The notes below the pieces were generated by a model that made no database searches, had not been told where the DNA came from, and was given only the letters and a program-made list of their open reading frames with translations. Positions 1 through 64,000 of a stretch of 64,000 bases of DNA are shown piece by piece. A program made the translations under genes and the position numbers. Within the stretch, counting starts at the first letter, position 1; the number at the start of each line of letters is the position of its first letter. Source of the DNA: Anaerolineales bacterium (GTDB lineage: Bacteria > Chloroflexota > Anaerolineae > Anaerolineales > UBA6663); NCBI GenBank assembly GCA_020845955.1, contig JADLEU010000364.1, positions 11,958 to 75,957 on the forward strand. The letters are read 5' to 3'.

Positions 1-1
1 C

Positions 2-1045
2 TTGCAGGCGCGACGATTCCCGAGCCAACTCGTGCCGTTGCTTTGTTGCCTGGGCCTGGTAGCGCCAAGCCTGACCGCCTGCCGTCCGATGGTCGCTATC
101 GGCGCTGAGCCTTCGGCTACGGTTGCAGCACCCGCGCCGGCCGTAGCGGCGACGAGCCTGCCCAGCCGGACGCCGGCGCCGGCTGCGACGCCGACCTCCA
201 CCGAGGCGCCGGCGCTGGTCGAGGCGGGCGCCCTCACGGCGGCGCCGGCGACCGTGACGGCCTCGGCGATCCCGCCCTCGCCATCGCCGCTGCCCTCGGC
301 GACCTCCCTGCCCGCGCTGCAGCCCACGCCCGACGAGGCGGCCGCCGGCCGCGCGGTCCGCCTGCCGATCCTGATGTATCACTACGTGGAGCCTTGGCCG
401 GTGGACGCGGATGAGTTGCGTCAGGGGTTGACGGTGCAGCCGGAGGCGTTTGCCGCGCAGGCGGCGTATCTGCATGGGCGCGGCTACGTCACGCTAAGCC
501 TGTATGACCTTCTGGAGGCGGTGACGCTGGGCCGCCCGCTGCCCGAACGGGCGGTGGTGTTGACCTTTGACGATGGGTATCGCACGCTCATGGACTATGC
601 CCTACCGGTCATGCGCGCCAATGGCTACACCGGCACGGTCTTTGTGCTGACGCAGTTGATGGATGAGGAATTCCCTCAGTACCTGACGTGGGCGCAGGCC
701 GAAGCGCTCTACGCCCACGGCTGGAAGATCGAGCCGCACACCAAGACCCACGCCAACCTCATGGGCCGCGGCCGTGATTTCCAGCTCTACCAGATGTTGG
801 GCGCGATGCAGACCGTCGCCGCGCACATTGGCAGCATGCCGCGCTTCTTGGCCTATCCCTCGGGCAAGTACGACGACCTCTCCGTCCAACTGGCGCAGGA
901 GATGCATCTGTGGGGGGCGGTGACCGCGGACTTTGGCCGCGTGCACACCTATGCCGGCCGCTATACCTGGCGCCGGGTGCGCATCAGCGGGCAGATGACG
1001 TTGGCTGACTTTGCGGCCGCCCTGGAGGGCGACTTGTTGCCTTGA
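2..1045 (+). CDS. Polysaccharide deacetylase (NodB/CE4) lipoprotein with Pro/Ala/Thr-rich linker; 5' end may lie outside the window
   Basis: Lipobox-like SLTAC; CE4 motifs LTFDDGY, HTKTH, AYPSG; frame is open to the window edge. Confidence 0.88.
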   Translation: MQARRFPSQLVPLLCCLGLVAPSLTACRPMVAIGAEPSATVAAPAPAVAATSLPSRTPAPAATPTSTEAPALVEAGALTAAPATVTASAIPPSPSPLPSATSLPALQPTPDEAAAGRAVRLPILMYHYVEPWPVDADELRQGLTVQPEAFAAQAAYLHGRGYVTLSLYDLLEAVTLGRPLPERAVVLTFDDGYRTLMDYALPVMRANGYTGTVFVLTQLMDEEFPQYLTWAQAEALYAHGWKIEPHTKTHANLMGRGRDFQLYQMLGAMQTVAAHIGSMPRFLAYPSGKYDDLSVQLAQEMHLWGAVTADFGRVHTYAGRYTWRRVRISGQMTLADFAAALEGDLLP

Positions 1046-1056
1046 GCGAGGCCGGT

Positions 1057-2364
1057 ATGAGCGTCCCTGACCAATCCTCGCGGCTGCCAGGCTTCTACAG
1101 CCAGGCGCTGGCCGAGCGCGGCCGCACGGTGGCCGCCTGGGCCAGGCTGAGCGCCGCCCAACTGGCCGCGCTGGACGGCTCGGGGGGGCTGACACCCGAC
1201 CAAGCCGACCACATGATTGAGAACGTCGTCGGGGTTCACGCGCTGCCGCTGGGGGTCGCGGCCAACTTCCTGGTAAATGGGCGCGACGTGCTGGTGCCGA
1301 TGGCGATCGAGGAGCCATCCGTGGTGGCGGGAGCCTCGTTTATGGCCAAGCTGGCCCGCGCCGGCGGCGGCTTCTTTGCGCACGCGAGCGAGCCGCACAT
1401 GATCGGGCAGTTGCAGATCGTAGAGGTGGTCGACGTCCACAGTGCGCGGATACGGCTGCTGGAGAACAAGGCGCGGCTGCTGGAGCTGGCCAACCAGGTC
1501 GACCCAGTGCTAATTAAGTTCGGTGGGGGTGCGCGCGATCTTGAAGTGCGCGTCATCGAGCAGTCGCCGATCGGCGCGTTCCTGGCGGCGCACCTGATCT
1601 ACGATACGCGCGATGCCATGGGCGCCAATGCCATCAACACGGCCTGTGAGACCCTGGCACCGGCCATCGAACAGATCTCAGGCGGCCGCGTACACCTGCG
1701 GATCCTGTCGAACCTGGCCGACCGGCGCCTGGCGCGCGCGCGCTGCGCGATCCCCGTCGAGGCCCTGGCCTTTGATCAATACTCGGGCGAGTGGGTGCGC
1801 GATGGGATCGTGGCCGCCTATGCCTTCGCGGCGGCCGACCCGTACCGGGCCGCGACGCACAACAAGGGCGTCATGAACGGCATCGACGCCGTGGTGATTG
1901 CGACCGGCAACGACTGGCGCGCGATCGAGGCTGGCGCCCACGCCTATGCCGCTCGCTCCGGGCGCTACACCTCGCTGAGCACCTGGGCCGTGGACGGTGC
2001 GGGCGCGCTGGCCGGAACGCTCGAACTGCCCATGGCCGTCGGCATTGTCGGCGGCGCGACCAGGGTCCATCCCACCGCTCAGGCGGCCCTGGCGCTGATG
2101 GGCGTGACCACGGCTCGGGCGCTGGCGGAAGTTATCGTCAGCGTTGGCCTGGCCCAGAACCTGGCCGCGCTGCGGGCGCTGGCAACCGAGGGCATTCAGC
2201 GCGGCCACATGAGCCTGCACGCGCGCCAAGTGGCGATCGCGGCGGGCGCAAAGGGTGCGCGGGTCGAGCAGGTTGCCGGACGGATGGTGGCGGAGAAGTC
2301 CGTGCGCATCGACCGGGCCGAGGCAATCCTGGCGGAGCTGGAGGCCGAGAGCCGGAAGCCATGA
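1057..2364 (+). CDS. mvaA: Hydroxymethylglutaryl-CoA reductase, class II
   Basis: Motifs IENVVG, DAMGAN, HNKGVMNG, GNDWRAIEAG, EGIQRGHMSLH; ATG at 1057 preferred over TTG at 1042. Confidence 0.95.
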   Translation: MSVPDQSSRLPGFYSQALAERGRTVAAWARLSAAQLAALDGSGGLTPDQADHMIENVVGVHALPLGVAANFLVNGRDVLVPMAIEEPSVVAGASFMAKLARAGGGFFAHASEPHMIGQLQIVEVVDVHSARIRLLENKARLLELANQVDPVLIKFGGGARDLEVRVIEQSPIGAFLAAHLIYDTRDAMGANAINTACETLAPAIEQISGGRVHLRILSNLADRRLARARCAIPVEALAFDQYSGEWVRDGIVAAYAFAAADPYRAATHNKGVMNGIDAVVIATGNDWRAIEAGAHAYAARSGRYTSLSTWAVDGAGALAGTLELPMAVGIVGGATRVHPTAQAALALMGVTTARALAEVIVSVGLAQNLAALRALATEGIQRGHMSLHARQVAIAAGAKGARVEQVAGRMVAEKSVRIDRAEAILAELEAESRKP

Positions 2365-3881
2365 GCGCGCCGGAGCCTGAGACGAGCCGTAGGCCGCTGG
2401 CCGGCGGCGCCGTGGTCATCGGCGGCGGGCCGGCCGGGCTGACCGCGGCGGTGGAGCTCTGCCGCCGAAACGTGCCCGTCACGCTGCTGGAGAAAGACCG
2501 CTTGGTAGGCGGCATCGCCCGCACGGAAAGCTATCAGGGCTACCGTTTTGATATCGGCGGCCACCGCTTCTTTACCAAGATCGGCGAAGTCGAGCGATTC
2601 TGGCGCGACCTGCTGGGCAGCGAGTTTATCACGCGCCCGCGCATTTCGCGCATCTTCTACGACGGCAAGTTCTTCGACTACCCGCTGAAAGCCATGAACG
2701 CCCTGCGCAACCTGGGCCTGCTGACCAGCATCCAGGTCGTGTTCAGCTACCTGCAGTCCCAGGTGTTCCCCTATCCCCGGGAGGACACCTTCGAAGAATG
2801 GGTCTCCAACCGGTTTGGCAAGCGGCTTTATCGCATCTTCTTTAAGACCTATACCGAGAAAGTGTGGGGCATCCCCTGCTCGGAGATCCGCGCCGAGTTC
2901 GCCGCCCAGCGCATCCAGGGCCTCTCGCTGCCGGTGGCCGTGCGGAACGCGCTCTTTGGGCCGCGCCAGGGCAAGGAAGTGGTCAAGACCTTGATCGAGC
3001 AGTTTCAGTATCCGCGCCTGGGCCCCGGGCAAATGTGGGAACAGGCGGCTGAATTCGTCAACCAGCACGGCGGCCAGGTGTGCCTGGAGGCCGAGGTCGT
3101 CCAGGTGCGCCACGCGGGGGGGCGCGTGACCGAGGTGGTGACGCGGACGCCACGCTCGCCGGGCGAGAACGGCGCCGCGCCAGCGCACACCGCCACGGTG
3201 CCCGGCGCGGCCTTCGTCTCCACCATGCCGATTTCCGAGCTGATCTGCAAGCTAACCCCCCCCGCGCCGGCCGAGGTTCTGGCCGCGGCCCAGGGCCTCA
3301 CCTATCGCGACTTCATCTCCGTCATCCTGATCGTGAACCAGCCCACTCTCTTTCCCGACAATTGGATCTACGTGCACTCGCCGAAAGTGAAGGTGGGCCG
3401 GATCCAGAATTTCAAGAACTGGAGCCCCGACATGGTGCCCGATCCGCAGAGGTCGGCTCTGGGGCTGGAGTACTTTTGCACCGAGGGCGACCCGCTCTGG
3501 CAGATGAGCGAGGCAGCGCTGATCGAACTGGGCCGGCGCGAAATGGCCGCTATCGGCCTGGTGAAAGCCGAAGACGTGATGGACGGCACCGTGGTGCGTC
3601 AGCCTAAGGCGTACCCGGTCTACAACGGGACCTATGCCGGCTATCTGGAGACCATCAAGAGCTACCTGGCAGGCTTCAGCAACCTGCAGACCGTGGGCCG
3701 CAACGGGCTGCACAAGTACAACAATCAGGATCACTCGATGCTGACCGCCATGTTGGCGGTGCGCAACCTGCTGGGCGAGCACCACGATGTCTGGAGTGTT
3801 AACACCGAACGCTCCTACCACGAAGAAATCCGCGTGCCGCACGACGCGCTGTCGTCAGACGAAGCCGGCGTAGCCGAATAG
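2361..3881 (+). CDS. FAD-dependent oxidoreductase, UDP-galactopyranose mutase/protoporphyrinogen oxidase-like family
   Basis: GGGPAG dinucleotide fold directly after ATG 2361 (ATGA overlap with mvaA stop); DIGGHRFF; YPVY; GRNGLHKYNNQDHSM. Confidence 0.85.
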   Translation: MSAPEPETSRRPLAGGAVVIGGGPAGLTAAVELCRRNVPVTLLEKDRLVGGIARTESYQGYRFDIGGHRFFTKIGEVERFWRDLLGSEFITRPRISRIFYDGKFFDYPLKAMNALRNLGLLTSIQVVFSYLQSQVFPYPREDTFEEWVSNRFGKRLYRIFFKTYTEKVWGIPCSEIRAEFAAQRIQGLSLPVAVRNALFGPRQGKEVVKTLIEQFQYPRLGPGQMWEQAAEFVNQHGGQVCLEAEVVQVRHAGGRVTEVVTRTPRSPGENGAAPAHTATVPGAAFVSTMPISELICKLTPPAPAEVLAAAQGLTYRDFISVILIVNQPTLFPDNWIYVHSPKVKVGRIQNFKNWSPDMVPDPQRSALGLEYFCTEGDPLWQMSEAALIELGRREMAAIGLVKAEDVMDGTVVRQPKAYPVYNGTYAGYLETIKSYLAGFSNLQTVGRNGLHKYNNQDHSMLTAMLAVRNLLGEHHDVWSVNTERSYHEEIRVPHDALSSDEAGVAE

Positions 3882-3886
3882 ACTCT

Positions 3887-3895
3887 TGATATAAT
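3887..3895 (+). promoter_or_regulatory. Extended -10 promoter element (TGaTATAAT)
   Basis: Perfect TGn-TATAAT in the 38-bp gap upstream of 3920. Confidence 0.7.
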
Positions 3896-3919
3896 CCGCG
3901 CTTATGAGAGTTTGGTGCC

Positions 3920-4957
3920 GTGCGTAAGGCTGCCCAGATCTTATTGGGCCTGGCCATCAGCCTGTTGGCTCTGGCGCTGGCGTTCCGCGGCGCAGACACG
4001 GCGCTCGTGGCCGCGGCGCTGCGCGGAGCCAACTACCTGTATCTCGTCCCAGGGATCGGCCTGATTTGGCTGGGCTTGTATCTACGCGCGCTAAGCTGGC
4101 GTGCCATTCTGGGCCATCAGGTCACGTACCGGCGCGTCTATGACGCGATGAATGAGGGGTACCTGCTCAATAACCTGCTGCCGTTCCGCCTGGGCGAGTT
4201 CGGCCGCGCCTACCTGATCAGCCGGGGCAGCTCGATCCCGGCCTACCAGGCGCTCTCTTCTGTGGTGGTCGAGCGCGTCATTGACTTGATCATGGCCGTG
4301 GTTCTGCTGCTGGCGTTTCTGCCGTATGTGATCGGCTTGGACCTGGCGCGGAGCGCCGCCCTGTCGTCGGTGCTGCTCGGCGTGGCAGCCCTGGCGGGCC
4401 TTGTCGTCACTGCCCGCCAGCAGGCGCGCGTCGTGCGCCTGGCCCGGGCGGTGCTCGAACGGCTGCCTGGGCTGCATGCCCAGCGCTGGGCGGCGCGGTT
4501 GGAAGCGGCCCTGGCCGGCCTCTCGGTCTTTCAAGACCCGCGCCGCGCGCTGGCAGCCGGCGGGTGGTCCTTCCTGGCCTGGGTAGCGGCTGGCCTGGGC
4601 GCCTGGTTCACGCTGTTGGCGTTTCTGCCGGGCGCGACCCCGGTGATGGGGTTTGTGGTGCTGACGGTGGTGGCCCTGGCGGCCGCGGTGCCGTCGCTGC
4701 CCGGCTCGGCCGGCGTGTTTGAGTTGACGATCGTGACGGTCCTGGCCGTCTTTGGGATCGACAACAACCGCGCCCTGAGTTTTGGCCTGATCTTCCATGC
4801 GCAGCAGATTGTCCTGACCATGATCTTGGGCGGACTGGCCCTGGCGCGGGAAGGCGAGACGCTGGCCCACCTGGCGCGCTCGGCCCGAGCCTTCGTGCGC
4901 CCGGCCCGGCCAAACGGCAGCGCGTTGGCGCCTAAGCCGCTCTCTTCCGATCAATGA
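3920..4957 (+). CDS. Lysylphosphatidylglycerol synthase TM-domain / flippase-like membrane protein (UPF0104)
   Basis: Multiple TM helices; NNLLPFRLGEFGR, VVVERVIDL and PSLPGSAGVFE motifs. Confidence 0.88.
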   Translation: MRKAAQILLGLAISLLALALAFRGADTALVAAALRGANYLYLVPGIGLIWLGLYLRALSWRAILGHQVTYRRVYDAMNEGYLLNNLLPFRLGEFGRAYLISRGSSIPAYQALSSVVVERVIDLIMAVVLLLAFLPYVIGLDLARSAALSSVLLGVAALAGLVVTARQQARVVRLARAVLERLPGLHAQRWAARLEAALAGLSVFQDPRRALAAGGWSFLAWVAAGLGAWFTLLAFLPGATPVMGFVVLTVVALAAAVPSLPGSAGVFELTIVTVLAVFGIDNNRALSFGLIFHAQQIVLTMILGGLALAREGETLAHLARSARAFVRPARPNGSALAPKPLSSDQ

Positions 4958-6114
4958 AAGTCCTGGTCTCGCTGACGTACTACCGCCCGCACGTCTCGGG
5001 CCTGACGATCTACGCCGAGCGCCTGTCGCGCGCGCTGGCCGCTCGCGGCCATGCCGTCACCGTGCTGACCTCGCAATACGATCGCGCCCTGCCGCGGCGC
5101 GAGTGCCTGCACGGGGTCGACATCATCCGCGTCCCGGTCCTGATGCGCGTCAGCAAGGGCGTGATCATGCCCACGATCGGCTGGGAGGCTACGCGCCTGG
5201 TCCCGGCCCACGATGTGCTCAGCCTGCACCTGCCGCAGTTGGACGCGACCGGGCTGGCGGTGCGCGGCCGGCTGTTCCGGCGCCCGGTGGTGGTCACCTA
5301 CCATTCGGACCTGATCCTGCCGCGCTCGCCCATCAACTGGCTGGCCCAAACCGTCTCAGACCTGGGCAACGACGCGGTGGCGCGCCTGGCCGACCGGCTG
5401 GTGGCCTACACCGACGACTTTGCCCGGCACTCGCGCTACCTGTCGAAGCATCTCGACAAGGTGACGGTCATACCCCCGCCGGTGGAGATGCCGACCCCAA
5501 GCCTCGAGGCCATTCAGGCGTTTCGCGAGCGCCACCATCTCAATGGCTCAGGGCCGGTGATCGGCCTAGCCGTGCGGCTGGCGGCGGAGAAGGGGGTTGA
5601 ATACCTGCTGGAGGCGCTGCCGCGCATCCTGGAGCGCTATCCGCGGGCGCGCGTTCTGCACGCCGGGCCGCGCGAGGCGATTGGCGAGGCCGCTTACCTG
5701 CAGAAGCTGGAGCAATTGATCGACGGCTATCGCGACCGCTACACGTTTGTGGGCACGCTGGATGCCGAACAAATGGCGGTGTTCTTCAGCAATTGCGACG
5801 TGCACGTGCTGCCCAGCATCAACAACACCGAGACCTTTGGCCTGGTGCAGATCGAGGCGGCCCTGAGCGGGACGCCCACCGTGGCCAGCGCGCTGCCCGG
5901 CGTGCGGATGCCGACGCGGATGACGGGCATGGGCCTCAGCGTGCCGCCGCGCGATCCAGCGGCGCTGGCGGAGGCCATCCTCGACGTGCTGGCCCGCCGT
6001 GGCCACTACGTGCGGCCGCGCGGTCCCATCGCGGCGCAGTTTGCGCCGGCAGCCACGGCCGCGCAGTACGAGCAGATCTTCACGGAGTTGCTGGCGGCCA
6101 GGCGCAAGGCCTAG
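4954..6114 (+). CDS. Glycosyltransferase family 4 (GT-B)
   Basis: YYRPHVSG N-terminus; RLAAEKGVEYLL; ETFGLVQIEA (EX7E) motif. Confidence 0.92.
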   Translation: MKVLVSLTYYRPHVSGLTIYAERLSRALAARGHAVTVLTSQYDRALPRRECLHGVDIIRVPVLMRVSKGVIMPTIGWEATRLVPAHDVLSLHLPQLDATGLAVRGRLFRRPVVVTYHSDLILPRSPINWLAQTVSDLGNDAVARLADRLVAYTDDFARHSRYLSKHLDKVTVIPPPVEMPTPSLEAIQAFRERHHLNGSGPVIGLAVRLAAEKGVEYLLEALPRILERYPRARVLHAGPREAIGEAAYLQKLEQLIDGYRDRYTFVGTLDAEQMAVFFSNCDVHVLPSINNTETFGLVQIEAALSGTPTVASALPGVRMPTRMTGMGLSVPPRDPAALAEAILDVLARRGHYVRPRGPIAAQFAPAATAAQYEQIFTELLAARRKA

Positions 6115-6135
6115 CAAGCAGCAGCGCGGCAAGGC

Positions 6136-6930
6136 GTGACGGATCGCGACGATCTGCTCTGGCGCAACCTGAAGGACCTCCCGGCGTTCCGGGGGCTGCT
6201 GCGGGCGGTCGAGGCGCGCTTTTACCAGGATCTGCCGCTGCCCGAGCCGGTGCTGGACCTGGGCTGCGGTGACGCCCACTTTGCCGCGGTGGCCTTTGAC
6301 CGGCCCCTGGCGGCCGGCGTGGATCCCTGGACGCCGCCTCTGCGCGAGGCCCGCCGGCTGCGCCGCTCGACCTACACCCTGCTGGCGCAGGCCGAGGGCG
6401 GGCGGCTACCGTTCCCCAACTGCTACTTCGCCAGCGCCATGAGCAACTCGGTGCTGGAGCACATTCCAATTGTGGAGCCCGTGCTGGCCGAGGTGGCCCG
6501 CGTGCTGCGGCCTGGGGCCCAATTCATCTTTTGCGTGCCCAGCGAATACTTCCTTGAGTTCCTGTCTCTCTCGGCCGGGCTGCGCCGGATTGGGCTGCGC
6601 GGCGCGGCCGAGCTCTATCAGCGCTGGTTCAACCGGATTTCGCGCCACTACCACTGTGACGGGCCGCCGGTGTGGCGGCAGCGGCTCGAGGCGGCTGGCA
6701 TGCGGTTGGAGCAGTGCTGGTACTACTTCTCCCCGGCCGCGCTGCGTGCCCTGGAGTGGGGCCACTACCTGGGCCTGCCGGCCGCTGTAGCGCACGCATT
6801 GACCGGCCGCTGGGTATTGGCGCCAACCCGCGCAAACCTGGCCATTACCGAGCGCCTGCTGCGGCCCTTCTTCGCCGAGGCTCGCCCCGCGAAGGGCGCC
6901 TATCTTTTCTTCATCGCGCGCAGAAACTAG
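6136..6930 (+). CDS. Class I SAM-dependent methyltransferase
   Basis: VLDLGCGD motif I; LPFPNCYF; SNSVLEHI; RVLRPG. Confidence 0.88.
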   Translation: MTDRDDLLWRNLKDLPAFRGLLRAVEARFYQDLPLPEPVLDLGCGDAHFAAVAFDRPLAAGVDPWTPPLREARRLRRSTYTLLAQAEGGRLPFPNCYFASAMSNSVLEHIPIVEPVLAEVARVLRPGAQFIFCVPSEYFLEFLSLSAGLRRIGLRGAAELYQRWFNRISRHYHCDGPPVWRQRLEAAGMRLEQCWYYFSPAALRALEWGHYLGLPAAVAHALTGRWVLAPTRANLAITERLLRPFFAEARPAKGAYLFFIARRN

Positions 6931-6937
6931 AGCCCGC

Positions 6938-6946
6938 TGGTAGAAT
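6938..6946 (+). promoter_or_regulatory. Extended -10 promoter element (TGgTAGAAT)
   Basis: TGn-TAGAAT immediately after the methyltransferase stop. Confidence 0.55.
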
Positions 6947-6995
6947 ATCAGGATTGGCGGCCAGGGTGTCTGAGCCGCCGGTGTTTGTGGCTGTC

Positions 6996-9338
6996 ATGCA
7001 ACCGACTCCCTCGCTGCTCGATTGGCTTCGATTTAAGCTGGGGCGCCCACGCGTCCAGCGCGCCTTCCGCTTCGGGTTGGCCGGGTTGGCCCTGCTGTTG
7101 GGCCTGGCGCAATTGCTGACTTCCGGCGGCCAGGCCGTGGGGGCCTTCTTTTTCCTGGGCGCCGGTATTGGCCTGGGCTTCTGGGGGCTATCGGTGCGGC
7201 CCGCCCGCGGACCGGAGTTCGATTTGCCCGAACTGGGCCTGGGCGCGCGGCCGGCGCCGGCCGCGGCCATCGACCTGACCACGAGCGCGGAGAGCGCCGC
7301 GGCCAGTCGAGCCCGGCGGCGGCAGATCCTGGCGAGCCTGTGGCTGCCTTCGGCGCTGCTGCTGGCCGCCTGGGGCCAGGGGCTGCTGATCAACGGTCCC
7401 GAACTCGCGCGGCCGGGCGCGGCGCTGCTGGCGCTGGGCGCCCTTGTATTTGCCAGCACTCTATTTCTCGACCGGTTGCTCGGTGCGCCGCGCGCCCTGG
7501 CCGTGCCCCAGGAGAGGCCGCTGACCTTTCGCTGGTGGCTGCTGGCGGTGGGCGTGGTGGGCGGGGTGTATGCCTTCCTGGCCGCCGGAGGCAATCAGTT
7601 TCGCCTGGGCGGGGTCATCGCCTGGATCATCAGCGTGGCAGCCTGGCTGGGCGCGGTGTGGGAATGGCCAATGCCGGCAGCCGAGATCTGGAAGCGAGTC
7701 CAGAGGCGCGCGGCCGCGGTGATGCAGCCCGATGGCCTGCAACTGCGCCTGTCGTGGCTGGCCATGGCCTTCCTGGCTGTCTTGGCCGTGGGGGCGTATT
7801 TCCGATTCGCTCAATTAGCGTCCATCCCGCCCGAGATGACGTCGGACCACGTCGAGAAACTGTTTGACGTCAACGACCTGCTCGGCGGACAGCGCCGGGT
7901 GTTTTTTGAGCGCAACACCGGCCGCGAGCCGCTGCAGTTCTATTTCGCCGCGCTGGTCATCCGCTGGCTGGGAACCGGCCTGACCATGCTGACCCTGAAG
8001 ATCACCAGCGCGGTGGCCGGTTTCCTGATGCTGCCTTTCCTATTTTGGCTGGGCCGCGAACTGGAAGACGACCTGCTAGGGCTGCTGGCGATGCTGCTGG
8101 CCGGCGTGGGCTTCTGGGCGACGGCCATCAGCCGGGTGGGGCTGCGCTTCCCGCTGACGCCGCTGTTCGTGGCGCCGATGCTGCTGTTCTTCTTGCGCGG
8201 CGCGCGGCGCGGCGGCCGGAACGACTTTCTGCTGTCCGGCCTGTTTCTGGGCCTGGGCCTATATGGGTACAGCACCATCCGGATGGCGCCGGTGCTGATC
8301 ATGGCCGCGGCCGTCTGGCTGTTGATGTGGCCGCCGGCCGGGATCACCCGCCGGGCGCTGGTGGGCAACACGGTCTTGCTGTTCGCCACGGCCTTCGTCG
8401 TGTTTGTGCCGCTGTACCGCTATGCCACCGAGCCAGACAACCTGTTCTGGTATCGGTCGTTCTCGCGCCTGAGCGGCGCCGAACAAGCGATCAATGGCTC
8501 GCCGCTGCGGATCTTTCTGAGCAACAACTGGAACGCGCTGCGCATGTTCAACTACACGGGCGACGACGTTTGGGTCAACACGCTGCCCGGCAAGCCGGTC
8601 CTCGACTTCATCACGGGTGCCTTGTTTGTCCTGGGCGCCGTGTTTCTGCTGGCGCGGCTGATCTGGCGCCGCGACCGGATCGCGGGCTTGCTGCTGCTCG
8701 CGATTCCAATCCTGCTGCTGCCGTCGACGCTCAGCGTGGCCTTCCCGGAGGAGAACCCGTCGGTCGTGCGCGGGGGCGGCGCTATCCCGGTCGTATTTCT
8801 GATCGCGGCCTATCCGCTCTGGCTGCTCTGGCAGCACGAACGCAGGCTGTGGCCTTCGGCGCGGGGGCGCTGGCTGGCGGCCGGCGGGCTGGGACTGCTG
8901 CTCCTGATGGTGACACTGGCCAACCGGGAAATGTACTTTCGGCGCTACCCGGCCCAGTACATTGGCTCGGCGCAGAATGCTTCAGAGATCGGCCGGGCCG
9001 TTCGGGATTTCGCGGAGTCGATCGGCAGCTACGACCGGGCCTGGATTTGCCTGCACCCACACTGGGCTGACACACGCGCTGTTGGGTTGTATGCCGGGCG
9101 GGCCGGCTGGGAGCAGGTGCTGCCGGCCGAGGAGTTGACCAGCCTTAGCGGCGACCCGCGACCGCTGCTGCTGGTCATCAATCCGCGCAGCGATGCCTGT
9201 CTGGCGGCGGCCCGCAGCGCTTTTCCAACCGGCACGCTGTCGCTGTTCCAATCACAGCGCGGTACGGACAAGGATTTCCTGCTGTTCTTCGTGCCCGGCA
9301 CGCAGGATCTGGATGAGGGCACTCTGCCCTATGAATAG
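6996..9338 (+). CDS. GT-C fold (ArnT/PMT, GT39-like) integral membrane glycosyltransferase; start uncertain (6954-6996)
   Basis: More than 12 TM segments; IPPEMTSDHVEK loop, FERNTGREPL, SRVGLRFP, GLYGYSTIR; C-terminal extracytoplasmic domain. Confidence 0.8.
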   Translation: MQPTPSLLDWLRFKLGRPRVQRAFRFGLAGLALLLGLAQLLTSGGQAVGAFFFLGAGIGLGFWGLSVRPARGPEFDLPELGLGARPAPAAAIDLTTSAESAAASRARRRQILASLWLPSALLLAAWGQGLLINGPELARPGAALLALGALVFASTLFLDRLLGAPRALAVPQERPLTFRWWLLAVGVVGGVYAFLAAGGNQFRLGGVIAWIISVAAWLGAVWEWPMPAAEIWKRVQRRAAAVMQPDGLQLRLSWLAMAFLAVLAVGAYFRFAQLASIPPEMTSDHVEKLFDVNDLLGGQRRVFFERNTGREPLQFYFAALVIRWLGTGLTMLTLKITSAVAGFLMLPFLFWLGRELEDDLLGLLAMLLAGVGFWATAISRVGLRFPLTPLFVAPMLLFFLRGARRGGRNDFLLSGLFLGLGLYGYSTIRMAPVLIMAAAVWLLMWPPAGITRRALVGNTVLLFATAFVVFVPLYRYATEPDNLFWYRSFSRLSGAEQAINGSPLRIFLSNNWNALRMFNYTGDDVWVNTLPGKPVLDFITGALFVLGAVFLLARLIWRRDRIAGLLLLAIPILLLPSTLSVAFPEENPSVVRGGGAIPVVFLIAAYPLWLLWQHERRLWPSARGRWLAAGGLGLLLLMVTLANREMYFRRYPAQYIGSAQNASEIGRAVRDFAESIGSYDRAWICLHPHWADTRAVGLYAGRAGWEQVLPAEELTSLSGDPRPLLLVINPRSDACLAAARSAFPTGTLSLFQSQRGTDKDFLLFFVPGTQDLDEGTLPYE

Positions 9339-9376
9339 GCGGCACTCATCTCCTGTTGTCGTGCGCGTCTCTGTCC

Positions 9377-12300
9377 ATGACCGGATCTGATCCCACGCTC
9401 GGCGAACAAGCCGACAACCTGGCAGGCAACGGCGCCGACACGGGCGCGGCGATTGGGCCGCGCGCCGTTGTCTCGCCGCTGCCAGCTGGCAGCGGGGCCG
9501 AAGCCGCTGCCCCGCCGCTTCCGGCCGAGCCCGCCTCGGAACCGGCCGCCCGGCGGCCACTTGGGATCAAGCGCTCACGGCTCTTGGGCCTGGCGTTCGA
9601 CGCCGTCCTGATCCTGCTGATCGGCGCCGGCGTCGTCTTCCGCTTCAGTTGGGTCAACTGGAATGAAGACGCCGATCTGCACCCTGACGAATACGGGCTG
9701 ACGGGCACGCTGACGCAGCTAGCCATTCCCGCTACCCTGGGTGAGTACTTTAATACCCGCATTTCGCCGCTGAGTCCTTACCAGAAGTACGACGTGGACG
9801 GCACGCCGCTGCCGCCGAGCGCGGAGCATCGCATGCCCGACAACCGCATGCGCTGGGGCCAATGGCCACTGACGATCATCCGCTGGATGGCCGAGGCGAC
9901 TGGCAACACCGGCTACGGTGAGCTGCGCCTGATGGGCCGGCGCCTATCGGCCCTGGCCGATACGCTGGCGCTCGGCGTGATCTTCCTGATCGGTTGGCGG
10001 CTGCACAGCCGCCGCGTGGGCCTGATGGCGGCGGCACTCAGCGCGCTGTCGGTGATGCAGATCCAGCAGGCGCACTTCATGACGGCCGACAACTTCGGCA
10101 CGCTGTTCACCGCCCTGGCGATGTATGCGGCGGTTCGGGTGGCAACCGGGCCAGGGCCGGCCGCGGCGACAGACGATCGACGACCCTCGACGGACCCGGG
10201 CACGGCGCGGCCGGCGGCCGGCCGCCCGCCGGCGCTGGTCTGGTATGGGCTCTTCGGCCTGTTCTTTGGCCTGGCGCTGGCGTCGCGCATCAACCTGGCG
10301 CCGCTGGCGGCCGAAATCGTGGTTGCCGCGGTGATTGCCTATGCCGTCGATTGGCAGCGCGGCGCGCGTGACCGCGGCGGGCTGCTGAGTGAGGCGGCCC
10401 TGCGGCTGGGGTTGGCCGGCCTGGTGGCCGTGTTCACGTTCCGCGTGGCCCAACCCATGAGCTTTCGGGCCGAGACCGGTGACACGACCCTGCTGACCCT
10501 GAATCCCAATCCCGAATGGCTGGCGAGCATGGCGGTGGCTCAGGCCGAGTCCAGCGGGGAGGGTGGCGGCCCGCCTGGGGAGCAGTGGACGGACCGGCCG
10601 GCTCTAGTGTTTCCCTTCGTCAACATGGTGGTCTGGGGCATGGGCTTGCCGCTGGGGCTGATGGCCTGGGCGGGGCTGCTGTGGGCGGCCTGGCGCAGCT
10701 TCCAGCCCGCCGACGAGGTATCCTGGAAACTGCACGCTCTCCCGCTGACCTGGGCTGGCGGCTATTTCCTGTTCATGGGCACGCGCTGGGTCAAATCCAT
10801 TCGCTATTTCCTGCCCATCTATCCCTTCATGGCCCTGTTGGCCGCCTGGGCCATCGTGGCGCTGTGGAAGCTCGGCCGCGCTGATCACGCGGCGCGGCAA
10901 GCGGCGAGGAGCCAAGGGGATCGGGGGCCACAAGGGCGGGCCGCCGAGGGGGCCGCCTTTGACCAGCGCACGAGTCCCTCGCGCCGCCCCAGCCCCTGGT
11001 ATCGGCGGGCCGCTGTCCTGTTGGGCGCGCTCGTCCTCGGCGGAACCCTCGTCTGGGCCTGGGGCTTCACCAGCATCTACCGCAACACCAACACGCGGGT
11101 CACGGCAACGCGCTGGGTGTTTCAAAACGTCCCGGCGCCGTTGAACCTCCAGATCCAGACGATGGACGGCCTGCGCTCCGAGCCGCTCTCCGTGCCAGAC
11201 GGGCTGACCGTTGGCGCTGAAACGCCTTACCGGCTGCAATTTTCCGCTCCGGTGACCGGCACGCTCACGGGCATTTCGGCCGCCTACGCCAGCACGCTCT
11301 TTGGCCCTGGCGCCACCGCCAGCCTGCAGGTCGTGCTGGCGGGCGACCCGGAAGGCCAACAGCCGCTGGCGGCGGCCGAGCTTGTGGCTGCGCGGCCGGG
11401 CAGCGACCCGCGCGGCGCGCCGGCCGCGGCCGCTCTGGGCCCGGCGACGCTGGTGAACGGGCAGACCTATTACCTGCTCCTGCGGGCCACGACCGGCGCC
11501 GCGGTGCAGTTTCAGTCGACCGTCCTTGCTCACGAGGAGTGGGATGAAGCCCTGCCCATTCGCATGGATGGGCGCGATCCCTTTGGGGGGATGTACCGCG
11601 GCCTGTCGATGCTGGTGCGAGGCGTCGACGATGAGAACAAACGGCAGATGTTCATCAGCAATCTGGCGCAGGCCGACCTCGTCATCCTGCCCAGCCAGCG
11701 CGGCTTGTGGAGCGCCTCGCGGCTGCCCAACCGCTATCCGCTGACTCTGGAGTATTACCGCGCGCTGTTCGACGGCCGCCTGGGCTTCGAGCTCGCCGCG
11801 CAATTCCAGTCGCCCATCCGGCTCGGCCCGCTGCAGATCTCCTCCGAAGCCGGCACCTGGGCTTGGGGCCACGCCCCGCCCAACCCGCCGCCGGCCTGGT
11901 ACCCCTTCAACGACAACCCCCTGGCAGCCGAGGAGGCCTTCAGCGTCTACGACCACGCGCCTGTCTGGATCTTCAAGAAGCGCGCCGATTTCAGCCTGGC
12001 TCGGGTGGAGGCGGTGCTCAACGCGGTCGACCTCAGCACCGTGGTCAACCAGGGGCCGCGGGAGGCCACCCGGACACCCACGCTCTTCCGGCTGCCGCCC
12101 GACCGCCTGGCCGAGCTGCGCGCGGGCGGCACGTGGAGCGCGATGTTCGATTTCGACGGGCTGCTCAACCGCCACGAGTGGCTGGGCGTCCTGGTCTGGT
12201 ACCTGGCCGTGCTTCTGATGGGCTGGGCGGCCTTCCCGCTGGCCTTTGTCGCCTTCTCGGGCTTGCCCGACCGCGGCTATCCGTTGGCCAAAACGTTCGC

Positions 12301-14881
12301 GCTGCTGGTGACGACCTGGCTCGTCTGGCTGGCGGCCAGCTATCGGGTGCTGCCCTTCAACCGCGGCGCCATCGCGCTGAGCTTCGCGGCGCTGGCGGCC
12401 GGTTCGGCACTGGTCTATCACCGGCGGCGAGCCGAGATCAACGCCTTCGTGTTCGCCCACCGGCGTGCGCTCCTGGTAACGGAGGGCCTGACGCTGGCGC
12501 TGTTCGCCTTCGACCTGCTGCTGCGCTGGGGCAACCCAGACTTGTGGCACCCGAACTTCGGCGGCGAGAAGCCAATGGTCTTTTCGTTTTTCAATGCTGT
12601 CCTGAAGAGCGAGTCCTTCCCGCCGTACAACCCCTGGCTGGCCGGCTACGCCCTGAACTACTACTACTATGGCTTTGTCATTGTGGCGATGCTCACCAAG
12701 CTGCTCGGCATTGTGCCGGCCTTCGCCTACAACTTGATCCTGCCGACCTTGTTTGCGCTGGTGGGCGGCGGGGCCTATAGCGTTGCATACAACCTGGTCG
12801 CGGCCAAGCGCGAGGCTGAACCCAGCGCCGGACCGGCGCGCGCCGCCGGATCGGATGGCGCCGGGCAGCAAGACACCACACGCTGGCTTGCGGAGGCGGA
12901 GAAGCCGGCGCCGGCGGACTCGATGGCTGAGGCCGCCGTGAGCGAACTCGGCCCGGCGCCCTCGGAAGCCGTCGACGCCGCCTCTTCGATGGCGGCCGGC
13001 CTCCGGCTGGTAAGCGCGCCCTGCCTGCCGCGGGCCAACCCCTACTTGGCCGGCATCGCCGCGGCCATGCTGGTCGTGGTGCTTGGCAATCTGGCCCAGG
13101 TTCACACCTTCCTGGCCGGGTTCCAGGACGCGGCCGACCCCGCGACCGTCGAGCGCTCGCTCCTGGGGAACAATGATGTCAGCCGAACGCTGAACGGCTT
13201 CTGGCGTGTGGCGACGGGGGCGACCCGATTGCCGGTGGGCACCGGGGATTGGTATTGGGATGCGACGCGGATCGTGACCATTCTGCTGCCCGAGAATAGC
13301 AACGAGATCACGGAGTTCCCGTTTTTCACGTTCTTGTACGCCGATCTGCACGCGCACATGATCGACCTGCCCTTTACGCTGCTGTCGTTGGGATGGGCGT
13401 TGAGCTACCTGTTGGCCGCGCGGCAGGGCGGGGGGCGCCGGGACTGGCTGGAGTGGGGAGCGGTATGGCTGGTGGGCGGACTGGCGCTGGGCGCGCCGCG
13501 CGCCACCAATACCTGGGACTACCCGCTCTTCCTGGCGCTGGGTGTGGCCGCCGTTGCGGCCGGCGAGTGGCGGCGCGCTCCCCAAGTATCGCGGGCCACG
13601 CTGTTTGCCATTGGCTGGCGCGTGGCTCTGCTGGCCGGGCTGGCGCTGGCCTGCTACCAACCCTTCGACCAGTGGTTCGCGGCTGCCTATGGCCAGGTAA
13701 AGCGCTTCGAGGGCAACGCCCAGCCGATCAGCGCCTATCTCTACATCTACGGGCTGTTCCTATTCATCGTGGTCAGCTTCCTGGGGTGGGAGACCGTCCG
13801 CTGGCTGGCCGAGACCCCGGCAACGGTCTTGACTCGCGCGGGCGAGTGGCTGCCGCCGGTCGTGCTGGGCGCGCTGGCGCTGGTTGGCGCCGTGGGCGTC
13901 TCTTGGTTTGTGCTGGAGGTGCCCATCGGCGTCATCACGCTGCCGCTGATGACCTGGGCTGGGCTGCTGCTGCTCCGGCCAGGCGGCAGCTTGCCGCTGG
14001 CCAAACGGGCCGTGCTCTTCTTGATCGGCGCCGCCCTGGCGATGACGCTCTTCGTGGAGGTGTTCGTCCTCGAAGGCGACCGCATGAACACGATCTTCAA
14101 GTTCTACATCCAGGTGTGGGTGCTGCTGAGCGTGGCCGGCGGGGCGGCCCTGGCCTGGGTCTGGAGCGCGCTGCCGCGCTGGCCGTCTGGCTGGCGCACG
14201 GCCTGGACCAGCCTGCTGGCGGTGCTGGTGGCAGCGGCGGCGCTCTATACCGTCACGGCCAGCGCGGCTAAGACCCGCGATCGCTTCCCCGGCCTGATTG
14301 CCCAGCCCGGCAGCGGCTGCAGTCCCATCGCGGGAATGGCGCTGCCCTACGATCGCGGCCTGCCGGTTGACGAGCAGCCGCACAGCCTGTACGGCCTCGA
14401 CTACATGACCTGGAGCGCGTACTGCGACCATGACGCGTTCCTGCCGCTGGCCTACGATCATGAGGCCATCCGCTGGCTGCAGGATAACGTGGGCGGCTCG
14501 CCCGTGATCGTCGAGGCGCAATCGTTTGATTTGTACCGGATGTCAAGCCGTTATACCTGGAACACGGGCCTGCCCGACGTGGTGGGCTGGGATTATCACA
14601 CGCGCCAGCACAACGCCGCCATCCCGACCGAGTTTATCACCCAGCGCGGCACGGAGATTACGAGCTTCTACACGACCGGCTCGCCGGAAGAAGCGTTGGC
14701 CTTCCTGCACAAATATGACGCGCGGTACGTCATCGTCGGCCCCATGGAGCAGGCCTACTATGCCGCCAGCGGCGGGCTGGCCAAGTTCAACGCGCTCGTT
14801 GCGCGCGGCGACCTCAGCATCGCCTATCAGAACCCCGGCGTGACCATCTTTGCGGTGACTGGCCCCCCGGCGGCTCAGTGA
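9377..14881 (+). CDS. Very large membrane protein: N-terminal GT39-like module, extracytoplasmic domain, C-terminal DUF2298 (Chlor_Arch_YYY) module
   Basis: LHPDEYG and WVKSIRYFLP in the N-terminal module; GGEKPM, LNYYYYG, DLHAHM, NTWDYP and RMNTIFKFY in the C-terminal module. Confidence 0.85.
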   Translation: MTGSDPTLGEQADNLAGNGADTGAAIGPRAVVSPLPAGSGAEAAAPPLPAEPASEPAARRPLGIKRSRLLGLAFDAVLILLIGAGVVFRFSWVNWNEDADLHPDEYGLTGTLTQLAIPATLGEYFNTRISPLSPYQKYDVDGTPLPPSAEHRMPDNRMRWGQWPLTIIRWMAEATGNTGYGELRLMGRRLSALADTLALGVIFLIGWRLHSRRVGLMAAALSALSVMQIQQAHFMTADNFGTLFTALAMYAAVRVATGPGPAAATDDRRPSTDPGTARPAAGRPPALVWYGLFGLFFGLALASRINLAPLAAEIVVAAVIAYAVDWQRGARDRGGLLSEAALRLGLAGLVAVFTFRVAQPMSFRAETGDTTLLTLNPNPEWLASMAVAQAESSGEGGGPPGEQWTDRPALVFPFVNMVVWGMGLPLGLMAWAGLLWAAWRSFQPADEVSWKLHALPLTWAGGYFLFMGTRWVKSIRYFLPIYPFMALLAAWAIVALWKLGRADHAARQAARSQGDRGPQGRAAEGAAFDQRTSPSRRPSPWYRRAAVLLGALVLGGTLVWAWGFTSIYRNTNTRVTATRWVFQNVPAPLNLQIQTMDGLRSEPLSVPDGLTVGAETPYRLQFSAPVTGTLTGISAAYASTLFGPGATASLQVVLAGDPEGQQPLAAAELVAARPGSDPRGAPAAAALGPATLVNGQTYYLLLRATTGAAVQFQSTVLAHEEWDEALPIRMDGRDPFGGMYRGLSMLVRGVDDENKRQMFISNLAQADLVILPSQRGLWSASRLPNRYPLTLEYYRALFDGRLGFELAAQFQSPIRLGPLQISSEAGTWAWGHAPPNPPPAWYPFNDNPLAAEEAFSVYDHAPVWIFKKRADFSLARVEAVLNAVDLSTVVNQGPREATRTPTLFRLPPDRLAELRAGGTWSAMFDFDGLLNRHEWLGVLVWYLAVLLMGWAAFPLAFVAFSGLPDRGYPLAKTFALLVTTWLVWLAASYRVLPFNRGAIALSFAALAAGSALVYHRRRAEINAFVFAHRRALLVTEGLTLALFAFDLLLRWGNPDLWHPNFGGEKPMVFSFFNAVLKSESFPPYNPWLAGYALNYYYYGFVIVAMLTKLLGIVPAFAYNLILPTLFALVGGGAYSVAYNLVAAKREAEPSAGPARAAGSDGAGQQDTTRWLAEAEKPAPADSMAEAAVSELGPAPSEAVDAASSMAAGLRLVSAPCLPRANPYLAGIAAAMLVVVLGNLAQVHTFLAGFQDAADPATVERSLLGNNDVSRTLNGFWRVATGATRLPVGTGDWYWDATRIVTILLPENSNEITEFPFFTFLYADLHAHMIDLPFTLLSLGWALSYLLAARQGGGRRDWLEWGAVWLVGGLALGAPRATNTWDYPLFLALGVAAVAAGEWRRAPQVSRATLFAIGWRVALLAGLALACYQPFDQWFAAAYGQVKRFEGNAQPISAYLYIYGLFLFIVVSFLGWETVRWLAETPATVLTRAGEWLPPVVLGALALVGAVGVSWFVLEVPIGVITLPLMTWAGLLLLRPGGSLPLAKRAVLFLIGAALAMTLFVEVFVLEGDRMNTIFKFYIQVWVLLSVAGGAALAWVWSALPRWPSGWRTAWTSLLAVLVAAAALYTVTASAAKTRDRFPGLIAQPGSGCSPIAGMALPYDRGLPVDEQPHSLYGLDYMTWSAYCDHDAFLPLAYDHEAIRWLQDNVGGSPVIVEAQSFDLYRMSSRYTWNTGLPDVVGWDYHTRQHNAAIPTEFITQRGTEITSFYTTGSPEEALAFLHKYDARYVIVGPMEQAYYAASGGLAKFNALVARGDLSIAYQNPGVTIFAVTGPPAAQ

Positions 14882-14908
14882 AAGGCGCTGGCCGCGTGTA
14901 TAACCCTC

Positions 14909-17731
14909 GTGCCTGCTGATTGGGTCGCCTTTCTCGCCTGGTACCTGGCCGCTTCGGCGGCGGGCTTCTTGGCCTTGCCGATTGCGTTTCAGTTCTTTCG
15001 GCGCCTGCCCGATCGTGGCTACGCGCTGGCGCGGCCCCTGGGGCTGCTGCTGATCGGCTACGTCTTTTGGCTGCTGGGATCGTTGGGCCCGTTGCGCAAC
15101 GACGTGCCCGGGATCCTGTTCGCGGCGCTGTTGGTCGGCGGGCTGGGGGGCGCCTGGCTCGGGCGGGCGGGCCTTGGGGAGCTGCGCCGTTGGCTGGCCG
15201 CCCAGCGCGCCACGGTCCTAGCGGTGGAGGCTCTGTTTTTGGCGGCCTTCACGCTGATGGCCCTCGTCCGCGCTTACAACCCCGACATCTTCGGCACCGA
15301 GAAGCCGATGGAATACATGTTCATCAACAGCATCCTGCGCAGCCCGGCATTTCCGCCGCAGGATGCCTGGCTGTCCGGCCATGCCATCAGCTACTACTAC
15401 TTCGGCTATGTCCTGGTCGCCATGCTGGCCCGGCTCACGGCGACCAACTCAGCCGTTGCCTTCAATCTAGGCCTGGCCCTGCTGTTCGCGTTGACGGCCG
15501 TCGCCGCGCAGGGGGTGACGCTCAACCTGATCGCGCTGGCATGGCCGCGAGTGGTCAGCACAGGCGACGGTGCGGCGGCTGAGGCGCCCGCCGGCACGTC
15601 TGCCCGGCTGCGCCGCGCCTTTTGGCCCGCGCTGCTGGGGCCGGCGCTGGTGCTGGTCGCCGGCAATTTCTACGGGCTCGTTCAGTTGGCCTACACCAAT
15701 GGCTGGTGGCCCGAGGCGCGGGTGTGGGCCGTCCGCTACTATTTTGGCGCTGAAGACCCGGCCAACACCGGGCGCAGCGCCGAGGCCGTATCTCCGCTGC
15801 CGCCGGAGCAGGACACCCCCCGCGTCCGCGCCGGTTGGGTCAACCTGTGGGACTGGCTGGACCTCAAGCAAGCGCAGGACCCCACGCCGGTCCGAGCCAG
15901 TTTCACCTGGGACGTTGGCGGCAATTGGTTTTTCGGCGCGCGGGTGCTGCACGACCGCGGCTTGTTGGGCCGGGAGGTGGAGGCCATCGACGAGATGCCG
16001 TCCTTCTCCTTCATACTGGGCGACATGCACCCGCACGTGCTGGCGCTGCCCTTTGTTGTGTTGGCCATCGGCCTGGCGCTGGAGTGGTTGCTGTGGGGCG
16101 CGGGCCTGCCCGACGAGGCTGAGGAGACCGGTGGCGAGGCCTTTGCGTTCGCGCGCGCCAGCCTGCGCCGTTCGGCCACCCTGGTTCGCTTGGGCGTGTC
16201 GGGCATTATTCTTGGCGGCCTGGCCTTTCTCAACACCTGGGACTTCCCGATCTATTTGTTTCTGACGGTGATGGCCCTGGCAATCGGCCTCGGGCTCCGG
16301 CGCGGCTGGGTGGCGCTCGCGGCCGATGGGGGGCGGCTGGCGCTGCTGGGCGGCGGGCTGGCGGTGCTCAGCGTTGCGCTGTATTTCCCGTTCTACGTCA
16401 CCTTCCAGTCGCAGGCCGGCGGCCTCTTGCCTAACCTGATCTGGCCCACGCGCTTTCAGCAGACGGTGGTGTTCTTCGGACCCGTGCTGGTTGGGGTGAC
16501 GGTCTACCTCGCCTGGTTGGCCGCACGCGCGGGGCCGGTACTCGACCGGCACGCGGCCCTGTGGTTCGGGTTGGGCTTAGTCGGGGTGCTGGTCTTGGTC
16601 GTGCTGGTGATGGCGGCGGCGGCGCTGCGGAGCCCGGCCCTGGGTAGTTTCATCGACGGCTTTATCAGCCCGCTTACTCGCGGCCAGGCGATGCGCCTAG
16701 TCCTGGCCCGCCGGCTGGTGGACAGCCTGGCCACGCTCTACCCGGCCGCGGTGGCCGGGCTTGGTGTTGGTGTGACGGTCGGGACGCTGCGGCTCGTGCT
16801 GAAGCCGCAATCTAGCCTGGAGGCCGCGCCGCCTGAGCCGCGGGCACAACCGGCCGCGGCGGCCGTCAGCGGGAGGCGCCTGGCCAGCCCGGCCGCCGCG
16901 CTGCGCGAGGCGCGGGCGCGCCCCTGGCGCCGGCAGCGCTCGGCCCCGCCACCTCCGGCCGGCCGCGCGGGCCTGGTGTGGCGATCGCCCGCCCTGCTTA
17001 TGGCGCTGGCTATGATCGTCACCGGTGCGCTGCTGCTCGTCGGCCCTGAATGGGTCTACCTGCGCGACAACTTCGGCCATCGCATGAACACGCTCTTTAA
17101 GTTTTACTTTCAGACCTGGACCTTGTGGGCGCTGGCGGGGGCCTTCGGGCTCTGGCACATCTTGCAGCATGCGCGGCCAGCCGGACGCTGGGCGGCGGGC
17201 AGCATTATGGGCCTGGCGATGGCCGGCAGCCTGGTGTATACGCTGCCCAGCCTGTACAGCAAGACCGGCGGGTTCGCGTCGGAGCCAACCCTTGACGGCA
17301 TGGCCTTCTTTGCCCAGCGTTTTCCCGACGACTGGGCCGCCATCGAATGGCTGCGCGCCAACGCCGCCGGCGCGCCGGTGATTGCGGAGGCCGTTGGCGG
17401 CGCTTACCAAATCGAAGAGAGCCGCATTTCCATGGCCACCGGGCTGCCGACCGTGATGGGCTGGGTCAACCACGAGGGCCAGTGGCGCGGCGATTACTAC
17501 TCCGAAGTGGCCGACCGTCCGAGCCGCATCGAAACGCTCTACCAGGTGCGCGATTGGGAAATGGCCCGCGAAGTCCTTGAGGAATTCGGCATCGAATACG
17601 TGATCGTCGGAACACAGGAGCGCAGGCAGTATAATCCGGTGTATGAGCCAAAATTCGACGTGCACATGGATAGCGTGTTTGAGACCCCTAATCTGACCAT
17701 CTATCGGCGCAAGCCGCTCCCGGCCCAATGA
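14909..17731 (+). CDS. DUF2298 (Chlor_Arch_YYY) domain membrane protein
   Basis: GTEKPME, ISYYYFG, GDMHPHV, NTWDFP and RMNTLFKFY parallel the C-terminal half of the upstream gene. Confidence 0.87.
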   Translation: MPADWVAFLAWYLAASAAGFLALPIAFQFFRRLPDRGYALARPLGLLLIGYVFWLLGSLGPLRNDVPGILFAALLVGGLGGAWLGRAGLGELRRWLAAQRATVLAVEALFLAAFTLMALVRAYNPDIFGTEKPMEYMFINSILRSPAFPPQDAWLSGHAISYYYFGYVLVAMLARLTATNSAVAFNLGLALLFALTAVAAQGVTLNLIALAWPRVVSTGDGAAAEAPAGTSARLRRAFWPALLGPALVLVAGNFYGLVQLAYTNGWWPEARVWAVRYYFGAEDPANTGRSAEAVSPLPPEQDTPRVRAGWVNLWDWLDLKQAQDPTPVRASFTWDVGGNWFFGARVLHDRGLLGREVEAIDEMPSFSFILGDMHPHVLALPFVVLAIGLALEWLLWGAGLPDEAEETGGEAFAFARASLRRSATLVRLGVSGIILGGLAFLNTWDFPIYLFLTVMALAIGLGLRRGWVALAADGGRLALLGGGLAVLSVALYFPFYVTFQSQAGGLLPNLIWPTRFQQTVVFFGPVLVGVTVYLAWLAARAGPVLDRHAALWFGLGLVGVLVLVVLVMAAAALRSPALGSFIDGFISPLTRGQAMRLVLARRLVDSLATLYPAAVAGLGVGVTVGTLRLVLKPQSSLEAAPPEPRAQPAAAAVSGRRLASPAAALREARARPWRRQRSAPPPPAGRAGLVWRSPALLMALAMIVTGALLLVGPEWVYLRDNFGHRMNTLFKFYFQTWTLWALAGAFGLWHILQHARPAGRWAAGSIMGLAMAGSLVYTLPSLYSKTGGFASEPTLDGMAFFAQRFPDDWAAIEWLRANAAGAPVIAEAVGGAYQIEESRISMATGLPTVMGWVNHEGQWRGDYYSEVADRPSRIETLYQVRDWEMAREVLEEFGIEYVIVGTQERRQYNPVYEPKFDVHMDSVFETPNLTIYRRKPLPAQ

Positions 17732-19518
17732 CGACCCGCTCCCCTGCCCTGAGCCTTGAGAACGCCTTGTACGGCCTGATCTTCCTGGCCGCCCTTGGCC
17801 TGCGCCTCCTGAATCTGGGCGCGCACCCGCTCAACGATGGCGAGGCGCATGAGGCCTTGGCGGTGCTGGCGCAACTGCGCGGCCACGCCGACCCGACGCT
17901 CGTCCCGAGCAGCCCGGCGTACTTCTTCATCACCTATTTCAGCTTCCTGATCTTTGGCGCCAGCGAAGCCGCGGCCCGCTTGGGTCCGGCGCTGGCGGGC
18001 TCTGTGTTGGTGCTGGTGCCCAGCCTCTTCCGCGACCTGTTGGGACGCCCGGCCGCCCTGGCCGCCAGCGGAATGTTGGCTGTGTCCGCCAGCCTGCTGG
18101 CTGCGTCGCGCAGCGCGGATGGCACGCTGCTGGTCTTGTTGGCGCTGGCCATAGTAGTTGGGGCGCTGTGGCGCTTCCTCCAGGGCGGTCGCACCGCCTG
18201 GCTGTTGGCCGCGGGGGCGGCGCTGGGGTTTGGCGTCGCCGGAGGCAGCAGTTTTGTGCTGGGTCTGTTGTCGCTCAGCGGAGCGGGTTTGATTCTGCGC
18301 TGGACGCTGCCCCGGGTGGCCGCTGGCCTGCGGCCGGCAGCCGCCCGTCTCTGGCAGGAGCGGCGCCCGTTCTTTGCGGCCGTGGGGCTTTCGGCCGTTG
18401 TCGTTTCCACCGTGGCATTGGTCTACCTGCCCGGGCTGGGCGCGCTGTTGGACGCCTGGATGGGCGGGCTGGCCGGCTTTGTGCCCGCGCAGACCGGCCG
18501 GCTCCCATTTGAACTCATCCTGTTCCTGGTGGTGGACGAGCCCCTGGTAGTTATCCTGGGCGCGATTGGAGCGGCGCGCGCGTTCCGCACGGGCCACCTG
18601 CTGGGCCAAGCCCTGAGCTGGTTCGCCTTGGTGGCTTTGGCCTTGCTGCTGGTGTACGGCAACCGGCAGGTGATCGACGTGGCGTGGGTGGCGGCGCCGT
18701 TGGCCCTCCTCGCCGGGTATGCCTTGTTCGAGCTGCTGCAGGCGGTCTGGGCCCCGAGCGAGTTACCGTTGGCCCTGGTGCAGGCTGGCGTGACCGCGGC
18801 GCTGCTGGGCTTTGCGCTCCTCAACCTGGCCGCGCTGGCCGAGACCGCCCGCACCGGCAGCTTTGCAGCCTACCAGCTGCAGATCTTTGGACAAACGCTT
18901 CGGGTTCCATCGCTGGCGCAGTTGGGCATCGCGGCGCTGGCGGTCGCGCTGGCGTTTGTGATTGGCTATCTGGTTGCCCTGGGCTGGTCTGAAAGAGCGG
19001 CCCAACTCGGCCTGGTCACGGCGCTGAGCGGGCTGCTGTTTGCCATGACGCTGGCGGCCGGCTGGGGGGTGACCCAGCGCCAGCCGGGCAGCCCAGCAGA
19101 GTTGTGGTGGGCGGAGCCAGCCTCCCCGGAGGTGTCCCTCCTGGTCGCAACCCTGGAAAACGTGTCCAATTACTCAGGCGCCCACCCGCGCGACATCGAC
19201 GTCACCGTGCAGGCATCAGAAACCGGCTTGCTGGCCTGGGCGCTGCGCGACTTTCCACATGCCAGCTTCGTGGATCGGCTCGACCCGGTCGTGACGAGCC
19301 CGGTGGTCATTGCGCCGCTGGCTGACCAGGAAAACCCAACGCTGGGCTCAACGTACGTTGGCCAGGACTTCGACCTGCGGTCGCGCTGGACCCCAGACCA
19401 AACCGGTCCTGAATGGATAGTCTGGCTGGCCTACCGCCAGGCGCGGACGATCGTAACCGAACCGGTGGTGCTGTGGGTGCGCCAGGATCTGGCGCAGCTG
19501 CAGAGCACAGGGAACTAG
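17728..19518 (+). CDS. GT-C-like polytopic membrane protein (TIGR03663-like)
   Basis: LRLLNLGAHPLNDGEA N-terminal loop, AAARLGPALAG, about 13 TM segments, C-terminal PLAWALR-like (LLAWALRDF) soluble domain; ATGA overlap. Confidence 0.7.
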   Translation: MTTRSPALSLENALYGLIFLAALGLRLLNLGAHPLNDGEAHEALAVLAQLRGHADPTLVPSSPAYFFITYFSFLIFGASEAAARLGPALAGSVLVLVPSLFRDLLGRPAALAASGMLAVSASLLAASRSADGTLLVLLALAIVVGALWRFLQGGRTAWLLAAGAALGFGVAGGSSFVLGLLSLSGAGLILRWTLPRVAAGLRPAAARLWQERRPFFAAVGLSAVVVSTVALVYLPGLGALLDAWMGGLAGFVPAQTGRLPFELILFLVVDEPLVVILGAIGAARAFRTGHLLGQALSWFALVALALLLVYGNRQVIDVAWVAAPLALLAGYALFELLQAVWAPSELPLALVQAGVTAALLGFALLNLAALAETARTGSFAAYQLQIFGQTLRVPSLAQLGIAALAVALAFVIGYLVALGWSERAAQLGLVTALSGLLFAMTLAAGWGVTQRQPGSPAELWWAEPASPEVSLLVATLENVSNYSGAHPRDIDVTVQASETGLLAWALRDFPHASFVDRLDPVVTSPVVIAPLADQENPTLGSTYVGQDFDLRSRWTPDQTGPEWIVWLAYRQARTIVTEPVVLWVRQDLAQLQSTGN

Positions 19519-19540
19519 CGGTTGGAGGCGGGCAGTCCGC

Positions 19541-19593
19541 CGTCTGACCACGCCCCTGCTGCCGCCGATCCCTGCCTACCAACGTCTGACCAC
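19541..19593. repeat. 11-bp direct repeat CGTCTGACCAC x2, 42-bp period
   Basis: Copies at 19541-19551 and 19583-19593 in the gap before cmk. Confidence 0.6.
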
Positions 19594-19602
19594 CGTGGCG
19601 AG

Positions 19603-20322
19603 ATGCCTCCATCGTTGATTGCGATTGACGGTCCAGTGGCCTCGGGCAAGTCTTCGATCGGCAAGCGCCTGGCCGACAAGCTGGGTTATCTGTTTTTCGA
19701 CACGGGCGTGATGTACCGCGCCGTGACCTATCTGGCCCTGCGGCAGCTTGACCGCGCTGACGACCCGCGCGCGGTCACCGCCCTGGCCCGGCGCGTGCGT
19801 ATTGACGTTCTGGCGCCCACCGTGGCCGACGGCCGCGACTGCACAGTGTTGGCGCAGGCCGCCCCCGCCGGTGACACGGCTGCTGGCGCCGCGCCGGCGG
19901 CCGAGGACATCACCTGGGCCATCCGCGGTCGAGAGGTGGAGGCCAGCGTTTCGCTCGTGGCCGCGATCAGCGCGGTGCGGCAGATCCTGACTGAGCAAAT
20001 GCGGCGCGTGGGCTTGCGCGGCCGGGTGGTCATGGTGGGCCGCGACGTGGGAACCGTTATCCTGCCCGAGGCCGACCTGAAGGTCTTCCTCACGGCGTCG
20101 GTCGAGACGCGTGCCCGGCGGCGCTACGAGGAGGTGCTGGCCCGCGGCGAAACGCGGCCTTTCGCCGACATCCTCGACAATCTCCGCGAGCGCGACCGGA
20201 TCGACTCGTCGCGGGCGATTGCCCCGCTGCGCTCGGCGGGCGATGCCGTCACTCTGGACACGACCGATATGACGATTGACGATGTGATTGCGGCCGTCGA
20301 GGCGCTGGTCGTGGCCGGCTAG
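19603..20322 (+). CDS. cmk: Cytidylate kinase
   Basis: IAIDGPVASGKSS, FDTGVMYRAV, VMVGRDVGTVILPEA, RDRIDSSR; ATG 19603 preferred. Confidence 0.95.
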   Translation: MPPSLIAIDGPVASGKSSIGKRLADKLGYLFFDTGVMYRAVTYLALRQLDRADDPRAVTALARRVRIDVLAPTVADGRDCTVLAQAAPAGDTAAGAAPAAEDITWAIRGREVEASVSLVAAISAVRQILTEQMRRVGLRGRVVMVGRDVGTVILPEADLKVFLTASVETRARRRYEEVLARGETRPFADILDNLRERDRIDSSRAIAPLRSAGDAVTLDTTDMTIDDVIAAVEALVVAG

Positions 20323-20339
20323 CGCCAGCGGCTGGCCGC

Positions 20340-21014
20340 ATGACGCTCAAGCCTGCTCTCAAGCCATCCGCTCGCCGCGCTCGCTTCTTTGGCGGCCTGG
20401 CCCGCTGCCTGGCTCGCCTGCTAATCCGGTTGACCGTCCACGGTCAGGATCACGTGCCTCCGGCAGGCCCTCTGCTAGTGACGATGAACCATCTCGGCGG
20501 GGCTGATCCCGTGCTCTGCCTGGGATATGTAGAACGGCCGTTAACGATTGCCGGCAAGGCCGAGATCATGCGCTGGCCTGTGCTCGGCGCGCTGGTCCGC
20601 GGGTATGGCATGATCCCGCTGCGGCGGGGCGAACCCGATCGGGCCACGCTCAAACTCCTGCTGGGCGTGCTGGAAGGAGGCGGGGCGCTGCTGATTGCGC
20701 CTGAAGGCCGCGAGAGCCTGTCTGGGGCGCTGGAGGCCGGCAAGACCGGCCCGGCCTTCCTGGCGCTGCGGGCCGCCGCCGCCATTCTGCCCGTGGCCAT
20801 CACCGGCACAGCCTGGCGAGATGTGCTGCCCGCCTGGCGCCGGCTGCGCCGGCCGCGAGTTACCCTGACCTTTGGCCCCTCCTATCACTTGCCGGCCGGC
20901 CTCCCGCGCCGCGCCGCGGCCGACGAGATCATGCGCCGCATCGCGGCGCTGCTACCGGCCGAGTATCGCGGCGTCTACGCTGGCGAGCCACGCCCCGATG
21001 AACCCGCCGGATAG
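20340..21014 (+). CDS. 1-acyl-sn-glycerol-3-phosphate acyltransferase (PlsC family)
   Basis: NHLGGAD (HX4D) and APEGR motifs. Confidence 0.9.
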   Translation: MTLKPALKPSARRARFFGGLARCLARLLIRLTVHGQDHVPPAGPLLVTMNHLGGADPVLCLGYVERPLTIAGKAEIMRWPVLGALVRGYGMIPLRRGEPDRATLKLLLGVLEGGGALLIAPEGRESLSGALEAGKTGPAFLALRAAAAILPVAITGTAWRDVLPAWRRLRRPRVTLTFGPSYHLPAGLPRRAAADEIMRRIAALLPAEYRGVYAGEPRPDEPAG

Positions 21015-21210
21015 CTTCTGGCTCGCTCTGGATCGCCTGGCAGCGCTCAGCGCCGCCGTCATCGATGACCAGCGCGGCTCAGCCCATCGGCGTTCTCCTT
21101 AACGGAGCGACCCACTGGATTAGGGCGGTCTGGCCGGCCGGCGGGCCGCCGGCCGGCGCGGAGATCGATGTCTGGGTTGGGAGCGCGCTCGGCCTAGAGG
21201 GGTCAGCTTG
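20998..21210 (+). pseudogene. Decayed small inorganic pyrophosphatase-family gene
   Basis: MNPPDSFWLALDRL..VIDDQRGSAH, stop TAA 21100, PLD-TAG-G (PLDYG expected), then a +1 frameshift into AEIDVWVGS. Confidence 0.7.
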
Positions 21211-21226
21211 TAGTAAGATAACACGT

Positions 21227-21976
21227 ATGGCAAACGATGAGTTGGCAAGGGCCTTCCCCCAGCAGGCCCGGCGCGCGGGCTATGACCACGCCCGGCTCGA
21301 GCCGCGGCGGCGCGTGCTGCGCTGGATGATCGACAACATCGGTTGGCGCTTCTTGGCGCGCGTCGACCGCGCCCGCCTGAGCGGCCTGGAATACCTGCCT
21401 GCGACCGGCCCGGCGATCCTGATGATCAATCACATCGCCTTCATCGATCCGATTGTGGTCCTGGGCAATCTGCCGCGCAACGCCGTTCCCCTGGCCAAGG
21501 CGGAAGTCTACCGGATCCCGATCTGGGGCATATTTCCCAAGTTGTGGGACGTCATCCCGGTCCATCGCGAAGAGCTCGATCGCCGCGCCCTGGAACGAGC
21601 GCTGCAGGTGCTGGCGGCCGGTGAGTTGCTGCTGATTGCGCCGGAGGCCACGCGCCACCCGGCGCTGGGTCCGGCCCGCGAGGGCGTCGCCTATATCGGC
21701 CACAAGAGCGGCGCGCCCATCCTCCCGGTCGCGATCGAAGGCACCCCCGGCTACCCGACTTGGCTGGGCCCCTGGAATGCGCGCAAGCCCGGCGCCTGGT
21801 TTCGTCTCGGGCGGCCATTCCGCTACAAGCCCGCCACCGGGCGGCTGCAGCGCGAGCGCTTGCGCCTGATGACCGAAGAGGCCATGTACCAATTGGCGGC
21901 CTTGCTGCCCGCGGAGCGCCGCGGGTATTACACCAGCCTGGCGCGGGCAAGCACCGAGACGATTGAGCTGCTGTAA
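21227..21976 (+). CDS. Second PlsC-family lysophospholipid acyltransferase
   Basis: NHIAFID and APEATR motifs; ATG 21227 lies 7 nt after TAAGAT. Confidence 0.9.
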   Translation: MANDELARAFPQQARRAGYDHARLEPRRRVLRWMIDNIGWRFLARVDRARLSGLEYLPATGPAILMINHIAFIDPIVVLGNLPRNAVPLAKAEVYRIPIWGIFPKLWDVIPVHREELDRRALERALQVLAAGELLLIAPEATRHPALGPAREGVAYIGHKSGAPILPVAIEGTPGYPTWLGPWNARKPGAWFRLGRPFRYKPATGRLQRERLRLMTEEAMYQLAALLPAERRGYYTSLARASTETIELL

Positions 21977-21981
21977 GGCCG

Positions 21982-22983
21982 ATGAAAGCGTTGCTGCTGG
22001 CCAGCCTGGTCACTCCCGACGATTTGCGCCTGGCCGACGTGCCCATGCCTGAGCCGGCGTCTGGCGAGGTGCTCGTGCGGCTGCGGGCGGCGGCGCTTAA
22101 TCACCGCGACCTGCACATGTTCAACTTCGAGCCGGAGCGCGCCTGCATCCTGGGGTCGGATGGCGCGGGCGTGGTGGCGGCCGTTGGGGCAGGCGTCACC
22201 GGCTGGACGCCGGGCGCCGAGGTGCTTCTGAACCCCTCCCTCCAGTGGGGCGATCGCCAGGATACCTATGGCGCGGGCTGGTCCATCCTGGGTTGGCCGC
22301 GCGACGGCACGCTGGCCGAGGCGATTGCGCTGCCCGCCGAGTGTGTCTTCGCCAAGCCGCCGCACCTGAGTTTCGAAGAGGCGTCGGCGCTGCCCCTGGC
22401 GGGGCTGACCGCCTACCGCGCGCTGGCCGCGCGCGCGCGTGTCGGCGCGGGCGAAACCGTGCTGGTGCATGGGATTGGCGGAGGCGTGGCTTTGTTTGCC
22501 CTCCAGTTTGCGCGCGCCCTCGGCGCGCGGGTGATGGTCACCTCGACCTCCAACGACAAGCTGGCGCGCGCTCAGGCCCTGGGGGCTGAGCTTGGCGTCA
22601 ACTCGCGGACAGTGGATTGGGCGGCCGCCGCGCGGGATTGGACGGGCGGGGCAGGTGTCGATGTGGTGGTCGAAAGCCTGGGGGGCGACTACTTCGCCCG
22701 CAGCCTGGAAGCCCTGCGGCTGGGCGGGCGGCTGGTGACGTTCGGCCGCACGGTCGACACGCGGTCTAACATCGATCTGCACCTGTTGTTCTGGCATCAA
22801 CTCTCGCTGCTCGGTTCCACCATGGGCAGCCCAGCCGACTTCGCCAGAATGCTGGCGCTCGTCAGCGAGCACCACATCCGTCCCGTCATTGACTCCGTGT
22901 GGCCGCTGGAAGACGGCTGCCACGCCTTTGAGCGGCTGGCACAGGGCAAGCAGTTCGGCAAGATCGTGCTCACCTGTGCTTGA
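21982..22983 (+). CDS. Medium-chain dehydrogenase / NADPH:quinone oxidoreductase
   Basis: AAALNHRD, GSDGAG, VHGIGGGVA, QFGKIVL. Confidence 0.9.
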   Translation: MKALLLASLVTPDDLRLADVPMPEPASGEVLVRLRAAALNHRDLHMFNFEPERACILGSDGAGVVAAVGAGVTGWTPGAEVLLNPSLQWGDRQDTYGAGWSILGWPRDGTLAEAIALPAECVFAKPPHLSFEEASALPLAGLTAYRALAARARVGAGETVLVHGIGGGVALFALQFARALGARVMVTSTSNDKLARAQALGAELGVNSRTVDWAAAARDWTGGAGVDVVVESLGGDYFARSLEALRLGGRLVTFGRTVDTRSNIDLHLLFWHQLSLLGSTMGSPADFARMLALVSEHHIRPVIDSVWPLEDGCHAFERLAQGKQFGKIVLTCA

Positions 22984-22992
22984 GGCCGTCGC

Positions 22993-24477
22993 GTGACGCT
23001 TCCCGGACCTGCCCCCCAACGCCATTCTGGCCTGGTCCAGGCGGTTGCGCCTGATACGCTGGCGGCCGGCCTGGGGCTGCGGCCTGGCGATGCGCTGCTG
23101 GCCGTGAATGGCCAGCCTGTCGAAGATGTCATTGATGTGCAGTTCTATGCGGCCGAGGACGTGGTGGCGCTGGACTTCGTGCGTGACGGTGCTCGCCAAA
23201 CGGTTCGCGGCCCGCGTCGGCCCGGCCAGCCGCTGGGCCTCGAGTTTGCGCACCCCACCTTTGACATCGACATTCGGCGCTGCAACAACCTGTGCCCGTT
23301 CTGCTTTGTTCTGCAGACGGCGCCGCGGATGCGCCGGACGCTCTACATCAAGGACGACGACTACCGCTATTCATTCCTGTATGGGCACTTTGTCACCCTG
23401 ACCAACTTGAGCGACCGCGACTGGTCGCGGATCGAAACGCAGCACCTCTCACCGCTCTATGTCTCGGTTCACTCGACCGACCTGGCCAATCGCCGCGCCT
23501 GCCTGGCCAACCTCGCTGCCCCCGACATCCTTGCCCAGCTGCGCTGGCTCGCCGCGCGCGGGATTGAGATGCACACGCAGCTCGTGATCACGCCTGGCCT
23601 CAACGACGGCCCCTGGATGGAGAAATCCATCCGCGATCTGGCGGGGTTCTACCCGGCCGTCCGATCGGTCAGCGTGGCGCCCGTGGGGCTGACGCGCCAC
23701 CATAAATACGGATTCCGGCCACACACGCCGGAAGAGGCCACGGCGGTGTTAGCGACGGTCGAGCGCTGGCAAGCTGAGTTCGTCCAACGCTGGGGCGTGC
23801 GCTTCGTGTATGCCACCGACGAGTGGTTTCTCGTGACCCGGCGCAGCGTGCCCCCGCGCCGCTGCTACGACGGCCTGGATTTGACGGAGAATGGCCTGGG
23901 CATGGTGCGGGCCTTCCTGGACGATTGGCGCAAGGTGAAACGCGAAATCCGCGGCCGGCCAGGCGGGTCGCCGCCCGCGGCTGCTGCCGCCCGGAAGCGC
24001 TCGGCGGCCTCCGTTGGCCGGCCGCGGCGAGCTCGATTGGCGCGCCGGCCGGCGACGCTCGTGACGGGAACCCTGTTCGAGCCCAGCCTGCGCCGCGTGA
24101 CCGATGAGTTCAATCGCCTGACCGGCGCGCGCCTGAGGGTGGTGGGCGTGACGAACGAGCGCTTGGGGCCCACCATCACCGTTGCCGGCCTGCTGATGGG
24201 CGCGGAGGTGTTGGCCCAACTGGGCGGCCAGCAGCTGGGCGAGTTTGTGGTGCTGCCGCGGGTGATGTTCGATCACCCCCAGGGCATTAGCCTGGACGAT
24301 GTGTCGCCCCTGACCATCGCGCAGGGCTTGCGCCGGCCCGTGTATTTGGCTGACGCGATGGGAGATGTGCTGGATGCGCTCGCCGGCGCCAACCCGCTGC
24401 GCATTGATCCCGATGCGGATGCCATCTCGCCGGAAGTCATGCGGGCCGGCGGCTGGGCCGTGGAGAAGTATCTCTAA
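22993..24477 (+). CDS. PDZ + radical SAM + DUF512 Fe-S oxidoreductase
   Basis: N-terminal PDZ-like GLRPGDALLAVNG; CNNLCPFCF cluster motif; KDDDYRYSFLYG; ENGLGM; ITVAGLL. Confidence 0.88.
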   Translation: MTLPGPAPQRHSGLVQAVAPDTLAAGLGLRPGDALLAVNGQPVEDVIDVQFYAAEDVVALDFVRDGARQTVRGPRRPGQPLGLEFAHPTFDIDIRRCNNLCPFCFVLQTAPRMRRTLYIKDDDYRYSFLYGHFVTLTNLSDRDWSRIETQHLSPLYVSVHSTDLANRRACLANLAAPDILAQLRWLAARGIEMHTQLVITPGLNDGPWMEKSIRDLAGFYPAVRSVSVAPVGLTRHHKYGFRPHTPEEATAVLATVERWQAEFVQRWGVRFVYATDEWFLVTRRSVPPRRCYDGLDLTENGLGMVRAFLDDWRKVKREIRGRPGGSPPAAAAARKRSAASVGRPRRARLARRPATLVTGTLFEPSLRRVTDEFNRLTGARLRVVGVTNERLGPTITVAGLLMGAEVLAQLGGQQLGEFVVLPRVMFDHPQGISLDDVSPLTIAQGLRRPVYLADAMGDVLDALAGANPLRIDPDADAISPEVMRAGGWAVEKYL

Positions 24478-24498
24478 CGCCGCGGGGAGCCCAGATGC

Positions 24499-24526
24499 TT
24501 GACCGCGCCGGCCTGCCCGATATAAA
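24499..24526 (+). promoter_or_regulatory. Putative sigma70 promoter of the glmS leader (TTGACC-N16-TATAAA)
   Basis: -35 at 24499-24504 and -10 at 24521-24526, about 90 nt upstream of the ribozyme. Confidence 0.55.
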
Positions 24527-24618
24527 CTTGGGGCGCTCGCAGGAGCCACGGCGGACATCTATCCTGGGCGCCAACCGGCGCTGAAAGGAAGGGCCACTCA
24601 CACTCAACGGGGAAAGCA

Positions 24619-24823
24619 AGCGCATGGCCTGGCTGCCGCGCAATTGGGCGCCAGGTGACGAGGAGGCGGTTCCTGCCGTGGGGCAGTGCTAACTGGCAGC
24701 TGCCAGGAAAAGCGAGGTATCAGCGGAAGCCGCCGAGGGCAGCCACAGCCCTCAACTTTTCCCCCAGAGAAGCGCGCTGTACTAACCCTCCGGGCGACCG
24801 GGGACGAACGAGCGCGCAGTGGA
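24619..24823 (+). ncRNA. glmS riboswitch-ribozyme (GlcN6P-activated)
   Basis: A^GCGC cleavage motif 24619-24623; P1 24627-33/24650-56; GACGAGG 24657-63; P2 24665-71/24728-34; core GCGAGGUAUCAGCGG; P3 24735-40/24748-53; P3.1 CCAC/GUGG; P4 GCGCGC/GCGCGC; P4.1 with GCGA tetraloop; lies upstream of glmS. Confidence 0.9.
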
Positions 24824-25040
24824 ACAACCAGGGCAAGTCGGCAGCGCGCGATTTCCCGCCGGCCCAAGCGGGTCGCCGGCAGCGCGCTGGCTGCGCACCA
24901 TCCCTGGGGCAGCAGACGACAAACAATCTGATTCGCCAGGCGCGGCGGTCGTGGCAACCTACCCCAGCGCCATCGGGCGGGGGTGACCATCCAGCCGTGC
25001 GCCTGGCCCACTCTGGCGGCTTCGCCGGGAGGCTAACACC

Positions 25041-26939
<1,899 letters not shown>

Positions 26940-27042
26940 GGGCCGGCCGCGGGGCAGGGCATCCGCAGCGCGCGATGGACACTCCGCTTCCCAACGCGCT
27001 GTTAGGCCTGGCGCTGGCTGTCGCGGCACCTCAGGCGCAAGC

Positions 27043-28473
27043 ATGCCCGCGCGCCACGCCTATGACGCTATCGTGGTTGGCGCTGGCCCGAATGGCTTGG
27101 CGGCCGCCATTACCCTGGCGCGCGCCGGCCGAACAGTGCTGGTGCGAGAGGCGCACACGGCTGTCGGCGGCGGGACGCGTTCGGCTGAGCTGACCCTGCC
27201 GGGCTACGTCCACGACATCTGCTCGACGATCCATCCGCTGGCGCAGATCTCTCCATTTTTTCGGCAGATCCCGTTGGCCGATCACGGCCTGGAGTGGGTC
27301 GTTCCCCCCGTGGCCGTGGCGCATCCCCTGGACGATAGTCCGGCTGTCCTCGTCGAGCGCTCGGTCGAGGCCACGGCCGAGACGCTCGGCCCAGACGCAG
27401 GCGGCTACCGGCGGCGGATGCGGCTGATCGTCGACCATTGGCCGGCGCTGGCCGATGATCTGCTCGGTCCGCTGCCCCTGCCGCCTCGCCATCCATTGCT
27501 GTTGGCCCGCTTCGGCCTGAATGCCGTGTGGCCGGCGGACTTCTTTGTGCGCTGGCGCTTCACTGGCCGGCGGGCGCCGGCCCTGTTCGCCGGCCACGCG
27601 GCGCATTCGATGCTCCCGCTCGACGCGCCGCTGACCGCCGCCTTTGGCCTCTTGATCGGGGGCTGGGGGCATGCCGTGGGCTGGCCGATAGCCCGCGGCG
27701 GCTCGCAGCACATCGCTGCCGCGCTGGCGGCCTATCTGCGCCAGCTCGGAGGCGAGATCGTCGTGGCCGCCCCTGTTCAAAGCATAGACGAGCTGCCTCC
27801 AGCGCGCCACATGCTGTTCGATGTAACGCCGCGACAGTTAGCGCGGTTAGCCGGTCACAAGCTCCCCGCCCGCTATGTGCGCAAGCTTCTGGCCTATCGC
27901 TACGGCCTGGGAGTCTTCAAGGTGGATTGGGCGCTCGACGGCCCCATTCCCTGGCGTGATCCGACCTGCGCGCGGACCGCCACGCTGCACCTGGGCGGGT
28001 CCTATGACGAAATCGCCGCATCGGAAAAGGCTGCCTGGCGCGGCGAGCACGTGGACCGCCCGTTTGTGCTGCTCGCGCAGACCTCGCTGTTCGACCCGAG
28101 CCGGGCGCCCTCCGGGGGCCAGACGGCCTGGGCCTACTGCCACGTGCCACATGGTTCCACCCTTGATCGAACCGAGCAGATCACGGCGCAGGTGGAACGG
28201 TTTGCCCCCGGCTTCCGCGACCGTATCCTGGCGTGCAGCGTAAAGAATACCGTCGCGCTCGAGGCCTACAATGCCAATTACCTTGGGGGCGATATCAACG
28301 GCGGCGTGCAGGATTGGCGGCAACTCTACAGCCGCCCCGTGCTGCGCGCTGTGCCCTATTCCACACCCAACCCCGCGATCTACCTCTGTTCCTCGGCCAC
28401 GCCACCCGGCGGCGGCGTGCACGGCATGTGCGGCTACCACGCCGCGCGCGCCGTGCTGCGCGCCAACCGCTGA
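27043..28473 (+). CDS. Phytoene dehydrogenase-like FAD-dependent oxidoreductase
   Basis: VVGAGPNGLAAA, HDICS, WAYCHVP, GGDINGG, TPPGGGVHGMCG. Confidence 0.88.
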   Translation: MPARHAYDAIVVGAGPNGLAAAITLARAGRTVLVREAHTAVGGGTRSAELTLPGYVHDICSTIHPLAQISPFFRQIPLADHGLEWVVPPVAVAHPLDDSPAVLVERSVEATAETLGPDAGGYRRRMRLIVDHWPALADDLLGPLPLPPRHPLLLARFGLNAVWPADFFVRWRFTGRRAPALFAGHAAHSMLPLDAPLTAAFGLLIGGWGHAVGWPIARGGSQHIAAALAAYLRQLGGEIVVAAPVQSIDELPPARHMLFDVTPRQLARLAGHKLPARYVRKLLAYRYGLGVFKVDWALDGPIPWRDPTCARTATLHLGGSYDEIAASEKAAWRGEHVDRPFVLLAQTSLFDPSRAPSGGQTAWAYCHVPHGSTLDRTEQITAQVERFAPGFRDRILACSVKNTVALEAYNANYLGGDINGGVQDWRQLYSRPVLRAVPYSTPNPAIYLCSSATPPGGGVHGMCGYHAARAVLRANR

Positions 28474-28879
28474 AACCCGCGTCCCGATCGCCAGAAAATG
28501 CGCGCAGGCCCCCGCGCCTACGGTTGAGTCAGCACCAGTCCCGCAGTCAAATCAGCTTACATTGGCCGAATGCTCGCACCGTCGCACCCAGCATACGGTT
28601 GTTCCTGAGCCCTTTTCCCCGGGCCAGTGTGTCTATTTTGAACGCGACCGCTCGGTGGAAGAGCCAACCCACATCGGCCTTGGCGGCCTGTTGTGCCTGC
28701 GCGGCCATGCCTTGGAAGTGCGCGCCCAAGAGGCGGCGCTGACCGCGGGCGGCGCCTGGTTGAACCTCACCGTCGACCATCCTGAGCCGATGTTGAACTA
28801 GAGGAACGCCCTCAGCCTGCCCGGCGCCGGGCCGGTCTTGGACCGCGTGGACAGCGCCGGCGCCCGGGCGCGCCGCTGA

Positions 28880-31192
28880 TTACTCGCCTTCCGGCGCGGT
28901 CGGGGAGACCAGCCGGGCGCCCAGGGCCGAATAACGATTGGGGCCGCGGTTAGTAGCCAGCGCCACTTCGACGGCGCGTCGCGAGCCAACCAGGACGCAC
29001 AGCCGCCGAGCGCGCGTCACGGCCGTGTACAGCAGTTGGCGATAGAGCATGATGGCGTGCTCGGTCAGCAGCGGAATGACGACGGCTGGATATTCGGAAC
29101 CCTGCGCCTTGTGAATACTGACGGCGTAGGCATGCGCCAGGTCTTCCGTTTCCAGCCAGTCGTAGGCAACGATTCGCCCGTCGCAGTCGAGGCGCAACGC
29201 CTGGTCGTTTTCGTCGATCTCGATCACGTAGCCGATCTCGCCGTTCGAGACCTCGCGCTCGTAATCATTGCGCGTGATCATGACCTTGTCACCCACGCGG
29301 AAGGTGCAGCGCGGCAGGACGCGCTCCGCCTTGTGCCGGGTGGGTGGATTGAGCACAGCCTGCAAGCGGGCGTTGAGCTTGTCGATCCCGGCCCGGCCCT
29401 TGTACATCGGCGCGAGCACCTGCACATCGCGCAGCGGGTCGGATAGGCCCAGGTTATTCCCGAACTGCTCCGGAATGCGCTGGCAGGCAATGTCGACGAC
29501 CAGGTCGGCCGCCTCCAGGGCGTTCTTGGCGCTGAACACGTAGAAGTCGCAGTCGCGCTGCGGCGTGAGCGGCCTCAGGCCCTGGTTGATGCGGTGCGCA
29601 TTGGTGACGATCAGGCTGCTCTGCGCCTGGCGGAAGATGCGCGTCAGCCGGGTCACGGCCGCCAGGCCCGAGGCAATCACGTCCCGTAGCACCATGCCAG
29701 GGCCAACCGCCGGCAATTGGTCCACATCGCCGACCAAGACCAGGTGCGTGCCAGGCTGCAGCGCAGCCAACAGCTGGCGCGCCAGGACCAGATCCAACAT
29801 GCTGGCCTCATCGACCACAACCACGTCGGCCTGGATGACGTCGCTGGAAAACTCATCGCCGCTGTACTTCAGCAGGCGGTGAATGGTCCAGGCCGGGTGG
29901 CCGGTGGCTTCTGCCATGCGCCGGGCGGCCCGGCCGGTCGGGGCGACTAGCGCGACCCGGAAACGATACAACTCGAGCAGGGCCACCAGCGACCGCAGGC
30001 AGATCGTCTTGCCGGTGCCCGGCCCGCCTGTGATCACGCTCAGGCGGTGGTCGACAGCCCGCCGGATGGCCAGGCGCTGCTCGGCCGACAGGTCTGACTG
30101 CCCAGCCATCGACGCGGCCCAATGGATCTGCGCCTCGGTCAGCTCCGCGCGCAGGGCCGCGAGCGCCGAGTTGGGATGGTGTGCCAGCGCCCGCAGGCGG
30201 ACCGCTGCCTCGGCCTCGGCCCGGTGCAGCGGGGCCAGATACACTGGGTTGTTCTCCAACCCCAGCCCTGTCTCGATGATCAACTCTTCGCCGCTAGCGG
30301 CCAGGGTCTCCACCATCTCGTCCAGCGGTGCGCTCGGGACGTCCAGCAGTTGGGCAGCAGCCTCGACCAGCATTTCACGCGGCATGTAGCTGTGCCCCTG
30401 CTCGGCAAAGGTTTCCAGGGCGTGCCGCAGCCCGGCGGCGAGCCGGTCTGGCGCCTCCCGCGAAACCCCCAATTGCGCGGCGATGCGATCGGCGCTCCGG
30501 AAGCCGACGCCGCCAACTTTCACCAGCCGATAAGGCTCAGTCTGAACGACGTGACCGGCCGATGGCCCCAGTGCTTTGTGGATCTTGAGGGCCAGGTTTG
30601 GCGGCAGGCCCTGGCCCTGGAGAAAGACCATCAGACTGCGCACTTCCGCCTGCTCGGCCCAAACCTTGCGGATGAGGTCGACGCGGCTGAGGCCGATGCC
30701 TGGGACGTCCAGCAGGCGCTGGGGAGCCTGGGCGATGACGTCGAAGGTCTGCTCGCCAAACGTTTCGAGGATGGCCGCCGCCAGGCTGGGGCCGATGCCG
30801 CGCATCAGGCCGCTGGCCAGGTAGGCGTGCATCCCGCTCAGGGTCGTCGGCAGCTGCACTTTCCAGCGGTCGGCTCGGAACTGGCGGCCATGCAAGGGGT
30901 GCTCGGTCCATTCGCCCGCTACCCAGAGCTGCTGCCCGACCTCAACGGAGGCGAAGTCGCCCACGACCGTGATGATCTTGGGCAGCAAGTCGTCTTCGAT
31001 AAAGCTGGTTTGCCGAGGGCGGGTGTCGGCCGAGCCATTGCCCGACTCCGCGTCGGCTCGGCTGGCGGCGCTGATCAGCGGTGCGGTGATCTTGAGGCGA
31101 GGCTCACGATCGGGCGCCAGCCGCAAGATCGTATACGTCGTCTCTGGATTGCGGAACACCAGCCGCGTTACGCTGCCGGCAACCTGTTCCAT
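28880..31192 (-). CDS. recD2: ATP-dependent RecD-like DNA helicase (RecD2, SF1B)
   Basis: N-terminal OB and HhH regions; GGPGTGKT, VDEASM, GDVDQLPAVGPG, YAVSIHKAQGSE, LYTAVTRAR. Confidence 0.95.
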   Translation of the reverse strand: MEQVAGSVTRLVFRNPETTYTILRLAPDREPRLKITAPLISAASRADAESGNGSADTRPRQTSFIEDDLLPKIITVVGDFASVEVGQQLWVAGEWTEHPLHGRQFRADRWKVQLPTTLSGMHAYLASGLMRGIGPSLAAAILETFGEQTFDVIAQAPQRLLDVPGIGLSRVDLIRKVWAEQAEVRSLMVFLQGQGLPPNLALKIHKALGPSAGHVVQTEPYRLVKVGGVGFRSADRIAAQLGVSREAPDRLAAGLRHALETFAEQGHSYMPREMLVEAAAQLLDVPSAPLDEMVETLAASGEELIIETGLGLENNPVYLAPLHRAEAEAAVRLRALAHHPNSALAALRAELTEAQIHWAASMAGQSDLSAEQRLAIRRAVDHRLSVITGGPGTGKTICLRSLVALLELYRFRVALVAPTGRAARRMAEATGHPAWTIHRLLKYSGDEFSSDVIQADVVVVDEASMLDLVLARQLLAALQPGTHLVLVGDVDQLPAVGPGMVLRDVIASGLAAVTRLTRIFRQAQSSLIVTNAHRINQGLRPLTPQRDCDFYVFSAKNALEAADLVVDIACQRIPEQFGNNLGLSDPLRDVQVLAPMYKGRAGIDKLNARLQAVLNPPTRHKAERVLPRCTFRVGDKVMITRNDYEREVSNGEIGYVIEIDENDQALRLDCDGRIVAYDWLETEDLAHAYAVSIHKAQGSEYPAVVIPLLTEHAIMLYRQLLYTAVTRARRLCVLVGSRRAVEVALATNRGPNRYSALGARLVSPTAPEGE

Positions 31193-31313
31193 ACAGCCCA
31201 CACAATCTAGGGATCAAGTCCGTGCACAAGCGGCGCCAGAGGCCGGCGCCTGGCCAGGGAGCGCGCTTCGGGGAGGTTGATGGCTTTCGGCCGCGGGCCG
31301 GCCTCGGCGGACC

Positions 31314-32147
31314 TTAGCCGAGCTCGGCGGCAGCGGGCTCAACGTCGTGGTCGTCCAGGGTTTCCTCGGCGCCTGGGCGATCCCAGGCGGCGCCCCACTC
31401 GGTGGCCTCGTGGTAAGCCTGCTGGAACTCCTGCAGCCGATCGCGGCCGACGTAGACTTTACTCAGGTACTCCTCCGAGACGACGCTCGGCATCTCAAGC
31501 ACTGGGGGCGTGATGATGGACTCCTGCCCCTTCTGGCCGACCTTGACGTGCGGTCCCGGCACGAGGCGCATGTAGAACGCAAACCGAGGAAAGCGGTTCT
31601 GGCTGTTGGGCGCGACGCGGGCGGCCGCGGCGCGCTCTTTCTCGCGGGCGAGGCGGTAGGCCGCCTCTTGCGCCTTCTGCGAGAACTCGCGCAGCAGGCG
31701 CTCGAACTCCTGCGAGGCTTTGCCTTTGAAGGTGACGACGATGGGGAAGTCGAAGCCGTGCACGCCGCACAGCGCCTGCACGTGGCCGCGCATGCCTGAA
31801 TCCGCCACGTAGCCAGGGCGCGGGTAGTAGGTGGTGACGCCGTTGTAGACGACAAACCAGCGGAACCGGGTGCGGATGACGGCCAGGCGCGGCTTGTGCG
31901 CGGCCAGCACCGCTTCCGACTTGCCGCTGGAAAACCCTACGGTGGTGCGGCTCCAGCCGGGGGCCGGGGCAATGCTGTCGTCCAGATATTTAGCCGGCAG
32001 GATTACGCCGCCCGTGTGGGCGACCCCGCCCGCCGCGGCGAGCTTAGGATCGCCGTGGAGCCACTGAGCAACCGGGTACAAAGGACCGGTGGCCTCAATG
32101 GTGGTTTGGTCAACAATATCAATATCGTCGATGAAGTTGGGTGACAT
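31314..32147 (-). CDS. Uncharacterised 277-aa soluble protein with acidic C-terminal tail, under a LexA box
   Basis: Clean ORF; GGAGG 7 nt before ATG 32147; consensus promoter and SOS box upstream. Confidence 0.85.
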   Translation of the reverse strand: MSPNFIDDIDIVDQTTIEATGPLYPVAQWLHGDPKLAAAGGVAHTGGVILPAKYLDDSIAPAPGWSRTTVGFSSGKSEAVLAAHKPRLAVIRTRFRWFVVYNGVTTYYPRPGYVADSGMRGHVQALCGVHGFDFPIVVTFKGKASQEFERLLREFSQKAQEAAYRLAREKERAAAARVAPNSQNRFPRFAFYMRLVPGPHVKVGQKGQESIITPPVLEMPSVVSEEYLSKVYVGRDRLQEFQQAYHEATEWGAAWDRPGAEETLDDHDVEPAAAELG

Positions 32148-32262
32148 GCTTGCCTCCAAGTCAGCGGTTCAAGAATGAACAGATGAGCCAGGGGTTTCTG
32201 GGGCGCCGCGCTTCGGGGTTCGCGCCGAGGCGCGCAGCGGTACCTTGGAGTGACCAGGTATC

Positions 32263-32276
32263 AGAACATCTGTTCG
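32263..32276 (-). promoter_or_regulatory. LexA operator (Cheo/SOS box) CGAAC-AGAT-GTTCT
   Basis: Fits the GAAC-N4-GTTC core and CGAAC-RNRY-GTTCY pattern; lies 7 nt downstream of the -10, over the expected transcription start. Confidence 0.85.
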
Positions 32277-32283
32277 CAACCTG

Positions 32284-32312
32284 TTTATACAACAAGATTG
32301 GCCGCGATGCAA
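32284..32312 (-). promoter_or_regulatory. Sigma70 promoter TTGCAT-N17-TATAAA
   Basis: -35 at 32312-32307, -10 at 32289-32284, 17-bp spacer. Confidence 0.75.
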
Positions 32313-32390
32313 GAGGCAATTGAGCCGGCTTGGCGGCTGCTGTGTGGAGGCGCCGGTCAACTCAGCCAGGCGCCAGGCGGGCCGTTCCCG

Positions 32391-32399
32391 TGGTAGACT
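32391..32399 (+). promoter_or_regulatory. Extended -10 element (TGgTAGACT) upstream of vanZ
   Basis: TGn-TAnnnT about 50 nt before the ORF start. Confidence 0.45.
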
Positions 32400-32446
32400 A
32401 GCGGGGCGGCGTCCAGATACCTCTCAACCAAAAGGCCTAGTTTGCT

Positions 32447-32854
32447 TTGGAACCAAAACGCGTGGCGAAGCTTTTCTGGCGCTGGGGGCCGGCAGTGGCG
32501 TGCATGGCGCTAATTTTCGTGGTCTCAGCGCAGCCCAAGGCGCTCGTGCCTGACTTTGGCTCGTGGGATTGGAACCTCAAGAAGGCTGGCCACCTGCTGA
32601 TCTATGGCGCGTTGGCGCTGGCCTGGCAGCACGGCCTGGCCAATGGCGGCAAGCCCACCTTCTGGCAAGCGGCGCGGGCGGTGCTGTGCGCCGGCCTATA
32701 CGGCGCTACCGACGAGTTTCATCAATCCTTTGTGGCCGGACGCACGGCCATGCCAACCGACGTGGCCATCGATACCCTGGGAGCGCTGCTCGGGGTTTTG
32801 GCGAGCTGGGGCTGGCGCAGAGCGGCTGCCATCAACCGGGCGCCGCTGTGCTGA
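32447..32854 (+). CDS. VanZ family membrane protein
   Basis: KAGHLLIYG and DEFHQSFVAGR motifs, DVAIDTLG. Confidence 0.9.
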   Translation: MEPKRVAKLFWRWGPAVACMALIFVVSAQPKALVPDFGSWDWNLKKAGHLLIYGALALAWQHGLANGGKPTFWQAARAVLCAGLYGATDEFHQSFVAGRTAMPTDVAIDTLGALLGVLASWGWRRAAAINRAPLC

Positions 32855-32872
32855 GGCGCCGCGGCAAGCCGC

Positions 32873-33634
32873 TCATTCGAACTCCAGCTCGGCCAGGTCG
32901 TCTTCCTTCCATTCGCTGACGGCCAGCAGCAGGATGTCCCCAAAGGGCTTCTCCTGGCGGGCCTCGATCTTCCGGCGCTTGATCAGCTCCAGGACGGCCA
33001 GAAACGTCACCACCACCTCCATCCGGCTGCGCGCCTGGGCCAGCATGGCCTGAAAGCTGCCGCGCCCGCCGCCGCTCCGCAGCGCGTGCGCAATCAGGCG
33101 GATTTGGTCGCGGATGGTCACCGTGGGCGGCGCCACCACGGTGCCCAGCGCCGGCTTTTCAGGGTTGAGGGCCAGAGCGCGGCGCACCGCGTCCAGCAGG
33201 TGCAGCGGGGTGACACCGCTCAGGTCGAGCTGGGCCTCGACCTTGGGCGGCGGCGCCAGTCGAAGGTATGTGCGCAGGCCGGCTGCCTCGCGCTCGTGCA
33301 GCAGCAGGGCGATCTGCTTGTAGCGCTTGTACGCAATCAACTGGCGCGCGAGCTCGTCGCCAAGATCTTCTTCTCCGGGCTGCCGTTCCACCGGCCGCGG
33401 CAGCAGCGCCTCGCTCTTGATGAGGATCAGGCGGGCCGCAATCACGAGGAAGTCGGCAATATCGCCCAGGTCGAGCTGCTCGAGGACTTTAAGGTAGCCC
33501 AGGAATTGGTCGGTGACCTGGGCCAGCGCGACGCGGGTGATGTCGAGCTCATCACGCTCGATGAGCTGGAGCAGCAGGTCGAGCGGGCCGGCGTACACCG
33601 GCAACTGCACCGTATAGTCTGGTTTCGATGCCAT
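32873..33634 (-). CDS. scpA: Segregation and condensation protein A (kleisin)
   Basis: YAGPLDLLLQLI, DFLVIAARLILIKSEALLP, VVTFLAVLELIK. Confidence 0.95.
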   Translation of the reverse strand: MASKPDYTVQLPVYAGPLDLLLQLIERDELDITRVALAQVTDQFLGYLKVLEQLDLGDIADFLVIAARLILIKSEALLPRPVERQPGEEDLGDELARQLIAYKRYKQIALLLHEREAAGLRTYLRLAPPPKVEAQLDLSGVTPLHLLDAVRRALALNPEKPALGTVVAPPTVTIRDQIRLIAHALRSGGGRGSFQAMLAQARSRMEVVVTFLAVLELIKRRKIEARQEKPFGDILLLAVSEWKEDDLAELEFE

Positions 33635-33640
33635 GCAGCC

Positions 33641-34186
33641 TCACTTCGCCCAGGCAGCCACTAGCCAGACCGCCGCGACCGCGCCCATCACAAGCAGCGC
33701 GACTATAGCGACTGCCAGCAGCAGGCCGCGCTGCTGCCGATCACGGCTCCGCGCGGCGTCAGCCAGGAGCGCCTGGCGGCGCGCCTCAATCGCCTCCAAT
33801 TGCGCCAGCCGGCGCTGCGAAGCCTCGGCTTCATGCGCCTTGATCGCGCCGGCCTCGCGCGCCAGAGCGTTCAGGCGCTCCGCGGAATCTCCAGCGAGCC
33901 GCGCGCCTAACATGGCGACAGCATCCAGGCTGCGGCCGCAGGCGACGCAGTGGTCGGCGCCGCTCCAGTTGGCGGCCGAACAGCCGGGGCACTGGCGCCG
34001 TAGGCCGCGGCAGCATCGGGCGCAGGCCTCGGCCTCGAAATCGGCATTCACCCACTCACAGTCCGGGCACACCAGGCCGGCCAGTTCATTTAGCGTGCCG
34101 CAGAAGCGGCACAGCGCCGCGCTCGGGGCGCGCGGCTCGAGGCCGGCACCCTGGCAATGCTCGCAGAGCAATTCGCTGAGCTGCAC
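33641..34186 (-). CDS. Multi-zinc-ribbon protein with coiled coil and C-terminal TM anchor
   Basis: Six CxxC pairs (CEHC, CRFC, CPDC, CARC, CPGC, CVAC); hydrophobic C-terminus. Confidence 0.8.
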   Translation of the reverse strand: MQLSELLCEHCQGAGLEPRAPSAALCRFCGTLNELAGLVCPDCEWVNADFEAEACARCCRGLRRQCPGCSAANWSGADHCVACGRSLDAVAMLGARLAGDSAERLNALAREAGAIKAHEAEASQRRLAQLEAIEARRQALLADAARSRDRQQRGLLLAVAIVALLVMGAVAAVWLVAAWAK

Positions 34187-34188
34187 GG

Positions 34189-35859
34189 CTAGCGCTCTCG
34201 CGGCTCCAGCAGCCGGTACAAGAACCCGTTCATCTGGATTTCGGTCAGCGGTTGATAGTGGGCGCCCAGGGCTGCCAGCACCGGAGGCGGGTAGAACTGT
34301 GCCCGCAGGATGACGAGGCCAAAGGCGTGCGCCTCGATCATGGCGATCTCATTTGCCGGGTCGAACAGTCCGGCTTGATACATGACCAGCTGAGGAAAGG
34401 CGTTGGTGACGATCGGCTTACCGGCGCGAAACATGAAGCCGGCTTCCTCGGAGAAGACCGGGCCGGTGGCGGCCCGCGCCAGGGCCGCGATCCGATCGCC
34501 GGCCGCGATGTCTGCCGGCGTGGGGTGCGGGCCCAACTGGGTGTAGCCTTGCGAGTCGTAATAGCCCGCTTCGGTCGGCACGCCCAGCAGGCGCGCCACC
34601 GGCCCGTAGACGGGTCCGGTGGTCGGTAGGTGCAGGTTGAGCCGTGCCTGGGCCAGGTAGAGGGCAGGGATCGCAATGGCCAGGACAGCGGAGGCGCGCG
34701 CGCCCTGCCGCTGCCAGCGCCGCGGCGCTTGCTCCCACAGCCGGGCCAGCGCTACGCCGGCGAGCGCGCAAGCGGCGGCGGTCGTCGTGACAAAGTACGA
34801 CTCACCTGCCCCGAACTTCCCCGACAACACCCCATTGGCTAGGGCCGCTGCAAACCAAACGCCATAGACCGTCAGCCGCCCGAGATAAATCTCGTAAGCC
34901 AGCCGGGCGACCGCCACGACCACGCTGAAGAGGTGCAGCTGCATCCATTGGCGATAAAACGCCAGGGCCTGGTTCGGGTCGAAGGCATTGAGGTTGGCCC
35001 GGATAATGCTGATGGTCCACTGCCCGCCGGTCGCGAGGTCGATGCCGAGATAGAGCAGTCCGGCGGCCGCGGCTAAGCCAGCGCCAGACAGAATGGCGCG
35101 GCGCGGCCCGCGCAGAAACAGGAAGCCCAGCGCGGCCATGACGGTGGCCAGCGCTAATTGCTTGGTAAAGCCGGCTGCCAGCAGGCCAGCCAGCCCCAGC
35201 CAGAAAGCGGGCTGGCGGCGCCAGGCACGCCCGGGCTGGCGATCGATCTCGGCCAGCGCCACAATGGCCAGGACTTCAAAGGCCACCATGGTCATGTGCT
35301 GGCGAAACAGGGGACCGACGTGAAAGGTGTAGTTCGAGGCCAAGAAAGTGAGGCCGGCCAGGCCACCGACGAGGCGGTTGCGGCTGGCGCGAAACACGCC
35401 CCAGCCCAGCGCGGCCGCGGCCAGCAGAGACGCCGTGAAGCTTACCAGGCGGCCAGTCCACAATTGTGGTCCAAAGGCCCACACCAGCGGCACAGTCAGC
35501 AAGTGGAACAGGGGCGGGTAGATGGACGTGTAGAAGGGAAAGACCTGGCTGTCTCGGTACGGCCATTCGCCCCGCGCATGCAAGACTGTGTCGTAGAGCT
35601 CAAACCCTTCACCCTGATCGTAGTCGTACGGGAAGCGAAACAACGCGCGGGCATAATCCCCATAGATGACCAATTGCGCCAGGAGCGCCACTAGCGCCAG
35701 GGCAAACAGCGCCACTGCTAGCATTCGCCAGGGCCGCGGCGCCGCCGCCAGGAGTTGTCGGGCTCCGGCCGGCGCCGGCGCCGCCAGCGCCGGGACTGGC
35801 CTGGGTGGCTCGGGGGGATCGGCCGGCAAGGCAGCGGGGGGATGTGCGGCCGGGTTCAT
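34189..35859 (-). CDS. GT-C-like (ArnT/GT39) membrane protein
   Basis: YDYDQGEGFELYD loop, IYPPLFH, GRLVS, AGFTKQ; many TM segments; ATG 35859 overlaps the upstream stop. Confidence 0.78.
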   Translation of the reverse strand: MNPAAHPPAALPADPPEPPRPVPALAAPAPAGARQLLAAAPRPWRMLAVALFALALVALLAQLVIYGDYARALFRFPYDYDQGEGFELYDTVLHARGEWPYRDSQVFPFYTSIYPPLFHLLTVPLVWAFGPQLWTGRLVSFTASLLAAAALGWGVFRASRNRLVGGLAGLTFLASNYTFHVGPLFRQHMTMVAFEVLAIVALAEIDRQPGRAWRRQPAFWLGLAGLLAAGFTKQLALATVMAALGFLFLRGPRRAILSGAGLAAAAGLLYLGIDLATGGQWTISIIRANLNAFDPNQALAFYRQWMQLHLFSVVVAVARLAYEIYLGRLTVYGVWFAAALANGVLSGKFGAGESYFVTTTAAACALAGVALARLWEQAPRRWQRQGARASAVLAIAIPALYLAQARLNLHLPTTGPVYGPVARLLGVPTEAGYYDSQGYTQLGPHPTPADIAAGDRIAALARAATGPVFSEEAGFMFRAGKPIVTNAFPQLVMYQAGLFDPANEIAMIEAHAFGLVILRAQFYPPPVLAALGAHYQPLTEIQMNGFLYRLLEPRER

Positions 35860-36068
35860 GCGGGCCGATGGCCAAGCGGCAGCAAACTCAATCCGAAGGC
35901 GGCGAGGAGGCCAGCGGCGGCTAACGCCTGGCGCTGCACAGGGCCCAGGCCGCCGAAGCGGCCGGCGCCAACCAGGTCGGCGCCAAGCGTAAACAGCGCC
36001 AGGACGCTCCCGGCCAACAAGCACAGGCAGCCCAACTGGCGCTTGGTGAGGGGTGGATCGGAGAGCAC
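35856..36068 (-). CDS. Small two-TM membrane protein (70 aa), probably leaderless
   Basis: MLSDPPLTKRQLGCLCLLAG...LPLGHRPA; GTG lies 6 nt after TATAAT; ATGA overlap with the next gene. Confidence 0.72.
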   Translation of the reverse strand: MLSDPPLTKRQLGCLCLLAGSVLALFTLGADLVGAGRFGGLGPVQRQALAAAGLLAAFGLSLLPLGHRPA

Positions 36069-36074
36069 GCCGGC

Positions 36075-36083
36075 ATTATAGCA
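36075..36083 (-). promoter_or_regulatory. Extended -10 promoter (TGcTATAAT) of the scpA-containing operon
   Basis: Perfect TGn-TATAAT. Confidence 0.72.
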
Positions 36084-36172
36084 TTTTGGTCGCGACCGCC
36101 GGCCGTGCAACCGGCCAGCAGCCCGCGCGTAGTAGTGGTCAGACTGGCATGTATGAAAGGCAGACTCTGATG

Positions 36173-36670
36173 ATGGCGGAATTGCAAGGCATGTCCCCGA
36201 CCCAAGATGAGCGCAACTGGGCGATGCTGGCTCACCTGACGACCTTGCTGACACTGGGTTTGGCCGCTTCGACCGGTGGGGCCGCTTACGCCTCTGCCCT
36301 GCTGGCGCCCCTGGGAATGTACCTTTACTTTAGCGGCCGCTCGCGATATGTGGCGTTTCACGCCTTGCAGTCGACGGTCTTCCAGGCTCTAGCGGGGATT
36401 GTGTATGTGCTCGTCGGCGGCGTGGTGGGCGCGGCCATTGCGACCGCCTGGGTGGCGGCTGGCGTGTTGAGCCTGGTGCTGGTCGGCCTGCTGCTGATGC
36501 CGCTGGCGCTGGGGCTGACGCTGCTCGGCGGGGCGCAATTGGCGGCGCTGCCGCTGCTGGCGCTGGCCTATGCGCTGCGTGGGGCCTACCTCGCCTACCA
36601 AGGTGAAAGTTTTGAGTACCCCTGGGTCGGCCGGCTGGTCGCCCGGAGCCTGGGGCCAGCCAGTGCCTGA
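36173..36670 (+). CDS. DUF4870 family membrane protein
   Basis: DERNWAMLAHL, SRYVAFHALQS, FEYPWVGR; start could be 36149, 36170 or 36173. Confidence 0.85.
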   Translation: MAELQGMSPTQDERNWAMLAHLTTLLTLGLAASTGGAAYASALLAPLGMYLYFSGRSRYVAFHALQSTVFQALAGIVYVLVGGVVGAAIATAWVAAGVLSLVLVGLLLMPLALGLTLLGGAQLAALPLLALAYALRGAYLAYQGESFEYPWVGRLVARSLGPASA

Positions 36671-36758
36671 GCCGGGCCGAACCGCAGTGACAGGGCGCAC
36701 ATGGGCCGCGCGCTGCCGGCAGCGCGCGGCCCGTGTGCGTGCCGGCTCAGCCGGCGGT

Positions 36759-37049
36759 CTAGCGCAGGATCAGGTAGCGCCCCAGCAGCAGCACGAAGAA
36801 GACTGGCACGAGGAGGATGATCCAATACCAGAAGCTGTCGTAACGCAGGTGCATGTAGTACAAGACCACCAGCGCAGCCTTGATGATGGCCACCGTCACC
36901 AGCAGGCTGACCTTAATGGATTCAGGCAGGGCGCTGGCCGCCACGAGCACTTCAATGGCGGTCATGACGGCTAACCAGCCGAATACGATCAGATAGGTGC
37001 GGGCGGGGATGTGCGGTTGGGCGGTCTTAGCAGAGGAAGAGTGGGTCAT
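36759..37049 (-). CDS. ctaF: Cytochrome c oxidase subunit IV (caa3-type)
   Basis: YLIVFGWLAVMTAIEV, KAALVVLYYMHLRYD. Confidence 0.88.
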   Translation of the reverse strand: MTHSSSAKTAQPHIPARTYLIVFGWLAVMTAIEVLVAASALPESIKVSLLVTVAIIKAALVVLYYMHLRYDSFWYWIILLVPVFFVLLLGRYLILR

Positions 37050-37061
37050 GGGCGGGGGGCT

Positions 37062-37838
37062 CTAGATGAGATAGACCAGGGTGAAGATGATGATCCAGAC
37101 GACGTCGACGAAGTGCCAGAACAGGCCGAAGATCTCGACGCCCAGGTAATGGCCGGCGGTGAAGCCGCCCCGCCGCGTTCGCACGACAAGCACCAGCGAC
37201 CAGATCACGCCGGCCGTGACGTGCAGGCCGTGGTTGCCCGTGAGGATGTAGAAGGCCGAGGCAAACTGCGAACTGCCGAAATTCAGGCCCTCGCGCATCA
37301 GCTTGGAATACTCGTATGCCTGGATGCCGACAAAGGTGGCGCCCAGCAGTGCCGTGATGGTGAGCCAGCGGGCTAGGCCGGTAGGCCGGCCGGCCTGGAT
37401 GGAGTTCAGTCCAAGCACCACGGCCAGGCTGCTGAGCAGCAGGATGAAGGTGTTGGCCGAGACCAGCAACAACGAGGCGAGGGGCTCGGTCAGGAGGCTG
37501 TGCGCTTCAGGCTCGTGGAACCAGATGGCCACCACGCGCCCGATCAGCGCCCCAAAGATGATGACCTCGGTGCCCAGGAAACACCACATGGCGAACTTGG
37601 CCGCCACGGCAGGGGTTTCCGTCGGCTGCAGGCGTTCACGGATGTTGCCCCATAACCAGCCGCCCGTGGCAGCCAGGATAACGGCCAGCCCAGCTGCCAA
37701 AAGATAATAGATTTGGGTGATGAAGCTAAAGGCAATCAACATAAAGCCGGCGCCCCAAATCAAGGGCATAATCGACGGCTTGGGCAGGTGGACACCCTCA
37801 GTGTGTTCAACAGCGTGCGGCTCGATCGATTGGCTCAT
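37062..37838 (-). CDS. ctaE: Cytochrome c oxidase subunit III
   Basis: MWCFLGTEVIIFG, NTFILLLSS, FYILTGNHGLHV, LFWHFVDVVWI. Confidence 0.93.
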   Translation of the reverse strand: MSQSIEPHAVEHTEGVHLPKPSIMPLIWGAGFMLIAFSFITQIYYLLAAGLAVILAATGGWLWGNIRERLQPTETPAVAAKFAMWCFLGTEVIIFGALIGRVVAIWFHEPEAHSLLTEPLASLLLVSANTFILLLSSLAVVLGLNSIQAGRPTGLARWLTITALLGATFVGIQAYEYSKLMREGLNFGSSQFASAFYILTGNHGLHVTAGVIWSLVLVVRTRRGGFTAGHYLGVEIFGLFWHFVDVVWIIIFTLVYLI

Positions 37839-37874
37839 GCAAAGCGCTCCCGCGGCGAGTAACGAATGGGAGAC

Positions 37875-37883
37875 ATTCTATCA
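37875..37883 (-). promoter_or_regulatory. Extended -10 element (TGaTAGAAT) for ctaE-ctaF
   Basis: TGn-TAGAAT 37 nt upstream of the ctaE ATG. Confidence 0.6.
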
Positions 37884-37925
37884 TTATCAGCTGCAAAAGA
37901 AAAACGCGGAGGTAGTTGGTGCAAT

Positions 37926-37954
37926 TTGACGCAATCCTGACGATTGCATATAAT
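37926..37954 (+). promoter_or_regulatory. Near-consensus sigma70 promoter TTGACG-N17-TATAAT for ctaC-ctaD, overlapped by two inverted repeats
   Basis: -35 at 37926-31, -10 at 37949-54; GCAATC-N5-GATTGC at 37931-47; CGATT-N6-AATCG at 37941-56. Confidence 0.8.
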
Positions 37955-38015
37955 CGCAGCTACCTGGTAGTCGTGGTCCCGCGTATTAATCTCCCATAAG
38001 CGCTCGGAGGCCAGT

Positions 38016-39101
38016 TTGAAAAAGCCTTTGTCACGCCGATGGCTGATTGCATCGCTTCTTCTTCTGTTGTTAGCCCTGGCGATCCCGATGGCGGCCGCGG
38101 TCGCTCAGTCAGGCCCGGGCGCTTGTCCGCCGTTGTGCATGGTCTCCTTTGAAACGCCCTCGATCTTCAATCCGGCCTCGTTCGAGGCGGGGCGCATCGA
38201 CGCGCTGTTTCGCTTTATCCTGATCGTTGCCACTCTCACCTTCGTGTTGGTGGAAGGACTGCTGTTCTTCGCCGTGTGGCGCTTCCGCAACCGCCCGGCC
38301 GAGGCGGCGGTGCAGGTGCACGGCAACACCAAGCTGGAGATCGCCTGGACAGCCGCGCCGGCGGTAATCCTGATGGTGCTGCTTGGGTTTACGTTCCAGA
38401 CCATGGGCGAGGTCAAAGCCGTCACCGGTGGCAACGTGCTGCACGTCAAGGCCATCGGGCACCGCTGGTGGTGGGAGTTCCGCTATCCAGACCTGCAGAT
38501 CGTCACTGCCAACGAGCTGGTGGCGCCGGTGAACACCGTGGTTGAGGTGGCCGTTGAATCAGTCGACGTGGAACATGGATTTTGGGTGCCCGAGCTGTTC
38601 GGCAAGGTCGACGCCGTGCCCGGCTATACTACACGCGTGCGGTTCACGCCGACCGAGATCCGCAATGATTACTACGGCGGCCAATGCACCCAGTTCTGCG
38701 GTAGGCAGCACGCGCAAATGCGCTTCGCGGTTGTGGTGCGCTCGGCGGCCGAATTCCAAAACTGGGCCGCGTTGATGCAGCGCCCCGAGGGCGGGCCGGA
38801 AGTGGTGAGCGGAGGCGCGGCCGCCGGTCGCGAGTTGTTCCTGACGCCGACCAGCCAGTGTATCGGCTGCCACACGGTGGCGGACACGACGGCGGTCGGC
38901 GTGACCGGCCCCAATCTGACGCACCTGCGCAGCAGAGGCTTCATCGCCGGCGGCGTGCTGGCGAACACCCCGGAGAACCTGAAGGCCTGGGTGACCAACG
39001 CGCCCGGCTTTAAGCCAGGTACGGTGATGCCGAGCTTTGCTAACGTCTTTACCCCCGAGCAGGTCAACGACCTGGTGGCGTACCTGAACACCCTGCGCTA
39101 G
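38016..39101 (+). CDS. ctaC: Cytochrome c oxidase subunit II with C-terminal cytochrome c (caa3-type)
   Basis: HGNTKLEIAWT, HRWWWEFRY, DVEHGFW, CTQFCGRQHAQM CuA site, CIGCH heme c motif. Confidence 0.95.
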   Translation: MKKPLSRRWLIASLLLLLLALAIPMAAAVAQSGPGACPPLCMVSFETPSIFNPASFEAGRIDALFRFILIVATLTFVLVEGLLFFAVWRFRNRPAEAAVQVHGNTKLEIAWTAAPAVILMVLLGFTFQTMGEVKAVTGGNVLHVKAIGHRWWWEFRYPDLQIVTANELVAPVNTVVEVAVESVDVEHGFWVPELFGKVDAVPGYTTRVRFTPTEIRNDYYGGQCTQFCGRQHAQMRFAVVVRSAAEFQNWAALMQRPEGGPEVVSGGAAAGRELFLTPTSQCIGCHTVADTTAVGVTGPNLTHLRSRGFIAGGVLANTPENLKAWVTNAPGFKPGTVMPSFANVFTPEQVNDLVAYLNTLR

Positions 39102-39125
39102 CGCTGTTAGGAGCAAAGGACGCTA

Positions 39126-40793
39126 ATGACCTCTCACGCCCAAGCCATGCCGACTTCCCGCCGCCCCTTCTTGGCAGAGGCGCTCGAATGGATCACCACG
39201 GTCGATCATAAAAAGATCGGCATCATGTACCTGGTGATGAACTTCATCTTCTTCATCATTGGCGGGCTGGAAGCGCTGCTGGTCCGCACTCAGCTGGCGA
39301 ACTCGAACCTCAAGGTTCTCGATCCGCAGACCTACAACGAGATGTTCACCCTGCACGGTACGACCATGATCTTTATGGTGATTGTGCCGATCTGGGCCGG
39401 GTTTGCCAATTACTTTGTGCCGCTGATGATCGGGGCGCGTGATATGGCCTTTCCGCGCCTGAATGCGCTGTCGTTCTGGCTGCTGTTTTTCGGCGGCCTA
39501 GTGATGTACTCGTCGTTCCTCGCCTTCGGCGACGGCGGCCGGCCGCAACTGCCGGATGCCGGTTGGACCGGCTACCCGCCGCTGACGACCCGCCTCTATT
39601 CGCCCGGTCCTAACATCGACTTCTGGATCCTGGGCCTGCACCTGCTGGGCGCCTCATCCCTCATCGGCGCGATCAACTTCATCGTCACCATCCTCAACAT
39701 GCGCGCCCCAGGCATGAAGATCACCAGCTTGCCATTGTTCGTGTGGTCGATGATGGTTACGTCGGCCATGGTGTTGTTTTCCACGCCGTCGCTGACGGTG
39801 GCACTCTCGCTGCTGCTGTCCGACCGGCACTTTGGCACCAGCTTCTTCATCCCAGCCCAGGGCGGCGACCCGCTGCTGTGGCAGCACTTGTTTTGGTTCT
39901 ATTCTCACCCCGCCGTGTACATTATGATCGTGCCCGGCATGGGCGTGATTTCCGAGGTGCTGCCCGTCTTCTCGCGCAAACCCTTGTTTGGTTACGACTT
40001 CATCGCCTGGTCGTCAGTCTTCATCGCCGCGCTCGGCTTCACGGTCTGGGCGCACCACATGTTCCAGGTCGGCTCGAGCCTGGCCGTCAACACCTTCTTT
40101 GCGACGGCGAGCATGATCATCGCCGTGCCGACCGGGGTCAAGATCTTTAACTGGATCGCCACGATTTGGGGCGGGGCGCTCGATATGCGCCCCCCGATGC
40201 TGTTTGCGATTGGCTTCATCTCCATGTTCATCATCGGCGGGCTGAGCGGTGTCATGCTGGCCTCGGTGCCGGTTAACTGGCAGGTGCACGATACGTACTT
40301 CGTGGTGGCCCACCTTCACTACGTGCTCTTCGGCGGCTCGGTCTTTGCGATGTTTTCGGCCTTTTACTACTGGCTTCCTAAGATCACCGGGTGGCGGCTG
40401 CAGAACGGCTGGGGCCGGCTGCACTTCTGGCTCATGCTAGTTGGCTTCAACCTGACCTTCTTCCCCATGCACATCAGCGGGCTGCTGGGCATGCCGCGGC
40501 GCATCTACACCTATGCCGCCGGCCAGGGGTGGGACTCCTGGAACCTGATGTCGACTGTTGGCGCCTTCCTCATCGCCGCCGCGGTGCTGGTGTTCTTGAT
40601 CAATGTCTACGTCAGCGCGCGCAAGAGGGAACCAGCTGGTAACGATCCTTGGGGCGGCGCGACGCTGGAGTGGGCGACCTCGTCGCCGCCTCCGGAGCAC
40701 AACTTCGATGAGGCGCCAACCGTGAAGGGACGCGATCCGTTGTGGTTGCTCGACCGACCTGAAGGCTCGGCTGGAAAGCGCGCGCGCGCCTGA
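39126..40793 (+). CDS. ctaD: Cytochrome c oxidase subunit I, type A2
   Basis: DHKKIG, LHGTTM, DMAFPRLN, FYSHPAVY (A2 YS motif), WAHHMF, PTGVKIF, HDTYFVVAHLHYV. Confidence 0.97.
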   Translation: MTSHAQAMPTSRRPFLAEALEWITTVDHKKIGIMYLVMNFIFFIIGGLEALLVRTQLANSNLKVLDPQTYNEMFTLHGTTMIFMVIVPIWAGFANYFVPLMIGARDMAFPRLNALSFWLLFFGGLVMYSSFLAFGDGGRPQLPDAGWTGYPPLTTRLYSPGPNIDFWILGLHLLGASSLIGAINFIVTILNMRAPGMKITSLPLFVWSMMVTSAMVLFSTPSLTVALSLLLSDRHFGTSFFIPAQGGDPLLWQHLFWFYSHPAVYIMIVPGMGVISEVLPVFSRKPLFGYDFIAWSSVFIAALGFTVWAHHMFQVGSSLAVNTFFATASMIIAVPTGVKIFNWIATIWGGALDMRPPMLFAIGFISMFIIGGLSGVMLASVPVNWQVHDTYFVVAHLHYVLFGGSVFAMFSAFYYWLPKITGWRLQNGWGRLHFWLMLVGFNLTFFPMHISGLLGMPRRIYTYAAGQGWDSWNLMSTVGAFLIAAAVLVFLINVYVSARKREPAGNDPWGGATLEWATSSPPPEHNFDEAPTVKGRDPLWLLDRPEGSAGKRARA

Positions 40794-40844
40794 TTATTGG
40801 TATTGGCAACCGCAGCTTGCCCGGCTCGGCCAAGCCCGCCTGAT

Positions 40845-42671
40845 ATGACGACCGCACTACCCGCTCCGCCCAGCGCCCGCCGCTTTCGATGGCTGGCCCT
40901 GATGACGTCGATCGCCACGTTCCTGCTGGTTGTGCTGGGCGCCATTGTGCGCGTCACCGGCTCCGGTCTGGGCTGCGGCGAGCACTGGCCGCTCTGCAAT
41001 GGCGCCTGGTTTCCGCCCTTGGATCTGCCGGCTTTCATCGAGCTTTCGCACCGCGTCGTAGCTGCGGCGGTCTCGACGCTGATCGTGGCAACGGCCTACT
41101 TCGCCTGGCGCGACTTTCGGCGTGTGCGCTGGGTGGTCTGGCCGGCCGTTTGGGGCGTAGCCCTGCTGGTCATCCAGATTCTGCTGGGAGCCGCCACCGT
41201 GCGCTTGTCGCTGCCGCCGGCCCTGGTAGCGCTGCATCTAGGCAATGCCCTAGCGCTGTTAGGGCTGTTACTGATTGCGACCGTGATCGCTTTCCAGTAC
41301 GAACGCGATCCCCACATCGGCCAGGCGCTGTTCCACCTTGACGCCGTCAGCCGACTGGCGGTGGCGGCAGCGCTGGGGGTGTTTGCCCTGATTGTCACCG
41401 GCGCGCTGGTCACCGCTGGGCCCGCGGCAGCCGCCTGCGCTGGCTGGCCGCTGTGCGGCGGGGCGCTGGCGCCGGCCACGCCGTCCGGTTGGCTGCACAT
41501 GGGCCATCGCCTGGCCGCCGCCGCCATCGGTCTGCTGGTTTTGGCGGCCGCCCTGCAAGCCTGGCGGCTGCGCCGGGCCAACAGCCCGGTCTTCATTGCG
41601 GCTGTGGTGACGGGCTCGCTCTTCGCCGGACAGATCGCGGTGGGCGCCTTGAACGTGCTGCGGGGCTTTCCCATATTCCTTAACGGTCTGCACGTGGCCA
41701 CGGCTTCGGCCGTGTGGGCAGGCATGGTGGTGTTTGCCGTCCTGGCGCTGCAGTACGTGCGGCTGGCGCCTCTGGTCGACCAGGCGCGGGCGCCGGCCCG
41801 GCCGCTGCGCGCGGCGGTCGCGGATTACGCCGCGCTGACCAAGCCGGTGATCATGGCGCTGCTGCTGGCGACCACGGTGGCCGCCATGGTGGTGGCCGGT
41901 CATGGCTGGCCGCCGCTCGACCTGTTGGTGTGGACGCTCTTGGGCGGGGCGCTGGCAGCAGGCGGCGCAAGCACACTCAACCAGGTGATCGACCGCCATC
42001 TGGACAAAAACATGGCTCGCACCGCGCGGCGCCCTCTGGCGGCTGGGCGGGTGGATACCGGTGGCGCGTTGGCCTTTGGCCTGGCGCTGAGCATTGCGTC
42101 GTTCTACGTGCTCGCGCTCAACGTCAACGCGGCAGCGGCGCTGCTGGCGCTGGCCGGCAACCTCTACTACGTCGTCGGCTATTCGGTGCTGCTCAAGAAA
42201 CGCACCGTTCAGAACATCGTGATTGGGGGCGGGGCCGGCGCGATCCCGCCGCTCGTCGGCTGGGCAGCGGCGACCGGCCGCCTGAACATGGAAGCGATGT
42301 TCCTGTTTGCGCTGGTCTTCTTTTGGACGCCGCCGCATTTCTGGGCCCTGGCGCTGCTGAAAAAGAATGACTACGCGCGGGCGAGCGTGCCCATGCTGCC
42401 AGTGGTGTGGGGCGAAGCCGAAACACGGCGCCACATCGCGCTCTACACGCTGCTGGTGGTGGCCGTGTCGCTGCTGCTGACGCCGGCCGAGGTCGCGGGC
42501 ATGTTTTACCTGGGTTCGGCGGCGATCCTAGGGATGGGCTTCATCGTCTGCGCGTTGGCGCTGCTGCCCGGCGGCGGCGACAAAGTGGCCTGGCGGTTGT
42601 ACAAGTACTCCAGCTTGTACCTGGCGCTGATGTTCTTGGCATTGGTCGTCGATCGATTCGTGGGTGGGTAG
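40845..42671 (+). CDS. ctaB: Heme A synthase (CtaA/COX15) - heme O synthase (CtaB) fusion
   Basis: GLGCGEHWPLC, ELSHR, ACAGWPLC, HMGHR, then LTKP, DRHLDKNMARTARRPL, GAIPPLVGW, FFWTPPHFWAL. Confidence 0.92.
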   Translation: MTTALPAPPSARRFRWLALMTSIATFLLVVLGAIVRVTGSGLGCGEHWPLCNGAWFPPLDLPAFIELSHRVVAAAVSTLIVATAYFAWRDFRRVRWVVWPAVWGVALLVIQILLGAATVRLSLPPALVALHLGNALALLGLLLIATVIAFQYERDPHIGQALFHLDAVSRLAVAAALGVFALIVTGALVTAGPAAAACAGWPLCGGALAPATPSGWLHMGHRLAAAAIGLLVLAAALQAWRLRRANSPVFIAAVVTGSLFAGQIAVGALNVLRGFPIFLNGLHVATASAVWAGMVVFAVLALQYVRLAPLVDQARAPARPLRAAVADYAALTKPVIMALLLATTVAAMVVAGHGWPPLDLLVWTLLGGALAAGGASTLNQVIDRHLDKNMARTARRPLAAGRVDTGGALAFGLALSIASFYVLALNVNAAAALLALAGNLYYVVGYSVLLKKRTVQNIVIGGGAGAIPPLVGWAAATGRLNMEAMFLFALVFFWTPPHFWALALLKKNDYARASVPMLPVVWGEAETRRHIALYTLLVVAVSLLLTPAEVAGMFYLGSAAILGMGFIVCALALLPGGGDKVAWRLYKYSSLYLALMFLALVVDRFVGG

Positions 42672-42680
42672 GCGGGCGTT

Positions 42681-42800
42681 GTGAACAAACAGAAGTCTGC
42701 GAAGAACCTGGCCCTGGGCCTGGCGCTGGCGGTGGTAGCGGTGATGATGGGCGTTGTCGCGGTGGTCTCGATCCAGTTCGTGATGAACTTGCCGCGATGA
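42681..42800 (+). CDS. 39-aa single-TM protein (missing from the ORF track)
   Basis: GTG..TGA, MNKQKSAKNLALGLALAVVAVMMGVVAVVSIQFVMNLPR; 9 nt after the ctaB stop; ATGA overlap with the next gene. Confidence 0.7.
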   Translation: MNKQKSAKNLALGLALAVVAVMMGVVAVVSIQFVMNLPR

Positions 42801-43126
42801 CCGCTGCGCCAGCGCCGGCTGAAACGGATGTCTTGGAGCACACCAACGGCGTTTCGTCGCAAAATGGCCATGAGCATGGCGCAGGCTCGGGCCAAGGGGG
42901 CGACCTGGGCGGCAACGGCGGCGGCGACGACGATCGGCCTCAGCAGCCGCCGAAGCGGCGGCGCAGCTACTGGCCTTTTTTGCTCGACCTGGGACTGGTG
43001 CTGGCGCTCTTTGGTCTGATTATCGCGGGACGCCCGCTGATGGTGGTGGGCGCGGTTATTTTTGTGGTGGCCCTGGTAGGATGGGTTCGGGAGGCGCGCG
43101 CTGACTATTCCAGCCTGGCGGACTGA
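42797..43126 (+). CDS. 109-aa protein: disordered N-terminus plus two-TM hairpin resembling the subunit III N-terminal helices
   Basis: ATG 42797 in ATGA overlap; RSYWPFLLDLGLVL...ALVGWVREAR. Confidence 0.7.
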   Translation: MTAAPAPAETDVLEHTNGVSSQNGHEHGAGSGQGGDLGGNGGGDDDRPQQPPKRRRSYWPFLLDLGLVLALFGLIIAGRPLMVVGAVIFVVALVGWVREARADYSSLAD

Positions 43127-43139
43127 CGGGTCCAGGCGG

Positions 43140-45008
43140 ATGGGACGTTGGCGCCGGCTGGCTGGCCTGCTGGCTTTGTTGGTGGCCCTGCTGGCCACTC
43201 GCGTAGCCTGGGCACATCCCAGCCTCGTGCGGAGCGAACCGGCAGCCAATTCTACGCTGGAGCGTGCCCCGGCCCAGGTGGCTGTCTGGCTCGACGAAGC
43301 GATCGAGCCAGACTACGCGCACCTATCGGTCTACGATGCGCAGGGAGAGCGGGTTGACCGGCTTGACGCTCAATATGTGCCGGGTTTCCAGCCCTATGCC
43401 GGCGTGGCGGGAATTGTCGTCTCGCTGCCGCCGCTCCCGGACGGCAGTTACGTTGCGGTCTGGCGCGTCATTGCCGTCGGAGATGGCCATGCCGTGGGAG
43501 GCGCCTTTGCCTTTGGCGTCGGCGTGCCGCCCGATACGCGCTCGCCGCTACTGGCCGGCGCGGGCGTCGGCGCCGAGCCCGACCTGACGACTCAGCTTAT
43601 CCGATTCTTGACGCTGGCAGGCCAGGCCGTATTCCTGGGCGCGGCGGCCTTTCGCAGCCTGGTGTTCCAACCCGGCCTGGCTGCTGCTGGACGCGCCGGG
43701 TGGCTGGCCCGGCGAGAGGCCTTTTTGGTTGAGCATCGCCGCTGGCTGACGATCAGCGCCGATATAATCGTAGGCGCGTTAGTGACCGGCCTCCTCGGCG
43801 CTTTATATGTGCAGGCCCGGGCCACCCAGGTCTATTTCTGGGAGCTGTTTGACACGCGCTGGGGTATCATCTGGGCGGCGCGCGCCGTTGTGGTGCTGGC
43901 CGCTGCCTTCCTGATGGAAGGCTTGCTGGATGGCCGGCGTCCCGGGTGGCTGGGCTGGCTGTTGGGGTTTGGCCTGGTCCTGACGACGGCCCTGACCAGC
44001 CACAGCAGCGCCCGTCCAGGGCTGGCTGGCCCCATCGTCGATGTTGTCCATCAGACTGCGGCCGGGGTATGGGTGGGCGGGCTGGTGATGTTGGCGCTGG
44101 CCCTCGCCGCTGTGCACCGCAGCCAGCCAGCGGGGCCGGCGCGCGGATCTCTTAGCAGTGAGTGGGTGGCGCGGTTTTCCGGTCTGGCCGCGGCCAGTGT
44201 CGGAGCCTTGCTGGCGACGGGCCTGGTCCTAGCCATGCAGCAGGTGCCCGACTGGGATGGTCTGCTGCTGACGGCCTATGGACAGGCGCTGCTGATCAAG
44301 CTTGGCGTGGTTGGCGCGGCGCTGCTCTTGGCCGGCTATAATGCCCTGGGCGCGCGGCGGAGGCTGGTGGGCGCGGGCATCCGCCCGGCGGGCTGGGTGG
44401 CTGGCGAAGCGGCGCTGCTCGCCGGCGTGATTTTTGCCGCAGCGGCGCTGGTCGATCTGCCGCCAGCCACGGCGCTGGGGGCGTTTGAGAACGCGGCCAG
44501 CGATGCGGCGCCACTGCCCTATGAAGTCCAGGCGGGCGAGTTGCGGGTGGCGGGCGAGATTATTCCGGCCCGCCAGGCGAATAACGTCTTTGCCGTGACG
44601 GTAACCGATGCCAACGGCGAGCCGGTGCGCCAGGCCGTGGTTGAGTTGCGCTTTCAGGCTCGCGCGAGCGCCCTGGACAGGACGTACACGCTGGCAGAGA
44701 CGGGCGCGGGGGAATATATCACCTCTGGCCCCGGCCTGTCGCGCCAGGGGGCCTGGCAGTTGCTGGTCAGCGTGGCGCGCGCGGGGGTTCCCGTGGCCGA
44801 TTATGGCGCTGTCGATCTAGAGGTCGGGCTCGATAATACGGCGCGCCTGGCGGGAACGCCGCTGCCAGGCGCTCTGCGGGCCCTCGCCTGGTTCAACCAG
44901 TACGGTCGGCTCGTGTTGGGCTCGTTGATCCTTGTGGCGACCGCGGGCTGGAGTTGGTTTGCCGCACGCGCACTGCCTGATCGGCTGCGGCCCGGCTGGC
45001 TGGAGTAG
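43140..45008 (+). CDS. CopC-CopD-YtkA-like copper uptake/delivery protein
   Basis: Signal AWA then His1 (HPSLVRSEPA); WRVIAVGDGH; CopD SHS, HQTAAGVWVGG and LLIKL; C-terminal Ig-like domain. Confidence 0.87.
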   Translation: MGRWRRLAGLLALLVALLATRVAWAHPSLVRSEPAANSTLERAPAQVAVWLDEAIEPDYAHLSVYDAQGERVDRLDAQYVPGFQPYAGVAGIVVSLPPLPDGSYVAVWRVIAVGDGHAVGGAFAFGVGVPPDTRSPLLAGAGVGAEPDLTTQLIRFLTLAGQAVFLGAAAFRSLVFQPGLAAAGRAGWLARREAFLVEHRRWLTISADIIVGALVTGLLGALYVQARATQVYFWELFDTRWGIIWAARAVVVLAAAFLMEGLLDGRRPGWLGWLLGFGLVLTTALTSHSSARPGLAGPIVDVVHQTAAGVWVGGLVMLALALAAVHRSQPAGPARGSLSSEWVARFSGLAAASVGALLATGLVLAMQQVPDWDGLLLTAYGQALLIKLGVVGAALLLAGYNALGARRRLVGAGIRPAGWVAGEAALLAGVIFAAAALVDLPPATALGAFENAASDAAPLPYEVQAGELRVAGEIIPARQANNVFAVTVTDANGEPVRQAVVELRFQARASALDRTYTLAETGAGEYITSGPGLSRQGAWQLLVSVARAGVPVADYGAVDLEVGLDNTARLAGTPLPGALRALAWFNQYGRLVLGSLILVATAGWSWFAARALPDRLRPGWLE

Positions 45009-45050
45009 ACTGTTCTTGTTCTTTCTCACCCGATTCACGGAGGAGATCCC

Positions 45051-46331
45051 TTGCGCCGCTACTTGACCACCCTTATCCTGCTGTTTGCTCTACTGCTCGT
45101 GGGCGCGCTGGCGATTGCCCGTTTCTTGGGCCCTGAGCCGACGACACGCGGCGCTTACGTGCCGGCGTTGAGCGCTGACCCAGCTACCGCGCAGTGGCAG
45201 GCCCTCGTCTTTGCCGTGGGGCTTGCGGTGATTGTCATCACCACGGTTGGGCTGGGCATCGTCCTGGCCGTTACCTTCCTGCGGATCACGCGCCTGTTGG
45301 CCGCTCAGCCGGCCGGCGGATCCGCCGAACGCACGGCTGCGCCCAAACCCGCAGCTTCGGGCCAGGGTCTGGAAATCCCCTTCAGCAGCGATCTATCGGT
45401 CACGATCTTCTGGATCGTCGTGGCGCTCTTGGTGGTGGGATTCCAAGTGCTGCGCTATCTGAGCCAGCCGATCAGCGTGGCGCCGCTTGGCTATCTGCCT
45501 GGCGTGAGCCAAATGCTCCACATGCCGCTCTTTCGGCTGCCGGGCACTCACATCGATGGCCTACCGTCCTTTATCGTCGGCCCGGGGGACACCGTCACGG
45601 CGCTGCACATCTTGCTGGCGGTCCTGGTGGGCGCTATCGTGTCGGTCGTTGTGGTCGGCATCGGCCTGGCGCGAGGCTTTGCCTCGCTCGACACGACCGT
45701 CAGATTGGCGGACAAGCTGCCGCGCGTCTTGCCGGACCGGTTGATCGGGGCCGTCGAGCATCAGTTGGAAGCGCTGCGGCAGCCGAAGCCGAAACGGCGG
45801 CCGGGCAACCCAATCGACGGCCTGCTGATCGGCGTCAACGTCGTGCTGTTGTTCGTGATCGCCGGCATAGTGGCCTTTTACGTGGTGCCCTCCTACAGCG
45901 GCGTCGCCGCTGTCGACAACGCCGTTGAGGCCACGCGCGCGGCGGCGCTCGTCACGGCTACGCCGCCGAGCAGCGGCCCAGACACCGAGGGTCAAGCGCC
46001 GGCTCAAGTGATGCAGGCTGCGTTCGATGCGCTCCCGGCCGGCGATGCCGCGGCCGGCCAGCAGGTCTACCAGGGCGCTGGGGGGTGCACGGCCTGCCAT
46101 TCGCTGGATGCCAACGTAACCGGCGTGGGGCCCTCATTCGCAGGCCTGTCTCAGCGGGCGGCGTCGCGCCAGCCGGGCTATTCCGTCGAGGCCTATCTCT
46201 ACGAGTCGATCACGAACCCGAATGCCTATGTCGTGGAGGGGTTTCAGGGCGGCATCATGCCCCAGACCTTCAAGGACGTCCTCTCCCCGCAGCAGATCGC
46301 CGATGTGATCGCCTTCCTCAAGACGCAGTAA
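45051..46331 (+). CDS. Polytopic membrane protein with C-terminal monoheme cytochrome c
   Basis: About five TM segments, then CTACH, VGPSF, YLYESITNP, GIMPQTF. Confidence 0.85.
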   Translation: MRRYLTTLILLFALLLVGALAIARFLGPEPTTRGAYVPALSADPATAQWQALVFAVGLAVIVITTVGLGIVLAVTFLRITRLLAAQPAGGSAERTAAPKPAASGQGLEIPFSSDLSVTIFWIVVALLVVGFQVLRYLSQPISVAPLGYLPGVSQMLHMPLFRLPGTHIDGLPSFIVGPGDTVTALHILLAVLVGAIVSVVVVGIGLARGFASLDTTVRLADKLPRVLPDRLIGAVEHQLEALRQPKPKRRPGNPIDGLLIGVNVVLLFVIAGIVAFYVVPSYSGVAAVDNAVEATRAAALVTATPPSSGPDTEGQAPAQVMQAAFDALPAGDAAAGQQVYQGAGGCTACHSLDANVTGVGPSFAGLSQRAASRQPGYSVEAYLYESITNPNAYVVEGFQGGIMPQTFKDVLSPQQIADVIAFLKTQ

Positions 46332-46332
46332 G

Positions 46333-46830
46333 GTGGCCCGCCAGGCTCTGACTTCGGCGATCGCGGCCAGCCGGGCCAAGTTCGAGGCCGCGCTGCAGGG
46401 GCTCACGACTGAGCAGATGGTCGGGCCGGGCGCGGCGGGAGAATGGTCGGTCAAGGACATCCTGGCCCACATCACGGCCTGCGAGGTAGAGGTCTTGACC
46501 AACCTGGGCAAGGCCGAGCGCGGCCAGAAACTGGGCCAGGCCGGGCTGGATCGGACGGCCATTGACGCCCAAAACGCCAAATGGCTGGCGGAGTACCGGG
46601 ATCGGCCGCTGGAGCGCGTGCTGGACGACTTCCGCGGTGTGCACCGGCAGATCATTCGCAAGGTGAAGGGCCTGCGTGACGAGGAACTGGCGGCGCCCGT
46701 GCCCTGGCAGCGCGGGCTGCCGCTTCACCAGTACTTCATGGAGGAAGTGGTGGATCACGAAGCCGAGCACCTGCCTGACCTGCAAGCCTGGCGCCAGAAG
46801 CAGCGGCACGGGGCGAACGGCGCCAGCTAG
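46333..46830 (+). CDS. DinB/ClbS/DfsB-like four-helix-bundle protein
   Basis: WSVKDILAH and DHEAEH motifs. Confidence 0.8.
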   Translation: MARQALTSAIAASRAKFEAALQGLTTEQMVGPGAAGEWSVKDILAHITACEVEVLTNLGKAERGQKLGQAGLDRTAIDAQNAKWLAEYRDRPLERVLDDFRGVHRQIIRKVKGLRDEELAAPVPWQRGLPLHQYFMEEVVDHEAEHLPDLQAWRQKQRHGANGAS

Positions 46831-46847
46831 CCGACCCGTCTCGGCCA

Positions 46848-47900
46848 ATGGATACCGCCTCTCTGCCTGATGCCTCCCGAGCTGGCGCCGGGGCACCCGC
46901 CGGCCCGACAGCGCCGGCGCACTTCGGCGATCCAGCCGCCGAATATGCGGCGGCCCAGCGCGGGGTCGTGGCCGTGTGGCGTTCGCTCGAAGGGCGCCTG
47001 CGCGCGGTGGGCCGCGACCGGCTGGATTTGCTCCACCGCATGTCGACCAACGACCTGGTGAGCCTGGCCGTAGGCCAGGCTCGCATGACGGTGCTGACCA
47101 CGCCGATCGGCCGCATCGTTGACGTTTTGTGGGTGCTCAATCGCGGCGAGACGGTGCTGGCGCTTACCGGGCCAGGCCGAGCCACTCTCGTTCGGCGGTG
47201 GTTGTCGAGCTACATCTTCTACAACGACCAAGTCAAGTTTGAAGACGCCACCCGTGAGCTCGGGCAGATCGGTCTGTTTGGACCCGGGGCGGCCGGCGTG
47301 GCTCAGGCGCTGCAACCGGGTGCGGCCAGCCTGCCGGAGGACCACTTTGACGACGACGCTGGCCTGGTGGTGGCCCGCGGCCGCCCGCTGGCCGGCGATG
47401 GCTTCACGCTCATCGGGCCAGCCGCGCAATTGCCAGATGTCTGGAGTCAGGCGCTCTCGGCCGGGGCGGTGCCAGCGGGTGAGACAGCGTATCAATGGCT
47501 GCGGTTGAAAGCCGGCGTGCCGGAGGGCGGCGGTGAAGGGGACCAGGCCGGCCAGGAACTGACTGAGGCGTATATTCCGCTGGAAGCGAACCTGTGGCAC
47601 GCCGTCAGCTTCACAAAGGGCTGCTACATCGGCCAGGAAATCATTGCCCGCATGGAAAGCCGCGGCAAATTGGCCCGGCGGCTGGTGGGGCTTCGCCTGG
47701 AAGCGCCCACGTCCGTTGGGGCTGACGTGCACCTGGCAGGGGGCGGGCCAGCCACCGGGCACGTCACCAGCGCTGGCGTGCTGCCAGACTGCGGGCCAGT
47801 GGCGCTGGCCTATCTGAAGGCCACCGCTGCCGAGGCGGGCACGCTGATCAGGGTGGGCGAGGCAGCCGGCGAAGTCGTCGAACTGCCCTTCCGGCCCTAG
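46848..47900 (+). CDS. YgfZ/GcvT-like folate-binding protein
   Basis: DLLHRMSTND, KGCYIGQEIIARM signature. Confidence 0.9.
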   Translation: MDTASLPDASRAGAGAPAGPTAPAHFGDPAAEYAAAQRGVVAVWRSLEGRLRAVGRDRLDLLHRMSTNDLVSLAVGQARMTVLTTPIGRIVDVLWVLNRGETVLALTGPGRATLVRRWLSSYIFYNDQVKFEDATRELGQIGLFGPGAAGVAQALQPGAASLPEDHFDDDAGLVVARGRPLAGDGFTLIGPAAQLPDVWSQALSAGAVPAGETAYQWLRLKAGVPEGGGEGDQAGQELTEAYIPLEANLWHAVSFTKGCYIGQEIIARMESRGKLARRLVGLRLEAPTSVGADVHLAGGGPATGHVTSAGVLPDCGPVALAYLKATAAEAGTLIRVGEAAGEVVELPFRP

Positions 47901-47911
47901 CTCCAGGCGAG

Positions 47912-48113
47912 TTAGGCGGCTGTGCGCCCCGCCAGAATGACGAACCCCGCGCCTGCCACGGCCGCGGCGGTCCTGGCGCTCAGCGTGCCGGGCGCGCCAA
48001 AAGCCTCGTAAAGCAGTCTCCCCCCCAAGCTACCACGGCTGCGCCTAATCCAAGTCCGACCGCCGCCAGCATGCTCTGGGCCGTAGCGCGCAGGCCGGGC
48101 GGCTGCGGCCGGC
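47912..48113 (-). pseudogene. 3' remnant of an MFS transporter gene, frameshifted at a G7 run
   Basis: PPGLRATAQSMLAAVGLGLGAAVVAWG / GRLLYEAFGAPGTLS...GAGFVILAGRTAA* reads only across a shift at the 7-G run near 48020; no 5' part is present. Confidence 0.55.
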
Positions 48114-49556
48114 CTATGACCGCCCGACGGTGTGCAGCAGGATGAAGTTGGCGGGCACGAACCGCGAAGGCGGCAGCCCGGCGATGACGATCACCTGCTG
48201 CCCCGCCCTGACCGGCGAATCGTAGAGCATGCCGGCCTCCACATGGGCCAACATGGCCTCGACGGTGTCGGCCTGTGGAATCAGATAGGCGGTGACACCC
48301 CAGAGCAGCGGCAGGCGCTGGTAAGTCTTGGGGTTGGGCGTGAACGCCAGGATCGGAACGTGAGGGCGCGCTTTGGACATAATGCGGGCGTTGCGGCCCG
48401 TCAGAGTGAAGATGGCAATGGCCGTGACATCGCGGTCGTGGGCCAGTTCGCGGGCAGCGCGCGCCAGGGCCACCGAGTCGTCGGAGGTGGACTCGGTGAC
48501 GCCGTGCCAACGGCCCCACTCCTCGCTGTGGGCTTCGGCCTCCTTGGTGATCGCAGCCATCATCCGCACCGATTCAATCGGATACTCGCCGGTCGCGGTT
48601 TCGCCCGACAGCATGACGGCGTCGCTGCCGTCGTAGATTGCGTTGGCGACGTCGGAGGCTTCCGCCCGGGTCGGGAGCGGGTTGGCAATCATGGACTCCA
48701 GCATCTGCGTAGCAGTGATGACGATCTTGCGCTGCCGGTTGGCGGCCTCGATGATGCGCTTCTGAGCTGTCGGGACTTCCTGCGGCGACAGTTCCACGCC
48801 CAGGTCGCCGCGCGCGACCATCACGCCGTCGGCCACCTGGAGAATGGCCTCCAGGTTTTCCAGGGCGGCCGGCTTCTCGAGCTTGGCGATCACGGGCAGC
48901 TTGGCCGCGTTGGGGTCAATCTCGGCCATGACGCGCTTGACGGCCGCCACGTCCTCCGGCCGGCGAACAAAACTGATGGCGACATAGTCGACGCCCTGAT
49001 TAAGGCCAAACTCCAGATCCTCGCGGTCTTTCTCGGTCAGGCTGGGGATGTTGACCATGACGCCTGGCAGGTTGATGCCCTTATGCTCCTTGAGCAGCCC
49101 GCCATGCACGACGCGCGTATGCACATCTCTGGCCTCCACGCGTTCGACCTGGAGCTCCAGGCGGCCGTCGTCGAGCAGCAAGCGGTCGCCGCGCTGCACA
49201 TCACCCGGCAGACCGCCGTAGGTTGTGGAGACCTCTGCCGCGCTGCCTTCGATGTCGCGGGTCGTGATGGTGAACGGCGCCTGGTCCTTGAGCAGCACCG
49301 CTTCGCCGCCCAGCAGCGTTCCGGTGCGGATTTTGGGGCCTTGCAGATCCTGGAGAATGGCGACGGGCTTGGAGAGGCGGCGCGAAATGCGGCGCACGGC
49401 GGCGATATTAGCGGCGTGCTCAGCGTGGGTGCCGTGCGAGAAGTTCAGGCGGGCGACGTTCATTCCGGCAGCGACGAGCGCGGCCAGCGTGTCTTCCGAG
49501 TTCGTCGCGGGCCCCAGGGTACAAACGATTTTGGTGCGGCGGAGATGGCCGTCCAC
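48114..49556 (-). CDS. pyk: Pyruvate kinase
   Basis: TKIVCTLGPA, RLNFSHG, DLQGPKIR, IAKLEK, MVARGDLGVE, ATQMLESM, MLSGETA; GTG 49556 with GAGG RBS. Confidence 0.97.
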   Translation of the reverse strand: MDGHLRRTKIVCTLGPATNSEDTLAALVAAGMNVARLNFSHGTHAEHAANIAAVRRISRRLSKPVAILQDLQGPKIRTGTLLGGEAVLLKDQAPFTITTRDIEGSAAEVSTTYGGLPGDVQRGDRLLLDDGRLELQVERVEARDVHTRVVHGGLLKEHKGINLPGVMVNIPSLTEKDREDLEFGLNQGVDYVAISFVRRPEDVAAVKRVMAEIDPNAAKLPVIAKLEKPAALENLEAILQVADGVMVARGDLGVELSPQEVPTAQKRIIEAANRQRKIVITATQMLESMIANPLPTRAEASDVANAIYDGSDAVMLSGETATGEYPIESVRMMAAITKEAEAHSEEWGRWHGVTESTSDDSVALARAARELAHDRDVTAIAIFTLTGRNARIMSKARPHVPILAFTPNPKTYQRLPLLWGVTAYLIPQADTVEAMLAHVEAGMLYDSPVRAGQQVIVIAGLPPSRFVPANFILLHTVGRS

Positions 49557-49601
49557 GTATAACCTCAAGACTGCAGGCACAATTTGGAGCTGGATTGCGG
49601 A

Positions 49602-49610
49602 ATTATATCA
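49602..49610 (-). promoter_or_regulatory. Extended -10 promoter (TGaTATAAT) of pyk
   Basis: Perfect TGn-TATAAT 45 nt upstream of the start. Confidence 0.72.
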
Positions 49611-49653
49611 CGCGGCTGGCGGCGAGCCGCAGCGCAGCCAGCGGCGCGGGCGG

Positions 49654-50679
49654 CTATTCGCCCATGCGCCGATCATCGGATGGGGCTGCCGGGGGCAGCG
49701 CCACGGCCGGCGGCGCCAGAGGTTTTGAACGCCGCGACGATCGACCGCTGACGAGCAGCGTCCAGGTCCGATGGGCTAGCCCGCTGCCCAGGCTTTTTTC
49801 GCGCGTTACCAGCAGAACCGAGGCGGCCAGCAGCCCGGCGCCCAGCCACTGGCTTGCGCTGAGGGTTTCACCCAGCCACAACAAGGCCGCGACCACGGTG
49901 ACGAGGAGCTCGCTCAGCCCAATCAAGGCCGTCTGAACCCCACCCAGGCGCTTGACCCCAGTGAAGAGCGATACGCGCGACACCAGGGTGACGAGGGTGA
50001 GGAGCAGCACGGCCTGCCAGGCGGCGGTGCTGGGCGGACTGGCAGGCACCCCGGCCAGGCTGTAGCCGATGGATACGGCGATGGCCATCCCGGTGAGGTT
50101 GTACAGCGCCACGGTTGGCGCCGGGACATCAAATAGAACCCGCTGGCTGATAACAAGGTGGAACGCATACAGCATACCCGCGCCCAGCATCAGCGCGGCG
50201 CCCAGCCGATCGGGCGCGGTCTGGCCGTGGCGGGTGAGCAGGTAGACGGCCGCCAGCGCCAGCAGCATGCGCAGGGTGGTGAAGGTTGAGATCCTCTGGC
50301 CGTCGAGGCGCGAGAACAGGGTCAGAAAAACGGGGTAAAGCGCATAGAGCAGCTGCGCCAGCGAAGCGTCGAGACGGCCCAATCCAGTGTAGTACATCAA
50401 CGATCCCAGGCCGTTGACGATACCTGCCGCCAGGCAGCCGAGCAAGCCAACCGGGTAGATGTAGACGTGGCGACGGCCGAGGAGTAGGAAGAGCGCCCAC
50501 AGGCTGACCATGGCGAACACCGTGCGCAGCGTGACCACCGCCAGAGGCGGCGCGCCGGCCAGCATGGCCTGTTTGCCGAAGATGGGCGCCAGGCCCAAGG
50601 TCCCGGCCGACAGCAGCGCCGCGAAGACTCCCTGCGCCTGATCCTGGTTCCAGCGGCGGGGCCTGAGGTGGGCGAACAT
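49654..50679 (-). CDS. EamA/DMT family transporter
   Basis: Ten TM segments in two repeats; ASLAQLLYALYP, SELLVTVVAALLWLGE. Confidence 0.88.
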   Translation of the reverse strand: MFAHLRPRRWNQDQAQGVFAALLSAGTLGLAPIFGKQAMLAGAPPLAVVTLRTVFAMVSLWALFLLLGRRHVYIYPVGLLGCLAAGIVNGLGSLMYYTGLGRLDASLAQLLYALYPVFLTLFSRLDGQRISTFTTLRMLLALAAVYLLTRHGQTAPDRLGAALMLGAGMLYAFHLVISQRVLFDVPAPTVALYNLTGMAIAVSIGYSLAGVPASPPSTAAWQAVLLLTLVTLVSRVSLFTGVKRLGGVQTALIGLSELLVTVVAALLWLGETLSASQWLGAGLLAASVLLVTREKSLGSGLAHRTWTLLVSGRSSRRSKPLAPPAVALPPAAPSDDRRMGE

Positions 50680-50726
50680 AGTGAGCGAGCCGGCGCGGCT
50701 GCAAGGCGCGCCAGCGGCACCGCCCC

Positions 50727-52436
50727 TCAGGTCAGGGCGCCGAGCACATCCGCCAACAGGTCATCATCCATAAACGAACCCTTCTGCAGGAGCGAATCGA
50801 TCTGTCCATTCAGCCGATGGCGCTCGTCCGGTGCCAGCTCCTTGGCCGTGACCACAATTACGGGGAGGTCGCGCGTCGCGCTGTCGGCTCGCAGCGCGTC
50901 GAGCACGGCAAAGCCGTCCATATCCGGCATCATAAGATCGAGCACAACCAGGTCGGGATGGATCTCGCGGATCAAGCGCAGACCGTCGCGGCCATTGCCG
51001 GCCTCGGAGAGCTGGTAGGCACCCCTGGCCTGCAGGATACGGCGGATCAGGCGGGTGGCCTCCGGGTTGTCATCGATGATGACCACCGAGCGAACCCGCT
51101 CGTCCAGGCGCTGGAGGGCGGCTAGCAGGCCCTCTCTTGGGCGGGCCGCCATCTCCCGCGCGGCCCCGGCGCCTGGCTCGGCCTCGTGCGCGGGCAGCTC
51201 CACGTCGCGCGCCCAGCCCTCGCCGAGGATTTCGTTCTGGATCGGGAAGGTATGGCCGCTGCAGTTGACGACCACTACCTCGTCGGGCCGAATCAGCCCT
51301 GCGCGCACGAGCTTGATCAGCCCGGCGAAGGCCACGGCGGCGGCCGGCTCCATCGACAGGCCTTCCAGTTTGGCTAGGACGTGCAAGGCGCGATAGGCCT
51401 CCTCGTCGCTGACGCTCAGCATGGTCCCGCCATGGGTGCGGATATGATCGCGCAGCATCTGATAGCCGCGGCCCGGGTTGCCGGTCGCGAGCGTCGCAAT
51501 GTGCGTGCGCGGGCTGTGGACGACGTCGGGCGCCGCGCGGTTCTGCGCGAAGGCCGTCACCATGGGGGCGCAGCCTTCGGCCTGGATGCAGGCCAGCGCC
51601 GGCAGCTTGTCGACCAGGCCCATGGACTTGAGCTCAACGAAGCCCTTCATGACACCCGCCGGCCCGAGGCCGCCGCTGACCGACTGAACGTACCAATCGG
51701 GGGCCCGCCAGGGTGGCGGGCCGGCCGCGCCGTTCGAGGGCACGCCCAGCGCGCGAGCCAACTCTTCGGCCAACTCGAAGGCAATGGTCTTCATGCTCTC
51801 GACCGCGGCGATGCTGCGCAGGCCGCGGTCGTAGTACATGCCGCGCTGAGTGGCAAACTGCGCGGCCAATTCCTTGGCGCGGTCATAGGTCGAGGCGACT
51901 TTGATGACCTGGGCCCCGTAAAGGGCGCATTCGCGCATCTTTTCGGCCGGCACGAGCGAGGTCAGAAAGGCGTAGAGCTTGATGCCGGCCCGGGCGCAAT
52001 ACGCGGCGTAAGAAATGGCCACGTTGCCAGTGGAGGCCACCACCGCCTGCGTCAGGTTGTTCTCTTTCATCACCGACACGGCCAGGGCGGCCTGCCGGTC
52101 TTTGAACGAGCCGGTTGGACCCTGGCGCTCGTCCTTGACGAACAGGTTGGGGCGCCCCAGCATCAGGCCCAGGCTGGCGGCGCGCACCAGCGGCGTGCCG
52201 CCTTCGCCCAACGTGACGATATTATCGGGGTCGTTCAGCGGCAGCAGTTCACGAAAGCGCCAGAGGCTGTGGCGGCGCTGAACCGCCTGGCGGATGAGTT
52301 GCGGCCCCAGACTGGCGTAGTCATAGCGCGCTGACAGCCACTCGCCGCTGCAATGGGGGCACTGAAAGGCAGTCGACGGCAAGGCCGCCGAGCTCTGGCC
52401 GCAGTCGGCGCAGACTAAGGCGAAGTTCCCAGGCAT
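50727..52436 (-). CDS. Threonine synthase-like fold-type II PLP enzyme fused to a C-terminal receiver (REC) domain
   Basis: CxxC..CxxC N-terminus, LGEGGTPL, GSFKDR (Lys at 52101-03), ASTGN, EGLSMEPAAA; then IIDDNP, VLDLMMPDMDG (Asp at 50937-39), VVTAKE, LQKG. Confidence 0.9.
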   Translation of the reverse strand: MPGNFALVCADCGQSSAALPSTAFQCPHCSGEWLSARYDYASLGPQLIRQAVQRRHSLWRFRELLPLNDPDNIVTLGEGGTPLVRAASLGLMLGRPNLFVKDERQGPTGSFKDRQAALAVSVMKENNLTQAVVASTGNVAISYAAYCARAGIKLYAFLTSLVPAEKMRECALYGAQVIKVASTYDRAKELAAQFATQRGMYYDRGLRSIAAVESMKTIAFELAEELARALGVPSNGAAGPPPWRAPDWYVQSVSGGLGPAGVMKGFVELKSMGLVDKLPALACIQAEGCAPMVTAFAQNRAAPDVVHSPRTHIATLATGNPGRGYQMLRDHIRTHGGTMLSVSDEEAYRALHVLAKLEGLSMEPAAAVAFAGLIKLVRAGLIRPDEVVVVNCSGHTFPIQNEILGEGWARDVELPAHEAEPGAGAAREMAARPREGLLAALQRLDERVRSVVIIDDNPEATRLIRRILQARGAYQLSEAGNGRDGLRLIREIHPDLVVLDLMMPDMDGFAVLDALRADSATRDLPVIVVTAKELAPDERHRLNGQIDSLLQKGSFMDDDLLADVLGALT

Positions 52437-52446
52437 GCGGAGTCGA

Positions 52447-56451
<4,005 letters not shown>

Positions 56452-57195
56452 ACACGCTCAATTCATCAGCCAGCGCGCGGTATTGCTGCGCCGCGCGGCT
56501 GCTGGGCGCATAGCTCGTGATCGGCTGGCCAAAGACCTGGCTTTCGCGGAGCTTGGGGTCAATGTCGATGGTGGTATCCAGGACGGCTGCCCCAAAGGCG
56601 CCGCGCAACTGGTCGAGGATGCCGCGATGGACGCGGTTGCCGCGGTCGAACATGGTGACGACGATGCGGTAGCTGAGCTGCGGGTTCGTTCGGGCCCGCA
56701 CGCGGCGGACCAGGTCCAGCACTTCGCCCAGGCCATGGGTTGAGAAATACTCGCATTGGGTGGGGATGAGGAGCATGTTGGCCGCCGTCAGGGCTGTATA
56801 GGGGATAGCGCCGGTCGACGGTGGGCAATCGACGAGCACGATTTCAAAGGTGTGGGCGGCGGCCAGGGCGCTGCGCAGCGTATACTCGTAATCCTGGCGC
56901 ACGGTCAAGAAGCGCTCCACTAGGTGCATAGCAGAGTTGGCCGGCAGCACATCGAGGCCGGCGATGGCGGTGGCGCGGCTGACGCTGACGGCACTGAGGT
57001 TGCCCAGGAGCACGTCGGCGGCGCCACGGCGCAGGCCGTTGACCGGCAGGCCGAGGGCGAGGCTGAGGTTGGCCTGCGGGTCCAGGTCCACGGCTAGCAC
57101 CTCGAAGCCGCGCTCGACCATGGCCGCCCCCAACGACACGCAAGTCGTGGTCTTGGCCACGCCCCCCTTCTGGTTGCTGACGGCGATCACGGTCC

Positions 57196-60100
57196 TCACG
57201 GGCCGTTATCCCCGCGGGCGGTTTCGCCTCCGCCAGCGCCATTGGACGGGTGGGCGCCGTTGCCGGCCGCCGAACCCGGCTCGGCCCCCGTGAGCGGGCG
57301 CAGCCCGCCGGTTCCGCGCCGCCGCTGGGGGGCGCGGAACCCGCCGCTGGGCAAATCCAAACGGACCGCCACCCGCGTGACGCCAAGCGCCTGGCGAAGC
57401 TCGGACACCGCGGTGCGCAGCATCCCGTCCATGTCTTCCGCTGCCCGGATTTTGCTGGTAATTTCGACCACCAGGCGCTCCCGGCGGGCTTGGCGCGCGG
57501 TCTGGTTGAACAAGCGCGCGTTCTGCAGGGCCACGGCCAACTGGTCGGCGATGGCGACCAAGATGGCGACGTCTTCGGGGCCAAACGCGTGGGGCGCGGT
57601 GCTTTGCACGTCGAGGGCGCCCACGATGGAAGCGCCGCTGAGCAGCGGCACCACCGCTTCCGCGCGCGTTTCCGGCAGCAGCGGGTTCTTGAGGTGGTTT
57701 GGATCGGTGGTCACGTCCTGCGCCACGACCGGCTGCTGGGTGGCCGTGGCCAATCCGACCAGCGACCGCGACCCCACGGCCAAGGCGTGCTGGCGGGCCT
57801 TGAGGATCGCGCCGGCGTCGCCGGTGGATTCGCGCAGGACAGCCGCCTGGCCGTCCGGATCGATCATGAAGACGGAGGCGTGATAGTAGCCAAAGCGCTC
57901 GCGGATCAGGTTAACGGTCGTGCGCAGCAGCTCGTCGCGGTCCAGCGAGGCGGTCATGGCCCGGGCCACGTCAGCCGCGGCGGCCAGCAGTTGGGCTCGG
58001 CGCTGCGCGGTTGCCTGCGCGGCCTTGAGCGCTGCCTCGGCCTGTTTGTGGGCAGTGACGTCGAACAGCATGCCGCGGATCGTCAGTGGACGGCCAGATC
58101 CTTGGGCGAAGGCCTGCGACTGGTTGTGGAACCAGATGACGCGCCCATCGCGGGTGAGCGAGCGATACTCGATATCGAGCGCGGCGCCGAGGGCGTTCTG
58201 GCGCGCCACTTCCTTGAGCACCCCCGCGCGGTCGTCGGGGTGCAGCAGCTTGACCCACAGCTCGGGATCCGCCAGCCACTCCTCGGGCGTATAACCCAGC
58301 AGCGGCTGTACTTGCGGGCTGATGTAGGTAGTCTGCCGCAAGGCCCCGCCGGCGAGCGCTTCCGCGGCGTAGATGATGGCCGGCAGCTGCTCCACCAGCG
58401 AGCGATAGCGCTCTTCGGCCGCCCGCAGCTGCTCGTTGGCCGCTTTGCGCTCGGTGATGTCCTCCGATATCCCGACCATGAACTTCGGCTGGCCGCTCTC
58501 GTCCAGGATCGGGATTTTGCGCGTGTGCAGCCAGCGGGTGCCGCGCCCGCGGGTCTGGATCGGCTCTTCGGCGATCTCGATCATGCGCCGGGCCTCGAGG
58601 ACCTCGCGGTCCTTGCTGAAGAAGTGATGGGCCTCCTCGACCGGGAAGACGTCCGAATCGCTCTTGCCGAGCATTTCCTCGCGCGACAGGCCGACCAGGC
58701 TCTCGGCCGCGCGGTTCCAGCGCACGAAGCGCAAGTCCTGAGCGTCTTTCACAAACAGCATCGAGGGCAGATTCTCGATGATCGAATCGAGGAAGCTCTG
58801 CGCCTGCTGGGTGGCAGCCAGCAGCTGCGCGTTGCGCAGGGCGACAGCGAGCTGGTCCGCCATCGTCTGCAGCACGGCCACGTCGGCTTGGCCGAAGGCG
58901 CCCGCCAGGGTCGACTGGACGTCCAGCGCGCCCAGCACGTGGCCGCCAACGACCAGCGGCAGGGCGATCTCGGAGCGCGTATCGGGGAGGAGCGGGTTGG
59001 CGAAGCGGACCGGCTCGGCGCCCACATCCAGCGCAATGCGCGCGCGCCGGTTGGCCGTGGCCCAGCCGACCATCGAGTTGCCGCCCACCTCCAGCTTGTG
59101 CCCGCGTTCGAGCAGCGCTCGGCCGGCCTCGCCGGTGGCGTGGCGCAGCTCCGCCCAGGCGCCGCTGTCGTCGACGAGGAACAAGGCCGCGTATTGCACG
59201 CCCGCGCTGCGCGCGAAGCGCTCACGGATCAGCTCGACCGATTGGATGATCAAGTCGTCGGGGTTCAGGACCGAGATGGCGGTGCGGCTGACGTCGGCCG
59301 CAGTAGCCAGTTGCTCGGCTCGGCGCTGGGTCTCCGCGAACAGCCGCGCGTTCTGCAGCGCTGCGACCATCTGGTAGGCCACCGCGTTGAGCGCGGTCAC
59401 TTCGCGCTGGCCGTACTGGTTGTACTGGTAGCTCTGCACGGAGAGTACGCCGCCCACCTCGGCGCCGAAGTACAGCGGCAGGAAGAGCAGCGAGGCCGAG
59501 ACCTTGCTGGCATCGCCGATCGCCCGATCGGGCGAAAGCTCGCGCTGGGCGACTTCCGCGGGTGTGCGGTTGATGACGACTGTCTCGCCGGTGTGCAGCA
59601 CGCGCTCAATCATGCCGCCCGGCGCGGGCAGGCGCGGCCCCTCGGCGTAGCGCTGGCCGCTATCGTAGATGAGGGGCGTGTTCTGCAGGCCCGTGCTGCG
59701 GTCGTAAAGCGTGACAAAGAATGCGTCCAGTGGGGTCAGCCGCTGCAGGTGCTGGTAGACGGTTTCCAAGACCTGTACCGGCTCCAGCGTCTGCGACACG
59801 GCGCGGGCGAAGTCGTTGAGCACGGCCAGCTCGGACGCGCGCTTTTCGGTCTGCTGGAAGAGCCGAGCGTTCTGCAGCGCCACGCCGACTGTAGCGGCCA
59901 CGGTGGTGAGCAGGCGCGCGTCGGCTTCGCTGAAGGCGCCTTCCTGGTCCAGATCCTGGACGCTGATGGCGCCCAAGACCTCGTCGCCGGCCAGGACCGG
60001 CACGGCCAGGAACGAGCGCGCCGGGCGTCCTGAGACGCGGGCGCCAAGCTCAGCCACACGCTGCTCGACGTCGCGGACGAGCAGCAGCGGCTGCCGGGTC

Positions 60101-62388
60101 TGAATGACGATCGACGTCAGGCCCTGCCCAAGCGGGAACGGATCGACCTGGATGCGCTGGCCGCCATCGACCATGTAGGGCATCGAGATCATGTTGGTGG
60201 CGCGGTCGTACAGGGCCAGGAAGGCGTTGTCGCGCCGGAAGACCTCGCGCAGCTTGTCGACCACGAGCTCAGTGAGCGCGCTCAAGTCCAGGCGCCCCGA
60301 CAGCGCCTGGCTGATGTCGTTCAGAATGACCAGCTCCGATAAGCGCTGCTGCGTCTCCGCCAACAGGCGGGCGTTTTCGAGGGTAGCGGCGGCCTGGGCG
60401 GCGTACAGCAGCGCGATCTGCTCGTCGTCGGCCGTGAAGGCCCGGCCTGGGGCCGAGTGCGTGAGCACCAGCACCCCAAGCCCTTGACCTTGCCAGGTCA
60501 TGGGGACGGCCAGGGCGGCCTGGACCGGCGCGCCGGCCGTGCCCTCGCGCGCCTGAGACCAGTCCGCCAGCTCACCAGCCCGCAAGGGCTGGCCGGCGCG
60601 GATGACCTGCCCGGCCAGGCCCTCGCCGTGCTTGAGGCGCTGTCCGACTGATGCCGGCGGCCCGAGGCCAACGCTAGCGCGCAATTCAATCTCGTCTGGG
60701 CTGCCGAGCAGCCAGACTGCAGCGCCATCCGCCCCGAACAGCCGCTGCGCTCCACGGCAGATCTGGTCGAGCGCCTGCTGCGGGCTGAACTGGGGACCGG
60801 TCAGCTCGAGCGCGCTTTCCGACAGGCTGGCGAGCTGCTGCGCGCGGAGGCGCGTTTGCTCGAAGAGCTGGGCGCTTTCCAGGGCCAGCGCCATGCGGTC
60901 GGCAACCGCCGCGACCAAGTCCAGGTCCTCACCCGTCCAGGCCTCGCCCTCGCGTTTCAGCTCGAGCACGCCCAGTTGCTGGGCGCCGAAGCGCAGCGGC
61001 ACCTGGATCGCGCTGCTGGTTGACGTGCCGGCGCTCGGCGAGGCCGCCGGCTCGGCTTCGGACAGGGGGCGCACGTCGATGCCGTCGTAGCGGAAGGCGG
61101 CCGCGCCCGCCGGGCCGCCCCAGCCCGCGGCTTGGCGGGTGGCCTGCTGCAGGATCTGAAGCTCGGCTAGCCGGCGCTCGGTTTCCTGCAGCAGGCGCGC
61201 GTTGTCCAGCGCCAGGCCCAACTGGTCAGCCAGGCTTTGCAGCACCTCGACGTCTTCCGCGCTAAAGGCATCGCTGTCGACGGACTGCACGTCCAGGGCG
61301 CCCAGGAGGACGCCGCGCGCGCGCAGCGGCACGGCCGCTTCCGAGCGCGTGTCGGCCAGGTCGGGGTTGACGAAGTGCAGCGTGTCGGCGCTGACCTGGC
61401 GCGCCACACGGGACTGTCCCGTGCTGGTGACGTGCCCGACGATGCCCTCCTGGCCTACCCGCAGGCGGTGGCTGCGCGCCAGCAGGCGCTGGCCGCCGGG
61501 GCTGTTTGTGGCGCTGAGAATCGCCCATTCGCGGGCATCATCCAGGAGGAACAGGCCGGTGTGGTAGTAGCCAAAGCGCTCGCTGATCCAGTTGACACTC
61601 GTCTGGAGGAGCTCATCGACGCTGTGCGTGGCAGCGGCAGCGCGGGCCACCTCGGCGCTGAGCGCCAGCAAGGCCGCGCGGCGTTCAAGCGCCCTGGCCT
61701 GGACTTCCTGCTCGCGGCGCGCGGCCTCGGCCTCGCGCCCGGTGGCTTCCAGCGCGGCCGATTCCAGTGCCAGCCGGGCCTGCGCGGCCTCCAGGATCGC
61801 CTTGTCCTGCGCAGCCGCGGCGGCGAACCGCCGGGTGGCAAGAAACTGGCGCTGCGGGATGATCAAGCCGACCATGACCAGCAGCAGGCTCATGGCGCCC
61901 GCCAGCCAATTGGCGAACGAGGCGGGGTCGTTGGGGGCGCCGACCAGCAGGCCGGTGCTGAAGCCGGCCGCGGTCGCCAGCCAGGCGGCTAGGGCCAGCG
62001 CCGCCGCCGTGATGCCGGCCCGCGTGCCGAACACCGCGGTGGCAATCACCGCGAAGGCCGCCAGATAGAGGCGCCCGGCGCCAGACAGACCAAGGGTCAC
62101 CAGGCTGATCACCGCCACGGCCAGCAGCAGCGCCAGGAAGACGCCAGCGCGCCAGGCGAAGGGCAAGCGCCGCCCAAGCGCCAGCCCAGCCAGAACGAGG
62201 AACATGACGCCATAGAGCGCGTTCGCGATCCAATCGGGATTGGCGAGCGAGGACAGAATATTAGCGACGAGTGCCAGCAGCGCCACGCCGAGGGTGCCGC
62301 GGACGATCTGATGCAGGGCCTCTTCGCGAGTGGCCAGCAGCGCGTCCGTTTGGGCGGCGGCGCCCGGCGGGGCCAACCAGCGCCTCAC
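57196..62388 (-). CDS. 1730-aa membrane sensor: about 5-6 N-terminal TM, six GAF, one mini-GAF, two PAS, no catalytic output domain
   Basis: Repeated ...QLAVALxNARL GAF ends, RFGYYH GAF subfamily, two PAS/PAC (DITERK, DVTAHK); ends in a GAF N-terminal fragment. Confidence 0.9.
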   Translation of the reverse strand: MRRWLAPPGAAAQTDALLATREEALHQIVRGTLGVALLALVANILSSLANPDWIANALYGVMFLVLAGLALGRRLPFAWRAGVFLALLLAVAVISLVTLGLSGAGRLYLAAFAVIATAVFGTRAGITAAALALAAWLATAAGFSTGLLVGAPNDPASFANWLAGAMSLLLVMVGLIIPQRQFLATRRFAAAAAQDKAILEAAQARLALESAALEATGREAEAARREQEVQARALERRAALLALSAEVARAAAATHSVDELLQTSVNWISERFGYYHTGLFLLDDAREWAILSATNSPGGQRLLARSHRLRVGQEGIVGHVTSTGQSRVARQVSADTLHFVNPDLADTRSEAAVPLRARGVLLGALDVQSVDSDAFSAEDVEVLQSLADQLGLALDNARLLQETERRLAELQILQQATRQAAGWGGPAGAAAFRYDGIDVRPLSEAEPAASPSAGTSTSSAIQVPLRFGAQQLGVLELKREGEAWTGEDLDLVAAVADRMALALESAQLFEQTRLRAQQLASLSESALELTGPQFSPQQALDQICRGAQRLFGADGAAVWLLGSPDEIELRASVGLGPPASVGQRLKHGEGLAGQVIRAGQPLRAGELADWSQAREGTAGAPVQAALAVPMTWQGQGLGVLVLTHSAPGRAFTADDEQIALLYAAQAAATLENARLLAETQQRLSELVILNDISQALSGRLDLSALTELVVDKLREVFRRDNAFLALYDRATNMISMPYMVDGGQRIQVDPFPLGQGLTSIVIQTRQPLLLVRDVEQRVAELGARVSGRPARSFLAVPVLAGDEVLGAISVQDLDQEGAFSEADARLLTTVAATVGVALQNARLFQQTEKRASELAVLNDFARAVSQTLEPVQVLETVYQHLQRLTPLDAFFVTLYDRSTGLQNTPLIYDSGQRYAEGPRLPAPGGMIERVLHTGETVVINRTPAEVAQRELSPDRAIGDASKVSASLLFLPLYFGAEVGGVLSVQSYQYNQYGQREVTALNAVAYQMVAALQNARLFAETQRRAEQLATAADVSRTAISVLNPDDLIIQSVELIRERFARSAGVQYAALFLVDDSGAWAELRHATGEAGRALLERGHKLEVGGNSMVGWATANRRARIALDVGAEPVRFANPLLPDTRSEIALPLVVGGHVLGALDVQSTLAGAFGQADVAVLQTMADQLAVALRNAQLLAATQQAQSFLDSIIENLPSMLFVKDAQDLRFVRWNRAAESLVGLSREEMLGKSDSDVFPVEEAHHFFSKDREVLEARRMIEIAEEPIQTRGRGTRWLHTRKIPILDESGQPKFMVGISEDITERKAANEQLRAAEERYRSLVEQLPAIIYAAEALAGGALRQTTYISPQVQPLLGYTPEEWLADPELWVKLLHPDDRAGVLKEVARQNALGAALDIEYRSLTRDGRVIWFHNQSQAFAQGSGRPLTIRGMLFDVTAHKQAEAALKAAQATAQRRAQLLAAAADVARAMTASLDRDELLRTTVNLIRERFGYYHASVFMIDPDGQAAVLRESTGDAGAILKARQHALAVGSRSLVGLATATQQPVVAQDVTTDPNHLKNPLLPETRAEAVVPLLSGASIVGALDVQSTAPHAFGPEDVAILVAIADQLAVALQNARLFNQTARQARRERLVVEITSKIRAAEDMDGMLRTAVSELRQALGVTRVAVRLDLPSGGFRAPQRRRGTGGLRPLTGAEPGSAAGNGAHPSNGAGGGETARGDNGP

Positions 62389-64000
62389 CGGCCGGCCTCC
62401 GGCTGGCCGGGCGCGTCCGCGCCGGCCAGCCGCACCACGACTTCGGTGGCGCCCAGCGCGCGGCCCAACTCACGCATGCCGCTCTGGACCACCGCGGAAG
62501 GATTGAGCGTGGCGCGCAGCTGGTAAGTGATGTCGTTGATGAGCTGTTCGCTCAGCCGGCGGCGCTGAGTTTCTTCGAGCAGGGCGGCGTTCTCCAGGGC
62601 GGCGGCGAGCTGGGCCGAAATCGTGCCGAGGGCCGCCTGCTCTTCCGCCGTCCACTCGTTGGGGCGCCGCCCATGCAGTTCGATAGCCCCGACGACTCGG
62701 TCGCGCAGCCGCAGCTCGATCTGGAGCGGCTCGGCGCTGGCGCTGCTCAGGGTCGCGTCGCCGGGAACCGCTTCGAACACGCTCTCCCGGCTTTGGCCGC
62801 GCAGCAGGCCGCGCCAGCTGTTGCCGGCCAGGCGCTGGTAGAGACGGCTCACTTCGTCCAGGCTCGCCTGGGTCTGCTGGAACAGCTCGGCATTTTCGAT
62901 GGCGACGCTGAGTTGGTCGGCCAGTGTCTGCAGGACCTGAATGCTGCTAGGGTCAAAGGCGTTGGGTTCGCGACTCTGCACGTCGACGGCGCCGAGCAGC
63001 CGGTCACCGGAAATCAGCGGGATGGCCAGCTCGGAGCGCGTCTCGGGCAGGAGCGGGTTCTTGAAGTAGAACGGGTCCTCGGCGACGTCGAGCGCGACGC
63101 GCGGCTGGCGCTGGCTGGTGACCCAGCCAATCAGAGACTGCGAGCCCACCGCCAGGCGGTGGGCGCGCGCCTTGAGCTGCGCGCCCACCGGGCCGGTGGA
63201 TTCGCGCAGCACCGCGTACTGCCCGGGCGCATCCAGCAGGAAGATCGAGGCGTGGTAGAAGCCGAAGCGGTCGCGGATCAGGTTCAGCGCCAGCCGCAGC
63301 AGGTCATCCAGGTTGCGCAGCGAGGCGGTCGCCCGGCTGATGTCGGCCGCGGCCTGGAGTTGGGCGGTGCGGTCGCTGACGCGCTGTTCGAGCGAGGTGA
63401 CGAGCTCGTTGAGGCGGGCGGTCATGCCATTGAAGGCTTGGGCCAGCAGGCCGATCTCGTCGCGGCTGTCGACCTCGGCCTGCACGGTCAGGTCGCCGCC
63501 AGCGACCTGACCGGCGGTGGCGGTCAGGCGCCCAATGGGGTCGGCCAGGACCTGTGCGGCAGCCACCGCCACGGCGGTGACGATCAGGGCAATGATGGCT
63601 GCCAGGGTGACGGTGGCCTGGGTCTGCTGCTGGACGGGCGCCAGGAATACGGCCGTAGGCTGAAAAAAGGCCACCTGCCAGGGAAAGCTGGCCAGGGTGA
63701 TGACGGCCGCCTGGCTCTGGCGGCCGCCGGCCGCCGCGTCGACGGCGGTGAAAAAGGGCTGGGCGCCGGCCTGGGACAGGCTGCCGGCCAGCTGCGGCAT
63801 CTGAGCTGAATAGGCGAAATCAGGCCGGCTAGGCAGCCGAGACTGGGCCTGGAGGCGGCTGATTTCGCCCGCCGTGGCCGGTCCGACTAGCCGATAGAGC
63901 GCGGTTGGATCGGCGCCGTGCGCCACAACCATCAGGTTCTCGTCAAAGACGGCGCCAAACGAATCCGGCCCGGCCAGCCCCTGGGTCTGTTCGACGATGC
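62385..64000 (-). CDS. Membrane sensor (extracellular/Cache-like, TM, HAMP, GAF, mini-GAF), 5'-truncated by the window; no output domain
   Basis: Frame is open from 63998; TM, then PIGRL..DEIGLLAQAFNGM HAMP; RFGFYH GAF; same C-terminal fragment as the downstream gene. Confidence 0.88.
   Translation of the reverse strand, partial: IVEQTQGLAGPDSFGAVFDENLMVVAHGADPTALYRLVGPATAGEISRLQAQSRLPSRPDFAYSAQMPQLAGSLSQAGAQPFFTAVDAAAGGRQSQAAVITLASFPWQVAFFQPTAVFLAPVQQQTQATVTLAAIIALIVTAVAVAAAQVLADPIGRLTATAGQVAGGDLTVQAEVDSRDEIGLLAQAFNGMTARLNELVTSLEQRVSDRTAQLQAAADISRATASLRNLDDLLRLALNLIRDRFGFYHASIFLLDAPGQYAVLRESTGPVGAQLKARAHRLAVGSQSLIGWVTSQRQPRVALDVAEDPFYFKNPLLPETRSELAIPLISGDRLLGAVDVQSREPNAFDPSSIQVLQTLADQLSVAIENAELFQQTQASLDEVSRLYQRLAGNSWRGLLRGQSRESVFEAVPGDATLSSASAEPLQIELRLRDRVVGAIELHGRRPNEWTAEEQAALGTISAQLAAALENAALLEETQRRRLSEQLINDITYQLRATLNPSAVVQSGMRELGRALGATEVVVRLAGADAPGQPEAGR

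What the first reader, a model, noticed from the sequence alone, without database searches (positions are those of the whole stretch)
3920..19518. Four tandem GT-C-type genes with flippase-like, GT4 and methyltransferase: candidate archaeal-like surface glycosylation system
Seen: about 12.5 kb encoding five GT-C-like modules, two with the YYY motif, plus another GT-C gene at 34189-35859. Established: GT-C enzymes use polyprenyl-phosphate sugars outside the membrane, and YYY-domain and TIGR03663-type proteins are described as shared by Chloroflexi and archaea with largely unknown function. Inference: a pathway decorating S-layer or other proteins, or a cell-wall polymer. The Thr/Ser/Pro-rich linker of the deacetylase at 2-1045 is a plausible O-glycosylation acceptor.
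Basis: partly seen in the sequence, partly recalled or inferred. Interest (0 to 1): 0.62.

Follow-up and report, generated by a model that had tools for sequence, protein, structure and literature searches.

The report
Chloroflexota five-module GT-C glycosylation operon
A tightly packed operon, kept in the same gene order across the class Anaerolineae, joins a lipid-flippase-like protein, a cytoplasmic sugar transferase and a methyltransferase to five membrane glycosyltransferase modules, two from an unstudied family, and probably builds a still unidentified cell-envelope sugar polymer.

Summary
Window 6996-19518 encodes four genes with five membrane modules. Two modules carry the YYY motif (DUF2298/TIGR03662). 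Confident AlphaFold2 models of one DUF2298 protein and of the unannotated N-terminal half of the 1841-aa fusion match GT-C enzymes in the PDB ahead of every other fold (DPY19, AftA, STT3, AglB, Pmt, Emb, ArnT). The other two modules are PMT_2-like by sequence and profile comparison.

The order flippase-like, GT4, methyltransferase, gtcA, gtcB, gtcC, gtcD, cmk, plsC is kept across the class Anaerolineae. DUF2298 was found in 61 of 61 relatives and 220 of 301 Chloroflexota genomes.

Most likely the GT4 makes a lipid-linked sugar, the MprF-type flippase domain turns it outward, and the GT-C modules extend it from polyprenyl-phosphate sugars into a lipoglycan or wall glycan. Precedents are GpgSDF, HexSDF and mycobacterial PIM/LM/LAM. 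Protein glycosylation is not excluded. The product, donors and acceptor are unknown.

The "archaeal-like S-layer" reading is only partly supported. The extra GT-C gene at 34189 could not be confirmed.

This scan has noted the same cassette before on other DNA (88 notes in at least 78 genomes). The papers I searched describe no function for DUF2298. New here: in this lineage the fused DUF2298 module has lost two near-invariant acidic residues and an arginine.

The parts
2361..3881 (+). FAD enzyme of the PRK07208 family, closest to UDP-galactopyranose mutases. Probable accessory sugar-nucleotide enzyme.
   Evidence: NF005548 scores 685 bits. The best PDB sequence hits are eukaryote-type UDP-galactopyranose mutases, E 2e-17 over residues 14-231. 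Its ATG overlaps the stop codon of the HMG-CoA reductase gene. It lies 38 nt upstream of the flippase-like gene. It sits at the head of the cluster, directly or one gene before the flippase-like gene, in G034, G025, G038 and G001.
3920..4957 (+). Flippase-like membrane protein (UPF0104 / MprF flippase domain / 'PplT').
   Evidence: PF03706 E 1e-52; TIGR00374 77.5 bits, above the 43.2 cut-off. About 8 hydrophobic segments. Its stop overlaps the GT4 start by 4 nt.
4954..6114 (+). Cytoplasmic GT4 (GT-B) glycosyltransferase. Proposed maker of the lipid-linked primer.
   Evidence: GT4 Pfam domains on both halves. No hydrophobic segment. The only full-length PDB sequence matches are PimA (2gej, 4n9w; E 2e-9). 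Weak sub-threshold hits to GlcNAc-PG synthase and MGlcDAG synthase models.
6136..6930 (+). Soluble SAM-dependent methyltransferase.
   Evidence: Methyltransf_11 E 2.5e-12. Kept between the GT4 and gtcA in most relatives. Extra Methyltransf_23/11 or FkbM-type methyltransferases are inserted in 15 related loci.
6996..9338 (+). gtcA: GT-C-like module 1 (780 aa), with an N-terminal extension of several helices.
   Evidence: PMT_2 20.9 bits, below the cut-off. hhalign to gtcD gives 94.6% probability. Invariant S283-D284 and E287-K288 lie in the loop after the aligned helix. No structure was predicted.
9356..12310 (+). gtcB N-terminal half: GT-C module 2, followed by a beta-sandwich and an alpha/beta extracytoplasmic domain.
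   Evidence: No Pfam or NCBIfam hit. AF2 pLDDT 84.1, pTM 0.83. 34 PDB matches at E<1e-3, all GT-C (AglB 1.2e-7, Pmt4, EmbC, STT3, ArnT, ALG12, AftA). Invariant H109-P-D111-E112 follows the first helix.
12311..14881 (+). gtcB C-terminal half: DUF2298/YYY module 3. In this lineage it has lost three near-invariant residues.
   Evidence: TIGR03662 453 bits, PF10060 E 7e-104. V1075, N1092 and N1753 stand where 92-96% of 48 orthologues have D, D and R. The change is shared only with the nearest relative G001.
14909..17731 (+). gtcC: DUF2298/YYY module 4 (940 aa), with all family-invariant residues intact.
   Evidence: TIGR03662 477 bits. AF2 pLDDT 89.6, pTM 0.92. PDB fold matches: DPY19 2.8e-5, AftA 1.5e-4, STT3A 3.8e-3. 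The C-terminal domain matches the AglB C-terminal globular domain (TM 0.54 on the target, probability 1.0).
17728..19518 (+). gtcD: PMT_2 / distant Agl23-like module 5 (596 aa).
   Evidence: PMT_2 36.7 bits, above the 26.1 cut-off. TIGR03663 64.6 bits over model positions 4-428 of 435, below the 126 cut-off. Invariant E39 in the first loop. Its start overlaps the gtcC stop by 4 nt.
19522..21976 (+). cmk and two PlsC-type acyltransferases. Syntenic downstream genes; a functional link is uncertain.
   Evidence: TIGR00017 194 bits; PF01553 twice. cmk, usually with plsC, follows gtcD in most sampled loci that extend that far; in about 11 loci a second gtcD-like gene follows instead. Gaps of 3-50 nt.
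2..1045 (+). Lipoprotein-like polysaccharide deacetylase with an Ala/Pro/Thr/Ser linker. Possible accessory in this genome only.
   Evidence: PF01522 E 9e-23. LTAC lipobox-like signal. Coupled to the downstream genes here, but not found beside the cluster in relatives.

Best explanation
This is a conserved envelope-glycan assembly line that works on both faces of the membrane.

Cytoplasmic face (inferred). The soluble GT4 transfers a sugar from a nucleotide sugar to a membrane lipid, either a phospholipid head group or diacylglycerol. In this genome the UDP-galactopyranose-mutase-like flavoenzyme may first tailor the sugar; in many relatives an NAD epimerase/dehydratase may do so. The methyltransferase then modifies the product. 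The UPF0104/MprF-type flippase domain turns the glycolipid to the outer leaflet.

Outer face (fold shown, chemistry inferred). The five GT-C modules extend or branch the glycolipid one sugar at a time from polyprenyl-phosphate sugars. The result would be a lipoglycan or a wall-linked glycan.

The modules probably act as a physical complex. Two of them are fused here, and other combinations are fused elsewhere in the phylum. The two DUF2298 paralogues are almost always present as a pair, as with Pmt1-Pmt2 or EmbA-EmbB.

In this lineage the fused DUF2298 module has lost conserved acidic residues. It may therefore serve as a non-catalytic or re-specialised partner of the intact gtcC.
For: 1. GT-C fold. 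Confident AF2 models of gtcC and of the gtcB N-terminal half match GT-C enzymes ahead of every other fold. gtcA and the gtcB N-terminal half are profile-related to the PMT_2 protein gtcD, with the acidic first loops aligned.

2. Active face. By the AF2 helix order and the positive-inside rule, all near-invariant polar residues of DUF2298 lie on the outer face. These are E131, E135, D152, E362, D372-x-H374-x-H376, N442, D445, D720, R725 and N727, together with the C-terminal domain (my inference). The fusion is topologically coherent, because the outer domains of the N-terminal half lead into an out-to-in first helix of DUF2298.

3. Operon. Gaps run from -4 to 65 nt. The same order is found in most sampled loci across the class Anaerolineae. 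DUF2298 is present in 61 of 61 relatives, in most as one long fused copy and one short copy, and in 220 of 301 Chloroflexota genomes.

4. Lipid primer. A GT4 paired with a UPF0104 flippase is the experimentally characterised module that makes GlcN-PG in Pseudomonas aeruginosa (GpgS/GpgF, PMC12713373). A comparable transferase-deacetylase-flippase operon is needed for an aminohexosyl glycolipid in Clostridioides difficile (HexSDF, PMC10128005). Fusions of this flippase domain (named PplT in that preprint) with GT-B transferases occur in Chloroflexi (bioRxiv 10.1101/2022.03.11.483950). The GT4's only full-length PDB sequence matches are PimA.

5. Accessory genes in relatives fit glycan tailoring and envelope control: NDP-sugar epimerase/dehydratase in 20 loci, extra methyltransferases in 15, and an ECF sigma factor (14 loci) with zf-HC2 anti-sigma proteins (6 loci).

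6. An ino1 and CDP-alcohol phosphatidyltransferase pair in the same genome makes an inositol-lipid acceptor chemically possible. Ino1 is found in 54 of 61 relatives.
Against: - No product, donor or acceptor is known, and nothing here was tested at the bench.
- The operon has no GT2-type polyprenyl-phosphate sugar synthase. The one GtrA-like gene I traced in the genome lies in a different Wzy/ligase-type cluster. The donors are therefore unidentified.
- The closest folds to DUF2298 include enzymes that act on proteins (DPY19, STT3), and its C-terminal domain resembles that of AglB. This leaves protein acceptors open.
- In archaeal AglD the UPF0104 domain is fused to the enzyme that makes the donor dolichol-phosphate-mannose. 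The flippase-like protein and the GT4 could therefore supply a donor and not the acceptor.
- Ino1 was not found in a single-contig genome that carries the operon (G036). Phosphatidylinositol is therefore unlikely to be the universal anchor, unless inositol is taken up.
- Foldseek TM-scores are low (0.25-0.58) although the probabilities are 1.0.
- gtcA and gtcD were not modelled.
Confidence: 0.5

Rival explanations
1. A protein glycosylation system. The GT-C modules, above all the DUF2298 pair, transfer sugars or oligosaccharides from polyprenyl-linked donors to secreted, S-layer-like or lipoprotein substrates. This would resemble PMT, DPY19, or AglB with AglS.
For: The top PDB fold hits for gtcC are DPY19 and STT3, and its C-terminal domain matches the AglB C-terminal globular domain. 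The gtcB N-terminal half matches AglB, Pmt4 and STT3 best. A proteinaceous lattice covers the outer layer of Litorilinea (PMC13319060). Ala/Pro/Thr/Ser-rich linkers exist, for example in the deacetylase at 2-1045.
Against: No WWDYG motif and no STT3 Pfam hit in any module. Five modules, a GT4 and a phospholipid-type flippase are more than known bacterial O-mannosylation needs. AftA, Emb, ArnT and ALG enzymes, which act on glycans or lipids, match about as well. The characterised pairings of this flippase domain with a sugar transferase found in the searched papers are glycolipid pathways.
Confidence: 0.25
2. The flippase-like protein, the GT4 and the methyltransferase make and flip the donor, not the acceptor. 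The GT-C modules use this lipid-linked sugar to decorate a polymer that is made elsewhere, such as a wall polysaccharide, a teichoic-acid-like polymer or peptidoglycan. This is the logic of the GtrA/GtrB/Gtr or CsbB/GtcA/YfhO three-component systems.
For: In archaea the UPF0104 domain is the C-terminal half of AglD, which charges dolichol phosphate with mannose. It also neighbours PMT/STT3-like arCOG00563 (PMC5898192). Agl23-type proteins handle hexose-P-dolichol (PMC11182771). The operon has no other candidate donor synthase. The same genome holds a separate Wzy/ligase-type glycan cluster.
Against: To my knowledge the polyprenyl-phosphate sugar synthases characterised so far are inverting GT2 enzymes, not retaining GT4 enzymes. 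Five GT-C modules for one donor is unusual. 3 of 5 Chloroflexota genomes without DUF2298 still have FtsW/RodA, so there is no clean tie to peptidoglycan.
Confidence: 0.15
3. Not all modules are transferases (this is compatible with the readings above). gtcD acts as an Agl23-like flippase or scramblase for polyprenyl-phosphate sugars. The DUF2298 half of gtcB is a catalytically dead scaffold in this lineage.
For: gtcD aligns over nearly the whole TIGR03663 model. Purified Agl23 translocated lipid-linked M5GN2 in proteoliposomes (PMC11182771). The gtcB C-terminal half has V1075, N1092 and N1753 in place of D, D and R, which are kept in 92-96% of 48 orthologues. The change is inherited, being shared with G001 in another genus.
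Against: gtcD scores 64.6 bits against a cut-off of 126 and keeps an invariant acidic residue (E39) where GT-C enzymes have their catalytic loop. The gtcB C-terminal half keeps E1071, E1320, D1330, H1332, H1334, R1576 and N1578. Loss of activity is inferred from three substitutions only.
Confidence: 0.3
4. The genes are neighbours by chance or by inertia of gene order and do not share a pathway.
For: cmk and plsC, which are housekeeping genes, are just as syntenic. Synteny alone therefore does not prove a shared function.
Against: Overlapping stop and start codons. Fusions between modules in different combinations. Conservation across an entire class and beyond. Functionally coherent families.
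Confidence: 0.03

Closest known systems
Mycobacterial and corynebacterial PIM / LM / LAM pathway (PimA and PimB' GT4, acyltransferase PatA, unknown flippase, then the GT-C enzymes PimE, MptA/B, EmbC and Aft)
   Same: The logic is the same: a cytoplasmic GT4 glycosylates a membrane lipid, the product is flipped, and several GT-C enzymes extend it outside from polyprenyl-phosphate sugars. PimA is the only full-length PDB sequence match of the GT4. PimE, Emb, AftA and AftB appear among the fold matches. PlsC-type acyltransferases lie downstream. An ino1 and CDP-alcohol transferase pair is present in the genome.
   Different: None of the GT-C modules belongs to the mycobacterial families by sequence. 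A UPF0104 flippase and a methyltransferase are part of the operon. Ino1 was not found in at least one closed genome that has the operon. The similarity to PimA is weak (about 40 bits). The pathway outline comes from my own knowledge.
GpgSDF (Pseudomonas aeruginosa GlcN-PG) and HexSDF (Clostridioides difficile HNHDRG) glycolipid operons
   Same: GpgS is a GT4, like the transferase here; HexS is annotated as a monogalactosyldiacylglycerol synthase. Both sit beside a stand-alone UPF0104/MprF-type flippase. In this window an extracytoplasmic polysaccharide deacetylase lies in the same tight gene string.
   Different: Those operons stop at a small cationic glycolipid and have no GT-C genes. The GT4 here scores 40.9 bits against a cut-off of 480 for the GlcNAc-PG synthase model. 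The deacetylase is not syntenic in relatives.
Agl22/Agl23 of Haloarcula hispanica and the archaeal neighbourhood of UPF0104, arCOG00563 (PMT/STT3-like) and an AglD-type GT2
   Same: The same two membrane families (UPF0104 and a PMT_2/TIGR03663-like protein) sit next to a sugar transferase. DUF2298 is shared by Chloroflexota and archaea.
   Different: The transferase here is a GT4 and not a GT2. gtcD is below the Agl23 family cut-off. The archaeal systems serve N- and O-glycosylation of S-layer glycoproteins, which is not shown here. The archaeal neighbourhood described in PMC5898192 lists three genes, not a five-module array.
STT3 / AglB / PglB oligosaccharyltransferases (GT66) and DPY19 C-mannosyltransferase
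   Same: They are among the best structural matches of both modelled modules. The DUF2298 C-terminal domain resembles the AglB C-terminal globular domain. An invariant I360-x-E362 in an outer loop recalls the TIXE/SVSE motif; this is my observation and is untested.
   Different: No sequence-level similarity. No WWDYG motif. A different helix count before the first long outer loop. DUF2298 occurs as paralogue pairs and in fusions.
Three-component periplasmic glycosylation systems (GtrA/GtrB/Gtr; CsbB/GtcA/YfhO)
   Same: A cytoplasmic transferase, a small flippase and a GT-C enzyme that modifies an envelope glycoconjugate outside the membrane (own knowledge).
   Different: All three roles are filled by other families here (GT4 in place of GT2, UPF0104 in place of GtrA). 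There are five GT-C modules in place of one.
TIGR03662 Chlor_Arch_YYY / Pfam PF10060 DUF2298
   Same: gtcC and the gtcB C-terminal half are clear members: 477 and 453 bits against a cut-off of 300.
   Different: The family has no assigned function. Public names among the listed hits are 'YYY domain-containing protein', 'uncharacterized membrane protein', 'DUF2298 domain-containing protein' or 'hypothetical protein'. Only 2 papers in the searched library mention it, and neither addresses its function.

Membership tests
GT-C fold glycosyltransferases | Polytopic membrane fold shared with solved GT-C enzymes | tested here: met
   For gtcC, the 6 best PDB matches are all GT-C (DPY19, AftA, STT3A; 5 at E<1e-3). 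For the gtcB N-terminal half, 34 matches at E<1e-3 are all GT-C. gtcA and gtcD are supported only by PMT_2 hits and hhalign; they were not modelled.
GT-C fold glycosyltransferases | Conserved acidic residue(s) in an extracytoplasmic loop near the N-terminus | tested here: met
   gtcB N-terminal half: H109-P-D111-E112. gtcA: D284 and E287. gtcD: E39. DUF2298: E131, E135 and D152. All are invariant or nearly so in 37-80 orthologues. The outward position is inferred from the AF2 helix order and the positive-inside rule.
GT-C fold glycosyltransferases | Use of polyprenyl-phosphate-linked sugar donors | not testable with these tools
   No donor synthase lies in the operon. A biochemical assay is needed.
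DUF2298 / TIGR03662 Chlor_Arch_YYY | Score above the curated cut-off, and the YYY motif | tested here: met
   453.3 and 476.6 bits against 300.25. PF10060 E 7e-104 and 5e-100. YYY at gtcB 1102 and gtcC 162.
TIGR03663 (Agl23, flippase activity-associated protein) | Score above the curated cut-off of 126.25 bits | tested here: not met
   gtcD scores 64.6 bits (E 8e-18) over model positions 4-428 of 435. It is a distant relative and not a member.
Pfam PMT_2 (PF13231) | Score above the gathering cut-off of 26.1 bits | tested here: met
   Met for gtcD (36.7 bits). Not met for gtcA (20.9 bits). No hit for the gtcB N-terminal half.
STT3/AglB/PglB oligosaccharyltransferases (GT66) | STT3 Pfam domain and the WWDYG motif in the C-terminal domain | tested here: not met
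   No STT3 hit at E<=0.01. No WWD[YWFN]G in any of the four proteins. Only fold-level resemblance.
UPF0104 / MprF flippase domain (PF03706, TIGR00374) | Full-length match above the cut-offs | tested here: met
   PF03706 180 bits over positions 1-302 of 302. TIGR00374 77.5 bits against 43.2. Flippase activity itself is not testable here.
GpgS-type GlcNAc-PG synthase (NF053787) | Score above the cut-off of 480 bits | tested here: not met
   40.9 bits. The protein is in the same GT4 superfamily only.
PIM/LM/LAM-type pathway | Inositol phospholipid acceptor available wherever the operon occurs | tested here: inconclusive
   An ino1 and CDP-alcohol phosphatidyltransferase pair is present in the own genome. 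Ino1 is found in 54 of 61 relatives, but not in the single-contig genome G036, which carries the operon.

The most novel reading that the evidence does not exclude
The DUF2298 'YYY' proteins found a new GT-C family that works as an obligate paralogue pair. In some lineages one member would be catalytic and the other degenerate. With its fused PMT-like partners, this pair would be the machine that builds the chemically unidentified inner or outer envelope layer of Chloroflexota, the layer behind the long-running monoderm versus diderm-like puzzle of the phylum. Its ancestry would be shared with an equally unstudied archaeal system.
Probability: 0.3. Interest if true: 0.8.

Novelty: new variant of a known kind. 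Interest (0 to 1): 0.58.

Why it matters
Chloroflexota show multilayered, sometimes diderm-like envelopes, yet they lack the BAM complex and the lipopolysaccharide pathway. [quoted passage not shown]

This operon is present in every relative sampled, is tightly coupled, and is built from five lipid-sugar-dependent transferase modules. That makes it a concrete genetic candidate for making one of those layers, and it turns the question into testable experiments.

It would also give a first function to DUF2298. The family has about 10,000 cluster representatives at 50% identity, is shared by Chloroflexota and archaea, and has no publication on its function in the searched library.

Tried and rejected
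1. Sequence and profile searches of the four membrane proteins against PDB sequences gave nothing significant. Only fold comparison worked.

2. hhalign of DUF2298 against gtcD found no relation. DUF2298 is not simply a divergent PMT_2.

3. Coupling to peptidoglycan. 3 of 5 high-quality Chloroflexota genomes without DUF2298 still have FtsW/RodA, so I dropped the idea of a strictly murein-linked product.

4. Phosphatidylinositol as a universal anchor. This is weakened by the failure to find Ino1 in closed genome G036.

5. Search for the donor synthase through GtrA. The only GtrA-like gene lies in another cluster with two Wzy_C/O-antigen-ligase-like genes, an epimerase and a GT4, with no GT2 beside it.

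6. The 34189-36024 protein as GT-C. No support from Pfam, NCBIfam, hhalign or four module HMMs.

7. An apparent 942-aa flippase fusion in L114 is an artefact: the LepA frame runs into the flippase frame.

8. The promoter and terminator scan gave only hits inside genes.

9. The AglS paper (PMC3510580) is not held, so I could not check whether AglS is related.

Full report
**What is there.** The window is contig C364 of a 6.06-Mb, 431-contig genome with about 68% G+C. Its relatives are named Anaerolineales or Anaerolineae in public records. From the start of the window to about 24.5 kb, a single string of + strand genes runs with gaps of -4 to 65 nt:
- 2-1045: a lipoprotein-like PF01522 polysaccharide deacetylase.
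- 1042-2364: a class-II HMG-CoA reductase.
- 2361-3881: a PRK07208-family flavoenzyme.
- 3920-4957: a UPF0104/LPG_synthase_TM flippase-like protein.
- 4954-6114: a GT4.
- 6136-6930: a SAM methyltransferase.
- 6996-9338, 9356-14881, 14909-17731 and 17728-19518: four large membrane proteins that I call gtcA, gtcB, gtcC and gtcD.
- Then cmk, two plsC-type acyltransferases, a dehydrogenase and a radical-SAM gene.

**The five modules.**
- gtcC, and residues 986-1841 of gtcB, are clear DUF2298/TIGR03662 'Chlor_Arch_YYY' members (477 and 453 bits against a cut-off of 300). Their YYY motifs are at residues 162 and 1102.
- gtcD passes the Pfam PMT_2 threshold. It aligns over almost the whole TIGR03663 model but stays below its cut-off (64.6 against 126 bits).
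- gtcA has only a sub-threshold PMT_2 hit.
- The first 985 residues of gtcB have no hit at all.

Neither single sequences nor profiles of 37-80 orthologues find anything significant among PDB sequences.

**Fold.** I built alignments from loci fetched from other genomes and obtained two confident AlphaFold2 models. gtcC has pLDDT 89.6 and pTM 0.92. The gtcB N-terminal half has pLDDT 84.1 and pTM 0.83.

Against the PDB, gtcC matches DPY19 (E 2.8e-5), AftA (1.5e-4), STT3A (3.8e-3) and, more weakly, ArnT (E 0.38). Its C-terminal domain matches the C-terminal globular domain of AglB (TM 0.54 on the target, probability 1.0). The gtcB N-terminal half has 34 matches at E<1e-3, and every one is a GT-C enzyme: AglB, Pmt4, EmbA/B/C, STT3, ArnT, ALG12, Pmt1/2, AftA and ALG9. 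PimE and AftB follow a little lower. It carries an extra beta-sandwich and an alpha/beta domain on the outer side.

Profile-profile comparison links gtcA and the gtcB N-terminal half to gtcD (94.6% and 88.8% probability), with the conserved acidic first loops aligned. DUF2298 shows no such link.

The claim of five GT-C-like modules therefore stands: two by structure, one by a curated family hit, one by profile similarity, and the fifth (the gtcB C-terminal half) by membership of the same family as gtcC.

**Where the conserved residues lie.** The near-invariant residues are as follows:
- DUF2298: E131-K-x-M-E135, P149-P-x-D152-x-W, Y162-Y-Y, R345, I360-x-E362-x-P, D372-x-H374-P-H376, N442-T-W-D445, R719-D720, R725-x-N727-T-x-F-K-F-Y-x-Q-x-W, and in the C-terminal domain E827, Y833, R839 and H855-x-x-Q858-W-R860.
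- gtcB N-terminal half: H109-P-D-E112.
- gtcA: S283-D284 and E287-K288.
- gtcD: E39.

I followed the helices of the model and the positive-inside rule. The loop at residues 30-42 (sequence RRLPDRGYALAR) and the arginine-rich disordered stretch at about 632-690 are cytoplasmic. On that basis, every one of the polar invariant residues of gtcC falls on the outer face. This is my inference; I could not inspect coordinates. The fusion in gtcB is topologically coherent, because the outer domains of the N-terminal half lead into the out-to-in first helix of the DUF2298 half.

**Conservation.** PF10060 is present in 61 of 61 relatives, covering 18 families of the same order. In most it occurs as one long fused copy (about 1600-1900 aa) and one shorter copy of about 800-940 aa, and where both lie on one contig they are usually adjacent.

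In 17 genomes whose neighbourhoods I fetched, and in 80 further loci from named Anaerolineae assemblies, the gene order is mostly the same wherever the contig reaches far enough. The named assemblies include Anaerolineales, Thermoflexales, Caldilineales, Ardenticatenaceae, Brevefilum, Villigracilis, Leptolinea and Pelolinea. The order is flippase-like, GT4, methyltransferase, gtcA, gtcB, gtcC, gtcD, cmk, plsC.

Variants are informative:
- gtcB is split into two or three genes in G047 and three other loci.
- gtcC is relocated in G036.
- G034 has an extra 594-aa GT-C gene between the flavoenzyme gene and the flippase-like gene.
- About 11 loci have a second, longer gtcD-like gene (1000-1500 aa).

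Across the phylum, 220 of 301 genomes have DUF2298. It is missing from several families, among them some with small genomes of 1.4-2 Mb. Other classes carry 2500-2870-aa proteins with two DUF2298 modules, plus a third gene. A profile search of 1.84 billion cluster representatives finds 10,238 proteins at E<=1e-3 and 5,161 at E<=1e-30. All public names among the listed hits are uninformative.

**Accessory genes in relatives.** Inside or beside the cluster I found an NAD epimerase/dehydratase in 20 loci, 11 of them inside the cluster (between the flippase-like gene and the GT4 in the examples I read). Extra SAM or FkbM-type methyltransferases occur in 15 loci. An ECF sigma factor occurs in 14 loci and zf-HC2 anti-sigma proteins in 6. 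An M14 carboxypeptidase occurs in the three nearest relatives.

The flavoenzyme upstream of the flippase-like gene is closest to UDP-galactopyranose mutases (E 2e-17). It sits at the head of the cluster in four relatives. The deacetylase and the HMG-CoA reductase are coupled to the string only in this genome.

**Mechanism.** The best clue to the cytoplasmic half comes from published experiments.
- In Pseudomonas aeruginosa, a GT4 (GpgS), a deacetylase (GpgD) and a UPF0104 flippase-like protein (GpgF) make GlcN-phosphatidylglycerol (PMC12713373).
- In Clostridioides difficile, HexS, HexD and the MprF-like HexF make an aminohexosyl glycolipid. The proposed order is synthesis inside, flipping, then deacetylation outside (PMC10128005).
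- A preprint reports fusions of this flippase domain (which it names PplT) with GT-B transferases in Chloroflexi.
- Makarova and colleagues predicted UPF0104 proteins to be flippases of archaeal glycosylation pathways. They found them next to PMT/STT3-like arCOG00563 and AglD-type transferases (PMC5898192).

I therefore propose that the GT4 glycosylates a membrane lipid, the methyltransferase modifies the product, and the flippase-like protein turns it outward. The GT-C modules then extend it from polyprenyl-phosphate sugars. This has the overall logic of mycobacterial PIM/LM/LAM synthesis. PimA is the only full-length PDB sequence match of the GT4.

An ino1 and CDP-alcohol phosphatidyltransferase pair in the same genome shows that an inositol lipid could be made. 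Ino1 occurs in 54 of 61 relatives. It was not found in closed genome G036, which has the operon, so I do not commit to phosphatidylinositol as the acceptor.

The fold, the operon and its conservation are shown here. Every chemical step is inferred.

**Rivals.**
- Protein glycosylation stays open (about 0.25), because DPY19, STT3 and AglB are among the nearest folds and the DUF2298 C-terminal domain resembles that of AglB. However, there is no WWDYG motif and no STT3 signature, and enzymes that act on glycans or lipids match about as well.
- The flippase-like protein and the GT4 might supply a donor and not the acceptor (about 0.15), as AglD does in archaea.
- Some modules may not be transferases. 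gtcD may translocate lipid-linked sugars as Agl23 does.
- Peptidoglycan coupling is not supported, because 3 of 5 genomes without DUF2298 keep FtsW/RodA.
- I could not find the donor synthase.

**A feature of this lineage.** Both DUF2298 paralogue lines keep the same conserved core in 48 and 79 orthologues. The gtcB C-terminal half of this genome is an exception. It has V1075 where 92% have D, N1092 where 96% have D, H1752 where 96% have Q, and N1753 where 94% have R. Its nearest relative G001, in another genus at 67% identity, shares all four changes. The local sequences are GGEKPMVFSFFNAVLKSESFPPYNPW and GWDYHTRQHN, against [26 protein letters not shown] and GWNWHQRQQR in other orthologues (for example G025). 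Because the change is inherited, it is not an assembly error. It suggests that this module has become inactive or re-specialised, while gtcC keeps every invariant residue.

**Comparison with what is known, and novelty.** The kind of system is known: extracytoplasmic glycan assembly by GT-C enzymes, primed in the cytoplasm. The DUF2298 family, its obligate pairing and fusions, and this operon architecture are not described in the papers I could search. Only two papers mention DUF2298, and neither addresses its function. I rate it a new variant of a known kind.

Earlier notes of this scan describe the same cassette on other DNA (88 notes in at least 78 genomes) and reach similar readings. I checked the fold, the synteny and the archaeal neighbourhood paper independently.

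The finding matters because the layers of the Chloroflexota envelope are chemically unidentified (PMC13319060). This operon is a concrete candidate for making one of them.

Noticed in passing
window 12311-14881 (gtcB residues 1075, 1092, 1752, 1753): The fused DUF2298 module of this genome and of its nearest relative G001 (L052) has V, N, H and N where 92-96% of 48 orthologues have D, D, Q and R. This looks like lineage-specific loss or change of catalytic residues. The paralogue gtcC is intact.
   Followed up: yes
window 1042-2364 and 2361-3881: A class-II HMG-CoA reductase (TIGR00532, 416 bits) is translationally coupled by an ATGA overlap to the UDP-galactopyranose-mutase-like flavoenzyme that heads the glycosylation genes. 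A mevalonate-pathway gene beside a polyprenyl-dependent operon is suggestive. No homologue of it was seen in the other sampled loci.
   Followed up: partly
window 34189-36024 (minus strand): A 611-aa polytopic membrane protein (about 8 hydrophobic segments) with a YDYDQGEG loop after its first helix.
   Followed up: partly
L135 (G000:C36:5000-19000), ORFs 6650-7831 and 6023-6637 (minus strand): A myo-inositol-1-phosphate synthase is directly followed by a 204-aa CDP-alcohol phosphatidyltransferase and then by Lgt. This is the gene pair expected for bacterial phosphatidylinositol-phosphate synthesis. Ino1 is found in 54 of 61 relatives.
   Followed up: partly
L137 (G000:C13:4000-18000): A second glycan cluster in the same genome. 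It holds two Wzy_C/O-antigen-ligase-like membrane proteins (one of them 1064 aa), an NAD epimerase/dehydratase, a GtrA-like protein and a GT4.
   Followed up: no
Related loci, e.g. L044:14131-14736, L062:16475-17140, L104:15988-16512: An ECF sigma factor (14 loci) and zf-HC2 anti-sigma proteins (6 loci) are inserted inside the GT-C cluster, after gtcB or after gtcD in the examples read. This hints at envelope-stress control of the operon. They are absent from the window.
   Followed up: partly
L035:3050-4831 (G034), and long genes after gtcD in L063, L065, L073, L089, L090, L104, L117, L118, L121, L123 and L130: Some relatives carry extra GT-C genes. One is a 594-aa paralogue like the gtcB N-terminal half, lying between the flavoenzyme gene and the flippase-like gene. 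Others are second gtcD-like genes of 1000-1500 aa. The number of modules therefore varies between lineages.
   Followed up: no
L051:9741-11495, L054:8230-9984, L055:8186-9946: In three close relatives a 585-aa M14 zinc carboxypeptidase gene sits between gtcB and gtcC. It is not present in the window.
   Followed up: no
window 22993-24477: A TIGR03279-like radical-SAM gene (361 bits, below the cut-off of 575) lies a few genes downstream. It is also downstream in the nearest relatives (L050, L051, L054, L055). Its function is unknown.
   Followed up: no

Follow-up and report, generated by a model that had tools for sequence, protein, structure and literature searches.

Among natural ribozymes, only the glmS ribozyme is known to employ a metabolite as its cofactor in catalysis. 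Commonly portrayed as highly uniform, it serves as a model of RNA catalysis and as an antibacterial target. Variants with additional core stems and changed core-supporting substructures were reportedly described in Deinococcus-Thermus by McCown, Roth and Breaker (in RNA, 2011); they represent the same kind of departure as the one analyzed here, in a different phylum. The RNA identified in the window (the whole 64,000-nt stretch of Anaerolineales DNA that was analyzed) shares with the canonical glmS ribozyme (RF00234), as known from Bacillus subtilis (Bsu), B. anthracis (Ban) and Thermoanaerobacter tengcongensis (Tte), its place in the glmS leader, the A↓GCG cleavage motif (arrow, scissile bond), the GACGAGG strand with the catalytic guanine, and the helices P1, P2, P2.1/P2.2 (the third pair of P2.1 aside), P3/P3.1 and P4/P4.1, this last element being capped by a GNRA loop and containing an internal loop rich in A. 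It differs in carrying a 36-39 nt two-hairpin module instead of the 3-nt P2/P2.1 linker, an additional helix (P0) formed between the leader and an enlarged J3/4, a P2.2 bulge shifted by one position, a G at the site of the pocket U (Bsu U53) throughout its family, and a model score below the curated cut-off.

A second group of close counterparts are glmS-type RNAs associated with glnA in other families of the Anaerolineales (L162, L164-L168, L170, L172 and L173). These have the module, P0, the core motifs and the P3-P4 domain in common with the window RNA, but they are located upstream of glutamine synthetase, lead in most inspected cases into a terminator-like hairpin followed by a U-run, present the cleavage context AGCG(U/G/A)NUG and mostly lack the leader GGAGG motif. 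A search of the genome from which the window derives found no glnA-associated copy, and literature searches for glmS ribozymes in Anaerolineae and for a glmS ribozyme linked to glnA returned, respectively, no paper and nothing relevant.

Identity and genomic setting of the ribozyme

The complete ribozyme occupies positions 24609-24822 of the forward strand and lies about 218 nt upstream of glmS (ribozyme end 24822, glmS start 25041), the first open reading frame after it, whose product begins with MCGIVGY and is most similar, among named GlmS proteins, to those of uncultured Anaerolineales and Anaerolineae (Chloroflexota; 63-69% identity). A search of a 901-nt stretch with RF00234 returned a match at 24608-24827 (+) that covers all model positions (1-167) with 32 bits and E 1.4e-5, and a search of the whole 6.06-Mb genome identified it as the single copy (E 2.3e-5). 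The match is reported only when an E-value limit is used in place of the gathering threshold; the default Rfam scan of the window at that threshold, a 37-bit cut-off, yields no match. The initial annotation is borne out in two respects: the RNA is a glmS ribozyme whose core is flanked by an insertion with a structure of its own, and covariance models score it poorly, as had been considered possible. The identification rests on the end-to-end RF00234 match and on the glmS gene directly downstream.

Upstream of the ribozyme, the promoter search identified one site versus 0.1 expected, placing a putative promoter about 120 nt 5' of the cut site and a predicted transcript start near 24534; similar TATAAT boxes are found 5' of the ribozymes of relatives. 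The spacer at 24824-25046 (about 217 nt to the start codon) shows no structure beyond that of shuffled sequences (z -0.87). The coordinates of all features are collected in Table 1.

Table 1. Features of the ribozyme, its module and the surrounding glmS locus, in window coordinates.
Feature	Position	Strand	Pairing, evidence or remark
Promoter-like site	24499-24528	+	TTGACC at 24499-24504; -10 element TATAAA at 24521-24526 (own reading) or TAAACT ending at 24528 (tool)
P0 5' strand GGGGAAAG	24609-24616	+	3-10 nt 5' of the cut; pairs with 24757-24764, 8 contiguous pairs
Predicted cleavage site	24619-24620	+	Between A-1 (24619) and G1 (24620); RF00234 alignment
P2.2 5' strand CGC-A-UG	24621-24626	+	Pairs with CAGCG at 24721-24725
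P1 hairpin	24627-24656	+	Stem 24627-24633 with 24650-24656
Core strand GACGAGGA	24657-24664	+	P2.1 5' strand is C24659-G24660-A24661
P2	24665-24669 (GGCGG) with 24730-24734 (CCGCC)	+	Covariation alignments
hpA CUGCC-GUGG-GGCAG	24673-24686	+	Covariation
Linker UGCUAA	24687-24692	+	YUAA nearly invariant in relatives
hpB CUGGC-AGCU-GCCAG	24693-24706	+	Covariation; near the shortest form seen
Linker GAAAA	24707-24711	+	A24711 is the A preceding the P2.1 3' strand in canonical ribozymes
P2.1 3' strand GCG	24712-24714	+	Pairs with C24659-G-A24661
P2.2 3' strand CAGCG and G24726	24721-24726	+	G24726 is the counterpart of Bsu G67
P3 hairpin GAGGGC/GCCCUC	24735-24753	+	Loop CCAC at 24743-24746
Long J3/4	24754-24771	+	Includes the P0 3' strand UUUUCCCC at 24757-24764
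P4, IL4 and P4.1	24772-24817	+	P4 24772-24778 with 24811-24817; P4.1 24788-24793 with 24798-24803, GCGA tetraloop; Rfam alignment and relatives
P3.1 pseudoknot 3' strand GUGG	24819-24822	+	Pairs with the P3 loop CCAC at 24743-24746
glmS (glutamine-fructose-6-phosphate aminotransferase, 632 aa), regulated gene	25041-26939	+	GATase and two SIS domains

The core retains the hallmarks of the class. The predicted cut falls within the motif A↓GCGC, the AGCG of which is invariant in the RF00234 seed alignment; AAGCGCAUGG begins at 24618 and CAGCGG at 24721, and both the A↓GCG motif and the P2.2 pairing are found. The strand GACGAGG at 24657-24663 is identical to the RF00234 consensus, with G24663 as the counterpart of the catalytic guanine (Bsu G42, Tte G40, Ban G33; numbering of the equivalents after PMC11602151 and PMC4274630). 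In alignments of relatives, compensatory changes were identified in 6 of the 7 pairs of P1 and in two to three of the five pairs of P2. The P3.1 loop and tail covary by eye (GCCAU/AUGGC in L024, GCCA/UGGC in L027), automatic detection of this pseudoknot via the loop complement having proved too noisy. The peripheral domain comprises P3/P3.1, P4/P4.1, the GNRA loop and the A-rich internal loop, aside from deviations at two or three positions of IL4, which in the window (CUAACC/ACGAAC) differs both from the canonical form and from the nearest relatives.

Apart from its score relative to the curated cut-off and from pair three of P2.1, the window RNA has the defining sequence and helix features of the well-known glmS class. 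We consider it probable that positions 24609-24822 constitute a functional glmS ribozyme-riboswitch in the glmS 5' leader, belonging to a Chloroflexota (Anaerolineae-type) subclass, its cleavage, cofactor dependence and transcript start being predictions from homology and sequence signals.

The inserted module and its fold

The additional stretch of 36-39 nt starts at C24672, is followed by AAAAGCGAG, and lies between UU (24670-71) and A24711-G24712-C-G, the P2.1 3' strand, in the order UU, C24672, hpA, UGCUAA, hpB, GAAAA. This placement, after the P2 5' strand and ahead of the 3' strand of P2.1, was first proposed from the window alone and is upheld by relatives and by canonical Chloroflexota cores devoid of the insert (L195, L196, L198), which read GG-UUA-UCGAAUCAUCAGCGG, also written GG-UUA-UCGAAUCAU-CAGCGGAUG. 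The block AAAA(G/U)CGA-N5-CAGCGGA(A/U)G-P2 matches these three cores base for base and, since the flanking block aligns in this manner with insert-free cores, the extra RNA can be seen to replace the 3-nt P2/P2.1 linker. The same comparison overturned the placement suggested by cmscan, namely a 45-nt insert after 'UUCCUG', assigned to the loop that follows 'UCG', between the 3' strands of P2.1 and P2.2. In the single-mutant map of the Bsu ribozyme, all nine substitutions at U50, U51 and A52 keep a yield of 0.78-0.89 (PMC11602151), which identifies the P2/P2.1 linker as a tolerant site.

Two folds had been put forward for the insert in the initial annotation, a CCUG/CAGG helix and a pair of hairpins, and the comparison with relatives separates them clearly. 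Among 78 distinct sequences, changes on both sides were detected in all five pairs of hpA, with 98.4% of cells paired, and likewise in all five pairs of hpB, with 95.2% paired (94-95% over this and the 94-sequence alignment). The CCUG/CAGG helix, by contrast, is paired in only 69.7% of cells, shows zero compensatory changes and was rejected, except perhaps for its outer pair, the one part of it that is conserved. In 67 of the 78 sequences this pair, C24672-G24707, reads C-G, and it may close the module. For the structure as a whole, 93.3% of cells are paired, a count obtained from alignments fitted to the model structure and hence favouring pairing, and the covariation score is 0.561, compared to 0.171 for shuffled columns (none of 500 reaching the observed value) and at most 0.10 when partners are slid by 1-3 columns. 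The covariation signal is judged to be real on account of the slid controls and of the many pair types observed per column, and a second covariance model, applied with 94 sequences, gives the same pairing picture. A minimum free energy fold of the window insert by itself does not recover the two hairpins (z -1.98), and the case for them therefore rests on comparison. These data show the insert of about 37 nt to be a conserved module, predicted to be Y-shaped, in the short P2-P2.1 linker.

The arms of this module evolve in different ways. hpA spans 13-16 nt among module-bearing relatives, as a plain stem of 5-7 bp closed by a tetraloop, which belongs to the GNRA type in roughly half of them and reads GUGG, GUAG, AUAG or GCAG in the family of the window. 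In hpB, only the basal pairs are conserved, and its length varies between 12 and 110 nt (median 24). The linkers, like hpA, keep their length; that after hpA is GGCUAA in 32 sequences, UGCUAA in 20 and GGUUAA in 10, with other forms in the remainder, and that after hpB is GAAAA or GAACA.

The insert had also been read as a possible second switch. Such a ligand-sensing or regulatory element might alternate, for instance, between CCUG/CAGG and the two hairpins and thereby gate folding of the core. The high conservation of the junction nucleotides UUC, YUAA and GAAAA beside the active site would be compatible with such a role, as would the several ways in which the window insert can be drawn and the discrepancy between its minimum free energy fold and the two hairpins. 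The relatives speak otherwise: the free length of hpB beyond its basal pairs, the plain stem of hpA, the lack of any conserved internal loop or bulge among the module-bearing relatives and the occurrence of the module throughout the order form the pattern of a structural extension rather than of an aptamer, and the alternative helix falls well short of the pairing and compensation seen for the hairpins. The module is also present in the glnA-associated copies, which have a different expression platform, as would be expected of a component of the fold more than of a sensor dedicated to one gene. We hence regard a second switch as highly unlikely. Given that its junction is fixed, that one arm is constant in size and the other free to vary in length, and that it occurs whichever gene is controlled, the module would, if the RNA is active, rather likely be a brace or folding guide.

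Variation in P2.2, the leader and the cofactor pocket

The departures of the core from the consensus listed in the initial annotation (AGCGCAUGG, GCGAG in place of UCGAG, AGCGG in place of GGCGG and a long J3/4) are all present, but the comparative data do not support treating most of them as independent oddities, since P2.2 compensation and a P0 strand account for several of them. In canonical P2.2, C5 pairs with G53 and A6 is bulged (numbering of PMC7125110). In the window, A5 is bulged instead and U6 pairs with A53, giving the pairs C24621-G24725, G24622-C24724, C24623-G24723, U24625-A24722 and G24626-C24721 with A24624 bulged. P2.2 is paired in 94% of cells across relatives, and the shifted pair is U-A in 59 of 78 sequences; four relatives (L047, L054, L146, L169) carry the canonical GCGCC together with CGGCGG. 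In Bsu, G63A alone, the equivalent of the change to CAGCGG, drops the yield to 0.28 (PMC11602151), and the 5' change in GCGCAUGG accordingly looks compensatory. Taken together, GCGCAUGG and CAGCGG appear, on comparative grounds, to represent a compensatory register shift in P2.2. The same shifted P2.2 is found in Chloroflexota cores of canonical length, which argues that the shift is unrelated to the insert.

The long J3/4 was found to share its variation with the leader. Among 94 relatives, each of the eight P0 pairs has seen both of its partners change, and P0 alone reaches a covariation of 0.512, versus 0.236 for shuffled and 0.20-0.29 for slid controls. Duplexes between leader and J3/4 average -12.8 kcal/mol for cognate and -10.2 kcal/mol for non-cognate combinations, with none of 5000 permutations as good. 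Examples of paired strand changes are GCAUGG/CCAUGC in L050, GGCAAA/UUUGCC in L134, GGAAAGGU/ACCUUUCC in L151 and GACAGA/UCUGUC in L056. A fixed-anchor pairing matrix was smeared by purine and pyrimidine runs, and a model containing P0 was used instead. These comparisons show that the long J3/4 and the leader form a helix, the predicted P0, across the cleavage site. P0 is also present in L054, which lacks the two-hairpin module, and the two elements are therefore separable.

A specific feature of the window RNA is G24712, a rare nucleotide at this site. Canonical ribozymes have here a U in contact with the cofactor (Bsu U53, Ban U43, Tte U51), paired to the counterpart of A24661 (Bsu A40-U53). 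As the third P2.1 pair, A.G is present in every one of the 22 rows of the window's family; A-U is found in 54 rows from elsewhere and C-G in a single row, that of L053, where GACGCGG is combined with GCGAG in a compensated form; the C-G and G-C pairs of P2.1 are kept. The G recurs at the same site in a family from outside the order (f47), where it occurs together with a canonical-looking ACAA IL4 loop. Automatic parsing of IL4 was usable for about half of the sequences and supports no claim of co-variation between this loop and G24712. All other pocket and catalytic residues compared are canonical (A-1, G1, C2, the C-G and G-C pairs of P2.1, GACGAGG and the G following P2.2). Residues 43-45 in core numbering, where U43 corresponds to the G found here, form part of the cofactor pocket (PMC7125110). 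In Bsu, U53G alone gives a yield of 0.232 and a k_obs of 0.43, compared to about 0.86 and 0.36 per s for the wild type, and U53C gives a yield of 0.836 (PMC11602151). On the basis of the U53G yield, G24712 might weaken the ribozyme unless its context compensates.

The G-bearing sequences themselves bear on whether the RNA has been retained. Within these 22 sequences, the pairing of P1, hpB and P3 has been kept through compensatory changes, which implies that the fold stayed under selection after the change to G and contradicts the suggestion that the RNA is merely decaying. An inactive relic, or a structured leader devoid of self-cleavage, would account for the sub-threshold Rfam score, the non-canonical A.G pair in P2.1, the deviant IL4 and the spacer of about 217 nt without significant structure. 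Against it stand the family's compensatory changes, the integrity of all helices and the unchanged catalytic G and cleavage-site nucleotides, as well as the pattern of conservation across genera, which includes the ribozyme and not the spacer: in a BLAST comparison of the leader with 40 related genomes, the ribozyme aligns in 21 of the 22 genomes of the same family, mainly over query positions 41-274, with matches often split at hpB and the downstream spacer unaligned. A relic is, in light of this, barely credible.

Of the listed core departures, only the U-to-G change at 24712 leaves room for the altered ligand response raised in the initial annotation. A change of function, as opposed to a loss, could thus be envisaged, in which the U-to-G substitution at 24712 and the UGCUAA linker alter cofactor affinity or specificity, leading to a different response or to a lesser dependence on GlcN6P. 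The location of position 43 in the pocket and the lower yield of Bsu U53G lend this some plausibility, as do the fixation of G in 22 of 22 family members, its recurrence in f47 and the fact that both groups with G present a U before GCUAA, where most U-type relatives have G or A. The remaining pocket and catalytic residues are nevertheless canonical, and the feedback context of glmS is unchanged. In k-seq data, moreover, U53G lowers amplitude and not k_obs, pointing to folding instead of chemistry, and with two or three independent origins only, the co-occurrence of G with UGCUAA is weak evidence. Such an altered response is in our opinion unlikely, and the narrower proposition that G24712 and the remodelled junction (U before GCUAA) jointly re-tune the pocket in the window's family and in f47, with consequences for cofactor affinity, analogue selectivity or dependence, is decidedly doubtful. 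If true, the latter would represent a natural pocket variant of a ribozyme regarded as near-invariant and would make the inserted module part of the active-site architecture. We favour the reading of G24712 as a tolerated, lineage-fixed variant, perhaps forming an A.G pair in which G offers O6 where U presents O4; as such, it may tune the cofactor response without abolishing it.

Proposed working and distribution of the lineage variant

By homology with the canonical ribozyme, abundant GlcN6P would bind a preformed P2.1/P2.2 pocket and act as the cofactor for cleavage between A24619 and G24620, a reaction that in this class leaves a 2',3'-cyclic phosphate and a 5'-OH. P0 would pin the nucleotides preceding the scissile bond to the P3-P4 domain, so that the cleaved leader would stay attached, and the two-hairpin module would brace, or guide the folding of, the P2-P2.1 junction within the double-pseudoknot core, sensing no second ligand. 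The genome encodes two RNase J homologues (576 and 518 bits versus a cut-off of 400), which makes a decay route available in which one of them would probably degrade the resulting glmS mRNA with its 5'-OH. The 5'-OH product of the Bsu glmS ribozyme is said to be degraded by RNase J1, as reported by Collins et al. in 2007.

In order to assess the spread of the variant, a lineage covariance model (R1) was built from 12 relatives, extending from the leader to P3. The module, which had been taken as peculiar to the window RNA, turned out to be order-wide: of 151 genomes sampled, R1 matched 131, and these come from all 18 families of the order. Nearly all of the matched regions run from model position 1 to 150, and most have E values of 1e-11 to 1e-34; the window itself scores 153.6 bits, a value that is partly by construction, as the window is among the R1 seed sequences. 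In a phylum-wide sample, the module was also identified outside the order, in families f23, f31, f32 and f47. Families f26 and f41 present canonical cores of 104-110 nt, and in one further family (L197), as in the Anaerolineae MAG L054, it is the other loop that holds an insertion.

A large lineage thus departs from the textbook form through a module in the core linker, a helix predicted to tie the leaving 5' fragment to the body of the ribozyme, and a G in the pocket. These departures widen the known sequence space of the glmS fold, and as natural variants they offer material for analyzing how periphery and core cooperate in folding. For the window alone, the outcome is a corrected annotation and one specific variant, G24712.

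The departure from the canonical form also affects detection. Across the same 151 genomes, RF00234 yields a match at E <=0.01 in 109, only 48 of which exceed the cut-off, so that Rfam leaves roughly two in three genomes of this order without a glmS ribozyme annotation; for the window's family, 3 of 23 exceed it. Module-bearing RNAs are probably already contained in the Rfam full hit lists, as some module-bearing members score as high as 66 bits with RF00234.

Extra ribozyme copies and glutamine synthetase genes

A search with the lineage covariance model revealed that the expanded ribozyme is present in two to three copies per genome in many genomes of the Anaerolineales, and glutamine synthetase genes, as defined by the Pfam Gln-synt_N/C domains, were identified downstream of the extra copies. 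The extra-copy set was drawn from other families of the order (L162, L164, L165, L167, L168, L170, L172, L173, L156 and L016), and no extra copy of this glnA type was found in the window's genome. In the extra copies the cut-site context reads AGCG(U/G/A)NUG, the leader contains the motif CAACUGAAUAG, and a box of sequence GGAAGGG is complementary to J3/4. Most of those inspected also have a hairpin that resembles a terminator, with a run of U after it. On one contig (G082:C26), two expanded-ribozyme copies (L169 and L170) lie on opposite strands about 4 kb apart. One copy of this pair is followed by glmS and the other is of the AGCGG type, with a glutamine-synthetase motif at most 1.5 kb downstream; the first long ORF after this AGCGG-type copy is not glnA.

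Pocket position and core-strand variants

In the window's family and in f47, a Chloroflexota family outside the order, G at the pocket position (the equivalent of B. subtilis U53) co-occurs with the UGCUAA linker, in which a U directly precedes GCUAA. Most U-type relatives present G or A before GCUAA, the exceptions being L014, L047, L170 and L173. This pairing of states has too few independent origins to count as covariation.

Five members of one genus of the window's family (L017, L018, L021, L025 and L026) carry GACGAAG in place of GACGAGG, a change equivalent to B. subtilis G41A, for which the yield in B. subtilis is 0.235. Most of these five also have the canonical GCGCCUGG, and their hpB, the second hairpin of the inserted module, is about 100 nt long.

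Features located in the window and their counterparts in relatives
Feature	Window position	Form in window	Also present in
Pocket G	24712	G	L189-L193, L190
U before GCUAA	24687	U	L189-L193, L190
GGAGG-like leader motif	24583-24593	degenerate, GAAAGGAAGGG	GGAGG(UG) in leaders of L012, L028, L044, L056, L138, L161 and others
Part of ribozyme-glmS spacer	24860-24904		

A GGAGG motif in the leader

In 43 of 74 relatives, versus 3 of 52 control windows, a GGAGG(UG) motif occurs 18-75 nt upstream of the cleavage position; it resembles a Shine-Dalgarno sequence but is not followed by a start codon. By analogy with the 5' stabilisers known from Bacillus mRNAs, we speculate that this motif may have a similar function, in which case ribozyme cleavage would strip the putative stabiliser from the mRNA.

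Insertions at the other loop and short repeats

In two Chloroflexota ribozymes (L197 and L054) the module is absent from the P2/P2.1 linker, and a hairpin is inserted instead into the loop that separates the 3' strands of P2.1 and P2.2; P0, the helix between leader and J3/4, is retained in L054.

The long hpB arms of L011, L015, L020, L022 and L023 are composed of short tandem-like units (e.g. GCAGATAG, CAGTCTT, GTAGTCGG), and similar units reappear in the spacer downstream of these ribozymes. The arms give the impression of a short, dispersed repeat that has expanded within hpB. In BLAST searches, the spacer segment of the window listed in the table shows 81% identity to G000:C226:15902-15949, which lies on a different contig of this genome, and about 82% identity to a stretch in another genome of the order; the segment may be a small dispersed repeat.

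Follow-up and report, generated by a model that had tools for sequence, protein, structure and literature searches.

A gene upstream of recD2 in Anaerolineales carries a conserved putative LexA operator and encodes a candidate phage-derived helicase partner

Results

A 277-aa gene with a complete set of expression signals precedes recD2

The window analysed here, a 64,000-nt stretch of an Anaerolineales genome, carries on its minus strand, in this order, a TTGCAT hexamer, a 17-nt spacer, TATAAA, a further 7 nt, the palindrome CGAACAGATGTTCT, a GGAGG ribosome-binding site and an ORF of 277 aa, whose product we refer to as P0001. The promoter, the box, the ribosome-binding site, the ORF, its quoted peptide segments and the acidic C-terminal tail (EETLDDHDVEPAAAELG) were all found as the original prediction had described them. 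The main features are:

32307-32312, minus strand: -35 hexamer TTGCAT, part of the conserved block AAATTGCCTCTTGCAT
32284-32289, minus strand: -10 hexamer TATAAA, 17 nt past the -35 hexamer
32263-32276, palindrome: putative LexA-type operator CGAACAGATGTTCT (GAAC-N4-GTTC), 7 nt past the -10 hexamer and over the predicted transcription start
32153-32160, minus strand: ribosome-binding region CUUGGAGG, with GGAGG (32157-32153) 5 nt 5' of the ATG
31314-32147, minus strand: coding sequence of P0001, 277 aa, with its ATG at 32147
31317-31379, minus strand: C-terminal tail (residues 257-277), disordered and acidic with a net charge of -6
31202-31313, minus strand: GC-rich intergenic spacer of 112 nt preceding recD2, with the potential to fold into a long hairpin
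28880-31201, minus strand: recD2, SF1B 5'-3' helicase by domain architecture

Comparison of orthologous promoters showed that these signals are conserved. The TTGC core of the -35 hexamer was invariant in an alignment of seven orthologous promoters, with its flanks mostly kept, and so were GTATA at the -10 hexamer and TGGAG at the ribosome site among the aligned orthologues. A sigma-70 promoter scan made no call on TTGCAT-N17-TATAAA, since it demands a terminal T that is missing from TATAAA. The downstream ORF had been taken for recD2, and its domains (OB_YrrC, HHH_RecD2, AAA_30/AAA_19, SH3_13 and UvrD_C_2) bear this out, as they make up the RecD2 architecture. Housekeeping genes (glmS, scpA, vanZ and recD2) and no integrase were found at the locus, and the GC3 of the 277-aa gene is 0.83. 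The orthologous spacers between the gene and recD2 are 170-200 nt long and contain terminator-like hairpins in several cases; a consensus terminator scan called none in the window spacer (31202-31313). Because terminator-like hairpins lie between the two genes, a reading as a strict gene-recD2 operon is weakened.

P0001 combines a basic, aromatic-rich core of novel predicted fold with an acidic tail

P0001 starts with a short acidic N-terminus and ends with a disordered acidic tail. Between them, residues 23-256 (pI 9.6) form a basic beta/alpha core rich in aromatic residues (core pI 9.6-10.5, 28 aromatics), and an R-x-R-x-R-W strand is conserved in its family. The AlphaFold2 model reached a pLDDT of 82 and a pTM of 0.79, with residues 263-277 below a pLDDT of 50. 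The window copy ends in ...AAAELG and has no terminal Phe; many orthologues end in ...EEIPF or ...F, as in TEEIPF and EAGPF. Among 131 full-length family representatives, 41 end in an SSB-like tip ([DE]..[ILVMF]PF) and 74 in F, and both kinds of ending are scattered over all deep clades. One viral homologue with an IPF ending is encoded at L103:5878-6909.

The modelled fold of P0001 had no match in a Foldseek search of the PDB, which returned neither an OB-fold protein at E<0.1 nor any other known DNA-binding fold, and querying PDB sequences with the family profile gave no match either. Judging from the model and from the lack of a Pfam SSB match, P0001 is not a recognisable OB-fold SSB, and the OB fold initially expected for it was abandoned. 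The related suggestion of a gp2.5/gp32-like protein failed as well. P0001 has no detectable sequence or fold similarity to gp2.5 (hhalign probability 0.1%; not among the Foldseek PDB matches). Fold searches with P0001 and with the model of a viral relative both failed to return gp32, and P0001 has no zinc site. PDB entry 8S9I, the complex of the gp32 tail with Dda, appeared among the PDB search matches only via its Dda chain.

Against BFVD, the P0001 model matched only uncharacterised viral proteins, one of which belongs to DUF5895 (PF19247). This protein, A0A068QKW1 of Armadillidium vulgare iridescent virus, aligned with an E-value of 4e-7 and TM-scores of 0.54/0.46, in agreement with an early guess that the gene might be related to DUF5895. 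At the sequence level the match of P0001 to PF19247 was sub-threshold (E 0.019; 15.9 bits compared to a Pfam gathering cut-off of 25). When 44 diverse family members were compared with the PF19247 model, two matched at E<=0.01, and some close homologues of P0001 are flagged PF19247. DUF5895 is a Pfam family that is itself uncharacterised, with members in cyanobacteria and cyanophages as well as in invertebrate iridescent viruses, and in a cyanophage the DUF5895 gene lies with those for the beta clamp and DnaB (PMC10343443).

Family members often lie next to helicase genes or a canonical SSB gene

The helicase link proposed for the gene was recovered well outside the window. recD2 follows the gene in orthologous Anaerolineales loci, and in 15 of 16 viral contigs the family gene is followed by a DinG/XPD-type helicase (13 contigs) or a Prim-Pol/D5 primase-helicase (2 contigs). 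The distance to the downstream helicase is within ~0.5 kb, and 2.2 kb in one contig, and the helicases span three superfamilies. Adjacency to recD2 within one bacterial family may stem in part from shared ancestry. Nitrospirota homologues showed no conserved DNA-metabolism neighbour and no helicase. The conjugative-element-like paralogues are followed by a canonical SSB gene, which argues against P0001 being a simple SSB substitute.

These neighbourhoods could also be read as those of a helicase loader or adaptor that does not coat DNA but binds the helicase, uses its SSB-like tail to compete with SSB or to bridge to SSB-coated DNA, and so delivers RecD2, or its phage counterpart, to ssDNA. 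T4 gp59 and SPP1 G39P serve their helicases in much this way. The position of family genes just upstream of helicases from three superfamilies would suit such a role, as would a G39P-like loader encoded near the family gene at locus L008, the SSB already present beside the paralogues, and a tail tip acting as docking peptide. We nevertheless consider a loader unlikely, since the strongly basic, aromatic-rich core suits direct nucleic-acid binding, the Nitrospirota copies stand alone, and neither Pfam nor PDB fold searches revealed similarity to known loaders.

Rather improbable, in our assessment, is the reading that P0001 is a single-strand annealing protein (RecA-independent recombinase) of new fold, which is induced by damage and anneals ssDNA exposed by RecD2; an annealing role had been suggested in the original prediction. 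Like the paralogues, phage annealases often adjoin the gene of an SSB, and T7 gp2.5 unites binding, annealing and an acidic tail ending in Phe according to its record annotation. However, no exonuclease partner was found in any context examined, and no fold or profile similarity to Rad52, RecT, Erf or gp2.5 was detected.

The family is patchily distributed and has relatives in viral contigs

Searches yielded 158 close homologues and 246 cluster representatives at 50% identity. The gene is patchy in its occurrence, being present in 4 of 201 genomes of the class and 6 of 22 genomes of the family. Synteny is stable across five genera at 68-93% identity. Relatives were found in IMG/VR viral contigs. 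Together with the viral BFVD matches and the patchy distribution, these relatives support a phage origin of the gene, as had been proposed from the window. PHROGs, NCBIfam and tblastn searches against isolated phages and plasmids gave no annotated relative, and three scans of viral contigs, one with the Anaerolineales/Nitrospirota profile (A2) and two with the profiles of distant clades (A5, A8), were without a match.

A mobile origin raises the question whether the gene is a remnant with a regulatory or counter-defence function, for instance a recombination directionality factor (RDF) of a serine integrase or a modulator of host SOS or SSB partners, in which case LexA control would be mere prophage-style induction logic. 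RDFs are known as borrowed replication proteins, and TG1 gp25, homologous to phiC31 gp3, binds ssDNA but not dsDNA in vitro (PMC11795197). phiC31 gp3 and TG1 gp25 (PF18897) represent a phage SSB that doubles as a serine-integrase directionality factor. They are similar to the window family in size and in an early or replication-module position, and the model of the viral relative showed a weak, borderline fold resemblance to phiC31 gp3 (9teh_I; E 0.021, probability 0.84, TM 0.29/0.41). At locus L108 a serine recombinase is encoded 1.2 kb ahead of the family gene, and the patchy distribution would fit a remnant, too. Conversely, the model of P0001 itself did not retrieve gp3 in the PDB fold search, hhalign against the gp3 family was negative (probability 0.2-0.3%), and there is no counterpart to the invariant zinc motif of His and Cys residues in gp3 (H115, H116, C117, C135 and C137). 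On the basis of Pfam, Foldseek and hhalign, membership in the OB-fold/SSB, gp2.5 and gp3 groups was rejected. With the viral contigs carrying mostly tyrosine integrases or none, and with a syntenic housekeeping locus that contains no integrase, we regard a remnant of this kind as having a low probability.

The GAAC-N4-GTTC box is conserved in position and sequence and recurs at lexA and imuB-dnaE2

The GAAC-N4-GTTC motif occurs once in the window compared to 0.41 expected occurrences (at least one in 36 of 100 shuffles), and 59 times in the genome compared to ~57 expected. Because both counts are within chance, the single box is not significant alone. In favour of LexA control, 23 of the 59 perfect boxes lie in non-coding DNA, which makes up ~14% of the genome. 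Among orthologues, all 15 distinct promoters carry the box, without mismatch in 11 and with a single mismatch in 4, at a fixed position 6-9 nt past the -10 hexamer, while the flanks diverge, and the half-sites GAAC and GTTC are retained even in orthologues with a changed spacer. The same motif is found at the genome's own lexA (C48:5334; LexA encoded at C48:5377-6045), where GGAACGTACGTTCGG lies between the -35 and -10 hexamers, and, as a perfect box, 16 nt upstream of an imuB-like gene that precedes a dnaE2-like one (C316:4801). One recA (C351) has a box with one mismatch past its -10 hexamer. At several perfect AGAAC-N4-GTTCT sites the closest ORF was no SOS gene, these ORFs being phosphoglycerate-mutase-like, mraZ, an oxidoreductase and others.

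Conservation of the box in orthologous promoters and its recurrence at lexA and imuB-dnaE2 thus upheld the earlier call of a LexA box, and SOS control of the gene through this putative operator is well supported at the sequence level. The further expectation that box and gene pair are conserved together held for the box in all 15 promoters and for recD2 following in orthologues, but one lineage retains gene and box without recD2. The box is absent from paralogues and was found in only one of ~40 loci with Nitrospirota-type homologues (L056). In relatives without the gene, recD2 itself has no exact box and only a single site with one mismatch (L099, -84). To our knowledge, recD2 is not a member of the LexA regulon in model bacteria. 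The Dehalococcoides LexA is an example of a protein with a Chloroflexi-type box, and the window gene shares with the Firmicute/Chloroflexi-type SOS regulon (CGAAC-N4-GTTCG) the palindrome, its position overlapping the promoter, and the motif at lexA and the imuB-dnaE2 cassette. B. subtilis LexA recognises this motif as well. The window gene differs in that it has not been described as an SOS gene.

The operator sequence is predicted to form one arm of a conserved leader helix

In transcripts initiated at the predicted start, the operator sequence would come first and could pair with a segment ~90 nt downstream to give a 5'-terminal leader helix. The elements concerned are:

32267-32275, minus strand: 5' arm of the leader helix, GAACAGAUG, overlapping the operator
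32177-32185, minus strand: 3' arm of the leader helix, CAUCUGUUC, within GAACAGATGAGC (32177-32188, plus-strand reading)
32244-32250, minus strand: CUCCAAG, a candidate anti-Shine-Dalgarno element whose complement CUUGGAG lies at the ribosome site

The helix between the operator and 32177-32185 was the only consensus structure predicted by RNAalifold and also appears when the leader of the window gene is folded by MFE. In the orthologue alignment 97% of cells are paired and three pairs show compensatory changes, and the N4 of the box co-varies with the 3' arm (AGAT/ATCT versus AAGC/GCTT). The GTTC half of the box lies outside the helix. The segment 32177-32188 had been noted as a partial second LexA site, which we set aside in favour of the 3' arm, because a conserved helix with compensatory changes fits better. 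A second helix, between CUCCAAG and the ribosome site, was paired in 86% of cells with two pairs changed on both sides and is missing from this MFE fold; CUCCAAG is therefore only tentatively assigned as an anti-Shine-Dalgarno element.

That the box is not a LexA operator at all, and instead a chance palindrome or just the DNA image of the RNA helix, agrees with its chance-level frequency in window and genome and with the constraint that pairing with 32177-32185 places on its sequence, but appears very improbable given the half-sites kept despite spacer changes, the GTTC half beyond the helix, the motif at lexA and imuB-dnaE2, and the fixed position over the predicted transcription start.

Discussion

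The explanation that we favour, to which we give about an even chance, is that the gene encodes an SOS-induced, phage-derived ssDNA-binding or helicase-cofactor protein that was domesticated in a sub-lineage of Anaerolineales and whose family is distantly related to DUF5895. As the operator covers the predicted transcription start, cleavage of LexA after DNA damage would make the promoter accessible. Its most likely role would be to act on ssDNA at replication or repair intermediates, with the basic, aromatic-rich core binding DNA and the flexible acidic tail docking partner enzymes, notably a 5'-3' DNA helicase. The docked helicase would be the adjoining RecD2 in this lineage and a DinG-like helicase or primase-helicase in phage relatives.

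Such a protein would have precedents. T4 gp32 and T7 gp2.5 are phage SSBs that recruit their helicase by acidic tails, and RecD2 and the T4 helicase Dda are both SF1B helicases. P0001 shares with the gp32-Dda and gp2.5-gp4 pairs a basic core, an acidic tail and a gene located beside that of a 5'-3' helicase. Dda is bound by an acidic peptide at the C-terminus of T4 gp32, and the structure of the complex has been solved (PMC11551737). In B. subtilis, RecD2 binds SsbA (PMC8989531), and the window gene adjoins a helicase type that binds SSB in model organisms. A weak fold link to ssDNA binding is given by the viral relative whose model resembles phiC31 gp3, the homologue of the ssDNA-binding TG1 protein. 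With bacterial SSB, whose C-terminus reads ...DDDIPF, the window family shares the disordered acidic tail and, in the 41 representatives mentioned above, a D/E-x-I/V/L/M-P-F tip. In contrast to SSB, P0001 has no PF00436 match and no detected OB fold and ends in ...AELG, and paralogues in its family co-occur with a true SSB.

A broader proposal, which we offer as speculative, is that the DUF5895-related superfamily constitutes a new structural class of ssDNA-binding cofactors of 5'-3' helicases, ranging from phages and conjugative elements to invertebrate iridescent viruses, and that the Anaerolineales copy is a LexA-controlled RecD2 partner with a leader stem built from its operator. If true, this would provide the first function for a widespread viral and cellular family whose fold is uncharacterised, DUF5895 and its relatives, and would add a new SSB-like helicase partner to gp32-Dda, gp2.5-gp4 and SSB-RecD2. 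In the leader helix derived from the operator, a single sequence may compactly combine the roles of DNA operator and RNA structural element. The conserved promoter and operator offer a clean, testable candidate LexA site for an uncultivated lineage, and the gene would document the recruitment of a phage replication protein into the SOS regulon of little-studied Chloroflexota.

Gene layout and genomic neighbours

Reading of the minus strand recovered all elements named in the original prediction: the TTGCAT-N17-TATAAA promoter, the GAAC-N4-GTTC box, a partial second site, a ribosome binding site and a 277-codon open reading frame (protein P0001).

32312-32307, minus strand: -35 hexamer TTGCAT
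32289-32284, minus strand: -10 hexamer TATAAA, after a 17-nt spacer
32276-32263: box CGAACAGATGTTCT, seven nt past TATAAA
32177-32188: partial GAAC-type site, by sequence reading
Five nt ahead of the ATG, minus strand: ribosome site GGAGG
32147 (ATG) to 31314 (end), minus strand: P0001 open reading frame, 277 codons
28880-31201, minus strand: recD2, the next gene, with OB_YrrC, HHH_RecD2, AAA_30/AAA_19, SH3_13 and UvrD_C_2 domains

The full RecD2 domain architecture of the next gene confirmed that the P0001 gene lies upstream of recD2. The neighbourhood is of housekeeping type (glmS, FAD oxidoreductase, vanZ, scpA, cytochrome oxidase), and includes neither an integrase nor any other phage gene. 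Conservation of the gene pair, a check named beforehand, held in Anaerolineales: recD2 came next in all sufficiently long orthologous loci but two, and in one exception (L013 / G207) loss of recD2 is suggested by the genes on either side. The intergenic spacers measure 110-200 nt; because in several orthologues they include strong hairpins with a run of T behind, co-transcription of the two genes is uncertain. The gene is patchily distributed: of 201 genomes in the class, 4 have it, as do 6 of the 22 other genomes in its taxonomic family, and it was not found in 18 searched genomes from other families of the order.

A different helicase accompanies the family in viruses. Among the 16 IMG/VR viral contigs with downstream sequence, 13 encode a DinG/XPD-type helicase on the same strand, at most 0.5 kb away in 12 of the 13, and two further contigs carry a Prim-Pol/D5 primase-helicase in the vicinity: in L105 it lies some 0.55 kb downstream, in L102 some 3.4 kb. 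The viral genes also have integrases, methylases and a serine recombinase close by. In one viral contig, an intein that contains a LAGLIDADG homing endonuclease domain splits the neighbouring DinG-like helicase (L108:6990-10691). In another phage-like contig, a G39P-like helicase-loader match lies two genes from the family gene; that P0001 is itself a helicase loader or adaptor is possible but unlikely, and we favour an ssDNA-binding or helicase-cofactor role. Nitrospirota homologues are solitary and chromosomal. The genome studied here encodes a second copy, the paralogue P0111 (contig C122, 13653-14405, minus strand; loci L002/L086), which is 58% identical and has no LexA box at its promoter. 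In related genomes, its group has a canonical SSB, RadC, DUF6908 and a large helicase/methylase downstream and a Tad-type secretion ATPase (Tad/T2SSE) nearby upstream, an arrangement that looks like a conjugative-element ssDNA-entry module.

Fold and C-terminal tail of the P0001 family

The sole Pfam match of P0001 was DUF5895, below threshold (E 0.019), and PHROGs and NCBIfam searches returned no matches. The 158 close homologues from a word-indexed search are unnamed or 'hypothetical' without exception, and those with a name come from Anaerolineales MAGs; an exhaustive search gave 246 cluster representatives at E<=1e-3 with identities down to about 27%. The AlphaFold2 model (44 homologues) was confident (pLDDT 82, pTM 0.79); it combines a beta-rich core with a helix of 30 residues, a small helical bundle towards the C-terminus and a disordered tail. 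At E<1e-3, Foldseek matched it to predicted structures of 23 viral proteins, none of them characterised and one an iridescent-virus protein annotated DUF5895; the proposed link to DUF5895 is supported by fold, the sequence match being sub-threshold. The predicted gp2.5/gp32-like OB-fold SSB was not borne out, as the model had no Foldseek match in the PDB (best E 0.1, TM <= 0.2) and hhalign against T7 gp2.5 was negative; a family profile search of PDB sequences was also empty. An annealase, which the same prediction had entertained, appears improbable. The composition of P0001 fits nucleic-acid binding: its core (residues 23-256) has a pI of 9.6 and 28 aromatic residues, residues 60-220 carry a net charge of +13, the protein has a conserved R-x-R-x-R-W strand, and the tail has a net charge of -6.

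A second model, of a viral relative (core pLDDT >90), found one PDB chain with meaningful probability, 9teh_I (E 0.02, probability 0.84, TM 0.29/0.41); this chain is gp3, the directionality factor of phiC31. Its homologue in TG1 is a functional SSB with a predicted gp32-like fold (PMC11795197). Membership of the gp3 family was not supported, the profile-profile comparison being negative and the gp3 zinc motif absent, and the modelled resemblance is a lead. A mobile-element regulator such as an RDF is a slightly weaker candidate again than an annealase.

The set of 131 full-length representatives includes 41 with the ending [DE]..[ILVMF]PF and 74 with Phe as the last residue, and both endings occur in all deep branches of the family tree. 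An acidic ...IPF tip is the hallmark of bacterial SSBs; we read it as evidence that the family would join the SSB partner network, and not as proof of ssDNA coating. Orthologues share a highly conserved tail, WDRPGAEETLDDHE..., and many of them end in ...EEIPF, ...EAGPF or ...PEQF. A sub-clade ends in ...ELG/ELS, and P0001, which ends in ELG, lacks the terminal Phe, unlike many orthologues. In one clade (P0163, P0171, P0194, P0202, P0205, P0215, P0218, P0224, P0252, P0255; L104, L108, L109) a conserved C-terminal ...[AEM]-G-L takes the place of the ...IPF tip; it may serve as another kind of docking peptide, and the ...AELG ending of P0001 may be related to it. Homologues of 320-350 aa (P0063, P0070, P0076, P0086, P0095, P0099, P0119) carry a helical module of about 60 residues (…LTEAQALAALKAHKI…YDPERDT.IVR…) that is inserted after the acidic linker and ahead of the IPF/F tip at the terminus.

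The box as a probable LexA operator

The lone box is within chance level in the window (1 exact GAAC-N4-GTTC observed, 0.41 expected; at least one in 36 of 100 shuffles), and the genome (6.06 Mb, 67% G+C) holds 59 sites against about 57 expected. The operator reading therefore needed outside support. In the same genome, GGAACGTACGTTCGG sits between the TTGACT and TATACA hexamers of lexA (C48), a 1-mismatch box immediately follows TTGACA-N17-TATACT at recA on C351, and a perfect box, GGAACAACTGTTCC, lies 16 nt upstream of a cassette (C316:222-4812) of an imuB-like (IMS, Y-family) gene followed by a second, dnaE2-like Pol III alpha gene. imuB and dnaE2 form a classic mutagenesis cassette under LexA. 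Genes called simply from GC3 leave roughly 14% of the genome as non-coding, and this part contains 23 of the 59 perfect boxes. Footprinting of orthologous loci from species genomes, metagenomes and relatives, a check likewise named beforehand, bore out conservation of the box: it occurs with <=1 mismatch in 15 of 15 distinct orthologous promoters, 102-158 nt ahead of the start codon, and forms with the -35 block AAATTGCCTCTTGCAT and GTATAA a conserved island with diverging flanks. On the strength of these sites, the non-coding share and the footprint, the P0001 gene is probably under LexA control; that the box is unrelated to LexA, as its chance-level counts would allow, is very improbable. 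Nitrospirota-type loci have the box in only 1 of about 40 (L056, AGAACTAATGTTCT at -130). In five relatives without the P0001 gene, recD2 has no exact box, and only L099 has a 1-mismatch site (-84).

Several further observations concern these sites. Most orthologous promoters (listed: L012, L013, L016, L033, L035-L037, L075, L078) have an extra half-conserved AGAACAAAT(T/G)TGC element in the -35/-10 spacer, which the window promoter has lost. A divergent TetR gene lies on the other side of the C316 box. Two contigs (C284:7015, C370:2247) share one site, AGAACAACAGTTCT, letter for letter and have similar AT-rich sequence around it; on one of them a small gene for an excisionase-like HTH protein lies 71 nt downstream of the site. 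The shared site may mark a repeated mobile element with LexA-like control. The genome has two full-length recA genes (C100:35999-36784, C351:1400-2182); the one on C351 has a long N-terminal extension and is alone in carrying the LexA-like site past its -10, and the pair could reflect true duplication or bin contamination (4.4%).

A possible leader helix made from the operator sequence

The partial second LexA site of the original prediction is a real element with a better reading. Bases 32177-32185 (CATCTGTTC) are the exact reverse complement of box bases 1-9 (GAACAGATG, 32275-32267), and across the 15 orthologues the box spacer and this element change together (AGAT/ATCT; AAGC/GCTT in another clade). 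Since LexA does not read the box spacer, its co-variation with an element 90 nt away is better explained by an RNA helix than by a second operator at 32177-32188. RNAalifold returned this 9-bp helix (32267-32275/32177-32185) as the only consensus structure, with 97% of cells paired and changes on both sides in three pairs; sliding the helix partner lowered pairing to 33-50%. The helix is also in the minimum-energy fold of the window leader, whose overall stability is not unusual (z = -1.3). As one or two clades supply the compensatory changes, the evidence that 32177-32185 is an arm of a helix made by the transcript 5' end is suggestive. An anti-SD-like element, CUCCAAG (32250-32244), is complementary to the ribosome site CUUGGAG (32160-32154) with some co-variation, weaker than that of the 9-bp helix, and this pairing is not in the minimum-energy fold of the window leader. 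Either the two pairings would exclude each other or together they would make a pseudoknot.

Proposed role and novelty

The recurrence of helicases of three superfamilies next to family members, a basic core with an SSB-type tail, a place in replication modules and the probable SOS control of the chromosomal copy make an ssDNA-binding or helicase-cofactor role our best reading of P0001, held with moderate confidence. P0001 would contact RecD2 as SSBs contact partner helicases. Direct precedents for such a contact are B. subtilis RecD2, which is bound by SsbA and thereby targeted to forks (PMC8989531), and T4 gp32, whose acidic C-terminal peptide binds Dda, an SF1B helicase related to RecD2 (PMC11551737). 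Nothing is new in kind about LexA boxes, SOS regulons or SSB-like proteins with an acidic tail. Our literature search found nothing on a family-helicase link, SOS recruitment or an operator-derived helix, and DUF5895 mentioned in passing by one paper. What appears to be new is a protein family without solved relative or annotation that is tied to helicases in phages and bacteria, the probable capture of this family by the SOS regulon in one Anaerolineales lineage, and a leader helix that would derive from the operator sequence.

Follow-up and report, generated by a model that had tools for sequence, protein, structure and literature searches.

A conserved operon of the Anaerolineae encodes kinase-less membrane receptors, a ParA-type ATPase, a soluble hybrid histidine kinase and a threonine synthase-like enzyme fused to a receiver domain

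The output of a two-component system is usually taken to be a transcription factor, a second-messenger enzyme or a motor. In the locus described here, a predicted phosphorylation switch is attached to a pyridoxal phosphate (PLP) enzyme of amino-acid metabolism. The locus lies in the window that was analysed, a stretch of 64,000 nucleotides of contig JADLEU010000364.1 of an Anaerolineales bacterium. A sequence-only reading of this window had described six coupled signalling genes whose only output is the metabolic enzyme.

The six co-oriented genes of the minus strand are found with the junctions and domains that had been ascribed to them, as seen from the ORF listing and from the Pfam and NCBIfam searches. 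The two receptor genes share a 4-nt GTGA overlap (62385-62388), the second receptor gene in turn overlaps the gene of the ParA-type ATPase in the same way (57196-57199), and the ATPase gene overlaps the kinase gene by 35 nt (56417-56451). Gaps of 10 nt (52437-52446) and 47 nt (50680-50726) separate the kinase gene from the enzyme gene and the enzyme gene from the transporter gene, respectively. DNA-binding, cyclase, CheA, CheW and MCP domains are absent from the six proteins when searched with Pfam and NCBIfam, and the CheW domain is also not found anywhere in the 100%-complete genome, with control genomes giving matches. This is in agreement with the suggestion that the system is not a chemotaxis system.

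When the sequence past base 64000 is read (as locus L001, in whose coordinates the upstream genes are given), the unit proves to be larger than the six genes proposed. On the same strand, a second dCache-HAMP-GAF receptor (L001 4236-6212) is encoded upstream of the first one, followed farther upstream by two stand-alone receivers, REC156 (L001 6229-6699) and the DivK-like REC125 (L001 6715-7092). A promoter-like sequence, TTTACA-17-GATAAT (L001 7193-7165), is present just upstream of REC125, and the counts of intrinsic terminators are not above the shuffled expectation. Public RNA-labelled runs contributed only short contigs, 95-100% identical and from close relatives, and two of the libraries may contain DNA.

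The neighbourhood survey, which took in named genome_contigs loci of relatives, shows that the gene order recurs in dozens of other Anaerolineae genomes, and the arrangement is therefore found far more often than expected by chance. The full-length enzyme-receiver fusion is present in about 40 of 61 relatives from many families of the order, and also in genomes of the Anaerolineales, Caldilineaceae, Ardenticatenales and Thermoflexales. Related loci are also present in MAGs labelled Caldilinea aerophila and Bellilinea. The proposed adjacency of kinase and fusion is well preserved: among 56 related loci, 50 have a kinase gene immediately before that of the fusion, and in two others a REC-kinase is encoded directly downstream of it. 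On the other side, the next gene codes for EamA or a receiver in 49 of 50 loci. Judged from the sequence, the cluster is a real operon, tightly packed and conserved across the Anaerolineae.

The fusion protein (50727..52436, minus strand, 569 aa) consists of a ThrC-like PLP domain (Pfam PALP, 1.6e-63) and a C-terminal receiver (Response_reg, 8e-21). The PLP domain starts with a Zn-ribbon-like CxxC...CxxC motif, as in the Zn-ribbon PRK08197 type of threonine synthase, and its PLP lysine is K112 of the SFKDRQ motif (52092-52109), a residue that is invariant in the fusion homologues. The receiver has the full set of receiver residues, D455/D456, D500 (50925-50948), T530 and K552, and translation of the sequence confirms these coordinates. 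In 12 homologues, down to 53% identity, D456, D500, K112 and K552 are invariant and T530 and D455 nearly so, and most scaffold motifs of the PLP domain are likewise invariant among the fusion homologues. An AlphaFold2 model calculated from a 12-sequence alignment has a mean pLDDT of 66, too low for fold searches or for analysing domain contacts.

The fold, the SFKDR and STGN motifs and most scaffold motifs are shared with the solved threonine synthases of Aquifex (2ZSJ), M. tuberculosis (2D1F), Thermus (1UIM/1V7C), B. subtilis (6CGQ) and Arabidopsis (1E5X). Threonine synthases are also the best family matches, and the solved ThrCs the closest structures, so that the fusion could be a genuine threonine synthase isozyme set by phosphorylation, with the EamA protein acting as a threonine/homoserine valve like RhtA of E. 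coli, the whole tuning the threonine supply. It is known that plant ThrC is allosterically activated by S-adenosylmethionine, and that E. coli has EamA-family exporters for threonine, homoserine and cysteine. However, the fusion misses both curated cut-offs, scoring 250.9 bits against NCBIfam PRK08197 (cut-off 303) and 151.9-153.5 bits against TIGR00260 (cut-off 167.1). Moreover, seven positions that are identical in three solved ThrCs are altered (G64Q, T88V, N154R, S155G, N157R, R160A and N188G in Thermus numbering). Five of these, T88, N154, S155, R160 and N188, which we take to lie around the substrate phosphate site, correspond to V139, R204, G205, A211 and G255 of the fusion, and R204 and R207 would belong to the changed anion pocket. 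In the tree, a long stem (3.45 substitutions per site) leads to one separate clade of the fusion enzymes, away from the PRK08197-type ThrCs. Elsewhere in the genome a canonical ThrC (301 bits) and three other paralogues are encoded, and a full-scoring PRK08197 ThrC is likewise present in the genome. The low scores, the changed residues and the canonical ThrC encoded elsewhere rule out that the fusion is the housekeeping threonine synthase, and together with the long stem they make the isozyme reading quite unlikely. The fused receiver is a further difference from ThrC. The PLP domain is, from its sequence, an active-looking, diverged ThrC paralogue, and the threonine synthase or generic PLP-enzyme labels that these genes carry in the JGI and NCBI sources, within the top 120 homologues, are probably incorrect or too broad. 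The enzyme would probably catalyse a β/γ elimination or replacement reaction, with an anionic amino acid other than the ThrC substrate.

Conservation of the unit ends with the gene at 49654..50679 (minus strand), which encodes a 341-aa EamA/DMT-family transporter (Pfam EamA, 7e-27) with two EamA repeats and about eight hydrophobic segments. With the E. coli EamA/RhtA exporters this predicted transporter shares the two EamA repeats in a membrane protein, here with an amino-acid enzyme gene as neighbour; it falls, however, below the NCBIfam equivalog cut-offs (YedA, 35.5 bits, cut-off 270; 2A78, 55.3 bits, cut-off 230). Its position next to the enzyme, as pointed out earlier, is maintained throughout the clade of this locus: an EamA homologue directly follows the enzyme gene in 22 of the 50 loci with enough downstream sequence, and these 22 are all from the EamA/ParA clade plus L090. 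No EamA gene accompanies the fusion in its other clades, so export is not a general property of the fusion family. In those other clades the enzyme is always followed by one to three stand-alone or extra fused receivers, and after these receivers a full-scoring PRK08197 ThrC is encoded in six loci (a seventh, L091, has a fragmentary match), an arrangement that speaks for a threonine synthase isozyme. This downstream ThrC is the sole above-cut-off copy in the six genomes tested. In six loci the following gene encodes a GNAT acetyltransferase. The EamA protein of the operon studied here would most likely move the product or the substrate of the enzyme across the membrane.

The kinase that is encoded next to the fusion (52447..56451, minus strand, 1334 aa) is a soluble hybrid histidine kinase, as characterized with Pfam, a local GAF profile and motif searches. 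It is built from a PAS domain, two full and two C-terminal-half GAF domains, HisKA (H837), HATPase, REC1 (D1130) and REC2 (D1262), with the kinase core at about residues 810-1075, and the TM scan finds no hydrophobic segment. Its H-box SHELRTPL with H837 (53923-53949) and the HATPase boxes NLLSNAAKF, DTGPGI, LFEQF and GGTGLGL are intact, as is typical of two-component kinases, and the receiver residues are intact in REC1, REC2, REC125 and REC156. No Hpt domain (PF01627) is matched anywhere in the 100%-complete genome, with 9 of 14 control genomes being positive, and a relay step is therefore not expected. It is envisaged that the kinase autophosphorylates at H837 and that the phosphoryl group would be passed directly to D500 of the receiver of the enzyme, where phosphorylation may alter the activity of the PLP domain. 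In sequence, this receiver is closer to REC2 (48% identity) than to REC1 (34%).

The membrane receptors of the unit have no kinase part. Of the first dCache-HAMP-GAF receptor, the C-terminal 537 codons are within the window (62385..64000, minus strand, open at the window end; Pfam dCache_1, HAMP and GAF). The whole gene is located at L001 1343-4081(-), reaching the extrapolated window position 65123 (contig C364:77080), and codes for 912 residues with multiple TM segments, dCache, HAMP, GAF, a half GAF and a GAF stub. The second receptor gene in the window (57196..62388, minus strand) encodes a protein of 1730 aa, for which Pfam, the TM scan and the GAF profile give the order MASE11 (5 TM), six full GAFs and one half GAF, two PAS domains, a final GAF and, at the C-terminus, a stub in which just the first ~30-37 positions of a GAF are matched. 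A permissive Pfam search of the receptor tails and of the N-terminus of the kinase for a hidden transmitter, Hpt or STAS domain returned GAF fragments and PAS domains only; in the tails, including that of the 912-aa receptor, nothing but GAF fragments and no output domain is matched at E values up to 10. These tails are kept in paralogues and orthologues. The receptors are also not pieces of a split or frameshifted giant gene, as the next genes begin with a membrane or ATPase N-terminus of their own.

The same receptor architectures are found fused to a kinase in other lineages. In L035 and L036, MASE11-8xGAF-HisKA-HATPase-REC is a single protein of 2090-2100 aa encoded directly upstream of the enzyme-receiver fusion, and this position is taken by a single dCache-HAMP-GAF-HisKA-HATPase protein in L063 and by a similar one in L079. 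These fusion variants support the notion that the receptors signal to the kinase by direct contact, in which case the two dCache-HAMP-GAF receptors and the MASE11 receptor would pass their state to one soluble kinase. Many sensor paralogues converging on one kinase are also seen in the RetS/LadS-GacS system and, with RsbT, among the RsbR paralogues of the stressosome, where kinase-less or non-canonical sensors act by contact. The domains of those systems are unrelated to the ones described here, whose tails are GAF halves and stubs, and the contacts proposed for the present receptors are predicted ones. A general question posed by the locus is how a receptor that lacks a transmitter can signal to a kinase.

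The gene that separates the second receptor gene from the kinase gene encodes an orphan ATPase of the Soj/ParA type (56417..57199, minus strand, 260 aa; Pfam AAA_31 3e-43, 148 bits; CbiA 1e-18, 68 bits). It has the deviant Walker A motif KGGVAKT of ParA/Soj proteins (residues 11-17; 57146-57175), and the closest solved structures are 4pfs, 8ray and Soj of Thermus (1wcv). It is possible that this protein is a DNA-partition or housekeeping ATPase unrelated to the signalling, or that the genes are neighbours without functional coupling. The protein is of the ordinary small Soj type and has no feature marking a signalling role, even though it scores below the NCBIfam ParA_partition cut-off (97.6 bits, cut-off 180), and other clades have soluble kinases without ParA. 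However, its start and stop codons overlap with those of the genes on both sides, a receptor and a kinase gene, and no ParB-like gene is present among its neighbours. At a mere 40-75% identity, ParA homologues are encoded at the equivalent site in all EamA/ParA-type loci whose kinase is soluble (about 22 loci); an adjacent ParA gene and a soluble kinase are combined in 22 loci. Where both flanks of an EamA/ParA-type locus are visible (22 loci), ParA is accompanied by EamA in 18. The ATPase is missing from three EamA loci, exactly where the kinase carries a membrane part or stands alone, without separate receptors, although the correlation between ParA and the soluble kinase reflects just two or three evolutionary events. 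An unrelated ATPase or an uncoupled set of neighbours is therefore considered highly improbable. By its conserved position, ParA is a member of the operon, and it may help to assemble or position the receptor-kinase complex.

The two stand-alone receivers bear on the proposal that the enzyme is the only output. REC156 is a single-copy protein of 70-91% identity in the 43 relatives carrying it, with one exception, the enzyme being 52-79% identical among relatives, and REC156 is the best conserved of the three components compared. In all 27 genomes with REC156 and the fusion on one contig, REC156 is upstream of the fusion on the same strand, at a distance of 4-28 kb, and genomes with one of the two genes tend to have the other as well (39/1/4/17, Fisher p = 2e-10). 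As REC156 is better conserved than the enzyme, the metabolic enzyme is not the sole candidate output, and REC156 could be the real one. An alternative is a reversed scheme, in which the ThrC-like domain is an input or phosphate sink that binds an amino-acid metabolite and tunes its own receiver, with the output running via REC156 and REC125 by contact. The constant synteny of REC156 would suit this scheme, as would the similarity of REC125, whose closest relative is DivK, an allosteric single-domain regulator, the further receivers that always follow the enzyme in other clades, and the two additional receivers of the kinase, one of which is a close paralogue of the enzyme receiver. Nevertheless, the PLP active-site motifs are invariant over a wide divergence, as expected for a working enzyme, the metabolic neighbours (EamA, the ThrC paralogue, GNAT) suit a reaction with a product, and the domain attached to a receiver is normally the regulated part. 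An input or sink function of the ThrC-like domain is thus judged unlikely. With the enzyme as the regulated part, REC1, REC2, REC125 and REC156 might be competing acceptors, feedback modulators or a second output.

Taken together, a two-component system of many sensors and one kinase, with the enzyme as the best-linked target, is the best explanation of the whole, and we lean slightly towards it being correct. A search of the literature (threonine synthase with receiver or response regulator, MASE11) gave no description of such a system, in agreement with the earlier statement that no characterized system of this composition is known. Some of its features are known from chemosensory arrays, in which orphan ParA-like ATPases have a positioning role, as for PpfA with TlpT in Rhodobacter sphaeroides and for ParC/ParP in Vibrio. 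The likeness, one of organization, concerns the sharing of one soluble kinase by kinase-less receptors, the orphan ParA-type ATPase in the operon and the single-domain receivers. Chemosensory arrays differ from the present unit, since its operon has no MCP domain, CheA, CheW, CheB or CheR and its genome no CheW, its kinase belongs to the class I HisKA kinases, its receptors are GAF-built and the best-linked target is an enzyme instead of a motor. The present locus would then offer an example, outside chemotaxis, of a signalling complex with an associated ParA ATPase. Intact receivers fused to a catalytic domain and encoded beside a kinase are also found in the CheB methylesterase, the diguanylate cyclases PleD and WspR and the HD-GYP protein RpfG. 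In the present fusion, however, the output domain belongs to the fold-type II PLP enzymes and to central amino-acid metabolism, and the receiver is at the C-terminus, preceded by a linker that is long and flexible and by a conserved helix. A regulator of this kind did not come up in the literature searched.

Evolution has retained the fusion throughout a whole class of filamentous bacteria that are abundant in sludge, sediments and soils but have been little studied. Should the product of the enzyme be exported, the operon would provide a new way of releasing a metabolite under control or of signalling between cells; even if it merely tunes threonine-related metabolism, it would be a direct example of a sensor kinase controlling a biosynthetic enzyme post-translationally. 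It can further be imagined, as a distinctly improbable extension, that the GAF receptors, the kinase and ParA form a third type of bacterial multi-receptor assembly, next to the chemoreceptor arrays and the stressosomes, coupled through the half-GAF and stub tails, which gates the synthesis and export of a diffusible amino-acid-derived signal between cells.

Genes for an OmpR-type regulator, for the HAMP kinase that goes with it and for a Ser/Thr kinase are located farther upstream in the same orientation. These genes were considered as a classical output in the same operon and are not counted as part of its core, as they are set off from it by gaps of 143-183 nt and by the promoter-like site before REC125, and the Ser/Thr kinase adjoins the operon in only the three closest genera.

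By all sequence tests, the operon is a two-component system. Its six genes in the window are all on the minus strand, as claimed by the sequence-only reading and shown by the ORF list and translation checks. The claimed junctions are also present: start and stop codons overlap in GTGA at 62385-62388 and at 57196-57199, a third overlap comprises 35 nt (56417-56451), and the gaps are of 10 nt and 47 nt. Pfam and NCBIfam recover every domain named for these genes, which encode a HAMP-GAF receptor (62385 to beyond 64000), a 1730-aa MASE11/GAF/PAS receptor (57196-62388), a ParA-like ATPase with the Walker A motif KGGVAKT (56417-57199), a soluble kinase (52447-56451) having a PAS domain, GAF domains, a HisKA domain with H837, a HATPase domain with all boxes and two intact receivers, the fusion of a PLP enzyme domain and a receiver (PALP-REC; 50727-52436) and an EamA transporter (49654-50679). 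The same searches find no DNA-binding, cyclase, CheA, CheW or MCP domains in the six genes, in agreement with that reading.

The window's contig is 120 kb long (the assembly has 6.06 Mb in 431 contigs), and the 20 kb past the window end were analysed as L001. The complete window-end gene encodes 912 residues, with about six N-terminal hydrophobic segments, a dCache domain, a TM segment, a HAMP domain and a GAF domain. Upstream, on the same strand and in this order, come another dCache-HAMP-GAF receptor (658 aa) after 154 nt, the stand-alone receiver REC156 after 16 nt and the stand-alone receiver REC125 after 15 nt. The sole promoter-like match (TTTACA-17-GATAAT) is in the 143-nt gap between REC125 and a Ser/Thr protein kinase (718 aa, one TM segment; L001 7236-9392, minus strand), which is preceded, across 183 nt, by a HAMP histidine kinase and an OmpR-type regulator (L001 9576-11081 and 10873-11616, minus strand). 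The Ser/Thr kinase adjoins the operon in the three closest genera only and is therefore left out of the conserved unit.

About 40 of 61 relatives, spread over many families of the order, carry the fusion at full length, often as two paralogues. In a large protein collection, the 120 best matches all share the PALP+REC architecture, the named ones being labelled Anaerolineales or Chloroflexota, and the approximately 57 full-length matches in species-representative genomes are from Chloroflexota (labelled Anaerolineales, Anaerolineaceae, Caldilineaceae, Ardenticatenales, Thermoflexales and Villigracilaceae). In a tree, the fusion proteins form one well-supported family, separated from plain PRK08197-type threonine synthases (ThrCs) by a stem of 3.45 substitutions per site, and its sub-clades agree with the locus types: receptors, ParA, hybrid kinase, fusion and EamA in the window's clade; kinase, fusion and receiver(s), followed by either a plain ThrC or a GNAT acetyltransferase, in a second clade; and an additional fused receiver in others. 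Among the variants are a receiver-adenylate/guanylate cyclase gene directly 5' of a ThrC-REC-REC gene (L071, 8896-9966) and an 844-aa homologue with three receivers in tandem (P0112).

When gene order is surveyed, using annotated neighbourhoods and tblastn/ORF clustering of 60 loci, a histidine-kinase core is found directly 5' of the fusion in 50 of the 56 loci with enough sequence, and a REC-kinase directly 3' of it in two further loci. The 3' gene is EamA in 22 loci and a stand-alone receiver in 28, either one being present in 49 of 50. We consider it very improbable that ParA, or the entire neighbourhood, is functionally unrelated. ParA itself is an ordinary small Soj-type ATPase, with no ParB among the neighbouring genes, and its gene overlaps both flanking genes and keeps its position at 40 to 75% identity. 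Where both flanks of EamA/ParA-type loci are visible (n = 22), 18 have both genes, three EamA alone and one, in a broken assembly, ParA alone. Wherever a ParA gene is adjacent (22 loci), the kinase has no N-terminal membrane segment, and in the three EamA loci lacking ParA it has its own MASE11 domain (L035, L036) or no separate receptors (L038). Soluble kinases of other clades have no ParA. The pattern corresponds to two or three evolutionary events, and the support for a tie between ParA and the soluble kinase is therefore modest.

None of the three receptors has a transmitter; their tails, searched with a local GAF profile and with Pfam at permissive thresholds, give GAF pieces only. These are 'mini-GAFs', consisting of the C-terminal half, and terminal stubs matching only the first 30 to 37 or so GAF positions (57358-57444, 62418-62513 and approximately L001 4340-4450, minus strand). 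Mini-GAFs are found at residues 791-852 of the 912-aa receptor, 448-512 of the MASE11 receptor and 240-308 and 741-812 of the kinase. It is possible that stubs and mini-GAFs are coupling elements between receptors and kinase. In other lineages, these receptor architectures are fused to the kinase preceding the fusion, as MASE11-8xGAF-HisKA-HATPase-REC (L035, L036) or dCache-HAMP-GAF-HisKA-HATPase (L063, with a longer version in L079). Of the available evidence that the separate receptors of this operon act on the soluble kinase, such Rosetta-stone fusions are the best.

The nearest solved proteins to the PLP domain are threonine synthases. Homologues down to 53% identity all keep the PLP lysine K112 (SFKDRQ), the STGN motif and most of the scaffold motifs, and in the same set the receiver residues D455/D456, D500, T530 and K552 are invariant or nearly so. 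The fusion scores below both curated ThrC cut-offs, and seven positions at which the Aquifex, M. tuberculosis and Thermus enzymes agree are altered (G64Q, T88V, N154R, S155G, N157R, R160A and N188G, Thermus numbering), among them T88, N154, S155, R160 and N188, which we take to bind the substrate phosphate in the Thermus enzyme. The new invariant arginines R204 and R207 suggest continued binding of an anionic group, but in another way. Structure prediction of the fusion gives a poor model. The genome has five threonine-synthase-family genes, the fusion included: the others are a canonical ThrC (301 bits; C425:3219-4172), a full-scoring PRK08197-type (Zn-ribbon) ThrC (564 bits; C229:26922-28169) and two weaker paralogues (C369:60212-61333 and C226:14371-15312). 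The fusion is thus not needed for threonine synthesis. That it is a genuine, phospho-regulated threonine synthase, with EamA as an RhtA-like valve, is unlikely. The sole above-cut-off PRK08197 ThrC of six genomes from another clade adjoins the fusion, directly after its receiver gene (about 12000-13300 in L065, L066, L068, L078, L085 and L087), and at six other loci a GNAT acetyltransferase has the corresponding place. Hence the fusion family stays tied to amino-acid metabolism.

Hpt and CheW domains are both absent from the whole genome (6 Mb, an estimated 100% complete and rich in hybrid kinases), which excludes both a chemotaxis pathway and a relay of the classical kind and bears out the claimed non-chemotaxis nature. 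The receiver of the enzyme is 48% identical to the terminal receiver of the kinase and 34% to the inner one, suggesting that these are competing acceptors for one histidine. REC156 is present as a single copy in 43 of 61 relatives (70-91% identical in all but one, with 56%). It is on the fusion's strand, 4 to 28 kb upstream, in all 27 genomes having both on one contig, and 56 of 61 genomes are concordant for the presence or absence of the two (Fisher p = 2e-10). From this synteny and co-occurrence, the conserved unit begins with the two receivers and continues, through receptor genes that vary in number, to kinase, enzyme and exporter. The closest relative of REC125 is DivK. An alternative that makes the PLP domain an input or a sink, with REC156/REC125 as the true output, is seen as a minor possibility.

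The mechanism that we favour, at slightly better than even chance as a whole, is one in which the receptors would modulate the single soluble kinase through contacts that we infer, ParA would organise the receptor-kinase complex by a presumed contact, and the kinase would directly phosphorylate D500 of the fusion, altering the activity of the diverged ThrC-like enzyme. EamA would transport the product or substrate of this enzyme, and the remaining receivers would compete, feed back or provide a second output. Like a ParA-partnered chemosensory array, the operon has one kinase common to many receptors, and small receivers occur in both; unlike such arrays, it is negative in all membership tests of that family. 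The literature searched gives no description of the output domain (a PLP enzyme on a receiver), in line with the statement that no characterised system of this composition is known.

On the 3' side of EamA there is a pyruvate kinase gene (48114-49580, minus strand, 73 nt after EamA), keeping this position in the four closest loci only (the window's own and L034-L036), and then genes of the opposite strand. A nearby oxidase cluster, syntenic with L034, encodes on the plus strand a 624-aa CtaA-CtaB haem A synthesis fusion (40797-42671), a CopC-CopD-YtkA fusion (43140-45008) and a cytochrome c protein (45051-46331).
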